Source of the DNA: Acidimicrobiales bacterium
Lineage (GTDB): Bacteria > Actinomycetota > Acidimicrobiia > Acidimicrobiales > RAAP-2
Direction of reading: 5' to 3'
Assembly: GCA_036796435.1 (NCBI GenBank)
Contig: DAIRCY010000006.1
Location: 3,604-50,700, forward strand
Length of the DNA: 47,097 nucleotides
Below are positions 1-47,097 of this stretch, one piece after another. Numbering within the stretch: position 1 is the first letter of the stretch; each line of letters begins with the position of its first letter. The position numbers and the translations under genes were made by a program. A model generated the notes under the pieces. That model searched no databases. It had not been told where the DNA came from and was given only the letters and a program-made list of their open reading frames with translations.

Positions 1-388
1 AGAGCCGGCCGTCCTGGTTGAACAGCCTGGCGTGCACGGTGGAGCTGTAGATGTCATAGGTCGTCGCGATCCCGCAGCCGGGCGATCTGCCGATCGTCAC
101 CTCGTCGTCGATGTCGAAGCGCTGGCCGGTCCGGTCCAGGGGCTCGACGACCTCGAGGTGGAGCGGCCCCTTGCCGCCCCGTCTGGCCGGTGGCCCTGGC
201 GCTACCCGTGGCTCGACGGCGGCACGCGGGTTCCCTCTGCCTTGTCTCGGCCCCGCCGGGCGCACCTCGACCCAGACGGCACGGATCACGCGGAGAAAGA
301 AGAGAAAGATGAGCGCGATCACGCACCACTGCACGAGCCGGACCGCGCCGGAGTAGCCCGTGGACGCGACCAGCGCGTGGGACACCAC
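1..388 (-). CDS. fhaB: FHA-domain membrane protein (FhaB/FipA-like); its C-terminal part runs off the left window edge
   Basis: Not in the ORF track because there is no stop inside the window. My own minus-strand translation from GTG at 388 gives VVSHALVASTGYSGAVRLVQWCVIALIFLFFLRVIRAVWV (one TM helix). It continues ...QRFDIDDEVTIGRSPGCGIATTYDIYSSTVHARLFNQDGRL (FHA core) and stays open to position 1. It starts 11 nt after the fhaA-like stop on the same strand. Confidence 0.7.
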   Translation of the reverse strand, partial: MVSHALVASTGYSGAVRLVQWCVIALIFLFFLRVIRAVWVEVRPAGPRQGRGNPRAAVEPRVAPGPPARRGGKGPLHLEVVEPLDRTGQRFDIDDEVTIGRSPGCGIATTYDIYSSTVHARLFNQDGRL

Positions 389-399
389 GTCTGCCGGGC

Positions 400-1056
400 T
401 CACGAGAGCTCGAACACCAGCGTCGATGACCCCACGGTGATCTCGTCACCGCTGACGAGCTGCTGCTCGCGCACCGGCACGCCGTTGACCCTCGTGCCGT
501 TGGTGGAGCCGAGGTCGGTCACCACCACCCCGTCGGCGGTGCGCCGGAATTCGGCGTGACGCCGGCTCACGTTCGGGTCGTTCAGGACGACGTCGCACTC
601 GGGAAGGCGGCCGAGGGTCATCGGCCCATCGCCGAGCGCCACGTGGCTGCCGTCGGGAAGGACCAGTTCGGCATAGGGGCCTTCCTCGGGCCCCTCCACC
701 ACCTCGGCCGTAACCACGAACCTGCCGGGGCGCAGGCGCGACCCCTCGTAGACCTGGACGTCCACGGGTCCGACGAAGGAGTAGCCCTCGATCCGGGCGT
801 GCTCGCGGGCGGCGTCGGCGAGCTCTCTCGAGAGGGCGTCGATGAAGTTGGCGAAGCGGTCCACGTCGGCAGGCGCGAGCGTCACGGTGAAGGAATTCGG
901 CGCGATGAGGCCATGCACCCCCACCCGACGGTGAAGGTCCATCTCCCGCGTCAAACGCCGGCCGATCTCGATCGGCTGCAGACTGCTGCGGAACGGCTTC
1001 GACAACGTGCCCTCCACCAGGCGCTCGAGTCGCTCCTCGAACTGCTGGAGTCCCAT
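400..1056 (-). CDS. fhaA: FhaA-like protein (N-terminal DUF3662-type domain plus C-terminal FHA domain)
   Basis: ORF 400..1068. N-terminus MGLQQFEERLERLVEG. C-terminal FHA core MTLGRLPECDVVLNDPNVSRRHAEF...VTDLGSTNGTRVNG. I prefer ATG at 1056 over the TTG at 1068. The neighbourhood (fhaB downstream, divergent tRNA-Leu) matches the mycobacterial fhaA locus. Confidence 0.85.
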   Translation of the reverse strand: MGLQQFEERLERLVEGTLSKPFRSSLQPIEIGRRLTREMDLHRRVGVHGLIAPNSFTVTLAPADVDRFANFIDALSRELADAAREHARIEGYSFVGPVDVQVYEGSRLRPGRFVVTAEVVEGPEEGPYAELVLPDGSHVALGDGPMTLGRLPECDVVLNDPNVSRRHAEFRRTADGVVVTDLGSTNGTRVNGVPVREQQLVSGDEITVGSSTLVFELS

Positions 1057-1363
1057 AGGTCCGCCCAATCCTACCGATAGGTCGTCCGGGCCCCCGGGCG
1101 AGGGGGGCGCTCACCATTGGCACTGTCGCCCAGGTGCCGTGTCGGGTCCTGCCCCGGCCTGCGGGGCGGCCGAAACGGCGCAGGGATGCTACCCGCACTG
1201 CGGAATTTTCAGACAGCGCCCCCACCCGAGCTGCTCGGCGGCCGGTGGCGGGCGGAAAGGCGCGTCGCCTCTCGAGCGAGGCGGGTCCCTCTGCCAGGCA
1301 CCCATGCGACCAGGACGCCAGGAGTGCCTTCCCGACCCTCGACTACGCTGGCACCCGCACTCG

Positions 1364-1447
1364 GGGCGAGTGGCGGAATAGGCAGACGCGCAGGATTCAG
1401 GTTCCTGTGTCCGAAAGGATGTGGGGGTTCAAGTCCCCCCTCGCCCA
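1364..1447 (+). tRNA. tRNA-Leu, anticodon CAG, class II (long variable arm), CCA not encoded
   Basis: Hand-folded cloverleaf. Acceptor stem GGGCGAG/CTCGCCC. Anticodon stem CAGGA/TCCTG with loop TTCAGGT (CAG at 1398-1400). Variable arm 1408-1421. T arm GGGGG-TTCAAGT-CCCCC. Discriminator A at 1447. Confidence 0.9.
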
Positions 1448-1500
1448 CCCACTCAAAAGTGGACCCCAGCCCCCACACACCTCTTCCCCCTCGCCCACCC
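1436..1500 (+). repeat. 15-nt perfect direct repeat of the tRNA-Leu 3' end (ccccctcgcccaccc) at 1436-1450 and 1486-1500
   Basis: Read directly from the sequence. The first copy covers the last 12 nt of the tRNA plus 3 nt. The second copy lies exactly 50 bp downstream. Confidence 0.85.
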
Positions 1501-1815
1501 TGGGTCGCCGGTGGCGAAGGTGTCCGTGTCGGGACGGAAGTCACTCAGCCGTCCCGGCGACGGGGGGCGAGTGGGTGCCTGTCTCTCCTGTGGCAGAAGG
1601 GGAAGCCCGACGAAGAGGCCTCCCGACGCGTTGCCCGGCAGCGGGCCGCCGGCCACCGTCGTGTGTCCGTTGAAGAAGGTGTCGGGAACAGGGCTGGGCG
1701 CCCACCCATCCCGGACGCGCGGCGGATCACTCCTCGATGCGGTGATGTCAGGTGGCGGCCCCGAGAGCACCCCGCGCCGCCAGCCCTGTGCCGACTGCAG
1801 CTGTGCCGACGGCGG

Positions 1816-2589
1816 TCAGCCGTCGATGGTGCGCATGGTGGCGGCGATCTCTTCCGCAGCTGCTTTCACCAGCCCCACGGTGTCGTCGAGGCGAGCGGCG
1901 TCGAGGCGATACTGGGGCGTCACGACGGAGAGCCCGGCGATCACGTGATCACGGCGTCCGAAGATCGGCGCGGCAATGCCGACTACCCCCTGGTCGCGCT
2001 CGCCGTAGGTGACTACGTATCCGTTCCGACGGATCTCGCCCAGGCAGGCTCGCAGTGCCCGCGGATCGGTGATCGTGTTGTCGGTGAATCGCTCGAGTGG
2101 TTCGGATCCGACCACGCGCTCGAGCTCGTCTTCATCGAGCCACGCCAAGGTCACGCGCGCAGAGGCGCCAGCGTGGACGGGTAGGACATGGCCTCGTTCG
2201 TAGGAGAGGCGAAGATTGCGCGAGCTCTCCTCGCGTTCCAGGCAGACCACCCGGTTCCCCGAGCGCCGCGTCAGCAGGACGGTCTCGCCGGTCGCGTCGA
2301 CCAGTCGCCGCATGACCGGTGCGGCCACCTCTGAGAGGCCCAGGCCTTGTCGGGCGATGCGGGCGAGCTGCAAGATGCGCGGACCGAGCCGGAACCCCGC
2401 GGGATCCTCCTCGAGGAGCCCGGCATCGCGCAGGCTCTGGAGGTAGCGGTACGTGGTGCTGCGCGACATCCCGAGCTTGCCCGCCACCTCGGACGCGGAT
2501 AGGACGGGCCGACCCCCGTCGTACAGGAGCAGCAGCTGGATCGTCCGGTCCGCCGTCACATTGCGCTGCGCCCTCGTGGGTGCGCTCAT
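1816..2589 (-). CDS. IclR-family transcriptional regulator
   Basis: ORF 1816..2670. wHTH segment LSASEVAGKLGMSRSTTYRYLQSLRDAGLL, followed by an IclR effector domain (...GVVGIAAPIF...). I prefer the internal ATG at 2589 (MSAPTRAQ...), which is preceded by AGGAGG. Confidence 0.9.
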   Translation of the reverse strand: MSAPTRAQRNVTADRTIQLLLLYDGGRPVLSASEVAGKLGMSRSTTYRYLQSLRDAGLLEEDPAGFRLGPRILQLARIARQGLGLSEVAAPVMRRLVDATGETVLLTRRSGNRVVCLEREESSRNLRLSYERGHVLPVHAGASARVTLAWLDEDELERVVGSEPLERFTDNTITDPRALRACLGEIRRNGYVVTYGERDQGVVGIAAPIFGRRDHVIAGLSVVTPQYRLDAARLDDTVGLVKAAAEEIAATMRTIDG

Positions 2590-2679
2590 CGGACGCCTCC
2601 TGGTCGGCTTCTTGTCACGATCGGCCGCTCGAGGGCCGTGCTCGTGCCGGCACGGGGGCCCCGCTGTCAACTCGCGAGA

Positions 2680-2699
2680 CCGTACTTCTCATAATACGG
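2680..2699. promoter_or_regulatory. Inverted repeat CCGTA-N10-TACGG around an AT-rich core (cttctcataa); possible IclR operator or -10 region
   Basis: Seen in the divergent region between the IclR gene and the GrdB-like gene. The minus strand reads TATTAT and the plus strand reads CATAAT inside the spacer. Confidence 0.3.
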
Positions 2700-2890
2700 G
2701 AATCATGGACCGGGCTCAGGACCTGCGTGCCACCGGTGAGGAGGGTGAGGGAGGGTCACCGCAACGTCCGGACTGCCGACCCGTTCGAGGAAGCCCGGCC
2801 CCAGCTCCACGAATCGGCAACCCGATCTGCGTCACGCGAACCCCACTCTCGGCGATGGCTCCCTCCCGCGTTGGGGCCGACCGCAGCCCC

Positions 2891-2919
2891 TTGACGCTTC
2901 ACTTCAGATCCCCTAATAT
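2891..2919 (+). promoter_or_regulatory. Near-consensus sigma70/sigA-type promoter: TTGACG, 17 nt spacer, TAATAT
   Basis: TTGACG at 2891-2896 and TAATAT at 2914-2919 with an exact 17-nt spacer. It lies about 125 nt upstream of the ATG at 3047. Confidence 0.45.
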
Positions 2920-3046
2920 GAGACGCAGTACCCGCATTTCGAGACAGTCCTGCTGGGCTGCGCTGTGAGCACACCACGTGAGCCAACTTCTCTTTTGACG
3001 TCGGCTCGGATCCCGCGATTGTGCTCGCTTGAAAGGACTTCACTGG

Positions 3047-3961
3047 ATGGTGTTTCGGTACACGGAGTGGATGCGGAGTTTGGCGGGCGAGGACCGGTAC
3101 CCGGGTTTACCGAATTTCGATCCTCCTGAGAGGGTCGTAACTCTGCGTAAACCCCTAAGAGAGTGCACCGTAGCTATCCTGACTAGTGCTGGCGTGCAGC
3201 CAACGACAGATGCGACCCAGTTCACGTCCCAGTTCGCCTACGATCCTCCGCAACACTTTGACCATTCGTACCGCTATATCCCTCGAGAGACCCCCCTCTC
3301 CGAGCTTGTCGTCAAACATACGTCCCCATCACGCGTCTGGGCCGAGCAGGACCTGAACGTCGTTTACCCCCGAGATCCGTTGGTGGAACTCGAAAGGCAA
3401 GGCGTTATCGGCAGGTTGGCTAAACGAGCAGTCTCATTTCTAGGAAATTCTTTTCAATTTAGCGACATGATAAGTCAAATTGTACCGAGCATCGTCCCGG
3501 GACTTCAGGAAGACGAAGTTGACCTCGCGTTGCTCATCCCCCTCTGACCAACCTGCCATCGGTCCGTGGGACTGATCGCGAGAGCAATAGAAGCTAGGGG
3601 GATCCCAACCGTCATGATGCACACGTTGCTCGAGATGGCTGAGGCCTTCAAGCCTCCGCGTCCCGTCTTCCTGGACTTTCCAATCGGGTGCTCAGCGGGT
3701 CGCCCTAATGACCTGGATTCCCAAGTAAGTGTGCTGCGAGCAGCGCTCGAATTCGCTCCGAAACTTGGAGTGCCTTGGAACGTCGGAAAGTTGCCATTCC
3801 AATGGTCAGCAGACGGAAGCCGGGACTGGGAGGAGCAGGTGCGCAAGCTATACATAGCTTCTGGCAGACCCGACCAGTTTCGGGATAAGAGCCCTGAGAG
3901 ATGGAGCGAAGGTAGCCTGCAGGGTAAAGAGCGGGAGTTTACGATTCGTTGTGCCTGCTAA
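3047..3961 (+). CDS. GrdB/PrdB-family (glycine/sarcosine/betaine/D-proline reductase protein B-like) protein with one in-frame TGA at 3545-3547. Candidate selenoprotein; alternatively a Cys-to-stop pseudogene.
   Basis: Track ORFs 3029..3547 and 3566..3961 are in the same frame, separated only by the TGA. The joined reading is ...VDLALLIPL-U-PTCHRSVGLIARAIEARGIPTVMMHT...PPRPVFLDFPIGCSAGRP.... That gives a U-x-x-C redox motif followed by the G.IAR.IE..GIPTV segment I associate with this family. The ATG at 3047 is preceded by GAAAGGA; TTG at 3029 is an alternative start. Confidence 0.7.
3554..3580 (+). promoter_or_regulatory. SECIS-like stem-loop immediately downstream of the in-frame UGA
   Basis: An 8-bp stem, 3558-3565 (AUCGGUCC) paired with 3569-3576 (GGACUGAU), including one G-U pair. 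The apical loop is GUG (3566-3568). A 3-bp lower extension (3554-3556 with 3578-3580) follows a 1x1 mismatch. The loop begins 18 nt after the UGA. Confidence 0.45.
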
Positions 3962-4249
3962 TGCGGTTTACACATCGACAGCTAGTATGCCGGGCCAGTC
4001 GACTCCGCCGCGGTTGGCTCTGGGACATCGGCGTCGCCAATACTCCCCGGGCTTCTTCAGTGATCTTCGTACGGGGCTTGTGGGTCCCAAGTAGCGAGTG
4101 ATCCGAGCTGTGGGACATAGGGTCCATCGGACCTGTGCAGGGGGGATCTCGGGCTCGCTTGGGCGCCGTGCGGCATGAGCGTGGATGTCAAGGTCGATCC
4201 CGGCTGTGCTCTCTTCCCCGCCTGCGTCTAGCGAGGGGAGGCGCGGACC

Positions 4250-5062
4250 GTGACCGAGCGGACTGGTCCTCTCCGGGAGCGCCGCTGGCGGGACCGAGCC
4301 TTTCGGTTGGGGAAGGGCCTCGTCGGCGTGGCGGGTGCCATTGGGATCTGGGAGCTGCTCGTGGTGAGCGGCGTCCTTCCCGAGAAGGCCGCACCGTCAT
4401 TTGGCTCGATCGTGGTGGCCGCGGTCACGGACCTGGGCAATGGCTCGCTCCTCGGGGCGGTCGGCGTCACGATGCTGGCCTGGGCCATCGGCCTCGCCAT
4501 CGCGACCGTGCTCGGCGTGATCCTGGGGGCGCTCATCGGCGTGTCGCAGTGGGTGGCGGGGGTCCTTCGCCTACTCGTGCGGTTCCTCCGTCCGGTGCCG
4601 TCGGTCGCGCTCATCCCGGTCGCCGTCTTGGTCGCGGGCCTCTCACTGAAGATGACGCTCATCCTGGTGGTCTTTGCCAGCGTGTGGCCGATCCTCTTCA
4701 ACACTGCCTACGGCATCCGAGAGGTCCCGCAGCTCTACAAGGACACCGGGAGAGCGATGGGCCTGTCCTCCGGCGGAGTGCTCACCCGGATCACCCTGCC
4801 CGCCGCGCTGCCGTCGGTCGCGACGGGCCTACGCGTCTCGGCTGCGATCGCCTTGGTGGTAGTCATCGCTGCCGAGCTCATCACCGGAAATGCCGGGATC
4901 GGGCGGTTCATACTCCAAGAGAGGCTCGGCGCGCAGTACTCCGACGCCTATGCCGCCGTGCTCGTCGGCGGACTGCTCGGCTATCTCATCAACGGCATCG
5001 CCACCGGCGCCGAGCGGCGCCTGTTGTTCTGGAGCGCCGAGTACCGGCAGGCGGCAGCGTGA
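4250..5062 (+). CDS. ABC transporter permease, NitT/TauT (SsuC/TauC-like) family
   Basis: ORF 4250..5062. Multi-TM protein with an EAA-type loop FNTAYGIREVPQLYKDTGRAMG. The GTG start is preceded by GAGGGGAGG. Confidence 0.9.
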   Translation: MTERTGPLRERRWRDRAFRLGKGLVGVAGAIGIWELLVVSGVLPEKAAPSFGSIVVAAVTDLGNGSLLGAVGVTMLAWAIGLAIATVLGVILGALIGVSQWVAGVLRLLVRFLRPVPSVALIPVAVLVAGLSLKMTLILVVFASVWPILFNTAYGIREVPQLYKDTGRAMGLSSGGVLTRITLPAALPSVATGLRVSAAIALVVVIAAELITGNAGIGRFILQERLGAQYSDAYAAVLVGGLLGYLINGIATGAERRLLFWSAEYRQAAA

Positions 5063-5958
5063 AGCCCCTCGATGGCCAGGCGAGCGGACGGACGGCCGAG
5101 GCGCCGGTATCGCGGCCGGGGGTTGCAGCCGGTGCAGCGCCCGCGCCGCGCGGACAGGCGCGCGGCGGACTCCCGAAGCGCCGGCTCTCGACGAGGCTCG
5201 GCCTTCGGTTGGTCGGCTGGCTCTCTTTCGCTGCGGCAGTAGGGCTCTGGCAGGCATGGGCATCAGCAGCGCACGTGCAGTCCGTCGCGACCTTCTCGAG
5301 CGCAATGAGAGCGCTCGGGACGGTGCTGACGGGCTCCGAGCTCCGCACGGACGTGCTCCCGTCCATCTACCAGGTGCTGATCGGCTTCGCGATCGCTTCC
5401 ATCGCCGGCGTTGTCCTCGGCCTCGTCATCGGGACGTTTCGCTTCCTCGATCCCTGGGTGCGCCCAGTCATCGAATTCATGCGCGCCGTCCCACCGCCGC
5501 TCATCATCCCGGTCGCCACGCTGATCATCGGCATCTCGGGGAACCTCGTGGTGGCCGTCATCGTGTTCGGCGCACTGTGGCCCGTGCTGCTCAACACGAC
5601 CGATGGGGCCCGACGCGTGGAGCCTGTCTACCTCGACACGGCGAAGGCGCTCCATATCCCGCCCTGGAAGGTCCTCGGCTCGATCATCCTCCCGGCCAGC
5701 TCCCCGATGATCATGGCTGGGCTCCGGGTCGCCCTGAGCACGTCCCTCATCATGATGGTCCTCGCCGAGATGCTGGCCTCGAGCAGTGGCATCGGTTACC
5801 TCATCCTCACTTCGCAGCAGACGTTCACAATTCCCGTCACCTACGGCGGTGTCGTGCTTCTGGGAATCATCGGGTGGCTCTTCGATGGGGTCTTCCTTTT
5901 GGTCGAGCATCGCGCGCTGCGCTGGAACAGCGACTATGCAGGGGGAACCGGTGTTTGA
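5059..5958 (+). CDS. Second ABC transporter permease, NitT/TauT family (paralog of the previous gene)
   Basis: This is the C-terminal 299 codons of ORF 4135..5958. Loop LLNTTDGARRVEPVYLDTAKALH. GTG at 5059 overlaps the upstream stop (GTGA). The exact start is uncertain because the N-terminus is long and low-complexity. Confidence 0.8.
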   Translation: MKPLDGQASGRTAEAPVSRPGVAAGAAPAPRGQARGGLPKRRLSTRLGLRLVGWLSFAAAVGLWQAWASAAHVQSVATFSSAMRALGTVLTGSELRTDVLPSIYQVLIGFAIASIAGVVLGLVIGTFRFLDPWVRPVIEFMRAVPPPLIIPVATLIIGISGNLVVAVIVFGALWPVLLNTTDGARRVEPVYLDTAKALHIPPWKVLGSIILPASSPMIMAGLRVALSTSLIMMVLAEMLASSSGIGYLILTSQQTFTIPVTYGGVVLLGIIGWLFDGVFLLVEHRALRWNSDYAGGTGV

Positions 5959-6754
5959 CGGAGCCACGCTCGAGTGCGACAAGGTCCAGAAGACCTTCTT
6001 GCTGAAGGACCGGACCCCGCGGCGGGTTATCGACGATCTGACCTTGCGCGTCGAAGCCGGCGAGTTCGCCGTCATCCTGGGACCGTCGGGGTGCGGGAAG
6101 ACCACGCTGTTGCGCATATTCAGCGGGCTCCTCCGTCCGGACGCGGGCGCCGTTTACGTACGTGGTGAGGAGGTCCGCAGCGTCCCGCGGGACGTCGCGG
6201 TCGTATTCCAGGAGTACAACAAGAGCCTCTTTCCGTGGCTGACGCTCGACCGGAACGTCCGCTTCGCGCTTCAGGGACTGCCGAAGGAGGTGGCGAAGGA
6301 GCGCGCGCGGAAGGCGCTCGCGCAGGTCGGACTGGCCGAGTCGGCGCATCAGTACCCCTGGCAGGTGTCCGGAGGGATGCAGCAGCGGACGGCCATCGCC
6401 AGGGCGCTCGCCTGCGAGGCCAAGCTCGTCATAATGGACGAGCCATTCGCATCGGTCGACGCGCTGACCCGGATCCAGCTCGAGCAGATGATGCTCGACA
6501 TCTGGAGCAGGGTCGGGTTCTCCGTCGTCTTCGTGACGCACGACATCGAGGAGGCGGTCTTCCTGGCCGACCGCATCTTCGTCCTCTCGGGTCGCCCGAC
6601 CTCTGTCAAGGAGGAGATCGTCGTGGACTTGCCGCGTCCGAGGGACCCGCTGGCCACCAAGGCGCTCCCGAAATTCCAGGAGCTGCGGGAAGAGGTGTTC
6701 AAGCTCATCGACAAAAGTCAGATGGAGGATAACCAGGACAGGCTGCTTGGGTGA
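5936..6754 (+). CDS. ABC transporter ATP-binding protein (NitT/TauT type)
   Basis: Internal ATG of ORF 5786..6754. Walker A GPSGCGKTT, signature VSGGMQQR, Walker B LVIMDEPF. Confidence 0.92.
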   Translation: MQGEPVFDGATLECDKVQKTFLLKDRTPRRVIDDLTLRVEAGEFAVILGPSGCGKTTLLRIFSGLLRPDAGAVYVRGEEVRSVPRDVAVVFQEYNKSLFPWLTLDRNVRFALQGLPKEVAKERARKALAQVGLAESAHQYPWQVSGGMQQRTAIARALACEAKLVIMDEPFASVDALTRIQLEQMMLDIWSRVGFSVVFVTHDIEEAVFLADRIFVLSGRPTSVKEEIVVDLPRPRDPLATKALPKFQELREEVFKLIDKSQMEDNQDRLLG

Positions 6755-6845
6755 GAAGGCTCGTGATCGAGACAGAAGACGTTGACCGATTGTCCGGCGT
6801 TGTACACCGGTACGGCTCCAAACGAGGAGAGGAGAAGGTGAACCT

Positions 6846-7847
6846 GTGATGAGGCACTACCGCTTGAGAATGGGACTCGTGGGATTGGCGGTGAGCGGAC
6901 TATCCCTCGCCACCGTAGGGAGCAGCCCGGCGTGGGCGTCGACCAAGAGCGCGAAGTCGACGGCGCGCACGACGACCAAGATAACGGTCGGGATTCTCCC
7001 GGTCGCAGATGCCGGCGGCTACTACACCGCCGTCAAGAGAGGGTTCTTCAAGAAGCGTCATCTCGACGTGGTTTCCGCCACAATCGCCGGTGGAGCCGCC
7101 CTTGTACCTGCGCTCGAGTCGGGTGCGATGCAGGTCGGCTTCTCCAACCTCGTGTCCGTCCTGGAATCAGGCGAGCACAACTTCGGAATGGAGTGCCTCG
7201 CCGGCACGTTGAAGAAGCCGCCAGTCGGACACAACTTGTCGATCGTCGTCTCCCCGAAGGACGCGTCGACAATCAAGAGCGCCAAGCAGCTCGACGGCAA
7301 AACGATTGCCGTCAACACCTTGGGCAATGTGCTCCAGCTTCTCGCCGAGAACTGGATCGCAACTCACGGAGGCACATACAAGTCGGTGCACTTCGTCGCC
7401 ATGACATTCCCGGACATGCCGGCTGCGATAGCCAAGGGAACCGTCGACGCCGCGGTCGTCGACGAGCCTTTCACCACAATCTCGATCCATGGTGGCGCGA
7501 AGATCCTTTCGGCCCGGCCATATCAGGTCATCACAAAGGAGCCCGTCTTCAGCTGCTGGCTCGCCAGCAAGAAGTGGGTGAACGCGCACAAGGCCGCGGC
7601 ACGTGCCTTTGTGGCAGCACTCAAGCAGTCCGACCGCTACATCGGCAAGCACCCAAATTACCTGCGGACCATCCTGCCTACATTCACCAAGATTCCGGCC
7701 GCATTGGCGAAGACCCTCACATTGCCGATCATCTCCACCCAGATCACAACGAAGATCTTGAAGAAGTGGGAGAGGGTTGCGCTGCATTTCGGAATGTTGA
7801 CGAAGAGGGTCAACGTGAACTCCCTTATCGCGCACCTCGGAAAGTGA
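6846..7847 (+). CDS. ABC transporter substrate-binding protein, NMT1/THI5 (SsuA/TauA-like) fold, secreted
   Basis: ORF 6846..7847. Signal peptide ...LVGLAVSGLSLATVGSSPAWAS. GGAGAGGAGAAGG lies upstream. Start is GTG 6846 or ATG 6849. G+C is visibly lower than in the neighbours. Confidence 0.8.
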   Translation: MMRHYRLRMGLVGLAVSGLSLATVGSSPAWASTKSAKSTARTTTKITVGILPVADAGGYYTAVKRGFFKKRHLDVVSATIAGGAALVPALESGAMQVGFSNLVSVLESGEHNFGMECLAGTLKKPPVGHNLSIVVSPKDASTIKSAKQLDGKTIAVNTLGNVLQLLAENWIATHGGTYKSVHFVAMTFPDMPAAIAKGTVDAAVVDEPFTTISIHGGAKILSARPYQVITKEPVFSCWLASKKWVNAHKAAARAFVAALKQSDRYIGKHPNYLRTILPTFTKIPAALAKTLTLPIISTQITTKILKKWERVALHFGMLTKRVNVNSLIAHLGK

Positions 7848-7852
7848 GCACG

Positions 7853-8863
7853 ATGAAAGTCATCGATTTCCACATCCACTACGCGCCGGAGGACATGGTC
7901 CGTCCCAATCTCGGTGAAGGCGGCAGTCCGAAGGTGTCGTGGAAGGACGGGGTCCCGCGCTACACGCAGCACGAGGGCCTCTATCGCATCGACCGGCACC
8001 TCGAGTGCATGGACGCTGCGGGCATCGACGTCGGCGTCCTGTCGAGTGGTGCTGCAATGGGAGCCGACCACGACTCGTGCGCGCACGTTAACGAGGACCT
8101 CGCCAGGGTGGAGAAGGAGAATCCCGGGCGCTTCCGCCCCCTATGCCACATCGACCCGCGTGACGACCGGTGGCGACGGGAATTGCAGATGTGCGCCGAG
8201 GAACACGGCTTCCCGGGGATCGCCTTCCCGAGCAGCTTCGGCACGGTGCAGCTGGACGACCCCGTGGTCTTCCCCGTGTACGAGGAGGCGGTGCGCCGAG
8301 GAATGTTCGTCTTCGTACACCCGTCCCTCCCGTGCCCGCCCGGGCTCGAGAGCTACTACGACCGCTACGACCTCTATCGATGCGTGGGTCGCGAGCACGA
8401 GCTCGTGCTCGCGACGTTCCGGCTCGTCGCGGGCAGGATCTTCGATCGCGTGCCCGGGCTGCAGGTCGTGATGTCGCACCTGGGAGGCGGGATCGCGGCA
8501 TTCATCGAGCGGATCCGCGGATACCAGGACAAGGGCCACCTCGGGATCACGGCCGACTCGCCGCACGGCCAGGTAGCGGACAATGCGTTCGACCACTACT
8601 TCGACCACAACATGTTCTTCGACACGGGTGGGGTGTTCGGGAGTATCAACGCAATCCGCGCCGCGCTCACCGAGATCCGGCCCGAGCGCATCGTCTTCGG
8701 CACTGACTACCCTCAGGAGATCCGGGACGCCGAAAAGATGGCGAAGTTCACCCGGGACCTTCGCGCCTCGGGCCTGTCCGGCGACGTCATCGAAGGCATT
8801 CTCGGTGGCAACGGCGCGCATCTGATCTCCGAGGACGCCGCGACGAGGAGCGCGTCGGCGTGA
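7853..8863 (+). CDS. Amidohydrolase_2 family metal-dependent hydrolase/decarboxylase (ACMSD/LigW-like)
   Basis: Internal ATG of ORF 6932..8863. MKVIDFHIHYAPE (HxH motif) ... VFVHP ... IVFGTDYP. Confidence 0.8.
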   Translation: MKVIDFHIHYAPEDMVRPNLGEGGSPKVSWKDGVPRYTQHEGLYRIDRHLECMDAAGIDVGVLSSGAAMGADHDSCAHVNEDLARVEKENPGRFRPLCHIDPRDDRWRRELQMCAEEHGFPGIAFPSSFGTVQLDDPVVFPVYEEAVRRGMFVFVHPSLPCPPGLESYYDRYDLYRCVGREHELVLATFRLVAGRIFDRVPGLQVVMSHLGGGIAAFIERIRGYQDKGHLGITADSPHGQVADNAFDHYFDHNMFFDTGGVFGSINAIRAALTEIRPERIVFGTDYPQEIRDAEKMAKFTRDLRASGLSGDVIEGILGGNGAHLISEDAATRSASA

Positions 8864-8954
8864 GCCACTGTGGGAGGGCACGGGGGATCGCGCATGGACG
8901 GATACTTGTGAGGTGGGGCGTCGCCTGCGCCCAGACGGCACGAGGAGGGTCACG

Positions 8955-9680
8955 ATGGCCATGACTTCGCCCTGGGACTCGATCCCCGACTACGACGTGC
9001 AGCGGCTCGGTCCCGAGATCCTGGACCGCCGCGAGCAGGAGCGGTGGTGCCGGGCCGTGTTCATGGCAGGCAGCCTGCCGTTCATGTGGCGAGAGTCGTC
9101 GGTAGTGCGCGAGCTCGTGTACGACCGCCTGGAGCTCGCTCCGGGACATTCAGTCCTCGTGATCGGAGAGGGTGTCGAGGCCTGCGGGTTCGGCAGCGAC
9201 CTTCGGGCGACGGTGGGGAGAGACGGCGTCCACGTCGTCGACATCATCGACGAGGCGCGCGACCGCTACCTGGCTGGCAAGAGAGGGTCGGGAGGCCAGC
9301 TGGCGACCTGGCACTACGACTTCGCCGACCAGTTCGACGACGGCATGTTCGACGCGGTTGCGGTCCTGCAGGGCGTCCAGCACGCCGAGGACTGGGCGGT
9401 GACCGGCAGGGACCTCGCGCGGGTGCTGAAGCCCGGCCGTCCCCTCGTCCTCGCGGAGATCGCCTTCGGGCCCCGTTTCTTGGTCAGAGCGCAAGCCGAC
9501 GTCCACCTGTACTTCCTGATTCGCAAGCTGTTCGATCGGATCGGCTGGGACCTCCACGACTTTCCGTACCACGGCCTGGAAGAGCTCCGGACGGCATTCG
9601 AGGGCACCCTTGTCGACGTAGGGACATTCGAGTGGCGCGGGATCGAGGTGCTCTGGGGGCGCACGCCCGCGTCGCCTTGA
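8955..9680 (+). CDS. Class I methyltransferase-fold protein (function unclear)
   Basis: ORF 8913..9680. I prefer ATG 8955, which follows GGAGGG. Motif-I-like VLVIGEGVEACG. A later LKPGRPLVLAE segment also fits. No stronger signature was recognised. Confidence 0.55.
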   Translation: MAMTSPWDSIPDYDVQRLGPEILDRREQERWCRAVFMAGSLPFMWRESSVVRELVYDRLELAPGHSVLVIGEGVEACGFGSDLRATVGRDGVHVVDIIDEARDRYLAGKRGSGGQLATWHYDFADQFDDGMFDAVAVLQGVQHAEDWAVTGRDLARVLKPGRPLVLAEIAFGPRFLVRAQADVHLYFLIRKLFDRIGWDLHDFPYHGLEELRTAFEGTLVDVGTFEWRGIEVLWGRTPASP

Positions 9681-9693
9681 AGCGTGAGTCGAA

Positions 9694-9725
9694 GCCTGAG
9701 CCGATGCCTGAGCCGATGCCTGAGC
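9694..9725 (+). repeat. Tandem 12-mer gcctgagccgat, about 2.7 copies, intergenic
   Basis: Read directly: copies at 9694-9705 and 9706-9717, with a partial third copy at 9718-9725. Confidence 0.8.
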
Positions 9726-9776
9726 GCGCGCCCTGCGCGGCACGTACGGCGGGCGACCGCCTGAAAGGAGCGTGAA

Positions 9777-10337
9777 ATGGCACTGCTGCAGTACCCCGAG
9801 ATCTCGTCGTTGCCACCGGACGTGCGTGACCGGATCCAGCACTTCGAAGGCGAGCACGGACGTCCATCGCTTCTTCGGCGCATGCTGTCCCACTGGCCGA
9901 CCGCGCTGGGTGCTCTCGACGGCCTCTACCACCCCGTGATGGAGAACGGGAAGCTGCCCCGTCGCTTGAAGGAGATGCTCTTCGTCGTAAGCGCCAACGC
10001 ACGAGGTTGCCCGTACTGCACGGGTGGTCACTCGAGGTTCCTCGTGCGCGAGTTCGGCTTCACCGAAGACGAGGTCGTACAGCTCCGTGAGCATCCCGAC
10101 GACGCTGGTCGCGATCCCGCCGAGCGCGTCGCTGCGGAGTTCGTGCGGAAGATCTCGACCGAGCCGTACAAGACCGCCGAGAAGGACATCCAGGCGCTCA
10201 CCGAAGCCGGCTACTCCACCGAGGAGATCGTGGAGATCACCGCCGTCGCGGCGGTCGCCGGGTTCACCACGACGGTCGCGTCGGCCATGCACCTCGAGGA
10301 CGACCTCGAGACGTTCGGCATGGACGGGTACTTCTGA
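9777..10337 (+). CDS. Carboxymuconolactone decarboxylase (AhpD-like) family protein with a CxxC motif
   Basis: ORF 9777..10337. ...SANARGCPYCTGGHSRF... is a CMD/AhpD-type redox motif. GAAAGGAG lies upstream of the ATG. Confidence 0.8.
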   Translation: MALLQYPEISSLPPDVRDRIQHFEGEHGRPSLLRRMLSHWPTALGALDGLYHPVMENGKLPRRLKEMLFVVSANARGCPYCTGGHSRFLVREFGFTEDEVVQLREHPDDAGRDPAERVAAEFVRKISTEPYKTAEKDIQALTEAGYSTEEIVEITAVAAVAGFTTTVASAMHLEDDLETFGMDGYF

Positions 10338-10341
10338 CGAG

Positions 10342-11166
10342 ATGGCCGGTCTCGCGAGCGAGGTGCGTCCAGTGACACAGTTGCGAACCGTCGTCTGCGT
10401 CAAGCACGTCGCGGTGAGCGCGCCCACCATCAGGGACGATGGGCGCGCTGTCGGCGCCGAGAACCGGCGGTTCGAGGTGAACGAGGCGGACTTGGGCGCC
10501 GTCGAGGAGGCGCTCGCGCTGCGAGCCCTCCACGGAGGCTCCGTCACCGCCGTCAGCGTGGGCCCGCCCAGGGCCAAGGAGGCGCTGGCCGTCGCATGTG
10601 CTGCGGGTGCCGACGACGGTGTGCACGTCGTCGGAGAGGATGCCGACCGCACACGGGTCGCCCACGCGCTGTCTGCCGTGATCGGTGAGCTCGGGTACGA
10701 CCTCGTGCTGGCGGGAGTCCAAGCCTCCGACGACATGCTCGGGCTGACGGGGGTCCTCGTCGCAGACGACCTGGGGGTCCCCGTCGTCACGGCGGTCGCG
10801 GGAGTCGCCGTCGATCTCGCGGTCTCACCATCCGCGCTCGTCATCCGGGAGCTTGCGAACGGCTACCGCCAGAGGCTCCGTGTCCCTCTTCCTTGCGTGC
10901 TCACCGTCCAGCTCGGCGCGCGACCGCTTCGCTACCTCCCCGTGATGGCGCTGCTCAAATCGCGCCGGAGATCTTTCGCAGCGCGCGACCTCGACACCCT
11001 CGCGCCCATGACAGGGGGTCCCCAGCATGTTCAGGACCCGCGGGTGCTGGAGCTCCTCCCTCCGCCGCAGCGATCCGGCTGCGAGATCCTGACCGGCCCC
11101 CCCTCTGCGGCCGCGGCCGAGCTCGCCGGTCGCCTGGCGTCGAAGCTCGGCTACCCAGCTCCATGA
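10342..11166 (+). CDS. etfB: Electron transfer flavoprotein beta subunit (EtfB/FixA-like)
   Basis: In-frame part of ORF 10024..11166. ...LRTVVCVKHV... has an EtfB-like N-terminus, and the length fits. The start is ATG 10342 or GTG 10372. Confidence 0.8.
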   Translation: MAGLASEVRPVTQLRTVVCVKHVAVSAPTIRDDGRAVGAENRRFEVNEADLGAVEEALALRALHGGSVTAVSVGPPRAKEALAVACAAGADDGVHVVGEDADRTRVAHALSAVIGELGYDLVLAGVQASDDMLGLTGVLVADDLGVPVVTAVAGVAVDLAVSPSALVIRELANGYRQRLRVPLPCVLTVQLGARPLRYLPVMALLKSRRRSFAARDLDTLAPMTGGPQHVQDPRVLELLPPPQRSGCEILTGPPSAAAAELAGRLASKLGYPAP

Positions 11167-12194
11167 GACCCGGGAGCGTGCTCGTAGTGTGCGAGACGGG
11201 GCCGGACCAGAGCGAAGGGTTCACCCCGGACCTCCTCGCCGTCTCGCAGCAGGTGGTCGCGGCCGGTGCCGGTGGCGACATCACCGCGCTCGTGGTCGGC
11301 GCGCTCGCCGGGGCGCACGCAGCGGACATCGCCCGCTACGTCGACGAGGTGGTCGTCGCAGAGCAGGACGGTCCCGGCGCCTGGTCACCGGACCAGTTCC
11401 TCGCGACTGCCCTCGGCGTGGTCGCGCGGCACCGTCCCGATCTCGTCCTTTGCGGGCACACCCCCTTCGGTATGGACCTCGCGCCGCGCCTCGCTTCCCG
11501 CCTGGGCGCGCCGTTCTTGAGCAACGTGGTCGACGTGAGCCTCGACGACGAGGGCCGCCCCTCCTACGTGCGTCCACTGCACAAGGGAACCGTGCACGAG
11601 AGGGCGGTGACCGAGAGGAGTCCGAGCGTGATCACGGTCGGGGTGGGGACGGGTCGGGCGCCGGTCGTCCGGCCTCGCGACGCGGCGGTCCGGTCGTACG
11701 AGGTTGCGGCGGGCGGGATCGAACCACCGACACAGGCGCGCTCGAGCCAAGTGGTGGCCACGGTCGAGCCGACGCCGGGTGGGGTGGAGATCACCAAGGC
11801 GCCGATCGTGGTGTCCGCCGGTCGAGGGATCGGCGATCGTGAGAATCTCCGCTTGGTGGCGGAGCTCGCAGACGCACTCGGCGGCGTCGTGGCGTGCACC
11901 CGACCTCTGGTCGACATGGGGTGGTTGGGTGGGGAGCACCAGGTGGGTTTGTCGGGGCGCACGGTGCGCCCGAAGCTCTACGTGGCCTGTGGGATCTCGG
12001 GGGCGCCGGAGCACCTTGCCGGAATGCGAGGCGCCGAGACGATCGTGGCCGTCAACACGGACCCCGGTGCGCCGATCTTCGCGCTTGCGACATACGGGAT
12101 CGTGGGTGACGTCGCGGAGGTCCTTCCCGAGCTGACCGAGAAGATGCGACGCTCGGCGGCCGGTCAGCCGCTCTCCGTCCGAGGTGCGCGGTGA
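11163..12194 (+). CDS. etfA: Electron transfer flavoprotein alpha subunit (EtfA/FixB-like)
   Basis: In-frame part of ORF 10893..12194. The ATG overlaps the etfB stop (ATGA). C-terminal FAD motifs KLYVACGISGAPEHLAGM and IVAVNTDPGAPIF are present. Confidence 0.88.
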   Translation: MRPGSVLVVCETGPDQSEGFTPDLLAVSQQVVAAGAGGDITALVVGALAGAHAADIARYVDEVVVAEQDGPGAWSPDQFLATALGVVARHRPDLVLCGHTPFGMDLAPRLASRLGAPFLSNVVDVSLDDEGRPSYVRPLHKGTVHERAVTERSPSVITVGVGTGRAPVVRPRDAAVRSYEVAAGGIEPPTQARSSQVVATVEPTPGGVEITKAPIVVSAGRGIGDRENLRLVAELADALGGVVACTRPLVDMGWLGGEHQVGLSGRTVRPKLYVACGISGAPEHLAGMRGAETIVAVNTDPGAPIFALATYGIVGDVAEVLPELTEKMRRSAAGQPLSVRGAR

Positions 12195-13852
12195 GCGACG
12201 GCCACTTCGACGGTCTCATCATCGGCGCGGGGCACAACGGCCTCATCACCGCGGCCTACCTCGCGAAGGCGGGGATGCGGGTGGGTGTTGTCGAAGGCCG
12301 TCCTACCGTCGGCGGCGGCTTCTCCACCGAGGAGGTCACCGCACCCGGCTATCTGCACAACCTCCACGCGATCCACACCAAGCGGCACGAGTGCCCTGGC
12401 GACCGCGATCTCGAGCTCCGGCGATACGGCGTGTCCTACGTCTTCCCGAACCCGAAGATGGGGTTCGTCCGTCACGACGACTGGTTCGTCTACTACCAGG
12501 GCAGGGAGCGGAACATCGCGTCGATAGCCCGGGTCTCCAAGCGAGACGCCGCCACCTATGAGCAAGTGAGCGCCACGTGGCAGCGCTGGTACAGGGATTT
12601 CATCCTGCCCTATCTCTACGCGCCTCCTGTGCCGCACGAGGTGTGGGAGGCCGACATCAGCAGCCAGCCCGGGGGCACCGACTTCCTCACGATCGTGCGT
12701 GATCTCAGCCCGGTTGAGTACGCGCGCGACCTGTTCGAGAGCGAGTTCTGCCGCATGTCCGTCGTCCGGGCCGTGACGTCGGCCGAGTACAACCCCCGGG
12801 CCCGAGGCATCCCGCCGCTCGTGTTCGCGCACATCGTGAATTGGTTCGCCGGGACGACGGCGCTCGTGCGCGGCGGCAGCCGACGTGCTGCGGAAGGCAT
12901 CGCGCAGATCGTGATCGAGCACGGAGGGCACATCTTCCTCGGTGACGCCGTCGAGCACATCGAGGTGAGGGACGGAGTCGCGCGGGGCGTCGTGCTGGCG
13001 AGCGGCCGCGAGCTGTCGGCGACGCGCTTCATCGCCAGCTCGATCAACCCGGTGCACACCTTCTTGCTTCTGATGGACGAAGCCGTGTTGCCAGCTGGGC
13101 TGGCCGAGAAGGCGGCCTCGTTCACGTTCAAGGAGACGGGCTTGTTCCGGGTCCACCTGGCGCTCCGGGAGCGGCCCCACTTCATCATGTCGAAGACAGC
13201 GCCCGAGCTCGACGACGCGTGGAAGCTGACCATCGGCTTCGAGTCTCTTGACGACCTCCTGTCGATGGGGCAGCAAGCGGCCAACGGTGTGGTCCCCGAC
13301 GTGCTGGGTTTGGACGGAGGCCTGATCTCGGTACACGACACCTCCCAGGCTCCGCCAGGAGGCTGCACTGCCTACGTGGGGATCCCCGCTCCTTTCGACC
13401 TGGCCGACGGCGGCGCCGCCGCATGGTCGGACGTAGGCAAGGAAGTCGGAGAGTGTCTGCTCGAGAAGCTGCGAGAGTTCGCGCCAAACGTGCGAGACGA
13501 TGTGATCGCGGGACGGTTCGTCTACTCGCCGAAGGACATCGAGGAGTACCTCCCCGACATGATCAATGGTGACATCTGCCAGGGGCAGATCTGCGTCGAC
13601 CAGCTTGGCGACCGACGGCCGTGGCCGGGAATGGCGAACTATCGGACGCCCGTCGACCGCCTCTACCTGTGCGGAGCGTCGACGCACCCGGGAGGGCATG
13701 CGATCGGTGGACCGGGCTACAACGCTGCCAACGCCATCGCCGACGATCTTCGAGTGGAGAGATGGTGGGCACCGTACCGTCCGTGGACGCTCGACGCACC
13801 GCGGCTGGATCCACTGACGTCCTCGCGCGCGACATGGTCGGGCAGCGGCTGA
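12191..13852 (+). CDS. NAD(P)/FAD-dependent oxidoreductase, phytoene-desaturase (CrtI-like, COG1233-type) family
   Basis: ORF 12191..13852. Dinucleotide fold DGLIIGAGHNGLITAAYLAKAGMRVGVVEGRPTVGG. The GTG overlaps the etfA stop (GTGA). Confidence 0.85.
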   Translation: MSDGHFDGLIIGAGHNGLITAAYLAKAGMRVGVVEGRPTVGGGFSTEEVTAPGYLHNLHAIHTKRHECPGDRDLELRRYGVSYVFPNPKMGFVRHDDWFVYYQGRERNIASIARVSKRDAATYEQVSATWQRWYRDFILPYLYAPPVPHEVWEADISSQPGGTDFLTIVRDLSPVEYARDLFESEFCRMSVVRAVTSAEYNPRARGIPPLVFAHIVNWFAGTTALVRGGSRRAAEGIAQIVIEHGGHIFLGDAVEHIEVRDGVARGVVLASGRELSATRFIASSINPVHTFLLLMDEAVLPAGLAEKAASFTFKETGLFRVHLALRERPHFIMSKTAPELDDAWKLTIGFESLDDLLSMGQQAANGVVPDVLGLDGGLISVHDTSQAPPGGCTAYVGIPAPFDLADGGAAAWSDVGKEVGECLLEKLREFAPNVRDDVIAGRFVYSPKDIEEYLPDMINGDICQGQICVDQLGDRRPWPGMANYRTPVDRLYLCGASTHPGGHAIGGPGYNAANAIADDLRVERWWAPYRPWTLDAPRLDPLTSSRATWSGSG

Positions 13853-13940
13853 CGAGAGGCCCGTGGCAGACTTCGCTCGATCCCGCGACGACCGGCGGCC
13901 CCCGCCCGCGATCCGGGGCTGGCCTATCGGCGTCCCGGCG

Positions 13941-14705
13941 TCATCGCATGACCATGCCGCCGTCGGCGTTGACGACTTGGCCGGTGACCGCGGCGCTGGC
14001 CGGGTCCAGGAGGAAGGCTACTGAGCTCGTCAGATCCTCCGGGGTGAGTGCTCGTGCGAGGCACTGGGCTTGGATGATCGCCTGCCGCTGCTCGGGGGTG
14101 ACCGTGGATCGGGTGACTCCCGTCTGGACCGAGCCGGGGGTCACAGCGTTCGCACGAATGCCGATCGGGCCCAGCTCTCGGGCCATCGCACGCGTGAGGC
14201 CGATCATGCCCGCCTTCGACGAAACGTAGTGGGCGTAGTTGGCACGACCGAACCATACGGCAGCGGCCGAGATGTTCACGATGCTCGCGCCCGGTTCACG
14301 GCGCAGGAGCGGGAGGAGAGCCCGGGACATGAGCCACGTACCGGTCAGGTTGACGGAAAGCACATGGGTCCACTCGTCGAGCGGGATCTGCCAGAACGGC
14401 TTCATCTCGAGCGTGGAGAAGACAGCTGCGTTGTTGACGAGGCCGATGACGGCCCCGTGCTCCGTCTCGAGCCGGTCAGCCGCGCGTGCGCAGGACGCCT
14501 CGTCGGCGACGTCGACATCGAGCGCCGTCGCGTGCCCACCGCCGGATCTGATCGAGCCAGCCACTCCCTCGGCTCTTTCGACATTGCGGTCGGCCACGAC
14601 CACGTGGTAGCCACGCGTCGCCAGGTCCCTGCAGAGCACCTCCCCGATGCCCTGGGCGCCCCCGGTGACGACCACGGTGCCTTCTCTGTCGCGTGTGGCA
14701 GCCAT
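13941..14705 (-). CDS. Short-chain dehydrogenase/reductase (SDR)
   Basis: ORF 13941..14705. VVVTGGAQGIG cofactor motif and a catalytic Y-x3-K (HYVSSKAG). Confidence 0.9.
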   Translation of the reverse strand: MAATRDREGTVVVTGGAQGIGEVLCRDLATRGYHVVVADRNVERAEGVAGSIRSGGGHATALDVDVADEASCARAADRLETEHGAVIGLVNNAAVFSTLEMKPFWQIPLDEWTHVLSVNLTGTWLMSRALLPLLRREPGASIVNISAAAVWFGRANYAHYVSSKAGMIGLTRAMARELGPIGIRANAVTPGSVQTGVTRSTVTPEQRQAIIQAQCLARALTPEDLTSSVAFLLDPASAAVTGQVVNADGGMVMR

Positions 14706-14725
14706 CTGCGCTCCCTCCTTTGCCC

Positions 14726-15721
14726 TCAGACGGCGTGGGTGCTCAGCGTCTCTGGCGCGAAGAGCTCTTCAGCTCGCATCAGCCGGTGCGCCACTCCCTG
14801 CTCGTACGCGAGGCGCACGAAGGCCTCGAGCGTCGGACGGTTTTCCTCGAGACCGTACGGCCAGACGTCGGGACCGAGCAGCGACGTCGCGTCCTTCATC
14901 GCCGCCGCCGGCCAGGGCAAGGGAACGGTCGACACCATCTCGTCACGCAGGCGCGCGACGCTGCGATCCCGGGCCTCGCTGAACGCGGCCATCAAGTTGA
15001 CCGCGACCCACGGGTGGCGTTCGAGCACCGGACCGCGCACCACGATGATGTGCATGATCGGGAAGATCCCGGTCCGCGCCAAGAACTCTCTCTCCATCGA
15101 GACCGGGTCCGAGATGAGCCGCACGATGCGCCCAGATCCATCCTGGAAGCTCTTCGGCGGTCGAGCGCTGATGATCGCGTCTATCTCGCCGTCGATCAGC
15201 ATCGCGTCGAGCGATCGATCGCGCACCGGTTCCAGCGAGAGCCCCTCGGGGAGGGCGAGGGCCACCTTCTCCGTCCTCCCTGCCGCGTTGACACCCGCCT
15301 GCACCCAGCGTACGTCGCGCAGCGGGACGCCGAACTCATCGGCGAGGAGCCCCCTGGCCCACACCGACGCCGTCTGGGCCCACTCTGGGACGCCGATCCG
15401 CCGGCCCGCGAGGTCCCCGGGTTCCTGGATCGACTCGTCGCCGCGTACGTAGAAGGCGCCGTGCCGGAACACGCGAGAGGTGAACACGGGTATCGCCACC
15501 ATCGACCGATCGCCTTGCGAGGCGCGCGACGTGTACGAGCCGAAGGACATCTCGGAGATGTCCCACTCGTGGTGGGCCATGAACCGCGGAAAGATCTCCT
15601 CCACGCCCATCTGCAGGGGAACGAGGTCGACGCCCTCCACCTCGACACGCCCGTTGGTGAGGTCACGAACCTGGTCGGAGTCGCCTACGGCCATCGAGAG
15701 CGTGATCTTCACAGTGGCCAT
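14726..15721 (-). CDS. 4,5-dihydroxyphthalate decarboxylase (PhtD)-like protein with a periplasmic-binding-protein-like fold and no signal peptide
   Basis: ORF 14726..15721. The N-terminus MATVKITLSMAVGDSDQVRDLTNGRVEVEGVDLVPLQMGVEEIFPRFMAHHEWDISEMSFGSY resembles the PhtD family as I remember it. Confidence 0.6.
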   Translation of the reverse strand: MATVKITLSMAVGDSDQVRDLTNGRVEVEGVDLVPLQMGVEEIFPRFMAHHEWDISEMSFGSYTSRASQGDRSMVAIPVFTSRVFRHGAFYVRGDESIQEPGDLAGRRIGVPEWAQTASVWARGLLADEFGVPLRDVRWVQAGVNAAGRTEKVALALPEGLSLEPVRDRSLDAMLIDGEIDAIISARPPKSFQDGSGRIVRLISDPVSMEREFLARTGIFPIMHIIVVRGPVLERHPWVAVNLMAAFSEARDRSVARLRDEMVSTVPLPWPAAAMKDATSLLGPDVWPYGLEENRPTLEAFVRLAYEQGVAHRLMRAEELFAPETLSTHAV

Positions 15722-15726
15722 CGCTC

Positions 15727-16635
15727 CTACCGCTCCTCGCGAGCGTCGGACATGGTGCCGCTCGCGGCGAGCAGCTCGCTCGTCTCGAGGAGCCGTTTCG
15801 CCCGCAGGACGATCGGCAGGTCCACGAGCTGCCCGCCCACCGCGACCGAACCTTCGCCCCGGGCCTGGGCGTCCTCGAACGCCGCGACGACCTTCTTCGC
15901 GTAATCGATCTCATCAGGGGAGGGGCTGAAGACGCGGTTGATGTCATCGAGCTGACGTGGATTGAAGGTCGACTTCCCGGTGAACCCCAATCGACGAGCC
16001 TGGAGGATGTCGGACGCGAGCCCGTCAGGATCGTCCAGGTCGGGAAAGACACCGTCGATGCTTCCCACTCGCGCCGACGCGGCGGCGATCACGATGCAGG
16101 ACCTCGCATGGATGAGCTCGCGCGCTTCCCCTGCGCGTTGCGTGCCGAGGCCGAGGTCGAGGGCGTAGTCCTCGGCACCGAACATCAGCGCTTCCACCCG
16201 CGGATGGCTACCGGCGATTGCGGGCGCGTGCAGGACTCCGCGGGCGCTCTCGATCGCGACCACAATGCGGACGGTGCCCGGCGCCATCGACCGCTGCCGC
16301 TCGAGGTCGTCGAGGCGGCTCGCAAGGCCGGTCACGTCTGTCACCGACTCTGCTTTCGGAAGGCAGACCCCCTCGAGCCCGGGAACGACGACGGCGTCGA
16401 GATCGTCGGCGAACCAGGGTGAAGGGGTCGAGTTCAAGCGCACGAAGCGCCGCGGTCCGAACTCGGATCGACCCAAGGCCCGTGCGACCGACTGCCGCGC
16501 CGCCGCCTTCTCGGCAACCGGAACCCCGTCTTCGAGATCCAAGAAGACGGTGTCGGCAGGAACACCGGCCGCCTTTGCAACGAATCGTTCGGTATGTCCG
16601 GGAACGAACATCCACGAACGCCCGAGATAACTCAT
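15727..16635 (-). CDS. HpcH/HpaI aldolase / citrate-lyase beta (CitE-like) acyl-CoA lyase
   Basis: Internal ATG of ORF 15727..17166, preceded by AAAGGAGGA. MSYLGRSWMFVPGH..., FLDLEDGV, MFGAEDY. Confidence 0.85.
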   Translation of the reverse strand: MSYLGRSWMFVPGHTERFVAKAAGVPADTVFLDLEDGVPVAEKAAARQSVARALGRSEFGPRRFVRLNSTPSPWFADDLDAVVVPGLEGVCLPKAESVTDVTGLASRLDDLERQRSMAPGTVRIVVAIESARGVLHAPAIAGSHPRVEALMFGAEDYALDLGLGTQRAGEARELIHARSCIVIAAASARVGSIDGVFPDLDDPDGLASDILQARRLGFTGKSTFNPRQLDDINRVFSPSPDEIDYAKKVVAAFEDAQARGEGSVAVGGQLVDLPIVLRAKRLLETSELLAASGTMSDAREER

Positions 16636-16744
16636 TGCATCCTCCTTTTGAGGGCCGTCCCGGCCACATGCAACGCGACAGTGCGTGCGATCGCTCCACG
16701 TCGACGAGCCGGGGGGCGTGTACAACCGACCCACATCCCATCGC

Positions 16745-17944
16745 TCACGCCACCACCCCCTGGGCGCGAAGACCGTCGATCTCCTCGGATTCGTATCCGA
16801 CGGAACGCAGGACGTCGTCGGTGTCCTGGCCGAGGTCCGGGAGACGTCGCTCGACCGATGGCGCGCCGAGCGGGAAGCGCACGACGGGCAGGGTGCCGAC
16901 CGGTGACGCTGCCTCGACGAACATCTGACGAGCAAGGAGCTGAGGGTGCTCGAGGACCTTCTCGATCGTGCGGACCTCGCCGTATGGGAGCCCAACACTG
17001 GCCAGCCGGTCGAGCCAGACCTTGCTCGGCAGCGCAACGATCCTCCGCTCGACGAGCGCATCCAGCTCGTCCCGGTGTCTCCGCCGGGCGTCGATGGTGG
17101 CGAAACGAGGGTCGTCCACGAGCTCGGGCCCGTCGAGGACCTGTTCACACAGGCGCACCCAGTCATGCTCGTTGGCGACGACCAGGTTGACGTAGACGCC
17201 GTCTCGGGCGAGGTACGGGCCGTAGGGGGACAGGTACTGGTGTCGCATGCCCGTGCGTGGCGGCTCTTCTCCTTCGTGCCAGTAGTGGTGCGGGAAGTAG
17301 CTCAGCCACGGGGCGACCGCGTCGAGCATCGCGACGTCGAGGTAGGCACCGGTGCCGCTGGCCGACCGTGCCACGAGGGCGCTCAGCACTGCGATCGCCG
17401 CCGTCGAGCCGCCGATGAGGTCGGTGATGGGGAGGCCCACCTTGGCGGGAGCGTCAGGGGTGCCATTGGACAAGAGGACGCCCGACTCGCCCTGGATGAG
17501 CAGGTCGTAGGCCTTCACATCCCGATACGGTCCCGTCTGGCCGTATCCCGAGAGGCTGCAGTAGACGAGCGCGGGGTTCTCTCCCCGCAGGTCTGCATCG
17601 GACAGCCCGAGGCGCGCCACTACCCCAGGGCTGAAGTTCTCGAGGAAGGCATCCGCGCTGCGGACGAGGCGCCGGACCACGGCTCGCCCCTGCTCGCTGC
17701 CAAGGTCGACAGCCACGTCTCGCTTCCCCACGTTGAAAGCGACGAAGCCGCTCGAGAGCCCTCTGGCGACGTGGTCCCAGCCGCGCACGACGTCCCCACC
17801 CCCGGGTCGCTCGATCTTGATCACCTCGGCGCCGAGCTCCGCGAGGATGAACGAGCAGAAGGGCATCGCGACCGCCTGCTCGAGCGCGACGATTCTCGTC
17901 CCCTTCAGCGGGCGGCTTTGCGTGTCTGCATCTACCTCGGTCAC
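16745..17944 (-). CDS. Class III (CaiB/BaiF-family) CoA-transferase
   Basis: In-frame part of ORF 16745..18274. The GTG start overlaps the MaoC stop (GTGA). ...LKGTRIVALEQAVAMPFCSFILAELGAEVIKIERPGGGD.... Confidence 0.88.
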   Translation of the reverse strand: MTEVDADTQSRPLKGTRIVALEQAVAMPFCSFILAELGAEVIKIERPGGGDVVRGWDHVARGLSSGFVAFNVGKRDVAVDLGSEQGRAVVRRLVRSADAFLENFSPGVVARLGLSDADLRGENPALVYCSLSGYGQTGPYRDVKAYDLLIQGESGVLLSNGTPDAPAKVGLPITDLIGGSTAAIAVLSALVARSASGTGAYLDVAMLDAVAPWLSYFPHHYWHEGEEPPRTGMRHQYLSPYGPYLARDGVYVNLVVANEHDWVRLCEQVLDGPELVDDPRFATIDARRRHRDELDALVERRIVALPSKVWLDRLASVGLPYGEVRTIEKVLEHPQLLARQMFVEAASPVGTLPVVRFPLGAPSVERRLPDLGQDTDDVLRSVGYESEEIDGLRAQGVVA

Positions 17945-18450
17945 GGTCCGGTCGCCACCGTCGGGAAGATCTCCGTCCTCGGCGCGTGCTCCCGCTTCCA
18001 CACCATCACCGATCGCCGGTAGCGGATCACGAGCTCGCCGTCCTGGTTGTAGCCACGGGTCTCCACCTTGACGACGCCCTGCGTCGGTCGCGACCGGGAC
18101 GGTCGCACTTCGAGGACCTCGCTCTCCGAGTACAAGGTGTCGCCGGCAAAGACCGGATGTGGCAGCTGGATCTCGTCCCAGCCGAGCGCAAACCCGTTCT
18201 CGCTCACGTCTGCGACGCCCATGCCTGCGACGATGGAGAGCGTGAGAGCACTGTTCACCAGGCAGCGGCCCCACTCGGTGCGCTTGCCGTACTCACGGTT
18301 GAAGTGGATCTGATTGGTGTTGTTGGTGAGAAGGGTGAACGTGATGTTGTCGGACTCGGTGACCGTGCGGCCGTAACGACAACGATAGATGTCGCCGACG
18401 GCGAAGTCCTCGAGGTAGCGACCCTCCCATCCGGCTCGTACCGTTCCCAT
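17941..18450 (-). CDS. MaoC-like (hot-dog fold) enoyl-CoA hydratase/dehydratase
   Basis: ORF 17941..18450. ...FTLLTNNTNQIHFN... is a hydratase-type motif. GAGGAGGAAGG lies upstream. Confidence 0.85.
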   Translation of the reverse strand: MGTVRAGWEGRYLEDFAVGDIYRCRYGRTVTESDNITFTLLTNNTNQIHFNREYGKRTEWGRCLVNSALTLSIVAGMGVADVSENGFALGWDEIQLPHPVFAGDTLYSESEVLEVRPSRSRPTQGVVKVETRGYNQDGELVIRYRRSVMVWKREHAPRTEIFPTVATGP

Positions 18451-18489
18451 GCTGCCTTCCTCCTCTGATGCCGAGCTCGACTCGGCTCG

Positions 18490-19650
18490 TTAGTAAGACT
18501 TGGGCATTCCAAGTACCCGTTGGCCGAGATAGGACAGGACGAGGTTGTTGCTGACGGGCGCGATCTCGAAGAGCTTGGTCTCACGGAACTTCCGCTCGAT
18601 GGCGTACTCGGAAGCGAAGCCGTTGCCTCCGTATGCCGTGATCGCTGCATTGGCCGCTTGCCACGACGCCGAGGAAGCCAGGTACTTCGCCATGTTCGCT
18701 TCGGCACCACAGGGCGCGCCCCCATCGAAGAGCGTCGACGCGTGAAAGCGCATCAAGCTTGCTGCGCGCACGGCCGCGTACGCCTGCGCGATAGGGAACT
18801 GGACTCCCTGGTTCGCGCCGATCGGCTTGCCGAAGACGACGCGAGACGACGCATACTGTGCAGCACGCTCGACAAAGAATCGGCCGTCACCGATTGCTTC
18901 CGACGCGACCAGGATGCGCTCGGCGTTCCATCCGTCGATGATGTAGCGGAACCCCTTGCCTTCCTCGCCGATCAGGTTCTCTGCGGGGACCTCCAGGTCG
19001 GTCAGAAAGACCTGGTAGGTGTGATGGTTGAACATGACCGGGATACGCGAGATCTCGACTGCATCCCCGGCTGTGCGCAGGTCCACCAAGAGGAGAGACA
19101 GCCCCTCGGTCGTGGGCTGACCCTCGGTGAGCGGCGAGGTACGAACGAGAAGCAGCATGAGGTCGGAGTACGCAACGCGCGAGATGAACGTCTTCTGTCC
19201 GTTGACCACGTAGTGGTCGCCGTTCCTTACCGCTCTCGTCGTGATCTGGGTGGTGTCGCTCCCCGCGTCCGGCTCGGTGACGCCGAAGGCTTGAAGGCGC
19301 AGCTCCCCCGCGGCGATCGCCGGGAGGTATGCCTGCTTCTGCTCGGCGCTCCCGTGCCGAAGGACCGTGCCCATCGTGTACATCTGGGCATGGCACGCGT
19401 TGGCATTGGCACCCGATCGGTGGATCTCCTCCAAGACGATTGCGGCCTCGGTAATTCCGAGCCCGCCGCCGCCGAGGTCCTCGGGTATGAGGATCGACAG
19501 CCACCCGAGCTCGGTGAGGGTCCTCACGAAGGCCTCGGGGTAGGCCCCCGTCGCTTCGAGATCCTGCCAATAGCTGTCGGGGAACTTGGCGCACACGTCC
19601 GCGATTGCATCGGCGATCGTCTGCTGGTCCCCGCTCAGTCGGAAGTCCAT
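18490..19650 (-). CDS. Acyl-CoA dehydrogenase
   Basis: ORF 18490..19650. ACAD architecture with ...YASSRVVFGKPIGANQGVQFPIA... and ...AYGGNGFASEY.... Confidence 0.92.
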   Translation of the reverse strand: MDFRLSGDQQTIADAIADVCAKFPDSYWQDLEATGAYPEAFVRTLTELGWLSILIPEDLGGGGLGITEAAIVLEEIHRSGANANACHAQMYTMGTVLRHGSAEQKQAYLPAIAAGELRLQAFGVTEPDAGSDTTQITTRAVRNGDHYVVNGQKTFISRVAYSDLMLLLVRTSPLTEGQPTTEGLSLLLVDLRTAGDAVEISRIPVMFNHHTYQVFLTDLEVPAENLIGEEGKGFRYIIDGWNAERILVASEAIGDGRFFVERAAQYASSRVVFGKPIGANQGVQFPIAQAYAAVRAASLMRFHASTLFDGGAPCGAEANMAKYLASSASWQAANAAITAYGGNGFASEYAIERKFRETKLFEIAPVSNNLVLSYLGQRVLGMPKSY

Positions 19651-19661
19651 TCCTGGCGTTC

Positions 19662-20702
19662 CTAGGCCGCCGAAGGGGCGGCGGAGAAGTGCCCCGTCCG
19701 GACGAAGTCAGCGTTGGTCAGGTAGTGGTGCAGCTCTCCCGCGAGGTCCTCGGTGTTGGGCACGTATGCCACCACGCAGCGGGTGGAGCCGGCTGCTTCA
19801 TAGCCGGCGAGCTTCGACGGCAGCTTTGCGAGATCACGATCGGCATACATCGGCACGTCATCCACCATCTCGTCGGGGATGAGCTTCCTGGCGGCGGTGA
19901 AGCCGTCGCGGCGATGAGCCTCTTGGACCGCGGTGACGACATCTCCCCATCCCATGGTGGTGAGCGTGTCGCTGTAGCCGCGTTGGAGCGAGTAGAAGGT
20001 CAACACCTTCTTCAAAGCCCAGCGGGCGGCGTCGACGTCGTCGGACAAAGAGACCCGGACCTTGGAGACGACTTGCAGCCCACTCGGGTCGCGCCCGGCC
20101 TCTCGCGCACCACTTTGGAAGTCCTCGACGATGCGCCGGATCATCGGAGGGTTGGCCATGTTGACGACGATCCCGTCGCCGATGCGGCCTGCGAGTCGAG
20201 CCATCTGCGGCCCGAGGCCCGCGATCCAGACTCGCAGGTCGCCCTCGGGGGGCCTGAAGGCCATCTTGAAGGATCCTCGCGTCGCATAGAAGTCGCCCTC
20301 GTAGTCAGGTACGCGTTCGCCCGAGTACGCGGCCCGCAGGATCTCGACGTACTCTTTCATGCGCCGCAGTGGCCGGTCGAACGTCTGGCCATGCCAGCCG
20401 GCGATGATGGGATTGCCCACGCCGAGCCCGAGGATCAACCGTCCTTGCGAGAGCTCGTTGAACGCCGCTGCTTGCAGCGCGAGGGTGATGGGAGATCGGC
20501 CGTAGACGTGGTAAATGGCCGTGCCGAGCTCGATGTTCGACGTCGTCGCCGCCATCGCGGAGAGCAGCACCATGGGGTCTCGCGAATTGGACTCCCCCTT
20601 CCAGACCGCGCCGAAACCGACCTCCTCTGCCAACTTTGCCGCGTCGACACAGACGTTCATCGGGATCTGTGCAGCGGAATTGAACTCCGTGTCGATGATC
20701 AC
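19662..20702 (-). CDS. Luciferase-like monooxygenase (LLM) class flavin- or F420-dependent oxidoreductase
   Basis: ORF 19662..20702. ...AEEVGFGAVWKGES..., ...LGLGVGN.... It has the length and pattern of an LLM TIM-barrel. Confidence 0.8.
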   Translation of the reverse strand: MIIDTEFNSAAQIPMNVCVDAAKLAEEVGFGAVWKGESNSRDPMVLLSAMAATTSNIELGTAIYHVYGRSPITLALQAAAFNELSQGRLILGLGVGNPIIAGWHGQTFDRPLRRMKEYVEILRAAYSGERVPDYEGDFYATRGSFKMAFRPPEGDLRVWIAGLGPQMARLAGRIGDGIVVNMANPPMIRRIVEDFQSGAREAGRDPSGLQVVSKVRVSLSDDVDAARWALKKVLTFYSLQRGYSDTLTTMGWGDVVTAVQEAHRRDGFTAARKLIPDEMVDDVPMYADRDLAKLPSKLAGYEAAGSTRCVVAYVPNTEDLAGELHHYLTNADFVRTGHFSAAPSAA

Positions 20703-20762
20703 TTCGACTCCTTTCTCATGCTGTCGAGTGCCACCGTGGCCGGGCGATCCCGGCTGACCGGG

Positions 20763-21533
20763 TCAGCTCGTGTACCAGTTGTTCGGATCGAGCTCGTTGC
20801 GAATGAGGGCGAGCTGCGTCGCCGTGGGCGCAGGCGTCTCCTTCGGGCCGCCCGCGGGAACGTGCAGCGGAATGGGGGTGGCGGCGAGAACTGTCTCGGG
20901 CTGCTCGCCGGGATGGACGCTTTCGAGCACTGCACCGGCGTCGGTAAGTGCGATCACTGCTCGATCGGTGACCACCGCGCATGGACCTTCGCTGGGAAGA
21001 CCCACCGTTGCGCGCGTCTGGTCCCTGATCCGACGTCCCGGACTCGTGAGGAATGTGAGGGCCTCGGAGAACTTTCGCGACTGATGGGTCATGATCACGA
21101 CAGTTCGACCGGCATTCGAGCTGATGTCGTTGCTGCCGCCCGATCCCCGGAAGCGCCGCCGCGAACCGTCTGGCGCTTCCACCTCGGTCGTGTTCAGCGA
21201 CCCCCACTGGTCCACTTGGAGCGCCCCGAGGAGCCCGAGCGAGACCCGGCCACCGTGCACCATGACCCCGAGCACCTCCAGCGTCGAAGCGAAGGCGGTG
21301 GCGTCCTTCCACAGTCGTGGATCCGCGATACCCATTGCCGGTTCGGCGGGCACCGGCTCGAAGACCCCGCTCTCGAGGAGCAGGCTCACCGTGGGGGCGT
21401 GCGTCCGCTGCGCGAGCAGGGCGGCGATCTGTGGCAGTCCTAGCCCGACGACGGTGACATCCCCGTCGACGACTTGGAGCGATCCTGCGACCGCCAGCAT
21501 CTCTGCGCGGGTCCACTTCTCCTCGTCGCTCAT
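20763..21533 (-). CDS. Class I CoA-transferase beta subunit (glutaconate / 3-oxoacid CoA-transferase B-like)
   Basis: ORF 20763..21533. ...WTRAEMLAVAGSLQVVDGDVTVVGLGLPQIA..., ...GSGGSNDI.... Confidence 0.82.
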   Translation of the reverse strand: MSDEEKWTRAEMLAVAGSLQVVDGDVTVVGLGLPQIAALLAQRTHAPTVSLLLESGVFEPVPAEPAMGIADPRLWKDATAFASTLEVLGVMVHGGRVSLGLLGALQVDQWGSLNTTEVEAPDGSRRRFRGSGGSNDISSNAGRTVVIMTHQSRKFSEALTFLTSPGRRIRDQTRATVGLPSEGPCAVVTDRAVIALTDAGAVLESVHPGEQPETVLAATPIPLHVPAGGPKETPAPTATQLALIRNELDPNNWYTS

Positions 21534-22396
21534 GCCGCCACCTTCTCGAGGTACTCGTCGAACGTGGACACGCCGCGGACGAAGCGGTCGAGATAGGCGT
21601 CGAGCGCGTCGCCCCCGGCGTTCGAGGCGGCGGCGTACTGGCGGAGGTGCGCGGCGTCGTAGTCGTAGTGGCCGTAGACGGCGGTCGGATGGCCGCCCCG
21701 GGGCACGCGCGCCACGGCATGGACCAAGAGGCCCGGGATCGTGATGCGCGATGGGTCGAGCTCACCCACCTCGACGATCTCTTCTGCGACGAGGTCCACC
21801 ATCCTCGAGGCACGGGCCGTCTCGGGGATGCTCCATACCGGTCCACCCACGATCGCATTGCCGGCGCGGTCTGCCACGTCGACGTGGACTACCGCGATAT
21901 CCGGATGCAGCGGAGGGAGGGCCAGACACGGGGCGCCGTCGAAAGGACTCTCGATCGCGGCGGCCTGCCCGGTCGCTACCAATGGCGCGACGAGGTCGGA
22001 GCCGAGCATGGACCGGGTCGTGACGAAGGGGAGCCCGAGGGCACCGGCATGGAGCCGGAGGGCGAGGGCGAGCCCTGAGTACTCGGAGAGGGCCAGGCTC
22101 CCATCCAGCATCGCCCGGTTCACCGCATAGAGAAGACCGAATCGGTCGATCGATCCGCTGGCATAGGTGAGACAGTCCATGGCGCCGGCTGCCGCCAATA
22201 GATCGGTCTCGAACCCGCCGAACACCTGGGTGACGGTGAGGCCACGCGTCCCCGCACGGATGAGCTCATGGGCGAACGCCACCGCGTTCCGGGTGATGGC
22301 AAAGCCCGCAAGCGCCAGGTGACTGCCGTCGGGGATGTCGGAGACGATCTCTTGCAGCGACACCACCCGGTCGGGGTGCGCGGCGGTCGCCGTCAT
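21530..22396 (-). CDS. Class I CoA-transferase alpha subunit (GctA-like)
   Basis: Internal ATG of ORF 21530..22972 (MTATAAHPDRVVSLQEIVSDIPDGSHLALAGF...). Its stop overlaps the beta-subunit start (ATGA). Confidence 0.82.
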   Translation of the reverse strand: MTATAAHPDRVVSLQEIVSDIPDGSHLALAGFAITRNAVAFAHELIRAGTRGLTVTQVFGGFETDLLAAAGAMDCLTYASGSIDRFGLLYAVNRAMLDGSLALSEYSGLALALRLHAGALGLPFVTTRSMLGSDLVAPLVATGQAAAIESPFDGAPCLALPPLHPDIAVVHVDVADRAGNAIVGGPVWSIPETARASRMVDLVAEEIVEVGELDPSRITIPGLLVHAVARVPRGGHPTAVYGHYDYDAAHLRQYAAASNAGGDALDAYLDRFVRGVSTFDEYLEKVAA

Positions 22397-23430
22397 CAGT
22401 CGCCCATCAGCTCGAGCCCGAGCAGCCGCGCCGGGTTGTCGCGCAAGATGGTCTTGATGTCGCGCTCGGCGATGCCGAAGCCGAGGAGTGCCCGGGTGAA
22501 GACGCGCATGCCCGAGACGCTGTCGAGGTTGAGCACCTGTCCGAAGTCGGAGCCGCTCACGCAGTGCGAGGCGCCGACTTGATTGATGGCGTCGACGGTC
22601 TCCATTGGGTCCTGCACTGGCTGGTAGAGCGACGGGATCATCGGCTGGCAGTAGACGCCAACGTAGGTGCCCAGCGCGGCGAGCTGCTTCATCTCGTCGA
22701 CGAGCAGCTTGTTGAGCTCGAGCAGCGGGTGGTCGAGGACCGTGCGTAGGCCGAGCTCCTTCGCGAGGGTGCAGAGCGGGAGGAGCTCCTCGAAGTCCGT
22801 GTGCCCGAGTGCGACGGCGACACCGGCCTCCGCCGCGAGCTCCATGACCCTGCGTACGTTCGGGAGGACGTCGCCAGACGGTCCGACCAGGCGTACGTAC
22901 TCTTCGGGGTCGGGATTCAGTCCCGCGGAGCGCGCCCAGCCGAACGACTTGAACGTGGGGAACCAGATGCACTTGAAGTTCGGGTACTTGAGCGCGATCT
23001 CGACCGCCTCGGGGTTTACCCCCAGGTTCAGGCCGAGTCCCCCGTAGACCTCCACTCGATGCGTCAGCCGACCGTCGAGCACCATCTCGTCGACCTGCTT
23101 CTGCACGAGGTACGCCGCACCTGCCGTGATGTTCCAGTGATCTTTGAACGCAATGGCGCGCATCTTCGCCCGGGACGCGTCCACTGCGATCTCGACCATG
23201 TCCTGGGAGCGATGGACGAAGTCGGGATAGGCGTGGATGTGATGGTCGATGGCGCCTTCCAAAAGAGGGTCCTCGATGCCCGGATGCACCGCCGTGAGCT
23301 GGGGATTGTCCTTCAGCATCTCGTAGAAGTACGTCGGCGAGTTCAGCTGGCGGACCCGCTCGACCGTGAGGGTGCGACCCACCCGCGTCTCGCCCTTGAC
23401 CGCCTCGTAGACGCCGTGTTCATCGCACAT
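22396..23430 (-). CDS. Uncharacterised amidohydrolase-fold metal-dependent hydrolase (HxH motif)
   Basis: ORF 22396..23430. ...GAIDHHIHAYPDF..., ...VALGHTDF..., ...SGSDFGQ.... It is the first gene of the minus-strand operon, and its stop shares one nt with the next start. Confidence 0.65.
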   Translation of the reverse strand: MCDEHGVYEAVKGETRVGRTLTVERVRQLNSPTYFYEMLKDNPQLTAVHPGIEDPLLEGAIDHHIHAYPDFVHRSQDMVEIAVDASRAKMRAIAFKDHWNITAGAAYLVQKQVDEMVLDGRLTHRVEVYGGLGLNLGVNPEAVEIALKYPNFKCIWFPTFKSFGWARSAGLNPDPEEYVRLVGPSGDVLPNVRRVMELAAEAGVAVALGHTDFEELLPLCTLAKELGLRTVLDHPLLELNKLLVDEMKQLAALGTYVGVYCQPMIPSLYQPVQDPMETVDAINQVGASHCVSGSDFGQVLNLDSVSGMRVFTRALLGFGIAERDIKTILRDNPARLLGLELMGD

Positions 23431-23460
23431 GGTGCGGGCCTCGCTTCCTCGTCTGACGTC

Positions 23461-23477
23461 GTCCCGTCATACGGGAC
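23461..23477. promoter_or_regulatory. Perfect 17-bp palindrome GTCCCGT-CAT-ACGGGAC, 31-47 nt upstream of the operon's first start codon (candidate operator or 5'-UTR hairpin)
   Basis: Read directly. It lies between the putative -10 hexamer and the RBS (GAGGAAGCGAGG) of the gene starting at 23430. Confidence 0.4.
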
Positions 23478-23496
23478 CGTCGTTGCTTATCTCGAG

Positions 23497-23526
23497 ACTG
23501 TAAGTTGTGGACGGGGCGACCGTCAA
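23497..23526 (-). promoter_or_regulatory. Putative promoter of the 10-gene minus-strand operon: TTGACG, 18 nt spacer, TACAGT
   Basis: Minus-strand TTGACG is at 23526-23521 and TACAGT at 23502-23497. Confidence 0.4.
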
Positions 23527-23732
23527 TTGGTCGTGGGTCGCAGAACGGGACCCGCACGTGCCGCGCGCTCTGGGACTGGCCGCGTCGGTGCAGGGAATGT
23601 CGTTCATGACCTGTGGCCTGCACTTTGACACGGCGCGCCCGTCACGGCCAGCAGCCGGCGACGTCGCTCTCGTGGGGATAGCGAAGCAGTTCACCGTCCT
23701 CGCTCGGTGCCCGGAGTCTTGATGGGGGCCCG

Positions 23733-25034
23733 ATGGTGAGGTCGAGGATGGGTGGCACGATGGTGGTCGTGCGGAACCTGTGGTCCGCCGACCCAGAGCG
23801 GCCGCTGGATGCGAGAGGTCGCCCGGGTCTCCTCACCAGGTCGGTGCTGCTCCTCGGGACGGTCGCAGCCGTGGCGGGACTGCTGACGGGGTGCTCCGCA
23901 GCGCTTTCACGCTCGAGCGCAACGACGAGCACCGTGAACAAGAGCACGAGCTCGCTGTCGGCCCATGCCGCGATCCGCACCGCGCCCACACCGTGCGGCA
24001 AGGCGACGGCCGGCTGGCCGGTTTCCCGGCTGCTCGCGCAGCTCTTGATGCTGACGGGCAACTGGACAGCCTTCGAAACACTGGCGCAGGCCGCCACGTC
24101 GGGCGTAGGTGGCCTCGAGATGGCGTTCGCGCCGGGAGTGGAGCCCGAGACGAAGCCCGCGACACGGGTCCGCGTCCAGGACGCGGACGCCTCTCTCGTC
24201 TCCGACGCCACCCACGCCGGGCAGGTCGCTCCGATCATCTCGACGGACGAAGAAGGCGGGGTGGTGACACGGCTGGCGGGAATGCTCGGATCGCTCCCCG
24301 CCCCCCGCGTCATGGCCTCACACTGGACGGCCGCCCACCTCGAGCAGGTCATGGCCACGCGGGGCCGTCAGATGCGGGCGCTCGGGATCGGCATGGACAC
24401 CGCACCGCTCTACGAAACGGCCTCGCCCGCCACGACACCCCTCTACGGGGGTCCGAGGTCGTTCTCCTCATCGCCCGCAGTGGCGACGGCGTATGCGAAC
24501 GCCTTCGTGGAGGGCCTCCGAGCGGCAGGGGTGCTGGCGGCCGGAAAGCAATTCCCCGGCGAGGGACATGCCAACGGGAACACGGACTGGGCGGTCGCCG
24601 CAGATCCGCCCCTGGCAGCCCTTCGGAAGGAGACACTGCCCATGTTCGAAAAGGGGATCGAGGCGAAGGTCCCCGTCATCATGATCGGCCATGCGGTCGT
24701 CCCCGGGCTCACCGGCGGCCAGCCGGCGAGCTTGTCAGCGGCCACGTACACGCTTCTTCGCAGGACGATGGGCTTCACCGGCCTAGCGATCACCGACACA
24801 CTGGGCGCGAGGACCGTCTCCGTTCACGAGAGCCAGCCCGCGGCGGCGGTGAAGGCGGTTGAAGCCGGTGCGGACATGCCGATGCTGCATTCTGCGACAC
24901 GCCCGCCCGCGCTCACTGCCCTCGAACACGCCGTCTCGACCGGTGCTCTACCTCTGCGCGTCGTCCACACACGGGTCGCGCACGTGCTCGTCGCGAAAGG
25001 GGTCTGCTCGGGGAACCCGAAGATCACCCCTTGA
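23733..25034 (+). CDS. Glycoside hydrolase family 3 N-terminal-domain lipoprotein (NagZ/LpqI-like) with a divergent active-site motif
   Basis: ORF 23733..25034. Lipobox ...AVAGLLTGCSA. ISTDEEGGVVTRL. KQFPGEGHANGNTDW stands where NagZ has KHFPGHG-x4-D[ST]H. ...GLAITDTLGA carries the nucleophile Asp context. The start is uncertain. Confidence 0.75.
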   Translation: MVRSRMGGTMVVVRNLWSADPERPLDARGRPGLLTRSVLLLGTVAAVAGLLTGCSAALSRSSATTSTVNKSTSSLSAHAAIRTAPTPCGKATAGWPVSRLLAQLLMLTGNWTAFETLAQAATSGVGGLEMAFAPGVEPETKPATRVRVQDADASLVSDATHAGQVAPIISTDEEGGVVTRLAGMLGSLPAPRVMASHWTAAHLEQVMATRGRQMRALGIGMDTAPLYETASPATTPLYGGPRSFSSSPAVATAYANAFVEGLRAAGVLAAGKQFPGEGHANGNTDWAVAADPPLAALRKETLPMFEKGIEAKVPVIMIGHAVVPGLTGGQPASLSAATYTLLRRTMGFTGLAITDTLGARTVSVHESQPAAAVKAVEAGADMPMLHSATRPPALTALEHAVSTGALPLRVVHTRVAHVLVAKGVCSGNPKITP

Positions 25035-25072
25035 CCGTCTCTCGGCTGGCCCAGTAGCCGCAACGGAGACCG

Positions 25073-26740
25073 TCACCGCTTCCGGAGGTGCCGCCGCATG
25101 GCTCGCCGCTGCGGGAGGTCGTTGCGCATGGTGGTGACCACGATCGCCGACCCGAGGGCGACGGCGACACCGAGGAAGACGACCGTGAACGCCGAGACGC
25201 CCCACCCCCTCGGACTGTGCGACGAGATCGAGAAGATCGCCGCGGCCAGCAGGAGGGCCGCGACGGCGAGGCCCGAGGCCGCCCGGTTCGCCAGCTTCTG
25301 GACGCTCCGCATGATCTCGCGCTCGTCCATCCCCTCGACTCGGATGTGGATCCTGCCGTCGGCGAGGGACTCGAGAAGGCGGTTCATCCGGTCCGGAAAC
25401 CGTTCCGCGAGCTCCTTGGCGTCGAGCGCCGCCGATACGAGCCGGCTCGGCGACGCCGCGGAGAGGAGGTGATCGCGGGTCACCGACGCGGTGTGGTCGC
25501 GGATCGCGACAGCCGGCGCGTACGTGGGTGCGAGCCGGCGCGCCACGTCGTCGAGGTTCAACAACGCCTTGCCCACCATGGAGAGCTCGGCTGCGGGACG
25601 GAGCCCGTTCTTGAGCGCGATTCGGGCGAGCTCTGCGAGTTGGCCGCCCACCTCCATCGACTCCATGTCGGCGCCGTCGAACATGGCCACGAGGGCGGAG
25701 ACGTCCCGCTGCAGGCCGTTGCGGTCGAAGTCGTCGAGGCGCTCGCCCGCGCGCTCGAGCGCGGTGGCGACCGCTGTGCCTCGTCCCTCGCCGAGCGCGG
25801 CCAACATCCGCACCAGCGTCTCTCGCAGCTCGGGCGCGATGCGCCCGGTCATGCCCACGTCCAAGAGGGCCAAGCGCCGGTCGAACGTCAGCACGACGTT
25901 TCCTGGGTGGGGATCGGCGTGGTACACGCCGCGCACCAGGATCTGGTCGAGGTAGGCCTTGAACAGCTGACTCACCAGGACCTCGCCCTCCGCCGCCGGC
26001 ACCGCTGTCGGCTCGAGGGCGCCGACGTTGGTCCCTTCCACGAGCGTCATGACGAGCAGCCGGGCGCTCGAGCACTCCTCGATGGGCACGGGCGTCACGA
26101 GCCGGTCGTAGGGCTCGACCACCTCGCCCAGCATCTTCAGGTTCGTCGCCTCGTGTCGGTAGTCGAGCTCGTCGAGGAGCGCCCGGCGGAACTCGTCGAC
26201 CATCGCGACAAGGCCTGCTCGCTGCGCGGCGCCGACGTGCTCGTCGAAGGTGGCGGCGAGCTCGCTGATCACGTCCATGTCGTCGAGGATGCGCGAGCGG
26301 ATCCCCGGACGCTGCACCTTGACGGCGACCACCCGTCCGTCCCGCAGGACCGCTCGGTGGACCTGGGCGAGCGACGCCGAGCCGAGCGGCTCGCGGTCGA
26401 CGGTTCGGAACACCGCGGAGAGCCGCGACCCGAGCTCCTCCTCTGCAACCTGTCGGACGACGTCGAAGGGAACCGGGTCCGCCTGGTCCTGAAGGCGGCG
26501 GAGGGCCTCGGTGTAGGCCGTGGGGAGGAGGTCGACCCGGCTGGACAGGAGCTGCCCGAGCTTCACGTACGTGGGGCCCATCGCCTGCAGCTCTTGGACC
26601 AGCTTGTCGGCGTCCCGCTGCAGGTCCGCGTCGTCTTCTGTCGTCTCCCGCCAATCGCCGCGCAAGGCCCCGCGATGGGCGATCAGCAGGCGAGCCAGCT
26701 CGCCGTAACGGGAGAGATGGCCCAGCTTGAGCAATGGCAC
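25073..26740 (-). CDS. ABC1/UbiB/AarF-family atypical kinase with a C-terminal TM region
   Basis: ORF 25073..26740. GPTYVKLGQLLSSR, SASLAQVHRA...VAVKVQRPG, HADPHPGN. Confidence 0.9.
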   Translation of the reverse strand: MPLLKLGHLSRYGELARLLIAHRGALRGDWRETTEDDADLQRDADKLVQELQAMGPTYVKLGQLLSSRVDLLPTAYTEALRRLQDQADPVPFDVVRQVAEEELGSRLSAVFRTVDREPLGSASLAQVHRAVLRDGRVVAVKVQRPGIRSRILDDMDVISELAATFDEHVGAAQRAGLVAMVDEFRRALLDELDYRHEATNLKMLGEVVEPYDRLVTPVPIEECSSARLLVMTLVEGTNVGALEPTAVPAAEGEVLVSQLFKAYLDQILVRGVYHADPHPGNVVLTFDRRLALLDVGMTGRIAPELRETLVRMLAALGEGRGTAVATALERAGERLDDFDRNGLQRDVSALVAMFDGADMESMEVGGQLAELARIALKNGLRPAAELSMVGKALLNLDDVARRLAPTYAPAVAIRDHTASVTRDHLLSAASPSRLVSAALDAKELAERFPDRMNRLLESLADGRIHIRVEGMDEREIMRSVQKLANRAASGLAVAALLLAAAIFSISSHSPRGWGVSAFTVVFLGVAVALGSAIVVTTMRNDLPQRRAMRRHLRKR

Positions 26741-26813
26741 GTGGGATGCCCTACCCGCAGGCGTCTTTGAGCCAACGGCCGTGACCGAACCGGCCTTCGT
26801 GTGCTGGCCAGAT

Positions 26814-29327
26814 TCAGGCGAGCGCCGTGCCGAGCGTCGGGCGCTCGCGCAGCGCGAGGCGCGAGGAGGCAGCGAACCATTCGAGCGCCTGCTCGATCAT
26901 GCGCTGACCCGCAGGCAGGACGTGACCCCGGTGGAACTCGGTCGCTTTCTCCACGGCGTCGAGGTCGCCGACCTGGAACAAGAGACCCAAACCGAGGGTC
27001 GCATGAAGCATGGCGGGGACCCGCTCGGCCGTCGCGTCCCAGTCCTGCGTGACTGCGGACCAGACCGCGAGGCCCCCGACGCGGTTTGCCATGAGCTGGT
27101 AGAGCACCATCGGAGCGTCCTGCGCCCGGAAGGTGTCGAAGACCTCGTCGTAGGCGCGCAGGACCATCTCGCGGTCGGTGAACAGCGTCAGCGCCTGCTG
27201 GTAGCGCCGTTCGACCTGCGGGTCCTCGGCTGCCTTGAACCGCCGGACGAACTCGTCGTAGTCACCCGTGCGGTTGAGGCTCGCCACGACCGCGAGGACC
27301 GGCACCGCGAGATCTCCCTCGAGCTCGCCTCGCTCGAAGCGTCGCACCGCCTCGGCTCTCACGTCTGCGTCCTCACCCGTGGTACCGAGCCTCCTCACGA
27401 CCGTCGCGCGCAGCACGTTGGTCCGCTCGTCCTCACCAAGCACCGGTGTCCACCCGAGCTCGGCGAACAGCGGCCCCATGAGCGCGCGCACCTTCGCCGC
27501 AAGGAGGGGCCGCTGGTCGGCCGTCACCGCCCGGTCGAGGAAGTCGAGCATGCGGTCGAGCGTCTCCCAGACACGCGGCTCGACGGCGGTGCCGAGCCTG
27601 GACGCGATCGCGAGCACGTCCGCCACCCTGCGCTCGCCCGCGTAGGCCAGCGCGATGGTGTCCCCGACGAGCACCGACCGCTCGACCTCGGTGAGCACGG
27701 CGAGGTGTTCGATGACTGCCTGGAGCTGCGCCGGGCTGTAGTTCGTGCGGTACACGCCGGCGCCACCGGCGTTCAGGAACGTCGCGGCGTCGGCCTCGAA
27801 CGGCTCGCTCGCCTCCGCGAGGAGCCGCGCCGACGTGTGCCCCGTGGTGAGGGTCCGCTCCACGATCGGGACCAGCCACCGGTCGCCGATCGCCGAGTCG
27901 CCGGCGGCCGGGCCGAGGGTGAAGGGTCGCTGGGCGAGCGACGAGGCGCTCACCGTCACGATGGGGTGACCGCCCTGGTAGAGCCAGGAGCTCATGATCT
28001 CCCGGACCGGCCGGTCCGACACGGCTTCGAGCGACGCCCACAGGTCCTCGGTGACGGTGTTGCCGTAGGCGTGGGCCTGGAGGTAGTGCCGGATGCCTTC
28101 CCTGAACACGTCGGGGGACAGGTACTGCTCCAGCATCCGCAGCACGCTGCTCCCCTTCTGGTACGTGATCGGGTCGGCCATCGCCATGGCCTCTTGCGGG
28201 GAGCGCACCGGGAACTCGATCGGCCGGGTGGTGTGGACGGAGTCCAGGACCATCCCCGTCTCGCGCTCGCCGGCGAAGCGCGCCCACATGTCCCAGTCGG
28301 GGCGGAACCGGTCGACACAGACGTATTGCATGAAGGTGGCGAACGCCTCGTTCAACCAGAGCCCCTCCCACCACTCCATGGTGACCAGGTCGCCGAACCA
28401 CATGTGCGCAAGCTCGTGGGCGACCACCATCGCGACTCGCACGAGCTCGTTCTGCGAGGCGGTGGCGGGGTCGGCCAGCAGCTCGACCTCGCGGAAGGTG
28501 ACGCAGCCGAGGTTCTCCATCGCGCCCGCCGCGAAGTCGGGGATTGCGAGGAGGTCGACCTTGTCGCCCGGGTACGGGATGCCGAAGTACTCCCGGAAGC
28601 AGCGCAGGGAGAACTCCCCGATGTCGAGCGCGAACGCGGTCAGCTGCTCCTTTCCAGCCCGGTAGACGACACGGAGCGGCACGCCTTCGACGTCGCGTGC
28701 GGCCGTCTGCTCGAAGGGTCCGACGACGTACGCGACGAGATAGGTCGACATCTTCATCGTCCGCACGAAGCGGATCTCGCGCCGCCCGTCTTCGAGCGCC
28801 CGCTCCTCCGCGGGCGCCGAGTTCGAGAACGCGGCCATCTCCTCGGGCACGACGAGCGTCACCTCGAACGTCGCCTTGAAGGCAGGCTCGTCGAAGCACG
28901 GGAAGGCCCGCCGGGCGTCGGTCATCTCGAACTGCGTCGTCGCGATGGTCCGCGTCCGGCCCGCCTCGTCCTCGAAGGTCGAGCGGTAGAAGCCAGCCAG
29001 CTCGTCGTTCAGCACCCCCTTGAACGCGATCGAGAGGGTGCCGATGCCCGGACCGACCTCGGTCGCAAACGCGAGCACGGCGCGCTGGTGCTCGGGGTCG
29101 AGGGTCGCCGTCCCCACCTCGGACTTGCCGTCGGCGTCGCGCAGCACGGGGGTCTCGAGCTCGAGCTGATGGGCGTGCAGGACGATGCTCGGCACCGGCC
29201 CGGGCATTTCGACGTCGATCTCCACCGTGCCGGTGAACGACGCAGCGTCGAGGTCGGGTTCGACGCGGAGCCGGTACGCGCTGGGAACGACGCTTCTCGG
29301 GAGCCGTTCGGTTGTCGTCGTCGTCAC
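26814..29327 (-). CDS. pepN: Aminopeptidase N (M1 family)
   Basis: ORF 26814..29327. GAMEN exopeptidase motif (AAGAMENLG). Zinc site HELAHMWFGDLVT...WLNEAFA. GTG start. Confidence 0.95.
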   Translation of the reverse strand: MTTTTTERLPRSVVPSAYRLRVEPDLDAASFTGTVEIDVEMPGPVPSIVLHAHQLELETPVLRDADGKSEVGTATLDPEHQRAVLAFATEVGPGIGTLSIAFKGVLNDELAGFYRSTFEDEAGRTRTIATTQFEMTDARRAFPCFDEPAFKATFEVTLVVPEEMAAFSNSAPAEERALEDGRREIRFVRTMKMSTYLVAYVVGPFEQTAARDVEGVPLRVVYRAGKEQLTAFALDIGEFSLRCFREYFGIPYPGDKVDLLAIPDFAAGAMENLGCVTFREVELLADPATASQNELVRVAMVVAHELAHMWFGDLVTMEWWEGLWLNEAFATFMQYVCVDRFRPDWDMWARFAGERETGMVLDSVHTTRPIEFPVRSPQEAMAMADPITYQKGSSVLRMLEQYLSPDVFREGIRHYLQAHAYGNTVTEDLWASLEAVSDRPVREIMSSWLYQGGHPIVTVSASSLAQRPFTLGPAAGDSAIGDRWLVPIVERTLTTGHTSARLLAEASEPFEADAATFLNAGGAGVYRTNYSPAQLQAVIEHLAVLTEVERSVLVGDTIALAYAGERRVADVLAIASRLGTAVEPRVWETLDRMLDFLDRAVTADQRPLLAAKVRALMGPLFAELGWTPVLGEDERTNVLRATVVRRLGTTGEDADVRAEAVRRFERGELEGDLAVPVLAVVASLNRTGDYDEFVRRFKAAEDPQVERRYQQALTLFTDREMVLRAYDEVFDTFRAQDAPMVLYQLMANRVGGLAVWSAVTQDWDATAERVPAMLHATLGLGLLFQVGDLDAVEKATEFHRGHVLPAGQRMIEQALEWFAASSRLALRERPTLGTALA

Positions 29328-29348
29328 GGAGGGCTCACGCCCGTGACG

Positions 29349-30494
29349 TTAGTGAGCTCGCGGGTGCAGGACCACCTTGGTCCAGCCGTCCTCGCGCTTG
29401 TCGAAGTGGCGGAATGCGTCGGGGCCTTCTTCGAGGGACAGCTCGTGGGAGACGATGAACGAGGGCGTGGCCTTCCCCGAGACGATCAGGTCGCGCAGGG
29501 CGCGGTTGTACCGCTTCACGGGCGTCTGGCCCGTCCCGACCGACTGGCCCCTCGCGAAGAGCGATCCGAAGTCGAAGGCGACCCGGCCTTCCTTCGCCAG
29601 CTCGTTCTCGGCGCCGGGGTCCTCGGGCACGTACACCCCCACGACCCCGATGCCCCCGGTCGCCCGGACGACCTTCACCAAGTTGTCGAGCACCATCTCG
29701 GGGTGCTCCTCGCCGCTCGGGTCGTGAGCCTGGTAGCCGACCGCCTCCACGCCCCGGTCGACCCCGCGCCCATCCGTCGCGTCGAGGATCTGCTCGACCG
29801 GGTCCGCTTCGGCGATGTCGATGGCCTCCGCGCCGATCTTGGCGGCGAGCGCGAGGCGGTCCTTCTCCTTGTCGACCACCCAGACGGCCGACGCCCCCAT
29901 GATCATGGCGCTGTGGGCGGCCATGAGGCCGACGGGTCCCGCTCCAAACACGGCGACGCGGTCCCCCGGCTGCACGCCGGCCAGAACGCAGCCGTGCCAC
30001 CCCGTCGGGAAGATGTCCGAGAGCATGGCGAAGTCGAGCTCGTGGTCGTGGCCGGGCGGCAGCTTCAAGAGATTGAAGTCGGCGAAGGGCACGCGGAGGA
30101 GCTCCGCCTGGCCGCCCTGGTACGGGCCCATCTTGGCGTAGCCGTAGGCGGCGCCGTCCACGCCTTCGGTCGGGTTCGTCCTCAAGCAGAACGAGGTCCA
30201 GCCCGCGTCGCAGTTCCGGCACGTGCCGCACGCGATGTTGAACGGCACCGACACCCTGTCCCCCACCCGGACCCGCTCGACGCTCCCGCCGACCTCCTCG
30301 ACGATCCCCATGTTCTCGTGACCGAGGATCTTTCCCTCCTCGACGCCCGCGCGGCCCTCGTACATGTGGAGGTCGGAGCCGCAGATGTTCGTGGACGTGA
30401 TCCGCACGATGGCGTCGAGCGGACCTTCGATGCGGGGATCCGGCTCCGTCTCGAGCTCCACCGAGAACGGACCCTTGAACACGATCGCCTTCAT
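29349..30494 (-). CDS. Zn-dependent alcohol dehydrogenase, glutathione-independent formaldehyde dehydrogenase-like
   Basis: Internal ATG of ORF 29349..32084, preceded by GGGAGG. ICGSDLHMYEG, GHENMG, CGTCRNC, VFGAGPVG. Confidence 0.9.
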   Translation of the reverse strand: MKAIVFKGPFSVELETEPDPRIEGPLDAIVRITSTNICGSDLHMYEGRAGVEEGKILGHENMGIVEEVGGSVERVRVGDRVSVPFNIACGTCRNCDAGWTSFCLRTNPTEGVDGAAYGYAKMGPYQGGQAELLRVPFADFNLLKLPPGHDHELDFAMLSDIFPTGWHGCVLAGVQPGDRVAVFGAGPVGLMAAHSAMIMGASAVWVVDKEKDRLALAAKIGAEAIDIAEADPVEQILDATDGRGVDRGVEAVGYQAHDPSGEEHPEMVLDNLVKVVRATGGIGVVGVYVPEDPGAENELAKEGRVAFDFGSLFARGQSVGTGQTPVKRYNRALRDLIVSGKATPSFIVSHELSLEEGPDAFRHFDKREDGWTKVVLHPRAH

Positions 30495-30595
30495 CGAGCT
30501 ACCTCCCTGGTCGCCGTCGGGGCCCGTCTTGGGGCCTCTTGCGGAACTTACCCAGTCCGACGGATCGTGCGACCTCTGCGGATCGAGACGGGCGC

Positions 30596-31381
30596 TCAAG
30601 ACGAAGGCGGCTGCACCGGCCCAGCCGTCAGCGACTCGAAGAAGGAGGACGGGGTGGCGCCGGTCTCCCGCCGGAACGCGGCGACGAACGCGCTCACCGA
30701 CTCGTAGCCGACCGCATGGGCGACAGCGCTCACCGACGCGCCGGCGGCGAGCTCGACGAGCGCGCTGCGCAGCCGCAGACGCGTTCGCCAGCGGCCGAAG
30801 GGGAGCCCGGTGTCGGTGAGGAAGACCCTGGCGAGGGTGCGCTCGCTCGCGCCCACCTCCCGTCCCCACTCCTCGAGCGTGCGGCCGTCGGAGGGAGCGG
30901 CCCGCAGCGCGGCTGCGACTTCGCGGGCGCGTTCGTCGCGCGGGGTCGGGACGTCGATCGTCGCCATCGTCACGGGCCGCAGCAGGTCGACGAGGACGGC
31001 CTCGGCACGCGCCCGCACGTCGGCGCCGAGGCCCTCGTCGGCCAGGTAACCGATCAGCGAACCGAGCAACGGCCCGGCAGCGACGGGGGTGCAGTCCGAC
31101 CAGGTGATCGGGCAGAGGTCCGGACGCAGGTACACCGCCTGCATCGTCGCCGACGTGGCCGAGAGGACCTCGTGGTGCACGCCGGCGGGGATGAACAGCG
31201 CGCGCGTCGGGGGGAGCACCCATGCGGTCGCGTCGGTCCGTACGGTGAGCACCCCGCTCGGCGCCCAGGCCAGCTGATGGTCGCGGTGGACGTGCCAGTC
31301 GAAGACGGATCCCCGTGGCATCGGGAAGCTCACGACGACCAGCGCCTGCTCCTGCCCGGGACACTGTCCGTCCAGCGACAT
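30596..31381 (-). CDS. AraC-family transcriptional regulator with an N-terminal cupin domain
   Basis: Internal ATG of ORF 30596..31513 (MSLDGQ...). C-terminal HTH ...SVSAVAHAVGYESVSAFVAAFRRETGATP. Confidence 0.85.
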   Translation of the reverse strand: MSLDGQCPGQEQALVVVSFPMPRGSVFDWHVHRDHQLAWAPSGVLTVRTDATAWVLPPTRALFIPAGVHHEVLSATSATMQAVYLRPDLCPITWSDCTPVAAGPLLGSLIGYLADEGLGADVRARAEAVLVDLLRPVTMATIDVPTPRDERAREVAAALRAAPSDGRTLEEWGREVGASERTLARVFLTDTGLPFGRWRTRLRLRSALVELAAGASVSAVAHAVGYESVSAFVAAFRRETGATPSSFFESLTAGPVQPPSS

Positions 31382-31427
31382 CGAACGGCAGGCTAGGCCC
31401 TTTTGCCCATGTCCCGCTTTCCTTATC

Positions 31428-32018
31428 GTGGACCGCGTGAACGAGAACCATGCGCTGTGCGCAACGAAAGAGTGGTCGGAGCATCTTCGCGACGAGGTGA
31501 TCGGCTTCGTCACGGCGCACGCCGACCTCGGAGAGACGATGCTCGAGATCGGCCCGGGACCGGGTGCGGCGACCGAGTGGCTGCGTCACGAAGTGAAGCG
31601 GCTCGTCGCACTGGAGGTGGACCGCACGGTCGCGGCCGCGCTCGCCGCGCGCTTCGAGGGGACGAACGTCCACGTGGTCGTGGGAGACGCAACCCGGCTC
31701 GACTTCCCCGACGCATCCTTCGACTCCGCCGGCTGCTTCACCATGCTCCACCACGTGCCGACCGCCGAGCTTCAGAATGCGATCCTCACCGAGGTGCGTC
31801 GCGTGTTGCGTGCCGGCGGCGTCCTCGTCGCATCGGACAGCCTCCCGAGCAACGGGCTGCACGAGTTCCACGCCGGCGACGTCTACAACCCCGTCGAACC
31901 GGGCTCCCTCATCGCAAGGCTGGCGGCACTCGGCTTCGACCGCCTCACCGTGGCCGTCGACGACAACCTGAAGTTCATCGCCCACAAGCCGGACCCCGAC
32001 GCCGGCACCACATCGTGA
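31428..32018 (+). CDS. Class I SAM-dependent methyltransferase
   Basis: ORF 31428..32018. Motif I MLEIGPGPGAAT; a later LRAGGVLV segment. Confidence 0.85.
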   Translation: MDRVNENHALCATKEWSEHLRDEVIGFVTAHADLGETMLEIGPGPGAATEWLRHEVKRLVALEVDRTVAAALAARFEGTNVHVVVGDATRLDFPDASFDSAGCFTMLHHVPTAELQNAILTEVRRVLRAGGVLVASDSLPSNGLHEFHAGDVYNPVEPGSLIARLAALGFDRLTVAVDDNLKFIAHKPDPDAGTTS

Positions 32019-32527
32019 CCCTCCCCTACGTCGAGCCCCTGACGAGCAGAGCGCCCGGTGCGCGCGTCGTGCCCGAGCCCCCACGCCGCGGGGAGCCGGG
32101 AGGCGAGCCCTGCGGCATCTGCGGCGGCCAGGCGTCCGCTCCCGTCTGGTCCGACGGCCTGTGGTCCCTCCCCCCGCCGGTCGGCGGGTCGCTGCCCGGC
32201 ACCGTCTGGCTTGCGAGCCGGGCGCACGTCGACTCGTTTTGCGACCTCCCCCCCGAAGCCGCCAAGGACTTCGGCCGGATCGCGGCGTCCGTCGAGCGGG
32301 GGATCCTTGGTCTCGGCGGCGTGGGCCGCGTCCACCTCTACCGCTGGGGAGACGGCGGGGCGCACTTCCACGTGTGGCTCATCCCACGACCGCTCGGGAT
32401 GCTCGAAGCGCGCAACATGATGCTCCCACTGTGGGAGGACGTGCTGCCGAACGTCTCGGACGAGGATCTCAGGGAGGCGGCTGAAAGGGTCGCGCGCGCG
32501 GTCGAGGAAGACCGGGCGACCCGCTGA
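32015..32527 (+). CDS. HIT-family-like protein
   Basis: In-frame part of ORF 31403..32527. GTG at 32015 overlaps the upstream stop (GTGA). The histidine-triad-like segment is GGAHFHVWLIPRP. Confidence 0.6.
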   Translation: MTLPYVEPLTSRAPGARVVPEPPRRGEPGGEPCGICGGQASAPVWSDGLWSLPPPVGGSLPGTVWLASRAHVDSFCDLPPEAAKDFGRIAASVERGILGLGGVGRVHLYRWGDGGAHFHVWLIPRPLGMLEARNMMLPLWEDVLPNVSDEDLREAAERVARAVEEDRATR

Positions 32528-32537
32528 ACGGACCGAC

Positions 32538-32843
32538 GTGGACCTCACCGAACTGAGCGCCCTTGCGGCGCGTCTCGACGGCGTCCGCCGGTCGAGCGTC
32601 GACGGCGTCGTCGAGTGGCGGTACCGGGGACGGATCGTCGCCCGCGACCTCGGCGAGGGCCGCGTCGTGTTCCGCTGCGACTTCGACCGTCGGGACGCGC
32701 TGCGCCGAGCGTTCCCCGACACGTTCAGCGCGCCGGGGAGGTACGCGAAGCACATGATGGTCGTCGCCGACCTCGCCCACGGCGATGCGGGGGCGATCGA
32801 AGACGCCCTCGAAGAAGCGTGGCTGCTGCAACGACGCTCGTGA
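32538..32843 (+). CDS. MmcQ/YjbR-family small protein
   Basis: ORF 32538..32843. Its size and the pattern ...EWRYRGRIVAR...KHMMVV... resemble the YjbR family. This is a weak call made by eye. Confidence 0.5.
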   Translation: MDLTELSALAARLDGVRRSSVDGVVEWRYRGRIVARDLGEGRVVFRCDFDRRDALRRAFPDTFSAPGRYAKHMMVVADLAHGDAGAIEDALEEAWLLQRRS

Positions 32844-32849
32844 CGTCGA

Positions 32850-32869
32850 GGCCGGCTGGGCGGCCGGCC
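32850..32869. terminator. GC-rich hairpin between convergent genes (GGCCGGC, 6-nt loop, GCCGGCC); no U-tract
   Basis: 7-bp perfect stem, 32850-32856 paired with 32863-32869, located between the stops at 32843 (+) and 32885 (-). Confidence 0.35.
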
Positions 32870-32884
32870 CGATCCGCCAGGCTG

Positions 32885-33133
32885 TCAGCGGGCGGCGAGC
32901 CGTCGCAGCGGCGGAAGCGTGGGCGGTGGTTGCCGGCGTGGCGGGAGGCCGTCGAGCAGGCGTGCGGTCGCGCGCGCGATCTCGGCAACGGCTTCTTCGA
33001 CTGCGGTGTCGCTGGCAGCCGACGTGCGCGCGACGCCGCTCACCTTCCGGACGTACTGACGGGCGGCCGCTTCGATCTCTTCGGGCGTCGCCGCCGGCTC
33101 GAGGCCGCGCAAGGTGGTGATGTTCCTGCACAT
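32885..33133 (-). CDS. DUF2277-like small protein
   Basis: Internal ATG of ORF 32885..33460. MCRNITTLRGLEPAATPEEIEAAARQYVRKVSG is typical of this family as I remember it. Confidence 0.7.
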   Translation of the reverse strand: MCRNITTLRGLEPAATPEEIEAAARQYVRKVSGVARTSAASDTAVEEAVAEIARATARLLDGLPPRRQPPPTLPPLRRLAAR

Positions 33134-33152
33134 GCAGACAGCGTACGGCCCG

Positions 33153-34151
33153 TCACTCGGAGCCGTCGTCGACGCTCCCGAGCCGCTCCGCCCCCTCCAA
33201 GGTGCCCTCGAGCAGCTCGACGTCCTGCGGGCCGTCGAAGACCGCGACGAACAGACAGCCCTCCTCGCCCGCGGGTGCGTGGTCCATCGCGGTCCCGGCC
33301 GGGAAGTGGCAGTACGAGCCCGGCCCGACCCGCCGGCCGTTGACCTCGAGCTCGCCGTCCAGGACGACGAAGGTGTGCGCGGCGCTGTGGCGGTGCCTCG
33401 CCGCGACAAGCTGCGGTGGGTAGCGGACGAGGTAGTGCTCGGCCCCGGTGACGGGATCACGGAAGAGGAGGCTGACCCCGACCGGCCGGTCGTAGATGGC
33501 GACGTCCGCGTCTCGAAGATCGGTTCGGGCCAGGTGGTCGACGACGACCGCTGCGGGGACGGGGGCGCGCAGGTGCGGGCAACCGTCCGCGTGCTGCGCC
33601 CGCCACTCGTCTCCGAGCATCCCGAAGTCCAGCTCGTCGCTCCACACCCCCTTGAACCACTCGTTCTCTCTCAGGTGCGCCTCCTGGCGGAAGCCGAGCC
33701 TTCTCAGCAAGCGGGCCGAGGCGACGTTGCGAAGGTCGACCCTCGCCATCACGCGGTGGAGGCCGAGGTCGTCGAACGCGAGGTGGAGCATCCGGTGGGC
33801 GGCCTCGGTCGCGTAGCCGCGGCCGCCGTGGCCGGGATGGAACATGTAGCCGATCTCCCCGCTCCGATGCTCCTCTGAAAGCCACCTGAGGACGACGTCG
33901 CCGACCAGATCCCCGGTGTCGGCCAGCTCCACGCCGAGCAGGAGGAACTGCCCCGCGTGCTCGACGTCGCCGCGCCCGAAGCGCTCGGCGAAGCCGGTGC
34001 GGATGCCCTCTGCGTCCATCGCCTCGCCCGGCACGTACGAGAACACCTCGGGCAGCGAGCGGTACGCCGCGAGTCCGTCGACGTCGGCTTCGGAGAGCGG
34101 TCGCAACAGGAGCCGCTCCGTCCGGATCGGGTAGCGCGCGCCGAGCACCAT
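33153..34151 (-). CDS. GNAT N-acetyltransferase (RimJ/RimL-like) fused to a C-terminal cupin-like domain
   Basis: ORF 33153..34169; I prefer ATG 34151. IRTERLLLRPLSEADV..., ...GYMFHPGHGGRGYATEA... (GNAT), then ...HRHSAAHTFVVLDGELEVNGR... (cupin-like). Confidence 0.75.
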   Translation of the reverse strand: MVLGARYPIRTERLLLRPLSEADVDGLAAYRSLPEVFSYVPGEAMDAEGIRTGFAERFGRGDVEHAGQFLLLGVELADTGDLVGDVVLRWLSEEHRSGEIGYMFHPGHGGRGYATEAAHRMLHLAFDDLGLHRVMARVDLRNVASARLLRRLGFRQEAHLRENEWFKGVWSDELDFGMLGDEWRAQHADGCPHLRAPVPAAVVVDHLARTDLRDADVAIYDRPVGVSLLFRDPVTGAEHYLVRYPPQLVAARHRHSAAHTFVVLDGELEVNGRRVGPGSYCHFPAGTAMDHAPAGEEGCLFVAVFDGPQDVELLEGTLEGAERLGSVDDGSE

Positions 34152-34155
34152 CGCG

Positions 34156-34779
34156 TCAGCGTTGCACAAGGGTGTGCAGCGCCGTCACGGTCGCCCAGTT
34201 GCGCGCGGTGCCCTCGCGCATGGGGGTCGCGTTCGCACCGCCTCGCTCGAGCTCGCCGCGCAGCACGCTGCGGCCGAAACCGTCGGGCGTCCACAGGTAG
34301 AGCACCCGATCGACGAGCCGGGCGTCATCCCGGCTCCCTTTGGACCTCGCACGGTCGACGGCGGCGGCGACCGATGAACGGCCAGGTTCCCCCGGCGGCT
34401 CGCGCAGGAAGATTGCGTGAAGCGCTCGGAGGTCCGTCACCTGGGGAAAGGGACTGGCCGCGATGACGTCACCGAGCTGCGCCGCGCCGAGCACGACCAC
34501 CGCGGCCGCGACGCCGGTCCGCTCGGCGATCACCTTTTCGAGCTCCCACGCGATCGCCGCGTCCTCGGAGCGCCCGGGGGCTCGCGCCGCGCGGAACACG
34601 ACGTTGCCGCTCTGGATGTAGGTGACGACGTCGGTGTGGCCGAGAGACTCGACGGCCTCCCGCAGGGCCGGCATCGCGAGCTTGTCGCGCCCGGCGAGGT
34701 TCACCGCGCGCAGGAGGCCGACGTGGCTTCTCTGGTACTCGGCCGTCGGCGGGGGCGGTGTGCTCGTCTTCTTCGCCAC
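34156..34779 (-). CDS. DUF1697-family protein
   Basis: C-terminal part of ORF 34156..35169. ...VGLLRAVNLAGRDKLAMPALREAVESLGHTDVVTYIQSGNVVF.... The GTG start at 34779 is tentative. Confidence 0.7.
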   Translation of the reverse strand: MAKKTSTPPPPTAEYQRSHVGLLRAVNLAGRDKLAMPALREAVESLGHTDVVTYIQSGNVVFRAARAPGRSEDAAIAWELEKVIAERTGVAAAVVVLGAAQLGDVIAASPFPQVTDLRALHAIFLREPPGEPGRSSVAAAVDRARSKGSRDDARLVDRVLYLWTPDGFGRSVLRGELERGGANATPMREGTARNWATVTALHTLVQR

Positions 34780-34780
34780 G

Positions 34781-35215
34781 TCAGATGTAGCCCGTCTCGT
34801 CCGGCTCGTCGTCGTCGACGACCCGCGCGCACGTCGGGCAGTACCAGCGCGTCTCGAGGGGGGTCCCGCACTCGCCGTGCACCGGGCCCTCCGCCGGTGC
34901 GCCGGCCTGCTCGGCGCCCCATCGGGCGAGGAGCCTGAGCACCCCGGCCAGGTCCTCCCCCGAGGTCGACAGAGCGTAGGCGTAGCGGGGCGGCCGGTCC
35001 GAGTAGGGGGTCGCGACCAGAAGCCCGAGCCCCTCGAGGTGGCGCAACCGCTGGGCGAGGACGTTGGTGGCGATCCCCCCGAGCGACGCCTGCAGCTCGT
35101 TGAAGCGCATCGGACCGTCGAGGAGCGCCCCGACGACCAGGAGCGACCACCGGTCGCCCACCCGCGCAAGGGCCGCGTCGAGCCCGCCGTCAGATCGTGC
35201 CTGCACGTGGGCCAT
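34781..35215 (-). CDS. HxlR-family transcriptional regulator with a C-terminal Cys/His extension
   Basis: Internal ATG of ORF 34781..35815. ...GDRWSLLVVGALLDGPMRFNELQASLGGIATNVLAQRLRHLEGLGLL.... The tail is HGECGTPLETRWYCPTCARVV. Confidence 0.85.
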   Translation of the reverse strand: MAHVQARSDGGLDAALARVGDRWSLLVVGALLDGPMRFNELQASLGGIATNVLAQRLRHLEGLGLLVATPYSDRPPRYAYALSTSGEDLAGVLRLLARWGAEQAGAPAEGPVHGECGTPLETRWYCPTCARVVDDDEPDETGYI

Positions 35216-35318
35216 TTTCACCGCTGGCGACGTTGCCCGCACCGTCAATGGTAACTTGCAACTGACAAGTGAGTGCCCGGGATACGTCAGGGCCAGGGAA
35301 GCGGCGAGGGAGGTACCG

Positions 35319-36233
35319 ATGGCGGTGTTCGAAGAGGTGCAGCAGGCAGTCGAGAAGGTGGCCGCATCCGTGACGGCGGGCGTGGTACGGATCGGCCGAG
35401 GGCCGGGCCGCGGGGCGGGCTTCGTCGTGGCGGAGGACGCCGTCCTCACCAACGCCCACAACCTGCGCGGCGCCGAGACCACGGTGACCTTCGCCGACGG
35501 CCGCGTCGAGCGGGGCTCCGTCGCCGGCGTGGACCTCGACAGCGACCTCGCAGTGCTCCGCGTCCCGACCGCTGGCGCGGGGGCGCTCGACTGGCACGAC
35601 GGCGAGGTCCAGCTCGGCTCGACCGTGCTCTCGCTCAGCACGCCGCACGGCGCAGGGGCTCGGGTGACCGTCGGCACTGTCTCGGCGACCGGCCGGCCGT
35701 TCCGCGGCCCACAGGGCCGCCTCGTGCGCGGCGGTCTCGAGCACACCGCGCCGCTCGCCCGTGGGTCCTCGGGGAGCCCGCTCTTCGACACCGACGCCAA
35801 GCTCGTCGGCATCAATACGCACCGGATCGGCGAGGGCTTCTACCTCGCGATCCCCGCCGACGCGCAGCTGCGCACCCGTGTCGAGGCGCTCGCACGCGGC
35901 GAGTCGCCCCGGCGCCGCTATCTCGGCCTGTCGTTGCTCCCGGCGCGGGCGGCACGGCGGCTGCGCGCCGCCGTCGGGCTGCCCGAGCGCGACGGACTTC
36001 TCGTGCGCGACGTGGACGGCGAGGGACCGGCCGCGCAGGCGGGCGTGCGGGCCGGCGACCTGCTCGTCGAGGCCGGCGGAAGGCCGCTGCACTCCCCCGA
36101 CGACCTCTTCGACGCGCTCGGCGCGCTGGGCGACGGGGAGACCCTCGGCGTCCGGGTCGTGCGCGGCGCCGAGGAGCTGGAGCTCGAGATCGCCTTTGTG
36201 GACGAGGCCGGAGGCGGGACCGGCACGGCCTGA
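35319..36233 (+). CDS. Trypsin-like serine protease with a PDZ domain (HtrA/DegP-like); no signal peptide or TM helix
   Basis: In-frame ATG of ORF 35064..36233, preceded by GAGGGAGG. Catalytic triad contexts TNAHNL, DSDLAVL and GSSGSPL. The C-terminal PDZ-like segment is ...GLLVRDVDGEGPAAQAGVRAGDLLVEAGG.... Confidence 0.85.
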   Translation: MAVFEEVQQAVEKVAASVTAGVVRIGRGPGRGAGFVVAEDAVLTNAHNLRGAETTVTFADGRVERGSVAGVDLDSDLAVLRVPTAGAGALDWHDGEVQLGSTVLSLSTPHGAGARVTVGTVSATGRPFRGPQGRLVRGGLEHTAPLARGSSGSPLFDTDAKLVGINTHRIGEGFYLAIPADAQLRTRVEALARGESPRRRYLGLSLLPARAARRLRAAVGLPERDGLLVRDVDGEGPAAQAGVRAGDLLVEAGGRPLHSPDDLFDALGALGDGETLGVRVVRGAEELELEIAFVDEAGGGTGTA

Positions 36234-36319
36234 CGGCTGCCGTCGCCCGGCGGCTAACCTCTCGCGCGTGCGTAGCTGATCCCTGTCGAGCCCGTCCACC
36301 CCAAGCTCCAGGAGATCAC

Positions 36320-37996
36320 GTGTCCGCGCCGTCCCAGCCGCTCTCGCAGTTCGCCACCGTCGCCGTCCGCGGCGTCACCGTCCACCGAGGCCTCGCGCCG
36401 GTGCTCGTGGACGTCGATCTCACCGTCGGCCCGGAGGACCGGATCGGAGTCATCGGCCCGAACGGCGTCGGGAAGACCACGCTGCTCCGGATCCTCGCGG
36501 GCGAGCGACACCCGGACTCGGGCACCGTCCGGGTGACCCCGCCCACAGCGACCGTCGGCTACCTCGCCCAGGAGCCCGAAGCGCGCCCGGGCGAGAGCCT
36601 CGCCGAGCACCTCGCGCGCCGGTCGGGTGTGGCAGGCGCCGAGCGGGAGCTCACCGAGGCCGCGGCGGGTCTCGCCGGAGGAGGGCCCGGGGCCGACGCG
36701 CGGTACGCCACGGCGCTGGAGCGGTACCTGGCGCTCGGCGTGGCCGACTTCGAGGCACGCCGCGGCGAGGTCCTCGACGACCTCGGCCTCGACGCCCAGC
36801 TCCTCTCGGTGCCGACCGCCGGTCTCTCCGGCGGCCAGCGCGCCAAGGGGGCGCTCGCGTCGCTCCTCCTCTCCCGCTTCGAGGTGCTCCTGCTCGACGA
36901 GCCGACCAACGACCTCGACTTCGATGGGCTCGACCGGCTGGAAGCCTTCGTCACCGCGCGCCAAGGGGGCCTCGTCGTCGTGTCGCACGACCGCGCCTTC
37001 CTCGAGCGCGTGGTGTCGTCCGTGCTCGAGATCGACGAGGCCAGCCACCGCGCCGCCCTCTACGCCGGCGGGTTCAACGCCTACCTCGACGCCCGGGAGA
37101 CCGAGCGCCGCCACGCGGAGGAGCGCTACGAGAACTACGTGGCCGCCCGGGACCGACTCCGCGCGCGGGAGCGGGAGCAGCGCGAGTGGGCGGTCGAAGG
37201 GGTCCGACGGCAGAAGAAGCGCCCGCGCGACAACGACAAGGCACAGCGTGACTTCCGGATCAACCGGACCGAGAAGCAGGCGTCGAAGGTACGCATCACC
37301 GAGCGGGCCCTCGAACGACTCGACACCGTGGACAAGCCCTGGGAGGGATGGCGGCTCGACCTCGACCTTCACGCCGCGCCGCGCTCGGGTGACGTCGTCG
37401 GTCGGCTGGAAGGGGCAGTCGTGAAGCGCGGCGACTGGCAGCTGGGCCCCGTCGACCTGGCGGTCTTCTTCGGTGAGCGGGTCGCCATCCTCGGTCCGAA
37501 CGGCTCTGGGAAGTCCACGCTCCTCGCTGCGCTGCTCGGGGACACCGAGCTCGACGAGGGGCGCCGGGTCCTCGGGCCGTCGGTCGTCGTCGGCGAGCTC
37601 CACCAGTCGCGCGCACGGTTCGCCTCGGGCGACGACGGCCTCCTGGAGCAGTTCCTCGACCTCACCGGTCTCGCGCTCGCCGACGCGCGCTCGCTGCTCG
37701 CGAAGTTCGGGCTCGGCGCAGAGCACGTCGCGCGTCCCGCGGCGTCCCTGTCGCCCGGAGAGCGCACCCGCGCGGAGCTCGCCCTCTTGATGGCGAGGGG
37801 AACCAACTGCCTCGTGCTCGACGAGCCCACGAACCATCTGGACCTGCCCGCGATCGAGCAGCTCGAAGACGCCCTGGCGTCGTGGTCCGGCACGCTCCTG
37901 CTCGTCACCCACGACCGGAGGCTTCTCGAAGAGGTCGCCCTGACCCGCCGGATCACCGTCTCGGGCGGCCGCGTCGTCGAGGACGTCCCTGCCTGA
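36320..37996 (+). CDS. ABC-F family ATPase (two NBDs, no TM domain); possible ribosome-associated/ARE-type factor
   Basis: In-frame GTG of ORF 35273..37996. Walker A motifs GPNGVGKTT and GPNGSGKST. Signatures LSGGQRAK and LSPGERTR. The inter-domain linker is highly charged: ...RAREREQREWAVEGVRRQKKRPRDNDKAQRDFRINRTEKQASK.... Confidence 0.88.
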   Translation: MSAPSQPLSQFATVAVRGVTVHRGLAPVLVDVDLTVGPEDRIGVIGPNGVGKTTLLRILAGERHPDSGTVRVTPPTATVGYLAQEPEARPGESLAEHLARRSGVAGAERELTEAAAGLAGGGPGADARYATALERYLALGVADFEARRGEVLDDLGLDAQLLSVPTAGLSGGQRAKGALASLLLSRFEVLLLDEPTNDLDFDGLDRLEAFVTARQGGLVVVSHDRAFLERVVSSVLEIDEASHRAALYAGGFNAYLDARETERRHAEERYENYVAARDRLRAREREQREWAVEGVRRQKKRPRDNDKAQRDFRINRTEKQASKVRITERALERLDTVDKPWEGWRLDLDLHAAPRSGDVVGRLEGAVVKRGDWQLGPVDLAVFFGERVAILGPNGSGKSTLLAALLGDTELDEGRRVLGPSVVVGELHQSRARFASGDDGLLEQFLDLTGLALADARSLLAKFGLGAEHVARPAASLSPGERTRAELALLMARGTNCLVLDEPTNHLDLPAIEQLEDALASWSGTLLLVTHDRRLLEEVALTRRITVSGGRVVEDVPA

Positions 37997-38010
37997 TCAA
38001 GGAATGACTT

Positions 38011-39015
38011 TCAGCCTCCGGCGAACGCAGGCACCACGTGTTCGCCGTAGGCGGCGAGCGTCGCGTCCTGCGAGTCGTGCATGAGGTAGATCGCGAAATG
38101 CGAGACGCCGAGCGACTCGAGCTCGCGCAGCTTCGCGACGTGGTCCGCCACCGTCCCGAGGACGCAGAACCGGTCCACGATCTCGTCGGGGACGAACTCG
38201 GTGTCGGGGTTGCCCGCACGGCCGTGGTGGGCGTAGTCGTAGCCGGTCCGGCGCTCGATGTACGAGGTGAGCGCGGCGGGGACCGCCCCGGACTCCTGGC
38301 CGTAGCGCGCGACGAGGTCGGCGACGTGGTTGCCGACCATGCCGCCGAACCAGCGGACCTGCTCGCGCTGGTGGGAGAGGTCGTCTGAGACGTAGGCGGG
38401 GGCCGCCGCACAGACCGTGAGCTCGTCGGGATCGCGTCCCGCCGCCTCGGCCGCCGCGCGGGCGCGCCCGATCGCCCACTCGACCACGAAGGGGTCGGCG
38501 ATCTGGAGGATGAGCCCGTCGGCCTCCCGTCCGGCGACCTCGAGCGCCTTCGGGCCGTACGCGGCCATCCACACTGGGAGCGCCCCGTCGTGCACCCAGG
38601 GGATCCGGACGGTCGTGCCGTGGAGCTCGACCTCCCTGCCCTCCGCCAGCGCCTTCAGCGTGCGGATGCAGGTCGCGAGCTCTTCGAGCGTCGTCGGCCG
38701 CTCGCCGATGACCCGGACGGCGGAGTCCCCGCGCCCGATGCCGCAGATCGTCCTGTTGCCGAACATGTCGTTCAGCGTGGCGAAGAGGGACGCGGTGACC
38801 GGCCACTCCCTCGAGCGGGGGTTCGTCACCATCGGCCCGACCGAGACGCGCCCGGTCGCTTCGAGGATTCGCGAGTAGATGACGAAGGGCTCCTGCCACA
38901 GAACCGGGGAGTCGAAGGTCCACACGGAGGAGAACCCCGCCGCCTCGGCGCGCCGCGCGAGCTCGATGAGCCGCGTCGCCGGCGGATCGGCCTGCAGCAC
39001 CATGCCGAAGTTCAT
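38011..39015 (-). CDS. LLM-class (F420- or FMN-dependent) oxidoreductase
   Basis: ORF 38011..39015. MNFGMVLQADPP...AEAAGFSSVWTFDS.... The ATG overlaps the dihydropyrimidinase stop (ATGA). Confidence 0.85.
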   Translation of the reverse strand: MNFGMVLQADPPATRLIELARRAEAAGFSSVWTFDSPVLWQEPFVIYSRILEATGRVSVGPMVTNPRSREWPVTASLFATLNDMFGNRTICGIGRGDSAVRVIGERPTTLEELATCIRTLKALAEGREVELHGTTVRIPWVHDGALPVWMAAYGPKALEVAGREADGLILQIADPFVVEWAIGRARAAAEAAGRDPDELTVCAAAPAYVSDDLSHQREQVRWFGGMVGNHVADLVARYGQESGAVPAALTSYIERRTGYDYAHHGRAGNPDTEFVPDEIVDRFCVLGTVADHVAKLRELESLGVSHFAIYLMHDSQDATLAAYGEHVVPAFAGG

Positions 39016-40448
39016 CGTCCAAGGCCCTCGTAGCGCCGGGGCGGCACGTCGATGCCGCTGTAGCGCGAACGCATGACGAACCGTCCGTGCCCTTCGCGCC
39101 CGGTGAAGCGGCCACCGTCTATGACAACCTCACCGCGTGAGACGACGGTGTCGACGCACCCCGTCACCGCCGTGCCCTCGTACGCCGAGTAGTCGACCGC
39201 CATGTGGTGGTGCTCGGCTGACAACGTGTGCGTCCGTGCGGGGTCGTAGACGACGATGTCGGCGTCGGCGCCCGGGAGCAACGATCCCTTCTTCGGGTAG
39301 AGCCCGAACAGGCGTGCAGGCGCCGTCGACGTCAGCTCCACCCAGCGGGCGAGCGAGATCCTTCCGCTCACCACCCCCTGGTACACGAGGTCCATCCGGT
39401 GCTCGACGCCCGGCAGACCGTTCGGGATCTTCGAGAAGTCGCCCCGGCCGAGCTCCTTCTGGTCCTTCATGCAGAAGGGGCAGTGGTCCGTCGAGACGAC
39501 CGAGAGGTCGTCGGTGCCGAGCCCCCGCCAGAGCGCCTCGTGGTGCGCCCGGGCGCGGATCGGGGGAGAGCAGACGTACTTCGCACCCTCGAGGTCCGGG
39601 CCGGCCATGAGCGACTCGTCGAGGAACAGGTACTGCGGGCACGTCTCCGCGTACACGGCGCGACCCTCGTCGCGTGCCGAGGCCACCTCGGCGAGCGCCT
39701 CCATCGCCGACAGGTGGACGACGTAGAGGGGACAGCCGGCGACGTCTGCGAGCACGATCGCCCGGTGGGTCGCCTCGCCTTCGAGGACCGACGGTCGGGT
39801 CTCGCCGTGCATGCGCGGCTCACCCTTGCCAGCTGCGAGCGCCTGCGCGACGAGCACGTCGATCGCGATCCCGTTCTCCGCGTGCATCATCACGACCGCG
39901 CCGGTGTCGGCCGCGGCCTGCATCGCCTGGAGGATCTTGCCGTCGTCGGAATAGAACACGCCCGGGTAGGCCATGAACAGCTTGAAGCTCGTCACGCCGT
40001 CGTCGACCAGGCCGTGCATCTCCTTCAGCACGGCGTCGTTCACGTCCGACAGGATCATGTGGAAACCGAAGTCGATCGCGCAGTGACCCTCCGCGCGGCT
40101 CATCCAGGTGTCGAGCCCTTCGCGGGCCGACCCCCCGCGCGGCTGGATGGCGAAGTCGACGATGGTCGTCGTCCCGCCGTGCGCGGCGGCGCGCGTGCCG
40201 GTGAAGAAGGTGTCCGCAGAGAAGGTGCCCCCGAAGGGCATCTCCATGTGCGTGTGCACGTCGATCCCGCCGGGCACGACGAGCTTGCCGGCGGCGTCGA
40301 TGTGCCGCGCGTCGACGGAGCCGGAGACGGAGCCCGAGCCCCCCGGGGCGAGCAGCGCCGCGACCTGCTCGCCTTCCACGAGCACGTCGGCGCGGACGGC
40401 GCCCGACGCGGTCACGACCGTCCCGCCCTCGACGAGGAGCCGGCTCAT
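39012..40448 (-). CDS. Dihydropyrimidinase / D-hydantoinase
   Basis: Internal ATG of ORF 39012..40799. GGIDVHTHMEMPFGGTFSADTFFTGTRAAAHGGTTTIVDF, and FKLFMAY (carbamylated-Lys context). The ATG overlaps the upstream stop (ATGA). Confidence 0.92.
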   Translation of the reverse strand: MSRLLVEGGTVVTASGAVRADVLVEGEQVAALLAPGGSGSVSGSVDARHIDAAGKLVVPGGIDVHTHMEMPFGGTFSADTFFTGTRAAAHGGTTTIVDFAIQPRGGSAREGLDTWMSRAEGHCAIDFGFHMILSDVNDAVLKEMHGLVDDGVTSFKLFMAYPGVFYSDDGKILQAMQAAADTGAVVMMHAENGIAIDVLVAQALAAGKGEPRMHGETRPSVLEGEATHRAIVLADVAGCPLYVVHLSAMEALAEVASARDEGRAVYAETCPQYLFLDESLMAGPDLEGAKYVCSPPIRARAHHEALWRGLGTDDLSVVSTDHCPFCMKDQKELGRGDFSKIPNGLPGVEHRMDLVYQGVVSGRISLARWVELTSTAPARLFGLYPKKGSLLPGADADIVVYDPARTHTLSAEHHHMAVDYSAYEGTAVTGCVDTVVSRGEVVIDGGRFTGREGHGRFVMRSRYSGIDVPPRRYEGLGR

Positions 40449-41284
40449 GGCGCCACCAGGGGTCCGTAGGCTTCCGGGCGCCGGTCGCGGTAGAAGGCCC
40501 AGAGTTGTCGCACCTCCTCCAGCATCGCCATGTCGAGGTCGCGCACGATGACCTCGTCCTCGGAGTCCGAGGCCGCCTCTCCCACGATCCGGCCGCGTGG
40601 GTCGCAGAAGTACGAACCGCCGTAGAAGTCGTCGTCGCCGAGCGGTTCCACGCCCACCCGGTTGATGGCACCCACGAAGTACTCGTTCGCCACGGCGGCG
40701 GCCGGCTGCTCCAGGTTCCACAGGTACGCGGAGAGGCCGCGGCTCGTCGCCGAGGGGTTGAAGACGATGCGCGCCCCGGCGAGGCCGAGCGCCCGCCACC
40801 CCTCGGGGAAGTGGCGGTCGTAGCAGATGTAGACACCGATGCGCCCCACAGCGGTGTCGAAGACGGGAAAACCGAGGTTGCCGGGCCGGAAGTAGTACTT
40901 CTCGTAGAACCCCTTCACCTGGGGGATGTGGTGCTTTCGGTAGATGCCGAGTTGGGTCCCGTCGGCGTCGACCACGACCGCCGTGTTGTAGTAGACGCCA
41001 GGCTGCTCCTCTTCGTAGATCGGAGCGACGATCACCATCCCGGTCTCCCGGGCGAGCTCCTGCACCCGCTCGGTCGTCGGGCCGGGGATCGGTTCCGCGT
41101 ACGAGTAGTGCTCGGGCTCCTGGACCTGGCAGAAGTACGGGCCGTAGAAGAGCTCCTGGAAGCAGAGCACCTGCGCGCCCTGCGCGGCGGCCTCCTTGGC
41201 CAGCACGAAGTTCTGCTCGACCATCGTCTCCTTGTCGCCGGTCCAGCGCGTCTGGATGAGCCCCGCCGTCACGATCTCCGCCAT
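40445..41284 (-). CDS. Beta-ureidopropionase-type carbon-nitrogen hydrolase (nitrilase superfamily)
   Basis: ORF 40445..41284, preceded by GGAAAGGAGGAGG. E-K-C triad contexts CFQELF, YRKHHIP and VYICYDRHFPE. ...IVFNPSAT...LW..E...AAVAN..F..AINRVG... closely parallels eukaryote-type beta-ureidopropionase as I recall it. Confidence 0.85.
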   Translation of the reverse strand: MAEIVTAGLIQTRWTGDKETMVEQNFVLAKEAAAQGAQVLCFQELFYGPYFCQVQEPEHYSYAEPIPGPTTERVQELARETGMVIVAPIYEEEQPGVYYNTAVVVDADGTQLGIYRKHHIPQVKGFYEKYYFRPGNLGFPVFDTAVGRIGVYICYDRHFPEGWRALGLAGARIVFNPSATSRGLSAYLWNLEQPAAAVANEYFVGAINRVGVEPLGDDDFYGGSYFCDPRGRIVGEAASDSEDEVIVRDLDMAMLEEVRQLWAFYRDRRPEAYGPLVAP

Positions 41285-41407
41285 CGCCTCCTCCTTTCCT
41301 TTCGCTCGGTCATCTTCCGCTCAGTCCAGCACTCTCCGGCAACCGATGCCGGACAAGCGCCGCCGTCGTGCCCTCCGCCCGGAGGCGGCCCCGCGTCGTG
41401 CGGCGCG

Positions 41408-42385
41408 TCAGAAGGTGAGCGGGTGCTTCGCCATCATCGTCACGATGTCGTAGACGACGGTCGCCGCGGCGAGCGCCGTGATCTCGGCGTGGTCGTAGGC
41501 CGGCGCGACCTCGACCACGTCGCCGCCCACGAGCGGGATGCCCTCGAGGCCGCGCAACAGGTGCAGCAGCTCCCGGCTCGTCACGCCACCCATCTCGGGC
41601 GTCCCGGTGCCGGGCGCGAACGCGGGGTCGAGCACGTCGATGTCCACCGACAAGTACACGGGTGCGTCGCCGACCCGGCGCCGGACACGTGCGACGGTCT
41701 CTTCCAGCCCGATGCGGTCCAGGTCGCCGGCTCGCACGATCTGGAAGCCGAAGCGCGCGTCGTCCCGCAGGTCCAGCTCGTCGTAGATCGGTCCGCGGAT
41801 TCCCACGTGCACCGAGTGGTCCGCGAGCAGCAGCCCCTCCTCGAAGGCGCGACGGAAGACGGTCCCGTGCGTGAGCGGCGAGCCGAAGTAGGTGTCCCAG
41901 GTGTCCAGGTGGGCGTCGAAGTGAACGAGGGCGACCGGCCCGTGGAGCTCGTTGACCGCCCGCAGGAGGGGCAGCGCGACGGTGTGGTCGCCTCCCATGG
42001 TGACGAGCCGCGACCGGTTGGCCAGCAGCGCTCGGGCGTGGTCGCGGATCTGGTCGATCGCGACTGTGAGCTGGAACGGGTTGACCGGGACGTCGCCCGC
42101 GTCGACGACCTGGACCTTCTCGAGTGGTGCGAGACCGAGCTCGGGATGGAAGGCGGGGCGGATGTTGCGCGAGGCGGTCCGCACCGCGATCGGCCCGAAC
42201 CTCGCGCCCGGACGGAACGAGGTGCCGTTGTCGAAGGGCGCGCCGAGCACAGCGATGTCGTAGCGGTGGACCTGGTCGACCGCAGGCAGCCGGACGAAGG
42301 TCGCGGCGCCGGCGAAGCGCGGCACCGTGGTCCCCGGGACGGGAGCCACGATGGGGTCACGGTCTGCGTTCGTGCGCTCGGTCAT
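41408..42385 (-). CDS. Ureohydrolase of the agmatinase/arginase family
   Basis: ORF 41408..42385. Mn-binding motifs GGDHTV, HFDAHLD and SVDIDVLDP. Confidence 0.9.
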   Translation of the reverse strand: MTERTNADRDPIVAPVPGTTVPRFAGAATFVRLPAVDQVHRYDIAVLGAPFDNGTSFRPGARFGPIAVRTASRNIRPAFHPELGLAPLEKVQVVDAGDVPVNPFQLTVAIDQIRDHARALLANRSRLVTMGGDHTVALPLLRAVNELHGPVALVHFDAHLDTWDTYFGSPLTHGTVFRRAFEEGLLLADHSVHVGIRGPIYDELDLRDDARFGFQIVRAGDLDRIGLEETVARVRRRVGDAPVYLSVDIDVLDPAFAPGTGTPEMGGVTSRELLHLLRGLEGIPLVGGDVVEVAPAYDHAEITALAAATVVYDIVTMMAKHPLTF

Positions 42386-43255
42386 CTAGGCGCGACCTCC
42401 GTTCCCGTCGAAGGGGTGCGGGAAGGCCCTCGGCGCGGGTCCGACCTCCCGGGTGTGTGCGGCGATCTCGGCCATGGTGGCCACCCACAGTCCGTCCAGC
42501 GACTCCATCCGCTCGACGAGCCGCTCGAGGGCGGCGAGGCGCGACGGCCGGCCGCTCAGGAAGGGGTGGTTGGTGAGGACGAAGCAGCAGCCCTCACGGT
42601 AGAAGGCGTCGAGCTCGAGCGTCCACATCTCGAGCACCTTGGCCGGGCTCTCGATGAGCCCGCTCCCGGTGATCCCGGGCACGTAGGCGTACTGCTCCCA
42701 GTCGTCGAGCGCCCAGTGGACCGGGATCTCCACGATGTCGCGGGCCCCGGAGCCCGCGTGCTCGGCCAGGACGTAGGGGACCTCGCAGTCCATCATCGAG
42801 CTGTCGTAGAGGAAGCCGCGGTCGATGAGAAGGGACGGGGTGTGGAAGTTCAGCTCCCACAGGGGCGCCCTGTACCCCACGGGGCGCCCCGCTCCCGCCT
42901 TGTCGAGGGCCTCGAGACCCCGGTCGATCATGCGAGCCTCGTCGTCGCGCGTCATGCCGATCGTCGACTCGTGCAGGTAGCTGTGGTGCGCGATCTCGTG
43001 ACCGGCCCGTGCGATCTCGTCGACCACCGAGGGATACCTCTCCGCCGTGAACCCAGGGACGAAGAAGGTGGCATGCAGCCGATGCCGCTCGAGAAGCCTG
43101 AGGATGCGCGGCACGCCGGTGAGAGGCCCGTACGCCTGATGGGACATCACCGTGAGCCGAGCGGCCGACGACGGGTCGGCCGAGAGCAGCGCCGACTCGG
43201 CGTCGACGTCGAAGGTGAGCGCGGCCGCGGCGACCTTTCCTTCGGGCCACCGCAT
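42386..43255 (-). CDS. Polysaccharide-deacetylase-fold hydrolase (PuuE allantoinase-like)
   Basis: C-terminal part of ORF 42386..44701. LTFDVDAES, HATFFVPG, GHEIAHHSY. The start is ATG 43255, or TTG 43300 preceded by GGGAG. The stop abuts the next gene's start with a 0-nt gap. Confidence 0.8.
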   Translation of the reverse strand: MRWPEGKVAAAALTFDVDAESALLSADPSSAARLTVMSHQAYGPLTGVPRILRLLERHRLHATFFVPGFTAERYPSVVDEIARAGHEIAHHSYLHESTIGMTRDDEARMIDRGLEALDKAGAGRPVGYRAPLWELNFHTPSLLIDRGFLYDSSMMDCEVPYVLAEHAGSGARDIVEIPVHWALDDWEQYAYVPGITGSGLIESPAKVLEMWTLELDAFYREGCCFVLTNHPFLSGRPSRLAALERLVERMESLDGLWVATMAEIAAHTREVGPAPRAFPHPFDGNGGRA

Positions 43256-43350
43256 GGCGGCCGGACGCGCGGTCGCATCCTGCGTGCCGTGCGCGCTCAA
43301 CGACAGCTCCCGACAGCCATGCAGGGCGCCTCCCGCGCGCTGGCGGACGG

Positions 43351-44826
43351 TCAGCCCTCGCTCGGCATGCCGGCGGCGACGGTGGCGGCGCCGACCGGTT
43401 CCCCCGCCACGCGCCGCGTTTCCGCGGAACCGGCGCGCCGCAGACCCTTCCCGACGTCGCGCGCGGACCCGGTCTCGAGCAGCCGGATCACGAAGTAGAC
43501 GAGACCACCGACGACGAAGCCCACGTAGAAGGCGATGTCCCCGCCGTGCAGCCAGTTCGCCGACGCAGGGCCGACGAACAGTGTGGTGTCCATGAAGGGC
43601 ACGGCGGCGCCGAACCCGACGAGCTCTGCGACCAGCGCCTCCCAACCCGAGGGAAGGCTCTTGAAGTCCATCACGCTCGCCGGGTCGACCCGGCCGCGGG
43701 CGCGCCACCAGTGGACGATCTCGATGGCGGCGAACGGTGGGACCCAGTAGGTGACGAAGAGCAGCACTTCTTCGAACTTCGTGGTGAGGTTGCCGGTGTG
43801 CAGCCACAGGGTCAGGGCGAACGCGAGCGCGGTCACGACGACAGCCACGTACGGCCGCCTGACCCGGGCACCTGCGGCCTGGAGCGCGAGCGACCCCGAG
43901 TAGTCGTTCATCGCGTTCACCGAGACGGTGCCGATCCAGATGGCGATCATCGCCATCGCCCCGAGCGCGCCACCCCCCATCAGGTGGTCGATCCCGCCCG
44001 AGGTGCTCTGCGCGACCGCGGAAGCCGCGGCGAGGCCGAGGATCTCGACCCAGATCGACGAGAGGGAGACACCCGCCAGGCTGAGGAAGAAGATCCCCGC
44101 CTTCGACGCGTCCGACTTCATGTAGCGGCTGTAGTCCGAGGCGTAGGCGCCCCAGGAGATGACGAAGCTGGCCGAGAGGGTGACCATCAGGATGAAGCCG
44201 CCGGCGAGGTTGCCCCCGTGCGAGGTCGCGGCAGCGTGCCAGTTGCCGACTGAGGCCACCTTCACGGTCACCGCGACGAACATCGCCCCGAGGACCACCG
44301 ACATCCACTTCTGGAAGAGATGCATGACCTCGTAGCCGAAGAGGCCGAGGACGCCCTGCATGACGAGCACGATCAGCAGGCCCACCCAGAAGGGCACGTG
44401 GATCAGGATGTTGATGGCCTCGGCGCCGAAGATGGCGTTGATCGCGTCCCACGCGATGGTGGACAGCCACTGGAGGACGCCAGGCAGGGCGATCGACTTG
44501 CCGAACGAGAACCGCCCGACGGGGATCTGCCCGAGCCCCGTCTTCGGTCCCCAGGTCCCGAGCACCGCGACGAGGAGGCCGCCGATCAAGGTCCCGACGA
44601 CGATCGCCGTGACCCCGAGCGAGAATCCGACACCGACGAAGCTGGCCATGGCGAGCGTGCCGATGAAGAACCCCGCGGGAACCAGGTTCGGCGTGAACCA
44701 CACGGTGAAGACCCGGTGCAGCCGCCCGTACCGCTCGTCCTCGGGGATCGGCGCCATGCCGTGCATCTCCAAAGTGGCGTGACCCTCGTACTTCGGCCGG
44801 TTGCCCTCGTAGACCTCGCTCGACAT
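43351..44826 (-). CDS. NCS1-family (purine-cytosine / hydantoin / allantoin type) permease
   Basis: ORF 43351..44853. I prefer ATG 44826, preceded by GAGGGAGGGG. About 12 TM helices. N-terminus ...MAPIPEDERYGRLHRVFTVWFTPNL.... Confidence 0.88.
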   Translation of the reverse strand: MSSEVYEGNRPKYEGHATLEMHGMAPIPEDERYGRLHRVFTVWFTPNLVPAGFFIGTLAMASFVGVGFSLGVTAIVVGTLIGGLLVAVLGTWGPKTGLGQIPVGRFSFGKSIALPGVLQWLSTIAWDAINAIFGAEAINILIHVPFWVGLLIVLVMQGVLGLFGYEVMHLFQKWMSVVLGAMFVAVTVKVASVGNWHAAATSHGGNLAGGFILMVTLSASFVISWGAYASDYSRYMKSDASKAGIFFLSLAGVSLSSIWVEILGLAAASAVAQSTSGGIDHLMGGGALGAMAMIAIWIGTVSVNAMNDYSGSLALQAAGARVRRPYVAVVVTALAFALTLWLHTGNLTTKFEEVLLFVTYWVPPFAAIEIVHWWRARGRVDPASVMDFKSLPSGWEALVAELVGFGAAVPFMDTTLFVGPASANWLHGGDIAFYVGFVVGGLVYFVIRLLETGSARDVGKGLRRAGSAETRRVAGEPVGAATVAAGMPSEG

Positions 44827-44948
44827 GTGGCCCCTCCCTCTCTGGCGCCCCACGGTGCGCCGATCGCGCCCCGGTTCCCGGCTCGCGCCCGGCTCACCAG
44901 CCCCCGCTGCGGGACGCCGGGACGGATCATAGGCAGCGCGAGTCGAGC

Positions 44949-44976
44949 CCCGATGCTCTCCCGTGCGAGCATCGGG
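44949..44976. promoter_or_regulatory. Perfect 10-bp inverted repeat CCCGATGCTC-N8-GAGCATCGGG ending 2 nt before the ATG at 44979
   Basis: Read directly. It lies in the 152-bp divergent region between the NCS1 permease operon and the PLP-decarboxylase gene. Confidence 0.45.
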
Positions 44977-44978
44977 CG

Positions 44979-46508
44979 ATGGACGACGACGCCCCCGCCG
45001 CCAGCCGCTTCGGCTGGCACCCCGAGCCGGCCATGTTCGACCTCGCCGCAGGAGGGGCCCGGCCGGTGCTGGACGCGCTCGGGCACCAGGCGTGGACGCT
45101 CGCCCTCGACTACCTCTACGACGAGGCGCTCGTCCGCCCGGTCGGCCCCGACTCCTACCAGGAGCTGCGTGCCCGCTTCTTCGGCCCGGCGGGCGACCCC
45201 GCGCCCGCGCCCGAAGCGCCGTCGTCCTCGGCCCAGGTGCTCGACGAGGTCCGCTCGCGGGTGAGCCCGTACGCGTACAACGCGTACCACCCCCGCTCCT
45301 TCTCGTACTTCACGCCGCCGCCGGTGCCGATGTCGGTGGTGGGCGAGCTCCTCTGCCAGGTCCTCCACCAGGGGATCGACGTCTTCCACTCCGGGCCGGT
45401 CGGCGCCCTCGTCGAAGAGGAGGTCACCCGGTGGCTCGCGGACCTCGTCGGCGGCGGACCCGAGAGCTGGGGCGTCCTCACCTCGGGGGGCGTGATGGCC
45501 AACGTCATGGCGATGACGGTCGCGCGTGACCGGCACCTGTCCCACCTTCTCGGCACGGACGTCCCGCCGCGCGGCGGCGCCCTCGAGCGGGCGCGCGTCT
45601 ACGTCTCGGACCAGGCGCACTTCTCGATCGGCCGGGCTCTCGACATGCTCGGCTTCCCGCCGGACGCGCTCGCCGTCGTGGCGAGCGACGACCGGTACCG
45701 CCTGCAGGCCGCCCCGGTCGCCCACCTGATCGCCGAGGACAGGGCAGCCGGGCTGGTGCCGTTCTGCATCGCCGCCGTCTGCGGGTCGACCAACACCGGC
45801 TCGGTCGACGACGTGCCCGGCCTCGCCGAGCTCGCGGCCCGCGAGGGGCTCTGGCTGCACGTGGACGCCGCGTACGGTGGCGCTGCGCGCCTCTCCGCTC
45901 GGGACACGTCCCGGGTCCCGGGGCTCGAGCTCGCGGACTCGGTCACGGTCGATCCGCACAAGTGGCTCTTCCAGGCGTACGACATCGGGGGGCTCGTGGT
46001 GCGCCGCCGCGAGGACCTGCACCGCACCTTCGACCGGTCGCCGGAGTACTACCGGTCCGCGATCCCCGAGACCGCGCCGCTCAACTGGCTCGAGTACTCC
46101 ATGGAGGGGACGCGCCGCTTCCGGGCCCTCAAGCTGTGGACGTCGTGGAAGCACGTGGGGAGCGACGGGTTCGCCCGCCTCGTGGAGCACGACAACGATG
46201 TCGCCGCCTTCCTCGCCGACGAGATCCGCCGCGCCGACGACTTCGACGCCGCGGTCGAAACCCCGGACCTGTCGGTCGTGTGCTTCCGCCACGTTCCCCC
46301 GGACATGCCTGACGCGGCGCTCGACGCGCACCAGGACCGGCTCCAGCGGGCGCTCGAGGTCTCGGGGGAGGCGTGGGTGTCGACCACCAAGCTCCGCGGG
46401 CGCACCTACCTGCGCGCCGGTGTCATGAACTGGCTCACGACCGAAGACGACGTCCTCGCCCTGCTCGCCTCGCTGCGGCGCCTCGCACGCGGCCTCCCCG
46501 AGGAGTGA
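44979..46508 (+). CDS. Group II pyridoxal-phosphate-dependent amino-acid decarboxylase
   Basis: ORF 44979..46508. ...TSGGVMANV..., ...HVDAAYGG..., PLP-lysine motif VDPHKW. Confidence 0.88.
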   Translation: MDDDAPAASRFGWHPEPAMFDLAAGGARPVLDALGHQAWTLALDYLYDEALVRPVGPDSYQELRARFFGPAGDPAPAPEAPSSSAQVLDEVRSRVSPYAYNAYHPRSFSYFTPPPVPMSVVGELLCQVLHQGIDVFHSGPVGALVEEEVTRWLADLVGGGPESWGVLTSGGVMANVMAMTVARDRHLSHLLGTDVPPRGGALERARVYVSDQAHFSIGRALDMLGFPPDALAVVASDDRYRLQAAPVAHLIAEDRAAGLVPFCIAAVCGSTNTGSVDDVPGLAELAAREGLWLHVDAAYGGAARLSARDTSRVPGLELADSVTVDPHKWLFQAYDIGGLVVRRREDLHRTFDRSPEYYRSAIPETAPLNWLEYSMEGTRRFRALKLWTSWKHVGSDGFARLVEHDNDVAAFLADEIRRADDFDAAVETPDLSVVCFRHVPPDMPDAALDAHQDRLQRALEVSGEAWVSTTKLRGRTYLRAGVMNWLTTEDDVLALLASLRRLARGLPEE

Positions 46509-46524
46509 CCCTCGGCGGGCGGGG

Positions 46525-47097
46525 TCAGCCGGCGCTGCGCCACACCACCGGGAAGAGAGGGTCGTCCATGGGCGCGCCGGATTCGAGCCGCTCCTCGAGC
46601 CCGTCGAAGGGCGGGGAGGTCCGCCAGGGACGGGGGGCGTGGCGCGCCTCGCCCGACAGGTAGCGGAGCGAGAGCACCCTACGGCGCCCGGGGAACGGGA
46701 ACCCCGGCGCCCCGTGCAGGGCGAGGAAGTCGAAGAAGACGGCGTCGCCCGGCTCCATCTCGAACGCACGCACGTCGCGGCGTTCCCTCTCCGCCTCGAC
46801 GTCGGGCACCTCCGCGAGGGTGCCTTCGGGGAACCACTTCGCCTCCTTCGCCAAGAAGGTGCGCGGCAGGTACCACCGTCCGCCGTGGGTGCCGGCCAGA
46901 ACCTGGAGGCTCCCGGCGAGCGGCACCGGGTCGACGGGGATCCACGCGCTGACGCCGCGCCCGTCGACGTTGTAGTACGGCTGATCCTGGTGCCAGGGCG
47001 TCGGCTGCTCGGTGCCGCTCTCCTTCACGAGCACGTGGTCGTGGTAGAAGCGGACCTCGGACGTCCCCATGAGGTCGCCGGCGACCTGCGGGACGCG
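46525..47097 (-). CDS. Phytanoyl-CoA dioxygenase (PhyH) family Fe(II)/2-oxoglutarate oxygenase; N-terminus lies beyond the right window edge
   Basis: ORF 46525..47070. The frame stays open upstream to 47097 (RVPQVAGDL-MGTS...). The HxD motif PWHQD sits only about 25 residues from the internal Met, so the real start is probably outside the window. Confidence 0.75.
   Translation of the reverse strand, partial: RVPQVAGDLMGTSEVRFYHDHVLVKESGTEQPTPWHQDQPYYNVDGRGVSAWIPVDPVPLAGSLQVLAGTHGGRWYLPRTFLAKEAKWFPEGTLAEVPDVEAERERRDVRAFEMEPGDAVFFDFLALHGAPGFPFPGRRRVLSLRYLSGEARHAPRPWRTSPPFDGLEERLESGAPMDDPLFPVVWRSAG

Follow-up and report, generated by a model that had tools for sequence, protein, structure and literature searches.

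A patchwork two-operon breakdown island in an Acidimicrobiales bacterium appears to combine a conserved uncharacterised gene cluster, a decarboxylase module and strain-specific redox genes

Two facing operons in a 47,097-nt stretch of an Acidimicrobiales genome (the window) raise the question of whether some 21 kb of transport, enzyme and redox genes form one catabolic pathway and whether that pathway is a known one. All 22 genes between 1816 and 23430 were found, and Pfam, NCBIfam and PDB searches confirmed the gene list and family assignments of the initial annotation for both operons (Table 1). The six gene overlaps described there were all reproduced from the ORF coordinates, with GTGA at 5059, ATGA at 11163 and GTGA at 12191 on the plus strand, and 17941-17944, 21530-21533 and a single nucleotide at 22396 on the minus strand. 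A tRNA-Leu(CAG) gene borders the variable region on the left, with conserved FhaA further out; the GC content of the island is 62-70% in 2-kb windows, versus 70.8% for the genome. The region is a genuine two-operon breakdown island, patchwork in make-up. Judged by gene content and conservation, it appears to have three parts: a widely conserved uncharacterised eight-gene cluster, a decarboxylase module, and strain-specific redox genes that include a putative selenoprotein.

Table 1. Features of the island and its left border (positions in the window)
Feature	Position	Strand	Evidence or remark
FhaA gene, conserved	400-1068	-	Pfam FhaA_N+FHA
tRNA-Leu(CAG)	1364..1449	+	ARAGORN, Rfam
IclR-family regulator	1816-2589	-	Pfam IclR_C, HTH_IclR
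Operator-like palindrome TTCTCATAATACGGGAA	2686..2702		97-113 nt upstream of iclR start
Sigma-70-like promoter match TTGACG-17-TAATAT	2891-2919	+	
Operator-like palindrome ATCCCCTAATATGAGAC	2908-2924		overlaps promoter-like match
PrdB/GrdB-like protein with in-frame TGA	3047-3961	+	Pfam/NCBIfam
NitT/TauT-type ABC importer, whole (2 permeases, ATPase, NMT1 binding protein)	4250..7847	+	profile searches
NitT/TauT-type ABC genes	4250-5062, 5059-5958, 5951-6754	+	
NMT1 binding protein of the importer	6849-7847	+	
Amidohydro_2 (LigW/gamma-resorcylate decarboxylase-like)	7853-8863	+	best PDB match 4icm, E 9e-19
Methyltransferase-fold (MTase) protein	8955-9680	+	
CMD/AhpD protein, CPYC	9777-10337	+	
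EtfB	10342-11166	+	
EtfA	11163-12194	+	
CrtI/CrtO-like FAD oxidoreductase (flavoprotein)	12191-13852	+	
SDR oxidoreductase	13941-14705	-	3'-most gene of minus-strand operon
PhtD-like protein	14726-15721	-	PDB 9jp7, E 8e-83
CitE-type acyl-CoA lyase	15727-16635	-	
CaiB class III CoA-transferase	16745-17944	-	
MaoC R-hydratase	17941-18450	-	
Acyl-CoA dehydrogenase (ACAD)	18490-19650	-	
LLM (F420-type) oxidoreductase	19662-20702	-	
GctB-type class I CoA-transferase subunit B	20763-21533	-	
GctA-type class I CoA-transferase subunit A	21530-22396	-	
DUF6282 'HxH' hydrolase	22396-23430	-	amidohydrolase fold
Operator-like palindrome GTCCCGTATGACGGGAC	23461..23477		31-47 nt upstream of DUF6282 start codon

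The core cluster (DUF6282, GctA, GctB, LLM, ACAD, MaoC, CaiB and CitE) is conserved together with the IclR regulator. It occurs at 77-96% identity in the same-genus genomes G010, G011 and G012. Further copies lie in L116 (a Natronosporangium MAG), L117 and L118 (an Acidobacteria MAG), and all eight metagenome loci with a DUF6282 protein at least 68% identical carry it. Gene order varies among the four genus genomes that hold the cluster. In the copies compared, ACAD-MaoC-CaiB-CitE is always found alongside DUF6282, GctAB and LLM. A deeper clade retains GctAB-LLM-DUF6282 alone, and this sub-module (19662..23430) has the deepest conservation.

In the model of DUF6282 (pLDDT 88), the fold is an amidohydrolase barrel in which D-x-H-x-H, H, H and D residues are invariant; the closest solved structures, PTE-like lactonases and dipeptidases, match it weakly (TM about 0.45-0.55). 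GctB matches 1poi_B with E 3e-33, and its catalytic Glu54 is retained (ESG). The island transferase has the same two-subunit class I fold as glutaconate CoA-transferase GctAB (PDB 1poi) and the AibA/AibB decarboxylase (PDB 5mzw; PMC7756340). An AibAB-like assignment was rejected because AibB has Cys where the island GctB keeps Glu; unlike GctAB, the island transferase is not part of a fermentative hydroxyglutarate pathway. The LLM protein is similar to the F420-dependent Mer, Fgd and Adf, and the genome encodes CofD; both F420 and Sec machinery are present. CaiB resembles succinate-hydroxymethylglutarate and succinate-glutarate CoA-transferases, and the second-best match of ACAD is a non-decarboxylating glutaryl-CoA dehydrogenase. 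MaoC is similar to RipB/Ich (NCBIfam 182 bits, equivalog cut-off 340) and CitE to RipC/Ccl (157 bits, cut-off 375).

The island had been described as having no obvious textbook match. For the composition as a whole, neither a described pathway nor the term DUF6282 was found in the literature searched. However, ACAD-MaoC-CaiB-CitE are paralogues of the itaconate (Ict/Ich/Ccl, RipABC) and Mycobacterium tuberculosis Rv2498c-Rv2504c modules, and thus the island does match a textbook pathway in part; in M. tuberculosis, Rv2499c-Rv2504c are the genes beside Rv2498c. Common to the island and these modules are the R-specific MaoC hydratase, the CitE/HpcH-type lyase and a CoA-transferase; ACAD and a pair of class I CoA-transferase genes lie close by, and the logic is alike, in that a 3-hydroxy-3-substituted acyl-CoA is made and acetyl-CoA is split off. 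Ich/Ccl (itaconate) and Rv2499c/Rv2498c (R-specific HMG-CoA) share the end reaction proposed for the island CitE. In contrast to these systems, the island lacks a carboxylase, and its module is always joined to DUF6282, a Gct-type transferase and LLM. Because the equivalog scores are all far below the curated cut-offs, specific substrates cannot be transferred to the island enzymes. The order of steps has analogues in the protocatechuate 4,5-cleavage lower pathway (LigC dehydrogenase, LigI amidohydrolase-fold lactonase, LigJ hydratase and LigK aldolase) and in the enamidase route of nicotinate fermentation, namely ring redox, ring opening by an amidohydrolase-superfamily enzyme, hydration and C-C lysis. 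The island differs in that its later steps would use CoA thioesters as substrates and its redox enzyme belongs to the F420-type LLM group, and it has no orthologues of Lig or Nic enzymes.

The decarboxylase module comprises Amidohydro_2, MTase, CMD and PhtD. The PhtD-like protein is clearly homologous to PhtD (PDB 9jp7, 281 bits) and Amidohydro_2 to LigW/gamma-resorcylate decarboxylases (PDB 4icm, 71 bits; 3s4t); 4icm is LigW 5-carboxyvanillate decarboxylase and 9jp7 is 4,5-dihydroxyphthalate decarboxylase. The window yielded no phthalate dioxygenase, dihydrodiol dehydrogenase or ring-cleavage dioxygenase. The module is common only to three genus relatives. The Amidohydro_2-MTase-CMD triad (7853..10337) is 82-86% identical in MAGs of the same genus and faces CitE-PhtD there in convergent orientation. 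In G011, CitE and IclR-DUF6282 lie divergently at a contig end, and a different contig begins with PhtD. PhtD-like orthologues (79-81%) are confined to G010, G011 and G012, and their distribution is identical to that of DUF6282 (3 of 16 genus genomes), which may be a mere effect of one genus sub-clade. At another locus (L029), a Cys-form PrdB-like gene adjoins a PhtD-like gene.

The remaining genes are additions particular to this strain. The PrdB-like gene contains one in-frame TGA (3545-3547), a predicted selenocysteine codon within a U-P-T-C-H-R motif. Paralogues across the order have an in-frame TGA at the same motif, the close full-length homologues retrieved all have Cys, and selB, selD and selA lie on another contig (C43). 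The UxxC motif and a C-terminal domain match relate the protein to the PrdB/GrdB selenoprotein B family (pfam07355), at scores of 66+36 bits (cut-off 300). Unlike PrdB/GrdB systems, the gene has no PrdA/GrdE/GrdA partner in the island; its neighbour is an ABC importer, and the genome is that of an aerobic-type actinobacterium. 'PrdB' UxxC selenoproteins are plentiful in ocean metagenomes (PMC2398784). Its GC content is 55.8% and its GC3 0.61, versus about 0.85 in neighbouring genes, and homologues at 42-50% identity occur in unrelated contexts. Neither the PrdB-like nor the CrtI-like gene has an orthologue within the genus (best CrtI-like match 31%), and a CrtI-like homologue at 62% belongs to a different cluster. 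EtfB, EtfA and CrtI-like are joined by 4-nt overlaps, and EtfB follows CMD after 4 nt; a distant EtfA homologue (39%) is on contig C54. The EtfBA and SDR genes are missing from each relative's locus examined, SDR also at the same position. The NitT/TauT ABC genes have 55-73% orthologues inside the core cluster of L116 (also L125), whereas the importer of the relatives is Liv-type. Among 25 metagenome DUF6282 loci of at least 12 kb, none contains the PrdB-like, Etf, CrtI-like or SDR genes, or any plus-strand enzyme gene.

Regulation may link the two operons. The IclR gene (78% identity by tblastn to L115, L120, L121 and L122) directly adjoins the DUF6282 operon in same-genus relatives. A candidate operator palindrome is common to both operon heads and, in the relatives, occurs exactly twice per locus, upstream of DUF6282 and, at a similar distance as here, upstream of iclR. 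One copy overlaps the -10 element of the sole sigma-70-like match within 2500-14200. The window contains 8 strand-matches versus 1.56 expected, a count reached in 0 of 100 shuffles, with three of four sites within the two promoter regions; the two left-hand sites have 3 mismatches each, and the pattern was shaped partly on the right-hand site of the window. Thus, the earlier view of one linked island is partly borne out by neighbourhood and presence/absence links and by the shared palindrome, but the island is not co-inherited as a single unit: neighbourhood conservation holds for the eight-gene core, reaches three genus relatives for the decarboxylase module, and fails for the redox genes.

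We lean slightly towards a catabolic supra-operon that is controlled by IclR and built from three layers. A possible, though rather doubtful, reading is that only the minus-strand operon, from DUF6282 to CitE, forms a single pathway, and that the PrdB-like and Etf/CrtI-like genes, possibly with the decarboxylase triad, have unrelated functions and were brought beside a tRNA-Leu hotspot by rearrangement and lateral transfer. The deviating composition of the PrdB-like gene, the lack of genus orthologues for it and CrtI-like, the foreign neighbourhoods of their nearest homologues, the variable gene order, and the absence of metagenome loci uniting both gene sets would all fit such an accidental mosaic. 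However, operator-like sites precede both operons, L116 has the ABC genes within its core cluster, CitE accompanies PhtD and the triad in relatives, PhtD and DUF6282 are identically distributed in the genus, and overlaps tie Etf to CrtI-like, with CMD just ahead of EtfB.

A decorated version of a known pathway, either itaconate, mesaconate or methylsuccinate degradation or the R-specific leucine/HMG-CoA route, seems improbable. The CaiB, MaoC, CitE and ACAD set resembles Pseudomonas Ict/Ich/Ccl and its ACAD. It also parallels the M. tuberculosis itaconate/leucine route centred on Rv2498c (PMC6689899), and the RipB/Ich and RipC/Ccl matches agree with both; yet these scores are about half the cut-offs, the genome has another MaoC/ACAD/CitE cluster, on contig C15, that could fill those roles, and the known routes do not need the constant companions DUF6282, GctAB and LLM. 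We give very little credence to a carnitine- or betaine-type (cai/fix-like) reductive pathway, where CaiB and ACAD would act on betainyl-CoA, ETF and CrtI-like would supply electrons, and the PrdB-like selenoprotein would cleave a C-N bond. PrdB/GrdB relatives do cleave such bonds reductively, the ETF genes face those of ACAD and CaiB, and the binding protein is of NitT/TauT type. Against this, the carnitine equivalog scores are low (CaiB 158 versus 413, CaiA 181 versus 540), profile searches of the region found no FixC/FixX, CaiC/CaiD or PrdA/GrdE pyruvoyl partner, and no other copy of the core comes with the Etf, CrtI-like or PrdB-like genes. The betaine-like substrate suggested initially thus has no specific support.

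Under the three-layer supra-operon model, the conserved core is layer 1, and our best guess at its substrate is a carboxylated cyclic compound whose ring would be hydrolysed to give a glutaconate- or HMG-like diacid, with cleavage to acetyl-CoA after that. LLM would perform an F420-type redox step on the imported compound, and DUF6282 a metal-dependent hydrolysis of a ring (lactone, lactam or similar), together yielding a glutaconate- or glutarate-like dicarboxylate. By family similarity, the Gct-type and CaiB/SUGCT-type CoA-transferases would form the thioester, which ACAD would desaturate before the R-specific MaoC hydratase adds water, and CitE would cleave the 3-hydroxyacyl-CoA to acetyl-CoA and a 2-oxo or 3-oxo acid. 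Layer 2, with the LigW-like Amidohydro_2 and PhtD-like proteins as two non-oxidative decarboxylase-type enzymes beside the MTase-fold and CMD/AhpD proteins, probably trims precursors with more carboxyl groups, which are likely to be aromatic or heteroaromatic. Layer 3, comprising the NitT/TauT importer, the PrdB-like selenoprotein, a dedicated ETF with the CrtI-like flavoprotein, and SDR, would add strain-specific reductive or redox capacity.

The island is genuine, with linked components, but it is layered rather than monolithic: a core, a decarboxylase module and strain-specific additions differ in conservation. The initial annotation, which treated it as one unit, was right about the linkage and not about the uniformity. 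The window spans positions 3604-50700 of contig C6 in a metagenome-assembled genome (MAG) of 2.56 Mb in 139 contigs (84% complete, 70.8% GC). Profile and structure-database searches bore out the families that had been proposed for all genes on both strands. The plus-strand operon contains, in order, a PrdB/GrdB-like gene, a four-gene NitT/TauT ABC system, Amidohydro_2, a weak methyltransferase fold (MTase-like), a CMD/AhpD protein with a CPYC motif, EtfB, EtfA, and a CrtI/CrtO-like flavoprotein. The minus-strand set includes an SDR, a PhtD-like protein, CitE, CaiB, MaoC, an acyl-CoA dehydrogenase (ACAD), a putatively F420-type LLM oxidoreductase, a two-subunit class I CoA-transferase, and DUF6282. 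The overlapping start and stop codons at 5059, 11163, 12191, 17941-17944, 21530-21533, and 22396 were reproduced from ORF coordinates and a start-codon scan.

Flanking features of the island and candidate operators (window coordinates)
Feature	Position	Strand	Remark
FhaA	400-1068	-	left flank
tRNA-Leu(CAG)	1364-1449		left flank
Candidate operator	2686-2702		~100 nt upstream of iclR; three mismatches
Candidate operator	2908-2924		overlaps the -10 hexamer of the sole sigma-70-like promoter match in 2500-14200; three mismatches
Candidate operator	23461-23477		31-47 nt upstream of DUF6282
GH3 glycosidase, ABC1 kinase, M1 peptidase, unrelated genes			right flank

Eight genes make up the core, a conserved and uncharacterised cluster. 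A neighbourhood search seeded on DUF6282, the HxH hydrolase of the initial annotation, recovered one recurring context that consists of DUF6282, CoA-transferase A and B, LLM, ACAD, MaoC, CaiB, and CitE, usually with an adjoining IclR gene. Of the 16 other genomes in the genus, three have the cluster, with proteins 77-96% identical to those of the window and an IclR that is 78% identical. It is also present in a Natronosporangium MAG, a JGI metagenome contig and an Acidobacteria MAG, and in all eight metagenome loci of at least 9.8 kb whose DUF6282 is at least 68% identical. In a deeper clade (62-65% identity), a four-gene operon of CoA-transferase A and B, LLM, and DUF6282 is left amid housekeeping genes. 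DUF6282 is common in soil metagenomes, where one scan yielded 173 relatives; it was absent from all 400 sampled genomes of the phylum and is thus rare in reference genomes, so that this sample added no further contexts. Our literature search found no paper describing a gene cluster of this composition. On the JGI contig, the region beside the DUF6282 cluster (100-4683) encodes a homologue of the MTase-like protein (51% to window 8955-9680), a polysaccharide deacetylase-family protein, and a split PEP-utilising pair (PPDK_N and PEP-utilizers).

The decarboxylase module is common to three genus relatives. The triad of Amidohydro_2, MTase-like and CMD genes is 82-86% identical in same-genus MAGs and, like in the window, converges on CitE-PhtD. 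Unlike in the window, a Liv-type ABC system precedes it there, and the triad and CitE-PhtD are not separated by Etf, CrtI-like or SDR genes. In one relative (G011), CitE and IclR-DUF6282 are divergently oriented at the end of a contig, and a separate contig begins with PhtD. Orthologues of the PhtD-like protein (79-81%) occur in exactly the three genus genomes with DUF6282, the remaining 13 having neither; this phyletic match suggests linkage but may reflect a single sub-clade. In same-genus MAGs, CitE-PhtD can also stand as a two-gene unit, with formate-dehydrogenase and mycofactocin genes of no apparent relation beside it.

Among the genomes and loci examined, this strain alone showed the exchanged importer, the candidate selenoprotein, the ETF and CrtI-like pair, and the SDR; none of the 25 larger DUF6282 loci contains any of the plus-strand enzyme genes. 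The NitT/TauT ABC genes have orthologues (55-73%) within the core cluster of the Natronosporangium MAG; the NMT1 binding protein gave two weak PDB matches, to an uncharacterised protein and SsuA. The PrdB-like protein has no orthologue in 60 relatives (best 39%), the CrtI-like protein has none in the genus (best 31%), and the nearest homologues of both reside in other genomic contexts. The PrdB-like protein had been proposed as a further seed, and it does not define the island, as its homologues at 42-50% identity are found in a THF-demethylase cluster, an aromatic-catabolism cluster, and an OsmC/cytochrome oxidase region. A PrdB-PhtD link is seen at one locus (L029), where a Cys-form PrdB-like gene (50%) lies directly 3' of a PhtD-like gene (50%). 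With the CrtI-like gene as seed, the one context examined had no pathway genes in common with the island: the closest long-contig homologue (62%; locus L119, 8459-15858) has an 86-aa ETF_alpha fragment and a radical-SAM-like gene upstream, and a class II aldolase and an NMT1-type ABC system downstream. Single in-frame TGA codons, which may represent Sec codons, frameshifts or alignment run-through, are reported in CrtI-like paralogues in two relatives (G015, G001) and GH3 paralogues in the same MAG (C35:2728-3918) and in another relative (G016:C98).

Several known systems share families with the island. Gct-type CoA-transferases are defined by two subunits, of which the beta subunit carries a catalytic glutamate (Glu54 in GctB). 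Against 1poi_A, the glutaconate CoA-transferase structure, the A subunit reaches 103 bits (103-108 bits against GctA and AibA); the B subunit reaches 119 bits against 1poi_B, with LLLESG of the query aligned to IIVESG and Glu54 kept. The AibA/AibB 3-methylglutaconyl-CoA decarboxylase has Cys56B in place of this Glu (PMC7756340); the retained Glu and a B-subunit score of just 35-36 bits to AibB argue against a decarboxylase of this type and for a Gct-type transferase. CaiB is closest to YfdE, formyl-CoA transferases, and succinate-hydroxymethylglutarate CoA-transferase, and by NCBIfam to succinate-glutarate transferase, while ACAD best matches AcrC and non-decarboxylating glutaryl-CoA dehydrogenase. 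Thus, three independent family matches point to a diacid whose skeleton resembles that of glutarate, glutaconate or HMG. A carnitine cai/fix system would require CaiB and CaiA equivalogs, CaiC/CaiD and FixABCX; here the CaiB and CaiA scores are 158 versus 413 and 181 versus 540, the FixA/FixB matches are weak, and FixC/FixX are missing, so that this assignment is improbable.

The final steps of the core follow the same logic as the itaconate and Rv2498c routes (PMC6689899). By NCBIfam, MaoC is nearest to RipB/Ich, and CitE to CitE and RipC/Ccl. Membership in the itaconate equivalogs themselves was rejected, since MaoC (182 bits) and CitE (157.5 bits) reach about half of the cut-offs (340 bits for NF038241, 375 bits for NF038242). 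A paralogous cluster of MaoC (41%), ACAD (31%), and CitE (32%) on another contig of the same MAG (C15, 23235-27416) may be a housekeeping itaconate/leucine-type module. The PhtD-like protein is a clear homologue of 4,5-dihydroxyphthalate decarboxylase (9jp7; 281 bits, E 8e-83), but a phthalate pathway would also require clustered genes for phthalate dioxygenase and dihydrodiol dehydrogenase, and no such oxygenase or dehydrogenase partner was found among the window genes scanned. The LLM protein resembles F420-dependent enzymes: its best subfamily, TIGR04024, scores 194 bits versus a cut-off of 345, the nearest structures are all F420 enzymes (Mer, Fgd, Adf), and the genome encodes CofD (317 bits versus 257). 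The earlier view that the island has no obvious textbook match thus needs to be divided. Judged by family matches, the lower half corresponds to a known pathway type; for the upper half (DUF6282, Gct, LLM) we found no described counterpart.

DUF6282 is a confident member of PF19799 (148.9 bits versus a gathering threshold of 26.8). It is 62-92% identical across phyla, and 40 homologues share about 100 invariant positions, including D-x-H-x-H, H98, H210, D233/H234, and D295. Its AlphaFold model (pLDDT 87.8), an amidohydrolase barrel, comes closest to PTE-like lactonases and to renal dipeptidases (TM ~0.45-0.55), and these matches to generic amidohydrolase barrels do not indicate a specific function. 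The literature searched contained no mention of the family. Elsewhere in the window, a second LLM gene (38011-39015, minus strand) overlaps by 4 nt an Amidohydro_1/3 gene (39012-40799, minus strand) and the pair adjoins an arginase-family gene and a cytosine/purine/allantoin-type permease (41408-42385 and 43351-44853, both minus strand); possibly, this pair serves an N-heterocycle or guanidino compound.

The PrdB-like ORF is broken by one TGA (3545-3547), read-through of which gives LIPL-U-PTCHR, and its halves match TIGR04483 positions 16-144 and 157-236. With 65.7 and 35.6 bits versus a cut-off of 300, and neither a pyruvoyl partner (PrdA, GrdE) nor GrdA among the island genes, it does not classify as protein B of D-proline or glycine reductase. 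A bacterial selenoprotein is recognised by an in-frame TGA at the Cys of homologues, genomic Sec machinery, and a SECIS hairpin. The window TGA aligns with the nearly invariant Cys of the CPxCH[RQ] motif in full-length homologues, and elsewhere in the order paralogues show TGA at the corresponding position (PV-U-P[VL]C). The selB, selD, and selA genes form one block on contig C43 (~12300-16600; loci L013, L015); no tRNA-Sec was detected in the MAG, which is 84% complete. A hairpin at 3558-3576, downstream of the TGA, is present, but its folding z-score (-0.47) is indistinguishable from that of shuffled sequence, so folding energy does not identify a SECIS. The gene is compositionally foreign (55.8% GC, GC3 0.61). 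PrdB-type UxxC selenoproteins form a known, functionally uncharacterised family that is abundant in metagenomes (PMC2398784). In genomes of the same order (G057, G058, G059, G047, G033, and others; loci L002, L004, L008-L011), as many as five PrdB-like paralogues occur per genome, and most of them have an in-frame TGA within PV-U-P[VL]C, a pattern suggestive of a selenoprotein family that has expanded in the lineage. One 822-aa open frame of the C43 block combines SelB beta-barrel and SelD AIRS domains, either as a fusion or as two genes whose boundary is not resolved. At another locus (L030, 5996-10882), a Cys-form homologue (45%) follows MTHFR, DUF5981, a PurU-like formyl-THF deformylase, and GCV_T, with a second GCV_T gene close by, an arrangement reminiscent of the THF-dependent O-demethylase systems that act on methoxylated aromatics.

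Common IclR control of both operons is supported, not proven, by shared palindromic sites upstream of them. The pattern GTCCYRTAWWAYRGGAC, with at most two mismatches, has exactly two matches per same-genus locus within 10-19 kb, ~70-85 nt upstream of DUF6282 and ~100-125 nt upstream of iclR. A slightly relaxed pattern gave eight strand-matches in the window versus 1.56 expected, and none of 100 shuffles gave at least eight; a fourth matching site lies inside the PrdB-like gene.

Had the region been acquired as a mobile island at tRNA-Leu, an integrase gene would be expected, along with a copy of the tRNA 3' end as a direct repeat at the far boundary. The 15-nt 3' end ccccctcgcccaccc at 1436-1450 is duplicated at 1486-1500, 50 nt downstream; no integrase was found among the window genes scanned, and a direct-repeat scan of 1300-27000 found no copy near the right-hand boundary, so that this origin was rejected. 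Comparison with an empty site failed because the GH3 gene of the right flank itself has no close genus orthologue (at most 48%).

We tentatively propose, while regarding it as rather unlikely in its entirety, that the trio of DUF6282, Gct-type CoA-transferase, and F420-type LLM constitutes an undescribed route that opens a cyclic carboxylate without an oxygenase and is extended here by two decarboxylases and a selenoprotein reductase. The chemistry is extrapolated from family resemblance. The substrate would be a cyclic carboxylate, possibly (hetero)aromatic-derived; a redox step followed by amidohydrolase-type hydrolysis would open the ring, and the resulting glutaconate-type diacid would be handed to the CoA-dependent lyase module. 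The trio route would be widespread in soil Actinomycetota and Acidobacteriota. In this strain, two decarboxylases may extend it, and the selenoprotein reductase may be fed by its own ETF and CrtI-like flavoprotein.

In summary, the window gathers the full genomic partnership of DUF6282, a probable regulator with its operator, a candidate importer, and upstream trimming enzymes, which makes the function directly testable. If the upper steps are indeed an oxygenase-free ring opening, the cluster would represent a new funnel in soil bacterial carbon turnover and would provide a first physiological setting for a non-clostridial PrdB-like selenoprotein.

Follow-up and report, generated by a model that had tools for sequence, protein, structure and literature searches.

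[quoted passage not shown] In GrdB, GrdF, and GrdH (PF07355, TIGR01918), Sec forms part of a UxxCxxC motif that follows immediately where the Pfam model of the GRDB domain stops. In addition, stand-alone UxxC selenoproteins named "PrdB", found without PrdA, were reported from the Sargasso Sea in 2005 (PMC1088965) and from GOS in 2008 (PMC2398784, whose Table 2 describes the family; 235 Sec and 110 Cys forms in GOS), and Anaeromyxobacter and Geobacter are among the carriers named in PMC1794560. The members of this environmental family (Zhang and Gladyshev) combine a pfam07355-type domain with U-x-x-C, exist in both Sec and Cys forms, occur in non-Stickland organisms without PrdA or other prd genes, and are routinely truncated by gene callers.

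The locus described here lies in a stretch of 47,097 nucleotides from an Acidimicrobiales bacterium, analyzed as a whole and referred to below as the window. Positions 3047–3961 are a single gene, whose UGA at 3545–3547 probably encodes selenocysteine in a stand-alone PrdB/GrdB-like redox enzyme. The gene resembles the environmental PrdB UxxC family, catalogued since 2005, in all the respects listed above, and its motif, domain, and distribution suggest that it belongs there. It differs in its host, an Acidimicrobiales MAG in which the gene is compositionally foreign, and in two features that are not described in the portions of PMC1088965, PMC2398784, and PMC1794560 available to us, namely a C-terminal extension of ~60 residues ending in CxC and a predicted SECIS that encodes SVGL. 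Compared with PrdB of D-proline reductase, with which it shares the Sec motif and presumably the chemistry, the window protein is longer (304 residues, with the added C-terminal CxC tail), and its gene is found in an aerobic-type actinobacterial catabolic setting, with neither PrdC nor other prd genes nearby among the window ORFs scanned. Compared with GrdB, the protein shares the GRDB domain, with Sec at the equivalent place, but the N-terminal ~200 residues are missing, only the C-terminal ~130 of 347 Pfam positions are matched, and the motif is UxxC rather than UxxCxxC.

Family assignment and predicted fold

The curated model that scored best against the joined translation was TIGR04483 (E=3e-38), which aligned residues 26–255 with profile positions 16–236 of 238 at 131.6 bits, far short of the 300 bits set as equivalog cut-off. 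PF07355 aligned residues 34–163 with profile positions 220–344 of 347 and, at 35 bits, cleared its gathering threshold of 22. With PF07355 above its cut-off and TIGR04483 extending across the UGA junction, the assignment of the joined protein to the GRDB/PrdB superfamily, which the sequence-only reading had proposed, holds. Membership in TIGR01918 takes at least 65.45 bits (the cut-off) together with the full architecture of ~430 residues; the window protein scored 45.8 bits and matched only the C-terminal half of that model, which places it outside. The family comprises 3409 representatives at E≤1e-3.

The AF2 model consists of a single domain (pLDDT 92.5), with pLDDT falling to ~55 in a lineage-specific insertion, QFAYDPPQH (Table 1). 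The motif, U167-P-T-C170, is located in this model between a β-strand (residues 160–164) and the N-terminus of a helix (residues 169–183). A UxxC motif placed at a strand–helix junction is what is classically seen in redox dyads. No relatives with solved structures were found by a PDB sequence search or by Foldseek.

Table 1. Features of the locus and of its surroundings, with positions in the window.
Feature	Positions	Strand	Basis or remark
IclR-family regulator, start uncertain	1816..2670	-	Pfam IclR_C/HTH_IclR; divergent; native GC3 0.82
Candidate sigma-70-like promoter TTGACG-17-TAATAT	2891..2919	+	IclR/prdB-like intergenic region; consensus match only
Shine-Dalgarno-like AAAGGA	3032..3037	+	Read from sequence; 9 nt 5' of ATG 3047
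PrdB/GrdB-like selenoprotein gene (predicted)	3047..3961	+	304 codons, Sec167, TAA stop 3959-3961; profile matches and homologues
Lineage-specific 9-residue insertion QFAYDPPQH, residues 62-70	3230..3256	+	Gap in all 35 aligned homologues
In-frame UGA, predicted Sec codon (residue 167) of U-P-T-C	3545..3547	+	Homologue column; two assemblies
Cys170 codon UGC	3554..3556	+	Putative resolving Cys of UxxC; also 5' side of lower stem
SECIS upper hairpin (predicted)	3558..3576	+	5' arm 3558-3565 AUCGGUCC, loop 3566-3568 GUG, 3' arm 3569-3576 GGACUGAU
Optional 3-bp lower stem, 3' side GCG	3578..3580	+	Pairs with UGC 3554-3556; fold
C-terminal C-x-C (CAC)	3950..3958	+	Invariant in all ~300-aa family members (alignment)
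ABC transporter, NitT/TauT type	4250..7847	+	Two BPD_transp_1 permeases, ABC ATPase, NMT1/THI5-like binding protein; Pfam
Amidohydro_2 gene (metal-dependent hydrolase/decarboxylase), start approximate	7862..8863	+	Pfam

The reading frame and the UGA column

Two ORFs, 3029..3547 and 3566..3961, lie in one frame and are parted only by the TGA, as had been noted from the sequence and as the translation confirms; read through, the junction is ...DLALLIPL-[UGA]-PTCHRSVGLIARAIEARGIPTVMM.... Such geometry alone is within chance, since this window of 70% G+C contains 131 TGA-bridged pairs of same-frame ORFs with 60 codons or more, and the other pairs, considered as further selenoprotein candidates, were set aside as essentially noise in G+C-rich DNA. 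The pair discussed here stands out because homology is present on both sides of its TGA. Translation likely starts at the ATG at 3047, which aligns with the starts of the homologues (MPFSY.../MTFVY...). The promoter-like site listed in Table 1 is the one match observed, against 0.3 expected.

Gene callers split the locus, as the sequence-only reading had expected, and the 166-residue N-terminal ORF has a protein entry to itself. Neither the full-length protein with X at residue 167 nor variants of its C-terminal half are in the protein collection. Taken at face value, the split would mean two separate genes. Homologues are, however, single polypeptides of 291–304 residues, which upholds the earlier view of the two ORFs as one gene, and 26 full-length homologues each cover 100% of the joined query. 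The downstream piece lacks a Shine-Dalgarno sequence, and the GTG that opens it (3566–3568), its first start codon, coincides exactly with the three-base loop of the hairpin described below. The related earlier statement that this piece has no ribosome-binding site of its own stands, but the companion statement that it has no ATG does not, since it contains in-frame ATGs (MM at 3608–3613), with no Shine-Dalgarno sequence ahead of them. To its nearest relative, the protein is 68% identical on the 3' side of the TGA and 59% identical on the 5' side, so there is no decay beyond the TGA. Read-through of UGA without Sec, by a reassigned code or near-cognate suppression, would also join the two pieces; reassignment does not explain it because TGA is the stop codon of 29 of 33 window genes. 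Two separate genes and a reassigned code were accordingly both rejected, and together with suppression these explanations are extremely improbable.

The contig of 50.7 kb was assembled from a metagenome, and the gene occupies a sharp-edged islet of low G+C of ~1.2 kb; the TGA might thus result from faulty sequencing or assembly, or the gene of low G+C might have been joined chimerically to the contig from reads of another organism. Against this, Logan assemblies of two different runs, SRR2093883 (window 2239–3794) and SRR2093884 (2792–3700), reproduce the TGA at 100% identity, and one of the two (L082) also spans the left junction, at which the 70% G+C IclR gene gives way to the 55% G+C gene. 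Independent assembly coverage ends by 3794, and the right junction (3795–4250) lies outside it. An error at the TGA, one of the outcomes that the sequence-only reading had named as fatal to its proposal, is rejected on the strength of the two identical assemblies, and an artefact of either kind is very unlikely.

The family alignment bears on the same point. At 162 homologous loci, the column of the UGA holds TGA in 84 and Cys (TGC or TGT) in 78, and nothing else, so that the stop is situated exactly where a redox Cys or Sec precedes x-x-C, as had been supposed; the Cys at +3 from this column is invariant in the alignment. At the Sec column, TGA is the ancestral state of the family, which further argues against an artefact. 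The other 83 TGA loci come from Deltaproteobacteria, Binatia, Tectomicrobia, Acidobacteriota, Eremiobacterota, Gammaproteobacteria, Thermoanaerobaculia, and metagenomes, whereas the homologues retrieved from named Actinomycetota genomes are all Cys forms. These Cys-type homologues (Amycolatopsis, Pseudonocardia, Catenulispora, Mycobacterium, and Acidimicrobiales MAGs) share with the window protein its architecture, CPxCH, and the C-terminal CxC, but they have Cys for Sec, no hairpin, and host-like G+C, and they form a separate clade in the NJ tree. The window protein is 51–55% identical to Sec-type members and 41–45% identical to the actinobacterial Cys-type ones. Truncation at this column is also visible elsewhere in the family, in that ~25 of the best 150 of the 3409 family representatives, drawn from a library of 1.84 billion proteins, are fragments ending just before it.

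The hairpin downstream of the UGA

Located 10 nt 3' of the TGA, the family hairpin CAUCRGUCC-GUN-GGACUGAU encodes H-[R/Q]-S-V-G-L-I and is present in all 84 TGA loci and in none of the 78 Cys loci; the hairpin of the window is an exact instance of it. All eight stem pairs are formed in 74 TGA loci and seven of eight in the other 10 (98.4% of stem cells paired), with two compensatory changes, U-A to C-G and A-U to G-C, whereas the Cys loci never form all eight pairs and mostly form 3–5. In the closest relative (L084/P0001), which has TGT at the column, only the 3' arm of the hairpin is left.

The codons of the stem are nearly fixed in the TGA loci (Ser TCC in 31 of 32, Gly GGA in 29 and GGG in 3, Leu CTG in 32 of 32, His CAT in 29 of 31), whereas the Val codon of the loop varies between GTG, GTC, and GTT, and 2–6 synonyms are in use for Pro, Cys, Ala, and Arg in the flanks. 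Synonymous sites are thus frozen within the stem, whereas those of the loop and the flanks are free to vary. Since the SVGL peptide is not conserved among Cys-type proteins, the constraint acts on the RNA. The optional lower stem is only weakly conserved, with the Ala codon being GCA, GCG, GCC, or GCT.

The same linkage bears on whether the gene is an ordinary pseudogene, descended from a Cys-type gene by mutation of the Cys codon (TGC or TGT) to TGA. A single base change would be enough, and Cys-type homologues are common in Actinomycetota; however, a nonsense mutant of a Cys-type gene would not possess the SVGL-encoding hairpin, the window protein is nearer to the Sec-type members than to the actinobacterial Cys-type ones, and its downstream half is better conserved than its upstream half. 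The association of hairpin with TGA and the conservation of the stem codons effectively refute a nonsense mutation, leaving a pseudogene of this kind only a minimal chance of being correct.

The window hairpin, with an 8-bp stem, a 3-nt loop starting with G-U, 18 nt between the UGA and the loop, and a folding energy of -13.6 kcal/mol, falls within all published limits for bacterial SECIS elements, quoted in PMC13188914 as a loop of 3–9 nt, a stem of 4–16 bp, a G in the first two loop positions, a spacing of 16–37 nt, and an MFE ≤-7.5 kcal/mol. It resembles the bacterial SECIS consensus (bSECISearch; E. coli fdhF paradigm) in being a coding-sequence hairpin just after the UGA with a small G-U loop, and it differs from the fdhF element in its unrelated sequence, with no bulged U evident. 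Single-sequence folding z-scores are modest (-0.87 and -1.33), so the case for the hairpin is a comparative one, and the predicted SECIS of the window, unlike the fdhF paradigm, is defined by comparative evidence only. No SECIS family of Rfam was matched, either in the whole window at gathering thresholds or in 3400–3700 at E≤10; nothing can be concluded from this, given how poorly Rfam covers bacterial SECIS elements.

Host, neighborhood, and proposed function

The actinobacterial context recognized earlier is confirmed by FhaA and tRNA-Leu and by PepN, whose best matches are all from Acidimicrobiales. Within it, the PrdB-like gene alone is compositionally foreign, with a GC3 of 0.61 compared with 0.80–0.96 for neighboring genes, from which a recent transfer of a single gene is inferred; the gene was apparently acquired horizontally by the Acidimicrobiales bacterium. 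This foreignness had escaped the sequence-only reading. Scanning the surroundings of the low-G+C islet for the ends of a mobile element gave nothing beyond short repeats such as chance would produce, and a terminator was likewise not found.

This foreign composition is one of several observations that would agree with a genuine Sec-type gene, complete with its intact SECIS, being stranded in a host without Sec machinery, where the UGA would terminate translation after residue 166 and the locus would be non-functional or awaiting conversion of TGA to TGY. None of selA, selB, selD, and tRNA-Sec (selC) is located within the 47-kb window, the named actinobacterial homologues are all Cys forms, and the closest relative has been converted to TGT and keeps only the 3' arm of the hairpin. 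On the other side, selenoprotein genes are almost confined to genomes with the Sec trait according to published surveys (PMC1794560), and selABCD are encoded by some Acidimicrobiia, namely Actinomarina (bioRxiv 10.64898/2026.04.03.716425); Sec machinery also exists in other Actinobacteria (PMC1794560, PMC5029168). In addition, the gene is preceded by a ribosome-binding site, a promoter-like site, and a regulator gene that diverges from it, it stands first in a transporter operon that looks native, and it contains no frameshift and no second stop. Because the gene alone is foreign in composition, purifying selection in the host is not inferable from it, and because its GC3 has not drifted hostward, its intactness could reflect recent arrival rather than selection there. 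On balance, we regard a stranded gene as unlikely, if well short of negligible, and consider that Sec is probably inserted in the Acidimicrobiales host.

The surroundings of the gene are native in composition (GC3 of 0.80–0.88 for the transporter genes). The regulator is 49% identical to IclR genes situated divergently upstream of actinobacterial Cys-type homologues (L040, L042), some of which also share the Amidohydro_2 neighbor. Genes of the Amidohydro_2 protein cluster seen in the window are neighbors of the family at 21 loci (12 Sec-type, 9 Cys-type), NMT1-type binding proteins flank Sec-type homologues at nine other loci, and GST, OCD/mu-crystallin, XDH-type, and aromatic-ring enzymes are the neighbors in other lineages. 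No domains of PrdA or the prd operon were detected in the ~43 window ORFs scanned or among the recurrent neighbors of the 162 homologous loci; likewise, GrdA, GrdC, GrdD, and GrdE partners are absent from the window ORFs scanned, in agreement with the stand-alone enzyme first suggested. Taken together, the neighbors point to a role in the breakdown of a small imported acid, N-containing or aromatic, and not to Stickland proline fermentation.

With the gene read as encoding a selenoprotein, the hairpin would act, according to the bacterial paradigm, as a SECIS that brings SelB-GTP-Sec-tRNASec to a ribosome pausing at this codon; translation would then run to the TAA ending at 3961 and yield a protein of ~34 kDa. 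If PrdB and GrdB are taken as guides, Sec167 would supply the nucleophile, its selenol, which might attack a substrate at a Cα–heteroatom bond or at an oxidized sulfur center; Cys170 would then resolve the adduct, producing a selenenylsulfide, which a thiol donor, possibly the invariant C-terminal CxC or glutathione, would reduce again. These readings of substrate and chemistry are drawn solely from analogy and from heterogeneous gene neighborhoods.

A native Cys-type orthologue may have been displaced under the same IclR regulator. We can tentatively speculate that a Sec-decoding member of Acidimicrobiales swapped its native Cys-type gene for a foreign Sec-type allele while keeping the IclR gene and the transporter/amidohydrolase operon, and that the ~300-residue family represents a selenoenzyme, thiol- or glutathione-linked, that serves to degrade an imported N-heterocyclic or aromatic acid aerobically, by a chemistry different from the Stickland reduction of proline or glycine.

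The annotation should carry a single selenoprotein CDS in place of the two ORFs, with 3545–3547 marked as a translation exception; truncation at the Sec column is a widespread annotation error in this family. The overlap of the predicted SECIS with H-[R/Q]-S-V-G-L-I provides a simple signature that separates Sec-type from Cys-type members. The conserved neighbors, Amidohydro_2, the NMT1-type binding protein, GST, and OCD/mu-crystallin, offer testable leads on function. The locus would also be a clean example of a selenoprotein gene that moved singly into a high-G+C actinobacterial genome, where it adjoins a regulator that controls Cys-type orthologues in other Actinobacteria.

The joined gene and its family

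ORFs 3029..3547 and 3566..3961 lie in a common frame with TGA 3545-3547, and the read-through junction is DLALLIPL-[UGA]-PTCHRSVGLIARAIEARGIPTVMM. The sequence-only reading, in which this one in-frame UGA joins the two ORFs into a single gene of the GrdB/PrdB family, is borne out in frame and junction, as well as by homology that extends to either side of the TGA. The geometry alone is unremarkable, as the window (70% G+C) includes, on both strands, 131 TGA-bridged same-frame ORF pairs of at least 60 codons each, and it is the homology on both sides that sets this pair apart. In G+C-rich DNA of this kind, two ORFs joined by one stop are common by chance, and homology support is needed.

The joined protein matches the NCBIfam PrdB profile TIGR04483 (E=3e-38, residues 26-255, profile positions 16-236 of 238) in a run that crosses the TGA unbroken, and it scores above the Pfam GRDB threshold. 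A search of 5.8 billion proteins yielded 26 full-length homologues (291-304 aa, 40-60% identity), each covering 100% of the query across the TGA, as expected of one gene and not two, and all carrying the motif [FL]-C-P-x-C-H at the junction. Two further homologous proteins, P0027 and P0041, end exactly at the junction column, and in their contigs an in-frame TGA is followed by the continuation of the conserved frame. A C-terminal C-x-C (RCAC/RCNC; 3950-3958 in the window) is invariant in all members of ~300 aa in the protein alignment of homologues (A1) and is not present in the PrdB-sized relatives of ~227 aa; it may serve as another redox centre or as a tail that shuttles electrons. Only the window protein includes a nine-residue insertion, QFAYDPPQH (3230-3256), which stands in place of the conserved N-D-L motif context and where pLDDT falls to ~55.

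Features of the selenoprotein gene and of its divergent neighbour (window positions)
Feature	Position	Strand	Remarks
Divergent IclR gene	1816-2670	-	Native composition
Start	ATG 3047	+	Most plausible; AAAGGA 9 nt upstream; aligned with homologues' start
UGA codon 167 and Cys 170	UGA 3545-3547	+	U-x-x-C
Optional lower stem	3554-3556 paired with 3578-3580	+	Predicted by folding
SECIS stem arms	3558-3565 and 3569-3576	+	Predicted by folding
SECIS loop GUG	3566-3568	+	Predicted by folding
Stop	TAA 3959-3961	+	Product of 304 residues

The selenocysteine column and the predicted SECIS hairpin

In scans that covered 185,579 species-representative genomes and JGI metagenomes, 162 loci could be analysed, and in these the UGA column is occupied by TGA (84 loci, the window counted) or by TGC or TGT (78 loci), and is thus a Cys/Sec position, as the sequence-only reading supposed. 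All 84 TGA loci encode H-[R/Q]-S-V-G-L-[I/L/V] downstream, with the RNA CAUC[G/A]GUCC-GUN-GGACUGAU, which forms a hairpin of 8 bp around a loop of three bases. All eight stem pairs are formed in 74 of the TGA loci and seven in the other 10, whereas the Cys-type loci mostly form 3-5 and never eight.

The clearest evidence for the hairpin is the codon usage in the first 32 TGA loci. Synonymous sites in the stem are frozen (Ser TCC 31/32, Leu CTG 32/32, His CAT 29/31; Gly GGA 29 and GGG 3, the latter giving a U-G pair), the loop Val codon is free to vary (GTG 17, GTC 12, GTT 3), and around the stem, Pro, Cys, Ala, and Arg are encoded by 2-6 synonyms. Since the stem sites are frozen and SVGL is not conserved at all in the Cys-type proteins, the constraint acts on the RNA and not on the protein. 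In a formal pair count, 98.4% of cells are paired, with compensatory double changes at two pairs (U-A to C-G and A-U to G-C) and alternation of G-U/A-U or U-A/U-G at two others; slid controls reduce pairing to 2-52%. In two Sec-type metagenome contigs of ~70% G+C (L100 and L164), the U-A to C-G change combines a synonymous His CAT-to-CAC substitution with an Ile-to-Val replacement (ATC-to-GTT), so that the protein sequence adjusts to the needs of the hairpin; these contigs may come from another high-G+C lineage.

The published bacterial SECIS model (PMC13188914) comprises a loop of 3-9 nt with G in its first two positions, a stem of 4-16 bp, a UGA-to-loop distance of 16-37 nt, and an MFE at or below -7.5 kcal/mol. 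The window hairpin, at -13.6 kcal/mol and with a UGA-to-loop distance of 18 nt, falls within all four constraints. Its single-sequence folding z-score is weak (-1.33) and Rfam contains no match to it, and the argument for the SECIS is therefore comparative rather than thermodynamic. On this comparative evidence, the TGA is the codon for selenocysteine in this family and comes with a SECIS of its own.

Other explanations of the TGA fare poorly. Two Logan assemblies of different runs, SRR2093883 and SRR2093884, are 100% identical to window positions 2239-3794 and 2792-3700, respectively, TGA included, which argues against the assembly error that the sequence-only reading had left to be checked. 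A nonsense change of TGY to TGA in a Cys-type gene would not, by chance mutation, have brought the hairpin along. Gene decay is contradicted by the half downstream of the TGA, which is better conserved toward the nearest relative than the upstream half (68% vs 59% identity) and contains no frameshift or extra stop. Finally, reassignment of the code is rejected because TGA terminates 29 of the 33 Pfam-supported ORFs in the window.

Probable origin of the gene and inferred selenocysteine insertion in the host

The surroundings are those of a high-G+C actinobacterium, as first proposed. FhaA (an FHA-domain protein, minus strand) adjoins tRNA-Leu(CAG) (1364-1449), both upstream of the selenoprotein gene (400-1449), in an arrangement typical of actinobacterial chromosomes; the aminopeptidase N has its named best matches only in 'Acidimicrobiales bacterium' (51-72% identity), and a carbon-nitrogen hydrolase shares a 90% cluster with an Acidimicrobiales MAG protein. 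The selenoprotein gene is the sole compositional outlier, with G+C of 0.55-0.57 and GC3 of 0.61, against GC3 of 0.80-0.96 in 18 other genes, the neighbouring IclR and transporter genes among them. Together with its upstream intergenic region it makes up an islet of ~1.2 kb (2850-4050, 55-57% G+C) within a contig of 68-70% G+C, and the left junction of this islet is also crossed by the SRR2093883 assembly. The gene ends in TAA, rare in this window, and none of the other loci among the 162 has a comparable gene-versus-flank gap. The simplest reading is a recent horizontal acquisition of a single gene. The foreign gene lies ~1.6 kb from tRNA-Leu(CAG), with the IclR gene between them.

A rough NJ tree groups the window protein with P0001, encoded at locus L084 (64% identity), and the two form a deep branch of their own. 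The window protein is closer to Sec-type proteins from Deltaproteobacteria, Binatia, and related groups (51-55% identity) than to the actinobacterial Cys clade (41-45%), and the homologues from named Actinomycetota genomes are all Cys forms. In L084 itself the Sec column reads TGT, and of the hairpin just the 3' arm survives, GGACTGAT, the 5' arm being mutated (CGC TGC ACG), so that the locus looks like what a Sec-to-Cys conversion would leave behind. Several such conversions seem to have occurred in the family, in which Sec appears to be the ancestral state. Regulators 49% identical to the native-composition IclR stand in divergent orientation upstream of the Cys-type homologues of Amycolatopsis rhabdoformis and Pseudonocardia sulfidoxydans (L040, L042). 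The enzymes at these two loci fall in different clades from the window protein and are only 41-42% identical to it. This hints, as a suggestion only, at xenologous displacement of a native Cys-type orthologue by the foreign gene.

We infer that this host inserts Sec; the 47-kb window carries none of selA, selB, selD, or tRNA-Sec. The gene could instead be stranded in a host unable to decode it, its composition not having drifted toward the host's and its intactness perhaps reflecting just a recent arrival. Such stranding is rather unlikely, since the gene has normal expression signals, PMC1794560 describes selenoprotein genes as rare outside Sec-decoding genomes, and Sec machinery occurs in some Actinobacteria (PMC1794560), as well as in the Acidimicrobiia genus Actinomarina (bioRxiv 10.64898/2026.04.03.716425). 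A functional selenoprotein gene is the probable state.

Predicted fold, neighbourhoods, and place in the family

The AlphaFold2 model (m1888b921db78, window 3047-3961) is confident (pLDDT 92.5, pTM 0.92) and places U167-x-x-C170 between strand 160-164 and the N terminus of helix 169-183, a predicted classical redox-dyad geometry. No relative was found in the PDB by sequence or by fold (best TM 0.29, E=0.02), and the GRDB/PrdB fold appears structurally uncharacterised. By analogy with the established mechanism of PrdB and GrdB (summarised in PMC13188914), the selenol of residue 167 would serve as the nucleophile and Cys170 as the resolving residue, with a thiol donor regenerating the enzyme. 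By the tests that define those enzymes, the protein is neither a D-proline nor a glycine reductase: it reaches 131.6 bits where TIGR04483 (D-proline reductase PrdB) requires 300 and 45.8 bits where TIGR01918 requires 65.45, and the window contains no PrdA, GrdA, GrdC, GrdD, or GrdE genes, in agreement with the stand-alone arrangement noted from the sequence.

The neighbourhoods recur in the family but are heterogeneous. In the window the order is IclR, the selenoprotein gene, two permeases, an ATPase, an NMT1-type binding protein, Amidohydro_2, a methyltransferase, and ETF subunits. Family-wide, Amidohydro_2 is found in 21 loci (12 Sec, 9 Cys), NMT1-type binding proteins in nine besides the window, and OCD/mu-crystallin upstream in seven. 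A co-oriented GST directly downstream, at about +400 to +1490 from the Sec codon, is present in seven Sec loci (L024, L105, L111, L116, L119, L123, L126), and a second GST type is nearby in four deltaproteobacterial ones (L007, L008, L010, L012). Acidobacterial loci carry XDH-type molybdoenzyme subunits and Peptidase_M24, and actinobacterial Cys loci FAA hydrolase, extradiol dioxygenase, FAD monooxygenase, GCV_T, and GntR/IclR. With low confidence, these neighbours suggest that a small N-containing or aromatic acid is imported and catabolised, perhaps with glutathione as the reductant.

Two other regions of the window look like functional gene clusters. Region 10024-22972 encodes ETF beta and alpha, an FAD oxidoreductase, an SDR, an HpcH/HpaI aldolase- or citrate-lyase-like protein, a family III CoA-transferase, an acyl-CoA dehydrogenase, a luciferase-like monooxygenase, and a two-subunit CoA transferase, and looks like an organic-acid or acyl-CoA cluster. 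Region 39012-46508 resembles a module for polyamines or agmatine, with an Amidohydro_1 protein, an N-carbamoylputrescine amidase-like CN hydrolase (40445-41284), an arginase/agmatinase-family protein (41408-42385), a cytosine/purine-type permease (43351-44853), and a PLP-dependent decarboxylase (44979-46508).

Among 1.84 billion representatives, a profile search found 3409 relatives, and ~25 of the best 150 are fragments that break off right ahead of the Sec column; many database proteins are 137-182 aa long and terminate at profile positions 153-155 (P0213, P0222, P0288, P0310, P0318-P0341, and others), and P0240 and P0317 begin after that column. Sec-type members are thus systematically split or truncated in public annotation, as had been anticipated for a standard gene caller. 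The window gene belongs to a known family, since PrdB UxxC selenoproteins (pfam07355, 'proline reductase PrdB') are already catalogued among the most abundant, with 42 genes listed for the Sargasso Sea (PMC1088965) and 235 Sec and 110 Cys forms for GOS (PMC2398784), and are listed for non-Stickland Deltaproteobacteria as well (PMC1794560). What is modestly new is the Acidimicrobiales host, the evidence for transfer of a single gene beside a conserved regulator, and an explicit peptide/RNA signature of the family's SECIS.

What the first reader, a model, noticed from the sequence alone, without database searches (positions are those of the whole stretch)
38011..41284. Reductive pyrimidine catabolism genes without a PydA/PreTA dehydrogenase: a translationally coupled LLM oxidoreductase as candidate non-orthologous replacement
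Beta-ureidopropionase (40445-41284), dihydropyrimidinase (39012-40448) and an LLM-class oxidoreductase (38011-39015) are joined by two ATGA stop/start overlaps. The canonical pathway needs a first step, uracil/thymine reduction to dihydropyrimidine, catalysed by PydA or PreT/PreA. No such Fe-S/flavin dehydrogenase is in the window. An F420H2- or FMNH2-dependent LLM enzyme is chemically plausible for ene-reduction of the C5=C6 bond. I do not know whether this role has been shown experimentally.
Basis: partly seen in the sequence, partly recalled or inferred. Interest (0 to 1): 0.6.

Follow-up and report, generated by a model that had tools for sequence, protein, structure and literature searches.

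The report
Candidate F420-dependent uracil reductase operon
This three-gene operon for breaking down uracil and thymine lacks the usual first enzyme and carries an uncharacterised coenzyme-F420 enzyme that travels with the pathway across Actinomycetota, so it probably does that first step, but nobody has assayed it.

Summary
Three minus-strand genes are joined by two ATGA stop/start overlaps: a CN-hydrolase (40445-41284), a dihydropyrimidinase (39012-40448) and a TIGR03842 F420-type LLM oxidoreductase (38011-39015).

- In 401 sampled Actinomycetota genomes the LLM occurs in 82. Of these, 81 also have the dihydropyrimidinase, 70 of them within about 6 kb.
- 78 of the 82 have cofD, an F420 biosynthesis gene.
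- None of the 82 has a PreA/PydA-type dehydrogenase; only 1 of the 401 does.
- Around the LLM in 100 loci lie the rest of the reductive pyrimidine pathway: amidase, class-III aminotransferase, methylmalonate-semialdehyde dehydrogenase and a nucleobase transporter. Only step 1 has no gene.
- The window's genome (84% complete) makes F420. Its only DHOD-family gene is the biosynthetic pyrD.
- The protein models as a Mer-like TIM barrel. It keeps Mer's F420-site motifs but lacks Mer's catalytic Glu.

Hydantoinases without this LLM mostly sit in reductive urate clusters, some beside a different F420 LLM.

I found no paper on this in the library searched. Earlier notes of this scan reached the same reading on other genomes. 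I could not confirm that the family occurs in other phyla.

The parts
40445..41284 (-). CN-hydrolase (nitrilase-superfamily N-carbamoyl amidase), the probable beta-ureidopropionase and step 3 of the pathway. It is the first gene of the operon.
   Evidence: PF00795 at 224 bits. The closest solved relatives are N-carbamoylputrescine amidohydrolase (195 bits) and animal beta-ureidopropionases (174-176 bits). The E44/K117/C154 triad is present. Orthologues lie beside the dihydropyrimidinase in 66 of 80 related loci.
39012..40448 (-). Dihydropyrimidinase / D-hydantoinase, step 2. Its ATG overlaps the stop of the CN-hydrolase gene (ATGA).
   Evidence: TIGR02033 at 574 bits, cut-off 393. 502 bits to solved D-hydantoinases. 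The metal-ligand motifs HxH, K156, H189, H245 and D321 are present.
38011..39015 (-). TIGR03842 LLM-class F420-dependent oxidoreductase, the candidate uracil/thymine reductase for step 1. It is the last gene of the operon and its ATG overlaps the dihydropyrimidinase stop (ATGA).
   Evidence: TIGR03842 at 564 bits, cut-off 295. The AlphaFold model has pLDDT 94 and its best fold match is Mer with F420, TM 0.78. Co-conserved with pathway genes.
41285..41407 (-). 123-nt intergenic leader with a Shine-Dalgarno-like AAGGAGGAGG just before the CN-hydrolase ATG. It may hold the operon's own promoter.
   Evidence: Sequence. The sigma-70 consensus scan and the Rfam scan found nothing here.
41408..44853 (-). 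Upstream same-strand module of three tightly packed genes: NCS1 transporter (43351-44853), polysaccharide-deacetylase/PuuE-like protein (42386-43369) and an agmatinase-family ureohydrolase (41408-42385). It may be co-transcribed, and the transporter could serve the pathway. Its membership in the pathway is uncertain.
   Evidence: Family hits. The ureohydrolase is closest to guanidinobutyrase and 3-guanidinopropionase; the deacetylase is closest to PDB 3rxz. This module was not found beside the triad in the 80 named related loci, and only a 32%-identical ureohydrolase hit appeared in 1 of the other 38 loci.

Best explanation
The three genes form a minimal reductive pyrimidine-catabolism operon. 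Its first chemical step, reducing the C5=C6 bond of uracil or thymine to the 5,6-dihydropyrimidine, is carried out by the TIGR03842 luciferase-like (LLM) enzyme with reduced coenzyme F420 as hydride donor. This enzyme would stand in for the flavin/iron-sulfur dehydrogenase PydA or PreT-PreA.

Proposed mechanism (inferred): F420H2 sits at the C-terminal face of the TIM barrel as it does in Mer. Its C5 hydride goes to C6 of the pyrimidine and a protein acid protonates C5. The dihydropyrimidinase then opens the ring, and the CN-hydrolase releases beta-alanine (or beta-aminoisobutyrate), NH3 and CO2. Translational coupling sets the stoichiometry of the three enzymes.

Shown here: gene order, family membership, fold, F420 capacity of the genome, absence of a canonical dehydrogenase, and conservation of the linkage.

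Inferred: the substrate, the cofactor actually used and the direction of the reaction.
For: (1) Pathway hole. In 20 diverse LLM loci and 80 named relatives, the LLM lies with the other pathway genes. These are the dihydropyrimidinase, a CN-hydrolase or M20 carbamoyl-amidase, a class-III aminotransferase, CoA-acylating methylmalonate-semialdehyde dehydrogenase (694 bits on TIGR01722), and an NCS1 or NMT1-type ABC transporter. That is every step of the Pyd pathway except step 1, and the LLM is the only unassigned oxidoreductase.

(2) Linkage. 81 of 82 LLM-carrying genomes have the dihydropyrimidinase; 70 have it within about 6 kb and 21 directly adjacent. The LLM occurs in at least 18 families and 46 genera.

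(3) No competitor. No NF006183 (PreA) match at E<=1e-50 occurs in any LLM-carrying genome, and only 1 of 401 genomes exceeds the cut-off. The window's genome has one PF01180 gene, and it lies in the carB-pyrD-pyrF operon.

(4) Cofactor. 78 of the 82 have cofD, against 242 of 401 overall. The own genome has cofD twice and fbiC. All 11 best PDB sequence hits are F420-dependent LLM enzymes. Mer's F420-site features are kept: Val63-Thr64-Asn65 at the cis-peptide backstop, Asp97, Gln171 and Gly154-Pro155-Lys156.

(5) Different substrate from Mer. Mer's catalytic Glu6 is Val/Thr/Cys in this family.

(6) The minimal triad here and in the closest Acidimicrobiales relatives (L081-L083) holds just steps 1 to 3.

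(7) The exceptions are explained. 12 of 16 inspected hydantoinase loci without this LLM are reductive-urate clusters (YgeW, SsnA, XdhB, MocA), not pyrimidine clusters.

(8) Precedent. A putative F420/FMN oxidoreductase is genetically required for uracil C5=C6 reduction in mureidomycins (PMC10714638). A putative F420 LLM was proposed to replace YgfK/UacX in the reductive urate pathway (PMC12507026).
Against: - There is no assay, mutant or expression data for any family member.
- Four LLM-carrying genomes (G127, G193, G351, G384, all one family) show no cofD at E<=1e-60.
- This genome is only 84% complete, so a PreA gene on missing DNA cannot be excluded for it.
- An F420H2-regenerating enzyme (Fgd, Fno) was found only below cut-off.
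- From my own knowledge, characterised F420 LLM enzymes mostly act on C-O or C=N bonds, and ene-reduction of a uracil ring by this fold is unproven.
- The in vitro assay of the mureidomycin reductase failed (PMC10714638).
- Some relatives at 34-44% identity sit in unrelated contexts, so the function cannot be extended to the whole superfamily branch.
Confidence: 0.7

Rival explanations
1. The LLM does reduce a ring to feed the dihydropyrimidinase, but its true substrate is not plain uracil or thymine. It could be a modified pyrimidine, or an unsaturated hydantoin-type ring. The operon would then be a variant N-heterocycle pathway.
For: The dihydropyrimidinase family is also a D-hydantoinase family. 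A 38%-identical LLM sits with an amidohydrolase and an Asp/Glu (hydantoin-type) racemase. In this window the upstream genes are a guanidino-acid-type ureohydrolase and a PuuE-like deacetylase rather than pyrimidine genes. A second F420 LLM clade accompanies hydantoinase plus SsnA in urate clusters.
Against: The conserved partners are a class-III aminotransferase and methylmalonate-semialdehyde dehydrogenase. These are the enzymes needed for beta-alanine and beta-aminoisobutyrate, the specific products of uracil and thymine. The upstream module of this window is not conserved beside the triad elsewhere.
Confidence: 0.12
2. The LLM acts later in the same pathway, for example as an F420-dependent malonic/methylmalonic-semialdehyde reductase (a PydE-like role). 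Step 1 would then be done by an unrecognised enzyme elsewhere.
For: F420 LLM enzymes include alcohol and sugar dehydrogenases (Adf, Fgd), so carbonyl reduction is within the fold's known chemistry.
Against: The minimal clusters (this window, L081-L083, L055, L052) contain no aminotransferase, so no semialdehyde is made locally. Where the aminotransferase is present, a CoA-acylating semialdehyde dehydrogenase usually accompanies it and already consumes the aldehyde. The tightest linkage of the LLM is to the dihydropyrimidinase.
Confidence: 0.07
3. The LLM is a flavin (FMN) monooxygenase that attacks the pyrimidine ring oxidatively, as RutA does, or it has a function unrelated to its neighbours.
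For: RutA of the Rut pathway is also a luciferase-like enzyme acting on uracil (own knowledge). Four carriers lack detectable cofD.
Against: No RutA or FMN-monooxygenase model scores significantly, apart from weak tails. The best sequence and fold matches are all F420 enzymes. An oxidative ring-opener would make the dihydropyrimidinase unnecessary, yet the two are nearly always linked. 78 of the 82 carriers have cofD.
Confidence: 0.05

Closest known systems
PydA / PreT-PreA dihydropyrimidine dehydrogenase (EC 1.3.1.1/1.3.1.2) and the Pyd pathway
   Same: The proposed reaction is the same (uracil/thymine to 5,6-dihydropyrimidine). The enzyme holds the same place in a cluster with dihydropyrimidinase, beta-ureidopropionase, aminotransferase and semialdehyde dehydrogenase.
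   Different: There is no homology. PydA/PreA is a DHOD-like FMN domain with Fe-S clusters and an FAD/NAD(P)H module. This protein is a single-domain luciferase-like TIM barrel with a predicted F420 site and no Fe-S motifs.
PydAc, the ferredoxin-dependent dihydropyrimidine dehydrogenase of Clostridia (PMC7332683)
   Same: It is a precedent that step 1 of the Pyd pathway is swapped to match the host's preferred low-potential electron carrier.
   Different: PydAc is still a PydA homologue that has lost the FAD domain. The enzyme here belongs to an unrelated fold and would use F420H2.
Mer, F420-dependent methylene-tetrahydromethanopterin reductase (PDB 8qpl, 1z69; PMC11094777)
   Same: It is the closest solved relative over the full length (profile E about 1e-53; fold TM 0.78). 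The backstop Val-Thr-Asn motif, Asp97 (Mer Asp96), Gln171 (Mer position 178) and Gly-Pro-Lys are kept.
   Different: Mer's catalytic Glu6 is Val6 here. The scores lie below both Mer cut-offs (128 against 276 and 108 against 349). The helical lid carries family-specific invariant residues: RWF..N229-H230..D233, and R256, Y259-D260-Y261, H264. The host is an aerobic-type actinobacterium with no methanopterin context.
Putative F420 luciferase-family reductase in reductive uric-acid clusters (proposed for Chloroflexota, PMC12507026)
   Same: The same logic applies: an F420 LLM stands where a DPD-like ring reductase (YgfK/UacX) would be, next to a cyclic amidohydrolase. I found the same arrangement in three Actinomycetota loci (L074, L075, L076).
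   Different: It is a different LLM clade, only 25-28% identical to P0003 and scoring closest to the Mer models. It belongs to a different pathway (SsnA, HyuA, YgeW) and is likewise unassayed.
SSGG-03002 / NpsU, uracil-ring reductase of mureidomycin and napsamycin biosynthesis (PMC10714638)
   Same: [quoted passage not shown]
   Different: It acts on a uridyl-peptide antibiotic, not on free base catabolism. Its fold family could not be checked here, and its in vitro assay failed.
RutA (Rut pathway pyrimidine monooxygenase)
   Same: It is a luciferase-like fold enzyme acting on uracil (own knowledge).
   Different: RutA is FMN- and O2-dependent, opens the ring and needs no dihydropyrimidinase. 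No RutA model matched P0003 at E<=0.001.

Membership tests
TIGR03842 (F420_CPS_4043) LLM-class F420-dependent oxidoreductase | Whole-protein score above the curated cut-off over the full model length | tested here: met
   563.7 bits against a cut-off of 295.45, model positions 1-329 of 329.
F420-dependent branch of the luciferase-like (LLM) superfamily | (beta/alpha)8 barrel with a helical lid, closest to solved F420 enzymes | tested here: met
   Model pLDDT 94. The top 15 fold matches are all F420-dependent LLM enzymes: Mer, FGD2, Adf and FGD1.
F420-dependent branch of the luciferase-like (LLM) superfamily | Non-prolyl cis-peptide backstop after beta3 and the residues lining the deazaflavin | tested here: inconclusive
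   The sequence motif is conserved: Met62-Val63-Thr64-Asn65 aligns to jMer Gly61-Val62-Thr63-Asn64, and Val63, Thr64 and Asn65 are invariant in 42 sequences. The cis conformation and F420 binding itself cannot be shown by sequence.
F420-dependent branch of the luciferase-like (LLM) superfamily | The host makes F420 | tested here: met
   cofD twice and an 872-aa FbiC frame in the own genome. 78 of 82 carriers have cofD.
Mer (methylene-H4MPT reductase) | Catalytic glutamate at the end of beta1 (jMer Glu6) and a score above the equivalog cut-off | tested here: not met
   The position is Val6, and Val/Thr/Cys across the family. Scores are 128.5 against 276 and 107.8 against 348.7.
PydA / PreA dihydropyrimidine dehydrogenase | DHOD-like FMN domain (PF01180) with 4Fe-4S domains; NF006183 above cut-off | tested here: not met
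   P0003 has only PF00296. It is therefore not a member; the claim is that it works like one. NF006183 finds nothing over cut-off in the genome.
Dihydropyrimidinase / D-hydantoinase (TIGR02033) | Score above cut-off, and binuclear-metal ligands including the carboxylated lysine | tested here: met
   574 bits against 393. H65, H67, K156, H189, H245 and D321 are present.
Nitrilase-superfamily beta-ureidopropionase / N-carbamoyl amidase | CN_hydrolase domain with the Glu-Lys-Cys triad, and substrate N-carbamoyl-beta-alanine | tested here: inconclusive
   The domain and the triad (E44, K117, C154) are present. It is similar both to N-carbamoylputrescine amidase (195 bits) and to beta-ureidopropionase (176 bits). 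Substrate is inferred from context only.
RutA-type FMN-dependent LLM monooxygenase | Match to the RutA/FMN-monooxygenase models | tested here: not met
   No RutA model appears among the 21 NCBIfam hits. The FMN-type LLM models score 40 bits or less.

The most novel reading that the evidence does not exclude
TIGR03842 enzymes are a third, non-homologous class of dihydropyrimidine dehydrogenase, driven by F420H2. They would be the normal entry to pyrimidine catabolism in F420-making Actinomycetota such as Streptomyces and Acidimicrobiia. Together with the separate Mer-like LLM clade in reductive urate clusters, this would make reductive dearomatisation of nucleobases a general physiological role of coenzyme F420.
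Probability: 0.65. Interest if true: 0.7.

Novelty: new variant of a known kind. Interest (0 to 1): 0.62.

Why it matters
**A pathway hole.** Reductive pyrimidine catabolism has no assigned first enzyme in most of the dihydropyrimidinase-carrying Actinomycetota genomes sampled. Only 1 of the 401 genomes sampled has a PreA-type gene. Assigning the step to an F420 enzyme would fill that hole in genome annotations and metabolic models of Streptomyces, Acidimicrobiia and their relatives.

**A role for F420.** It would give one of the many orphan F420-dependent LLM families a physiological role. It would also add nitrogen scavenging from nucleobases to the short list of known functions of F420 in aerobic bacteria.

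**Possible use.** An F420H2-dependent reductase for the uracil ring could be useful for making dihydropyrimidines and beta-amino acids.

**Testability.** The claim can be tested directly with one purified protein and one knockout.

Tried and rejected
- **Cross-phylum spread.** Three related loci are titled 'uncultured Acidobacteriota' (L137, L144, L153). A phylum search centred on one of them (G402, the genome of L144) returned the same genomes as the Actinomycetota sample. That genome is therefore classed in the window's own phylum, and I have no cross-phylum evidence of my own.
- **Gene fusions.** Long open frames reported around some LLM hits (817-923 aa) might have been fusions. In the two cases I checked by coordinates (G054/L051 and G011/L050), the neighbouring genes are in different frames or share only a one-base overlap. 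The other long frames were not checked.
- **Hydantoinases without the LLM.** These looked like counter-examples to complementarity. 12 of 16 inspected are reductive-urate clusters. Four (L070-L073) remain unexplained, one of them at a contig end.
- **Regulatory elements.** The sigma-70 promoter scan, the intrinsic terminator scan and the Rfam scan of 37-46 kb found nothing.
- **Literature.** Ten full-text searches (F420 with dihydropyrimidinase, dihydrouracil, dihydropyrimidine dehydrogenase, reductive pyrimidine, and others; TIGR03842; luciferase-like with dihydropyrimidinase) found no paper that assigns this role. The Selengut and Haft 2010 paper was not held.
- **F420H2 supply.** Fgd and Fno were found only below cut-off in this draft genome.
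- **Active-site geometry.** Model coordinates are not exposed, so no pocket or docking analysis was possible.
- **Not used.** Complex prediction, because no protein-protein claim is made.


Full report
**Observation**

The window is about 70% G+C. On the minus strand, three ORFs occupy exactly the coordinates given: 41284-40445, 40448-39012 and 39015-38011. Both junctions read ATGA, so each start codon overlaps the preceding stop. A 123-nt gap with a strong Shine-Dalgarno-like AAGGAGGAGG precedes the first gene. A convergent ABC-F gene ends 14 nt beyond the last one. The triad is therefore a compact translationally coupled unit.

- P0002 is a dihydropyrimidinase/D-hydantoinase: TIGR02033 at 574 bits against a cut-off of 393, and 502 bits to solved D-hydantoinases, with all metal ligands present.
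- P0001 is a CN-hydrolase with the Glu-Lys-Cys triad. It is about equally similar to N-carbamoylputrescine amidase and to animal beta-ureidopropionase.
- P0003 is a full-length member of TIGR03842, an LLM-class F420-dependent oxidoreductase family with no assigned function (564 bits against 295).

**The genome**

The window lies in a draft genome of 2.56 Mb in 139 contigs, 84% complete. The best relatives of the LLM gene are Acidimicrobiales MAGs at 68-69% identity. I infer that the organism is an acidimicrobial actinobacterium.

- The genome has two cofD genes and an 872-aa FbiC frame, so it can make F420.
- The PreA model NF006183 finds nothing near its cut-off.
- The only PF01180 gene sits between carB and pyrF, so it is the biosynthetic dihydroorotate dehydrogenase.
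- A methylmalonate-semialdehyde dehydrogenase is encoded elsewhere.
- Fgd- and Fno-like genes were seen only below cut-off.

**Conservation**

I searched an even sample of 401 Actinomycetota genomes with four models.

| Model | Genomes with a match |
|---|---|
| TIGR03842 (the LLM) | 82, almost always single copy, in at least 18 families and 46 genera |
| TIGR02033 (dihydropyrimidinase) | 121 |
| cofD | 242 |
| PreA over cut-off | 1 |

The eight genomes with any PreA match at E<=1e-50 include no LLM carrier.

The remaining counts come from my hand tally of the coordinates.
- 81 of the 82 LLM carriers have the dihydropyrimidinase.
- In 70 of them it lies within about 6 kb on the same contig, and in 21 it is directly adjacent.
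- Of the other 11, six have it on a different contig of a fragmented assembly and five have it 12-56 kb away.
- 78 of the 82 carriers have cofD. The four without it (G127, G193, G351, G384) belong to one family.

The tallies include unpublished genomes: G318 and G088 (both LLM carriers), G120, G048, G001 and G336, and G493. Removing them does not change any conclusion.

**What travels with the LLM**

I fetched 20 loci from different families and mapped them by tblastn and NCBIfam. Beside the LLM lie:
- the dihydropyrimidinase;
- either the CN-hydrolase or an M20 hydantoinase/carbamoylase-family amidase;
- a class-III aminotransferase;
- CoA-acylating methylmalonate-semialdehyde dehydrogenase (694 bits);
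- an NCS1 nucleobase symporter or an NMT1-type ABC transporter.

In 80 named genomes (Streptomyces, Kitasatospora, Kutzneria, Kribbella, Amycolatopsis, Dactylosporangium, Rubrobacter, Solirubrobacteraceae, Microthrix and Acidimicrobiia MAGs; at least 595 loci exist), the counts within 8 kb are:
- dihydropyrimidinase in 74;
- CN-hydrolase in 66;
- aminotransferase in 58.

This is the complete reductive pyrimidine pathway down to acetyl- or propionyl-CoA, missing only the ring reductase. The LLM is the one conserved oxidoreductase with no role. The aminotransferase and semialdehyde dehydrogenase point specifically to beta-alanine and beta-aminoisobutyrate, that is to uracil and thymine. The closest relatives (L081-L083) carry the same minimal CN-hydrolase, dihydropyrimidinase, LLM triad as this window.

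**The apparent exceptions**

Forty genomes have a TIGR02033 hit but no TIGR03842.
- I fetched 16 of these loci. The hydantoinase there is only 36-59% identical to P0002 and has no Pyd neighbours.
- In 12 of the 16 it lies with YgeW, SsnA, XdhB or MocA. These mark the reductive uric-acid pathway described in PMC12507026.
- Several of these lineages lack cofD.
- In three F420-positive loci (L074-L076) a different, Mer-like LLM (25-28% identical to P0003) sits next to SsnA and the hydantoinase. That paper noted the same arrangement in Chloroflexota.

Two separate F420 LLM clades therefore stand where a DPD-like ring reductase would be, in two nucleobase pathways.

**The protein**

- A profile of 19 family members finds Mer over its full length (E about 1e-53), followed only by other F420 LLM enzymes.
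- An AlphaFold model from 42 sequences has pLDDT 94. It matches Mer-F420 structures at TM 0.78.
- I mapped the mutational study of jMer (PMC11094777) onto the alignment.
  - Kept: the Val-Thr-Asn backstop motif, Asp97, Gln171 and Gly-Pro-Lys(154-156).
  - Lost: the catalytic Glu6, which protonates the methylene-pterin. It is Val, Thr or Cys in this family.
- Family-specific invariant polar residues cluster at the C-terminal ends of the strands and in the helical lid: Ser36, Arg95, Ser98, Asp174, Asn229, His230, Tyr259, Asp260, Tyr261, His264 and Cys284.
- This fits a small polar substrate. Which residue donates the C5 proton is a guess.
- The family has about 407 clusters (at 50% identity) with E<=1e-30.
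- The link to an amidohydrolase or CN-hydrolase persists at 46% and 40% identity. It is lost in other relatives at 34-44%.

**Mechanism proposed**

F420H2 has a redox potential close to that of NADPH (own knowledge). It would deliver a hydride to C6 of uracil or thymine, and a protein acid would protonate C5. The dihydropyrimidinase and the carbamoyl-amidase then release beta-alanine or beta-aminoisobutyrate, NH3 and CO2. I put this at about 0.7.

Rivals:
- a related but different ring substrate (0.12);
- a later carbonyl-reducing step (0.07);
- an FMN oxygenase or an unrelated role (0.05).

**What is known**

- Ten full-text searches found no paper assigning this function.
- The nearest published ideas are:
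  - the ferredoxin-dependent PydAc (PMC7332683);
  - the proposed F420 reductase of the urate pathway (PMC12507026);
  - the genetically defined uracil-ring reductase of mureidomycin biosynthesis (PMC10714638).
- This scan's own earlier notes hold the same reading for at least 35 other genomes. They are not independent evidence.
- I re-derived the core claims here and could not confirm their cross-phylum claim.

**Verdict**

It is a new enzyme class proposed for a known reaction, and it has not been tested biochemically.

Noticed in passing
L074:3170-4147, L075:10633-11607, L076:13505-14482: In three F420-positive Actinomycetota genomes a Mer-like F420 LLM (25-28% identical to P0003, best NCBIfam hit Mer at about 189 bits, below cut-off) lies beside SsnA and a HyuA-type hydantoinase. 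XdhB or a weak YgeW-like hit lies nearby in two of the three (L075, L076). This is the reductive uric-acid cluster in which PMC12507026 proposed an F420 reductase for Chloroflexota, so the arrangement also exists in Actinomycetota.
   Followed up: partly
window 41408-44853 (-): Upstream of the triad, three tightly packed genes encode an NCS1 transporter with no solved relative, a polysaccharide-deacetylase/PuuE-like protein (352 bits to PDB 3rxz) and an agmatinase-family ureohydrolase closest to guanidinobutyrase and 3-guanidinopropionase. This may be a guanidino-compound module. 3-guanidinopropionase would also yield beta-alanine. It is not conserved beside the triad in relatives.
   Followed up: partly
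window 44979-46508 (+): Divergently transcribed group-II PLP decarboxylase. It is related to L-2,4-diaminobutyrate decarboxylase (212 bits) and to the PLP-dependent aspartate 1-decarboxylase PanP (144 bits), both far below cut-off. Substrate unknown.
   Followed up: no
window 17941-20762 (-): A second F420-type LLM oxidoreductase (19662-20762) that matches no subfamily above cut-off. It lies in a row with an acyl-CoA dehydrogenase (18490-19707) and a RipB/Ich-like (R)-enoyl-CoA hydratase (17941-18489).
   Followed up: no
L137, L144, L153: Records titled 'uncultured Acidobacteriota bacterium' carry the LLM at 63-64% identity. A phylum search centred on one of them, G402 (the genome of L144), returned the same genomes as the Actinomycetota sample. 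The record title and the GTDB placement therefore disagree for that genome, and probably for the other two.
   Followed up: partly
L169:342-3621: A 38%-identical LLM lies in one run with a 479-aa amidohydrolase and an Asp/Glu (hydantoin-type) racemase. This may be a hydantoin-utilisation variant of the same theme.
   Followed up: no
G127, G193, G351, G384: Four LLM-carrying genomes of one family show no cofD at E<=1e-60, although their close relatives have it. This could be loss of F420 synthesis, an assembly gap, or cofactor scavenging.
   Followed up: no
window 36254-37996 (+): The convergent downstream gene is an ABC-F ATPase of the ribosomal-protection-like kind (359 bits, just under the 380 cut-off).
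   Followed up: no
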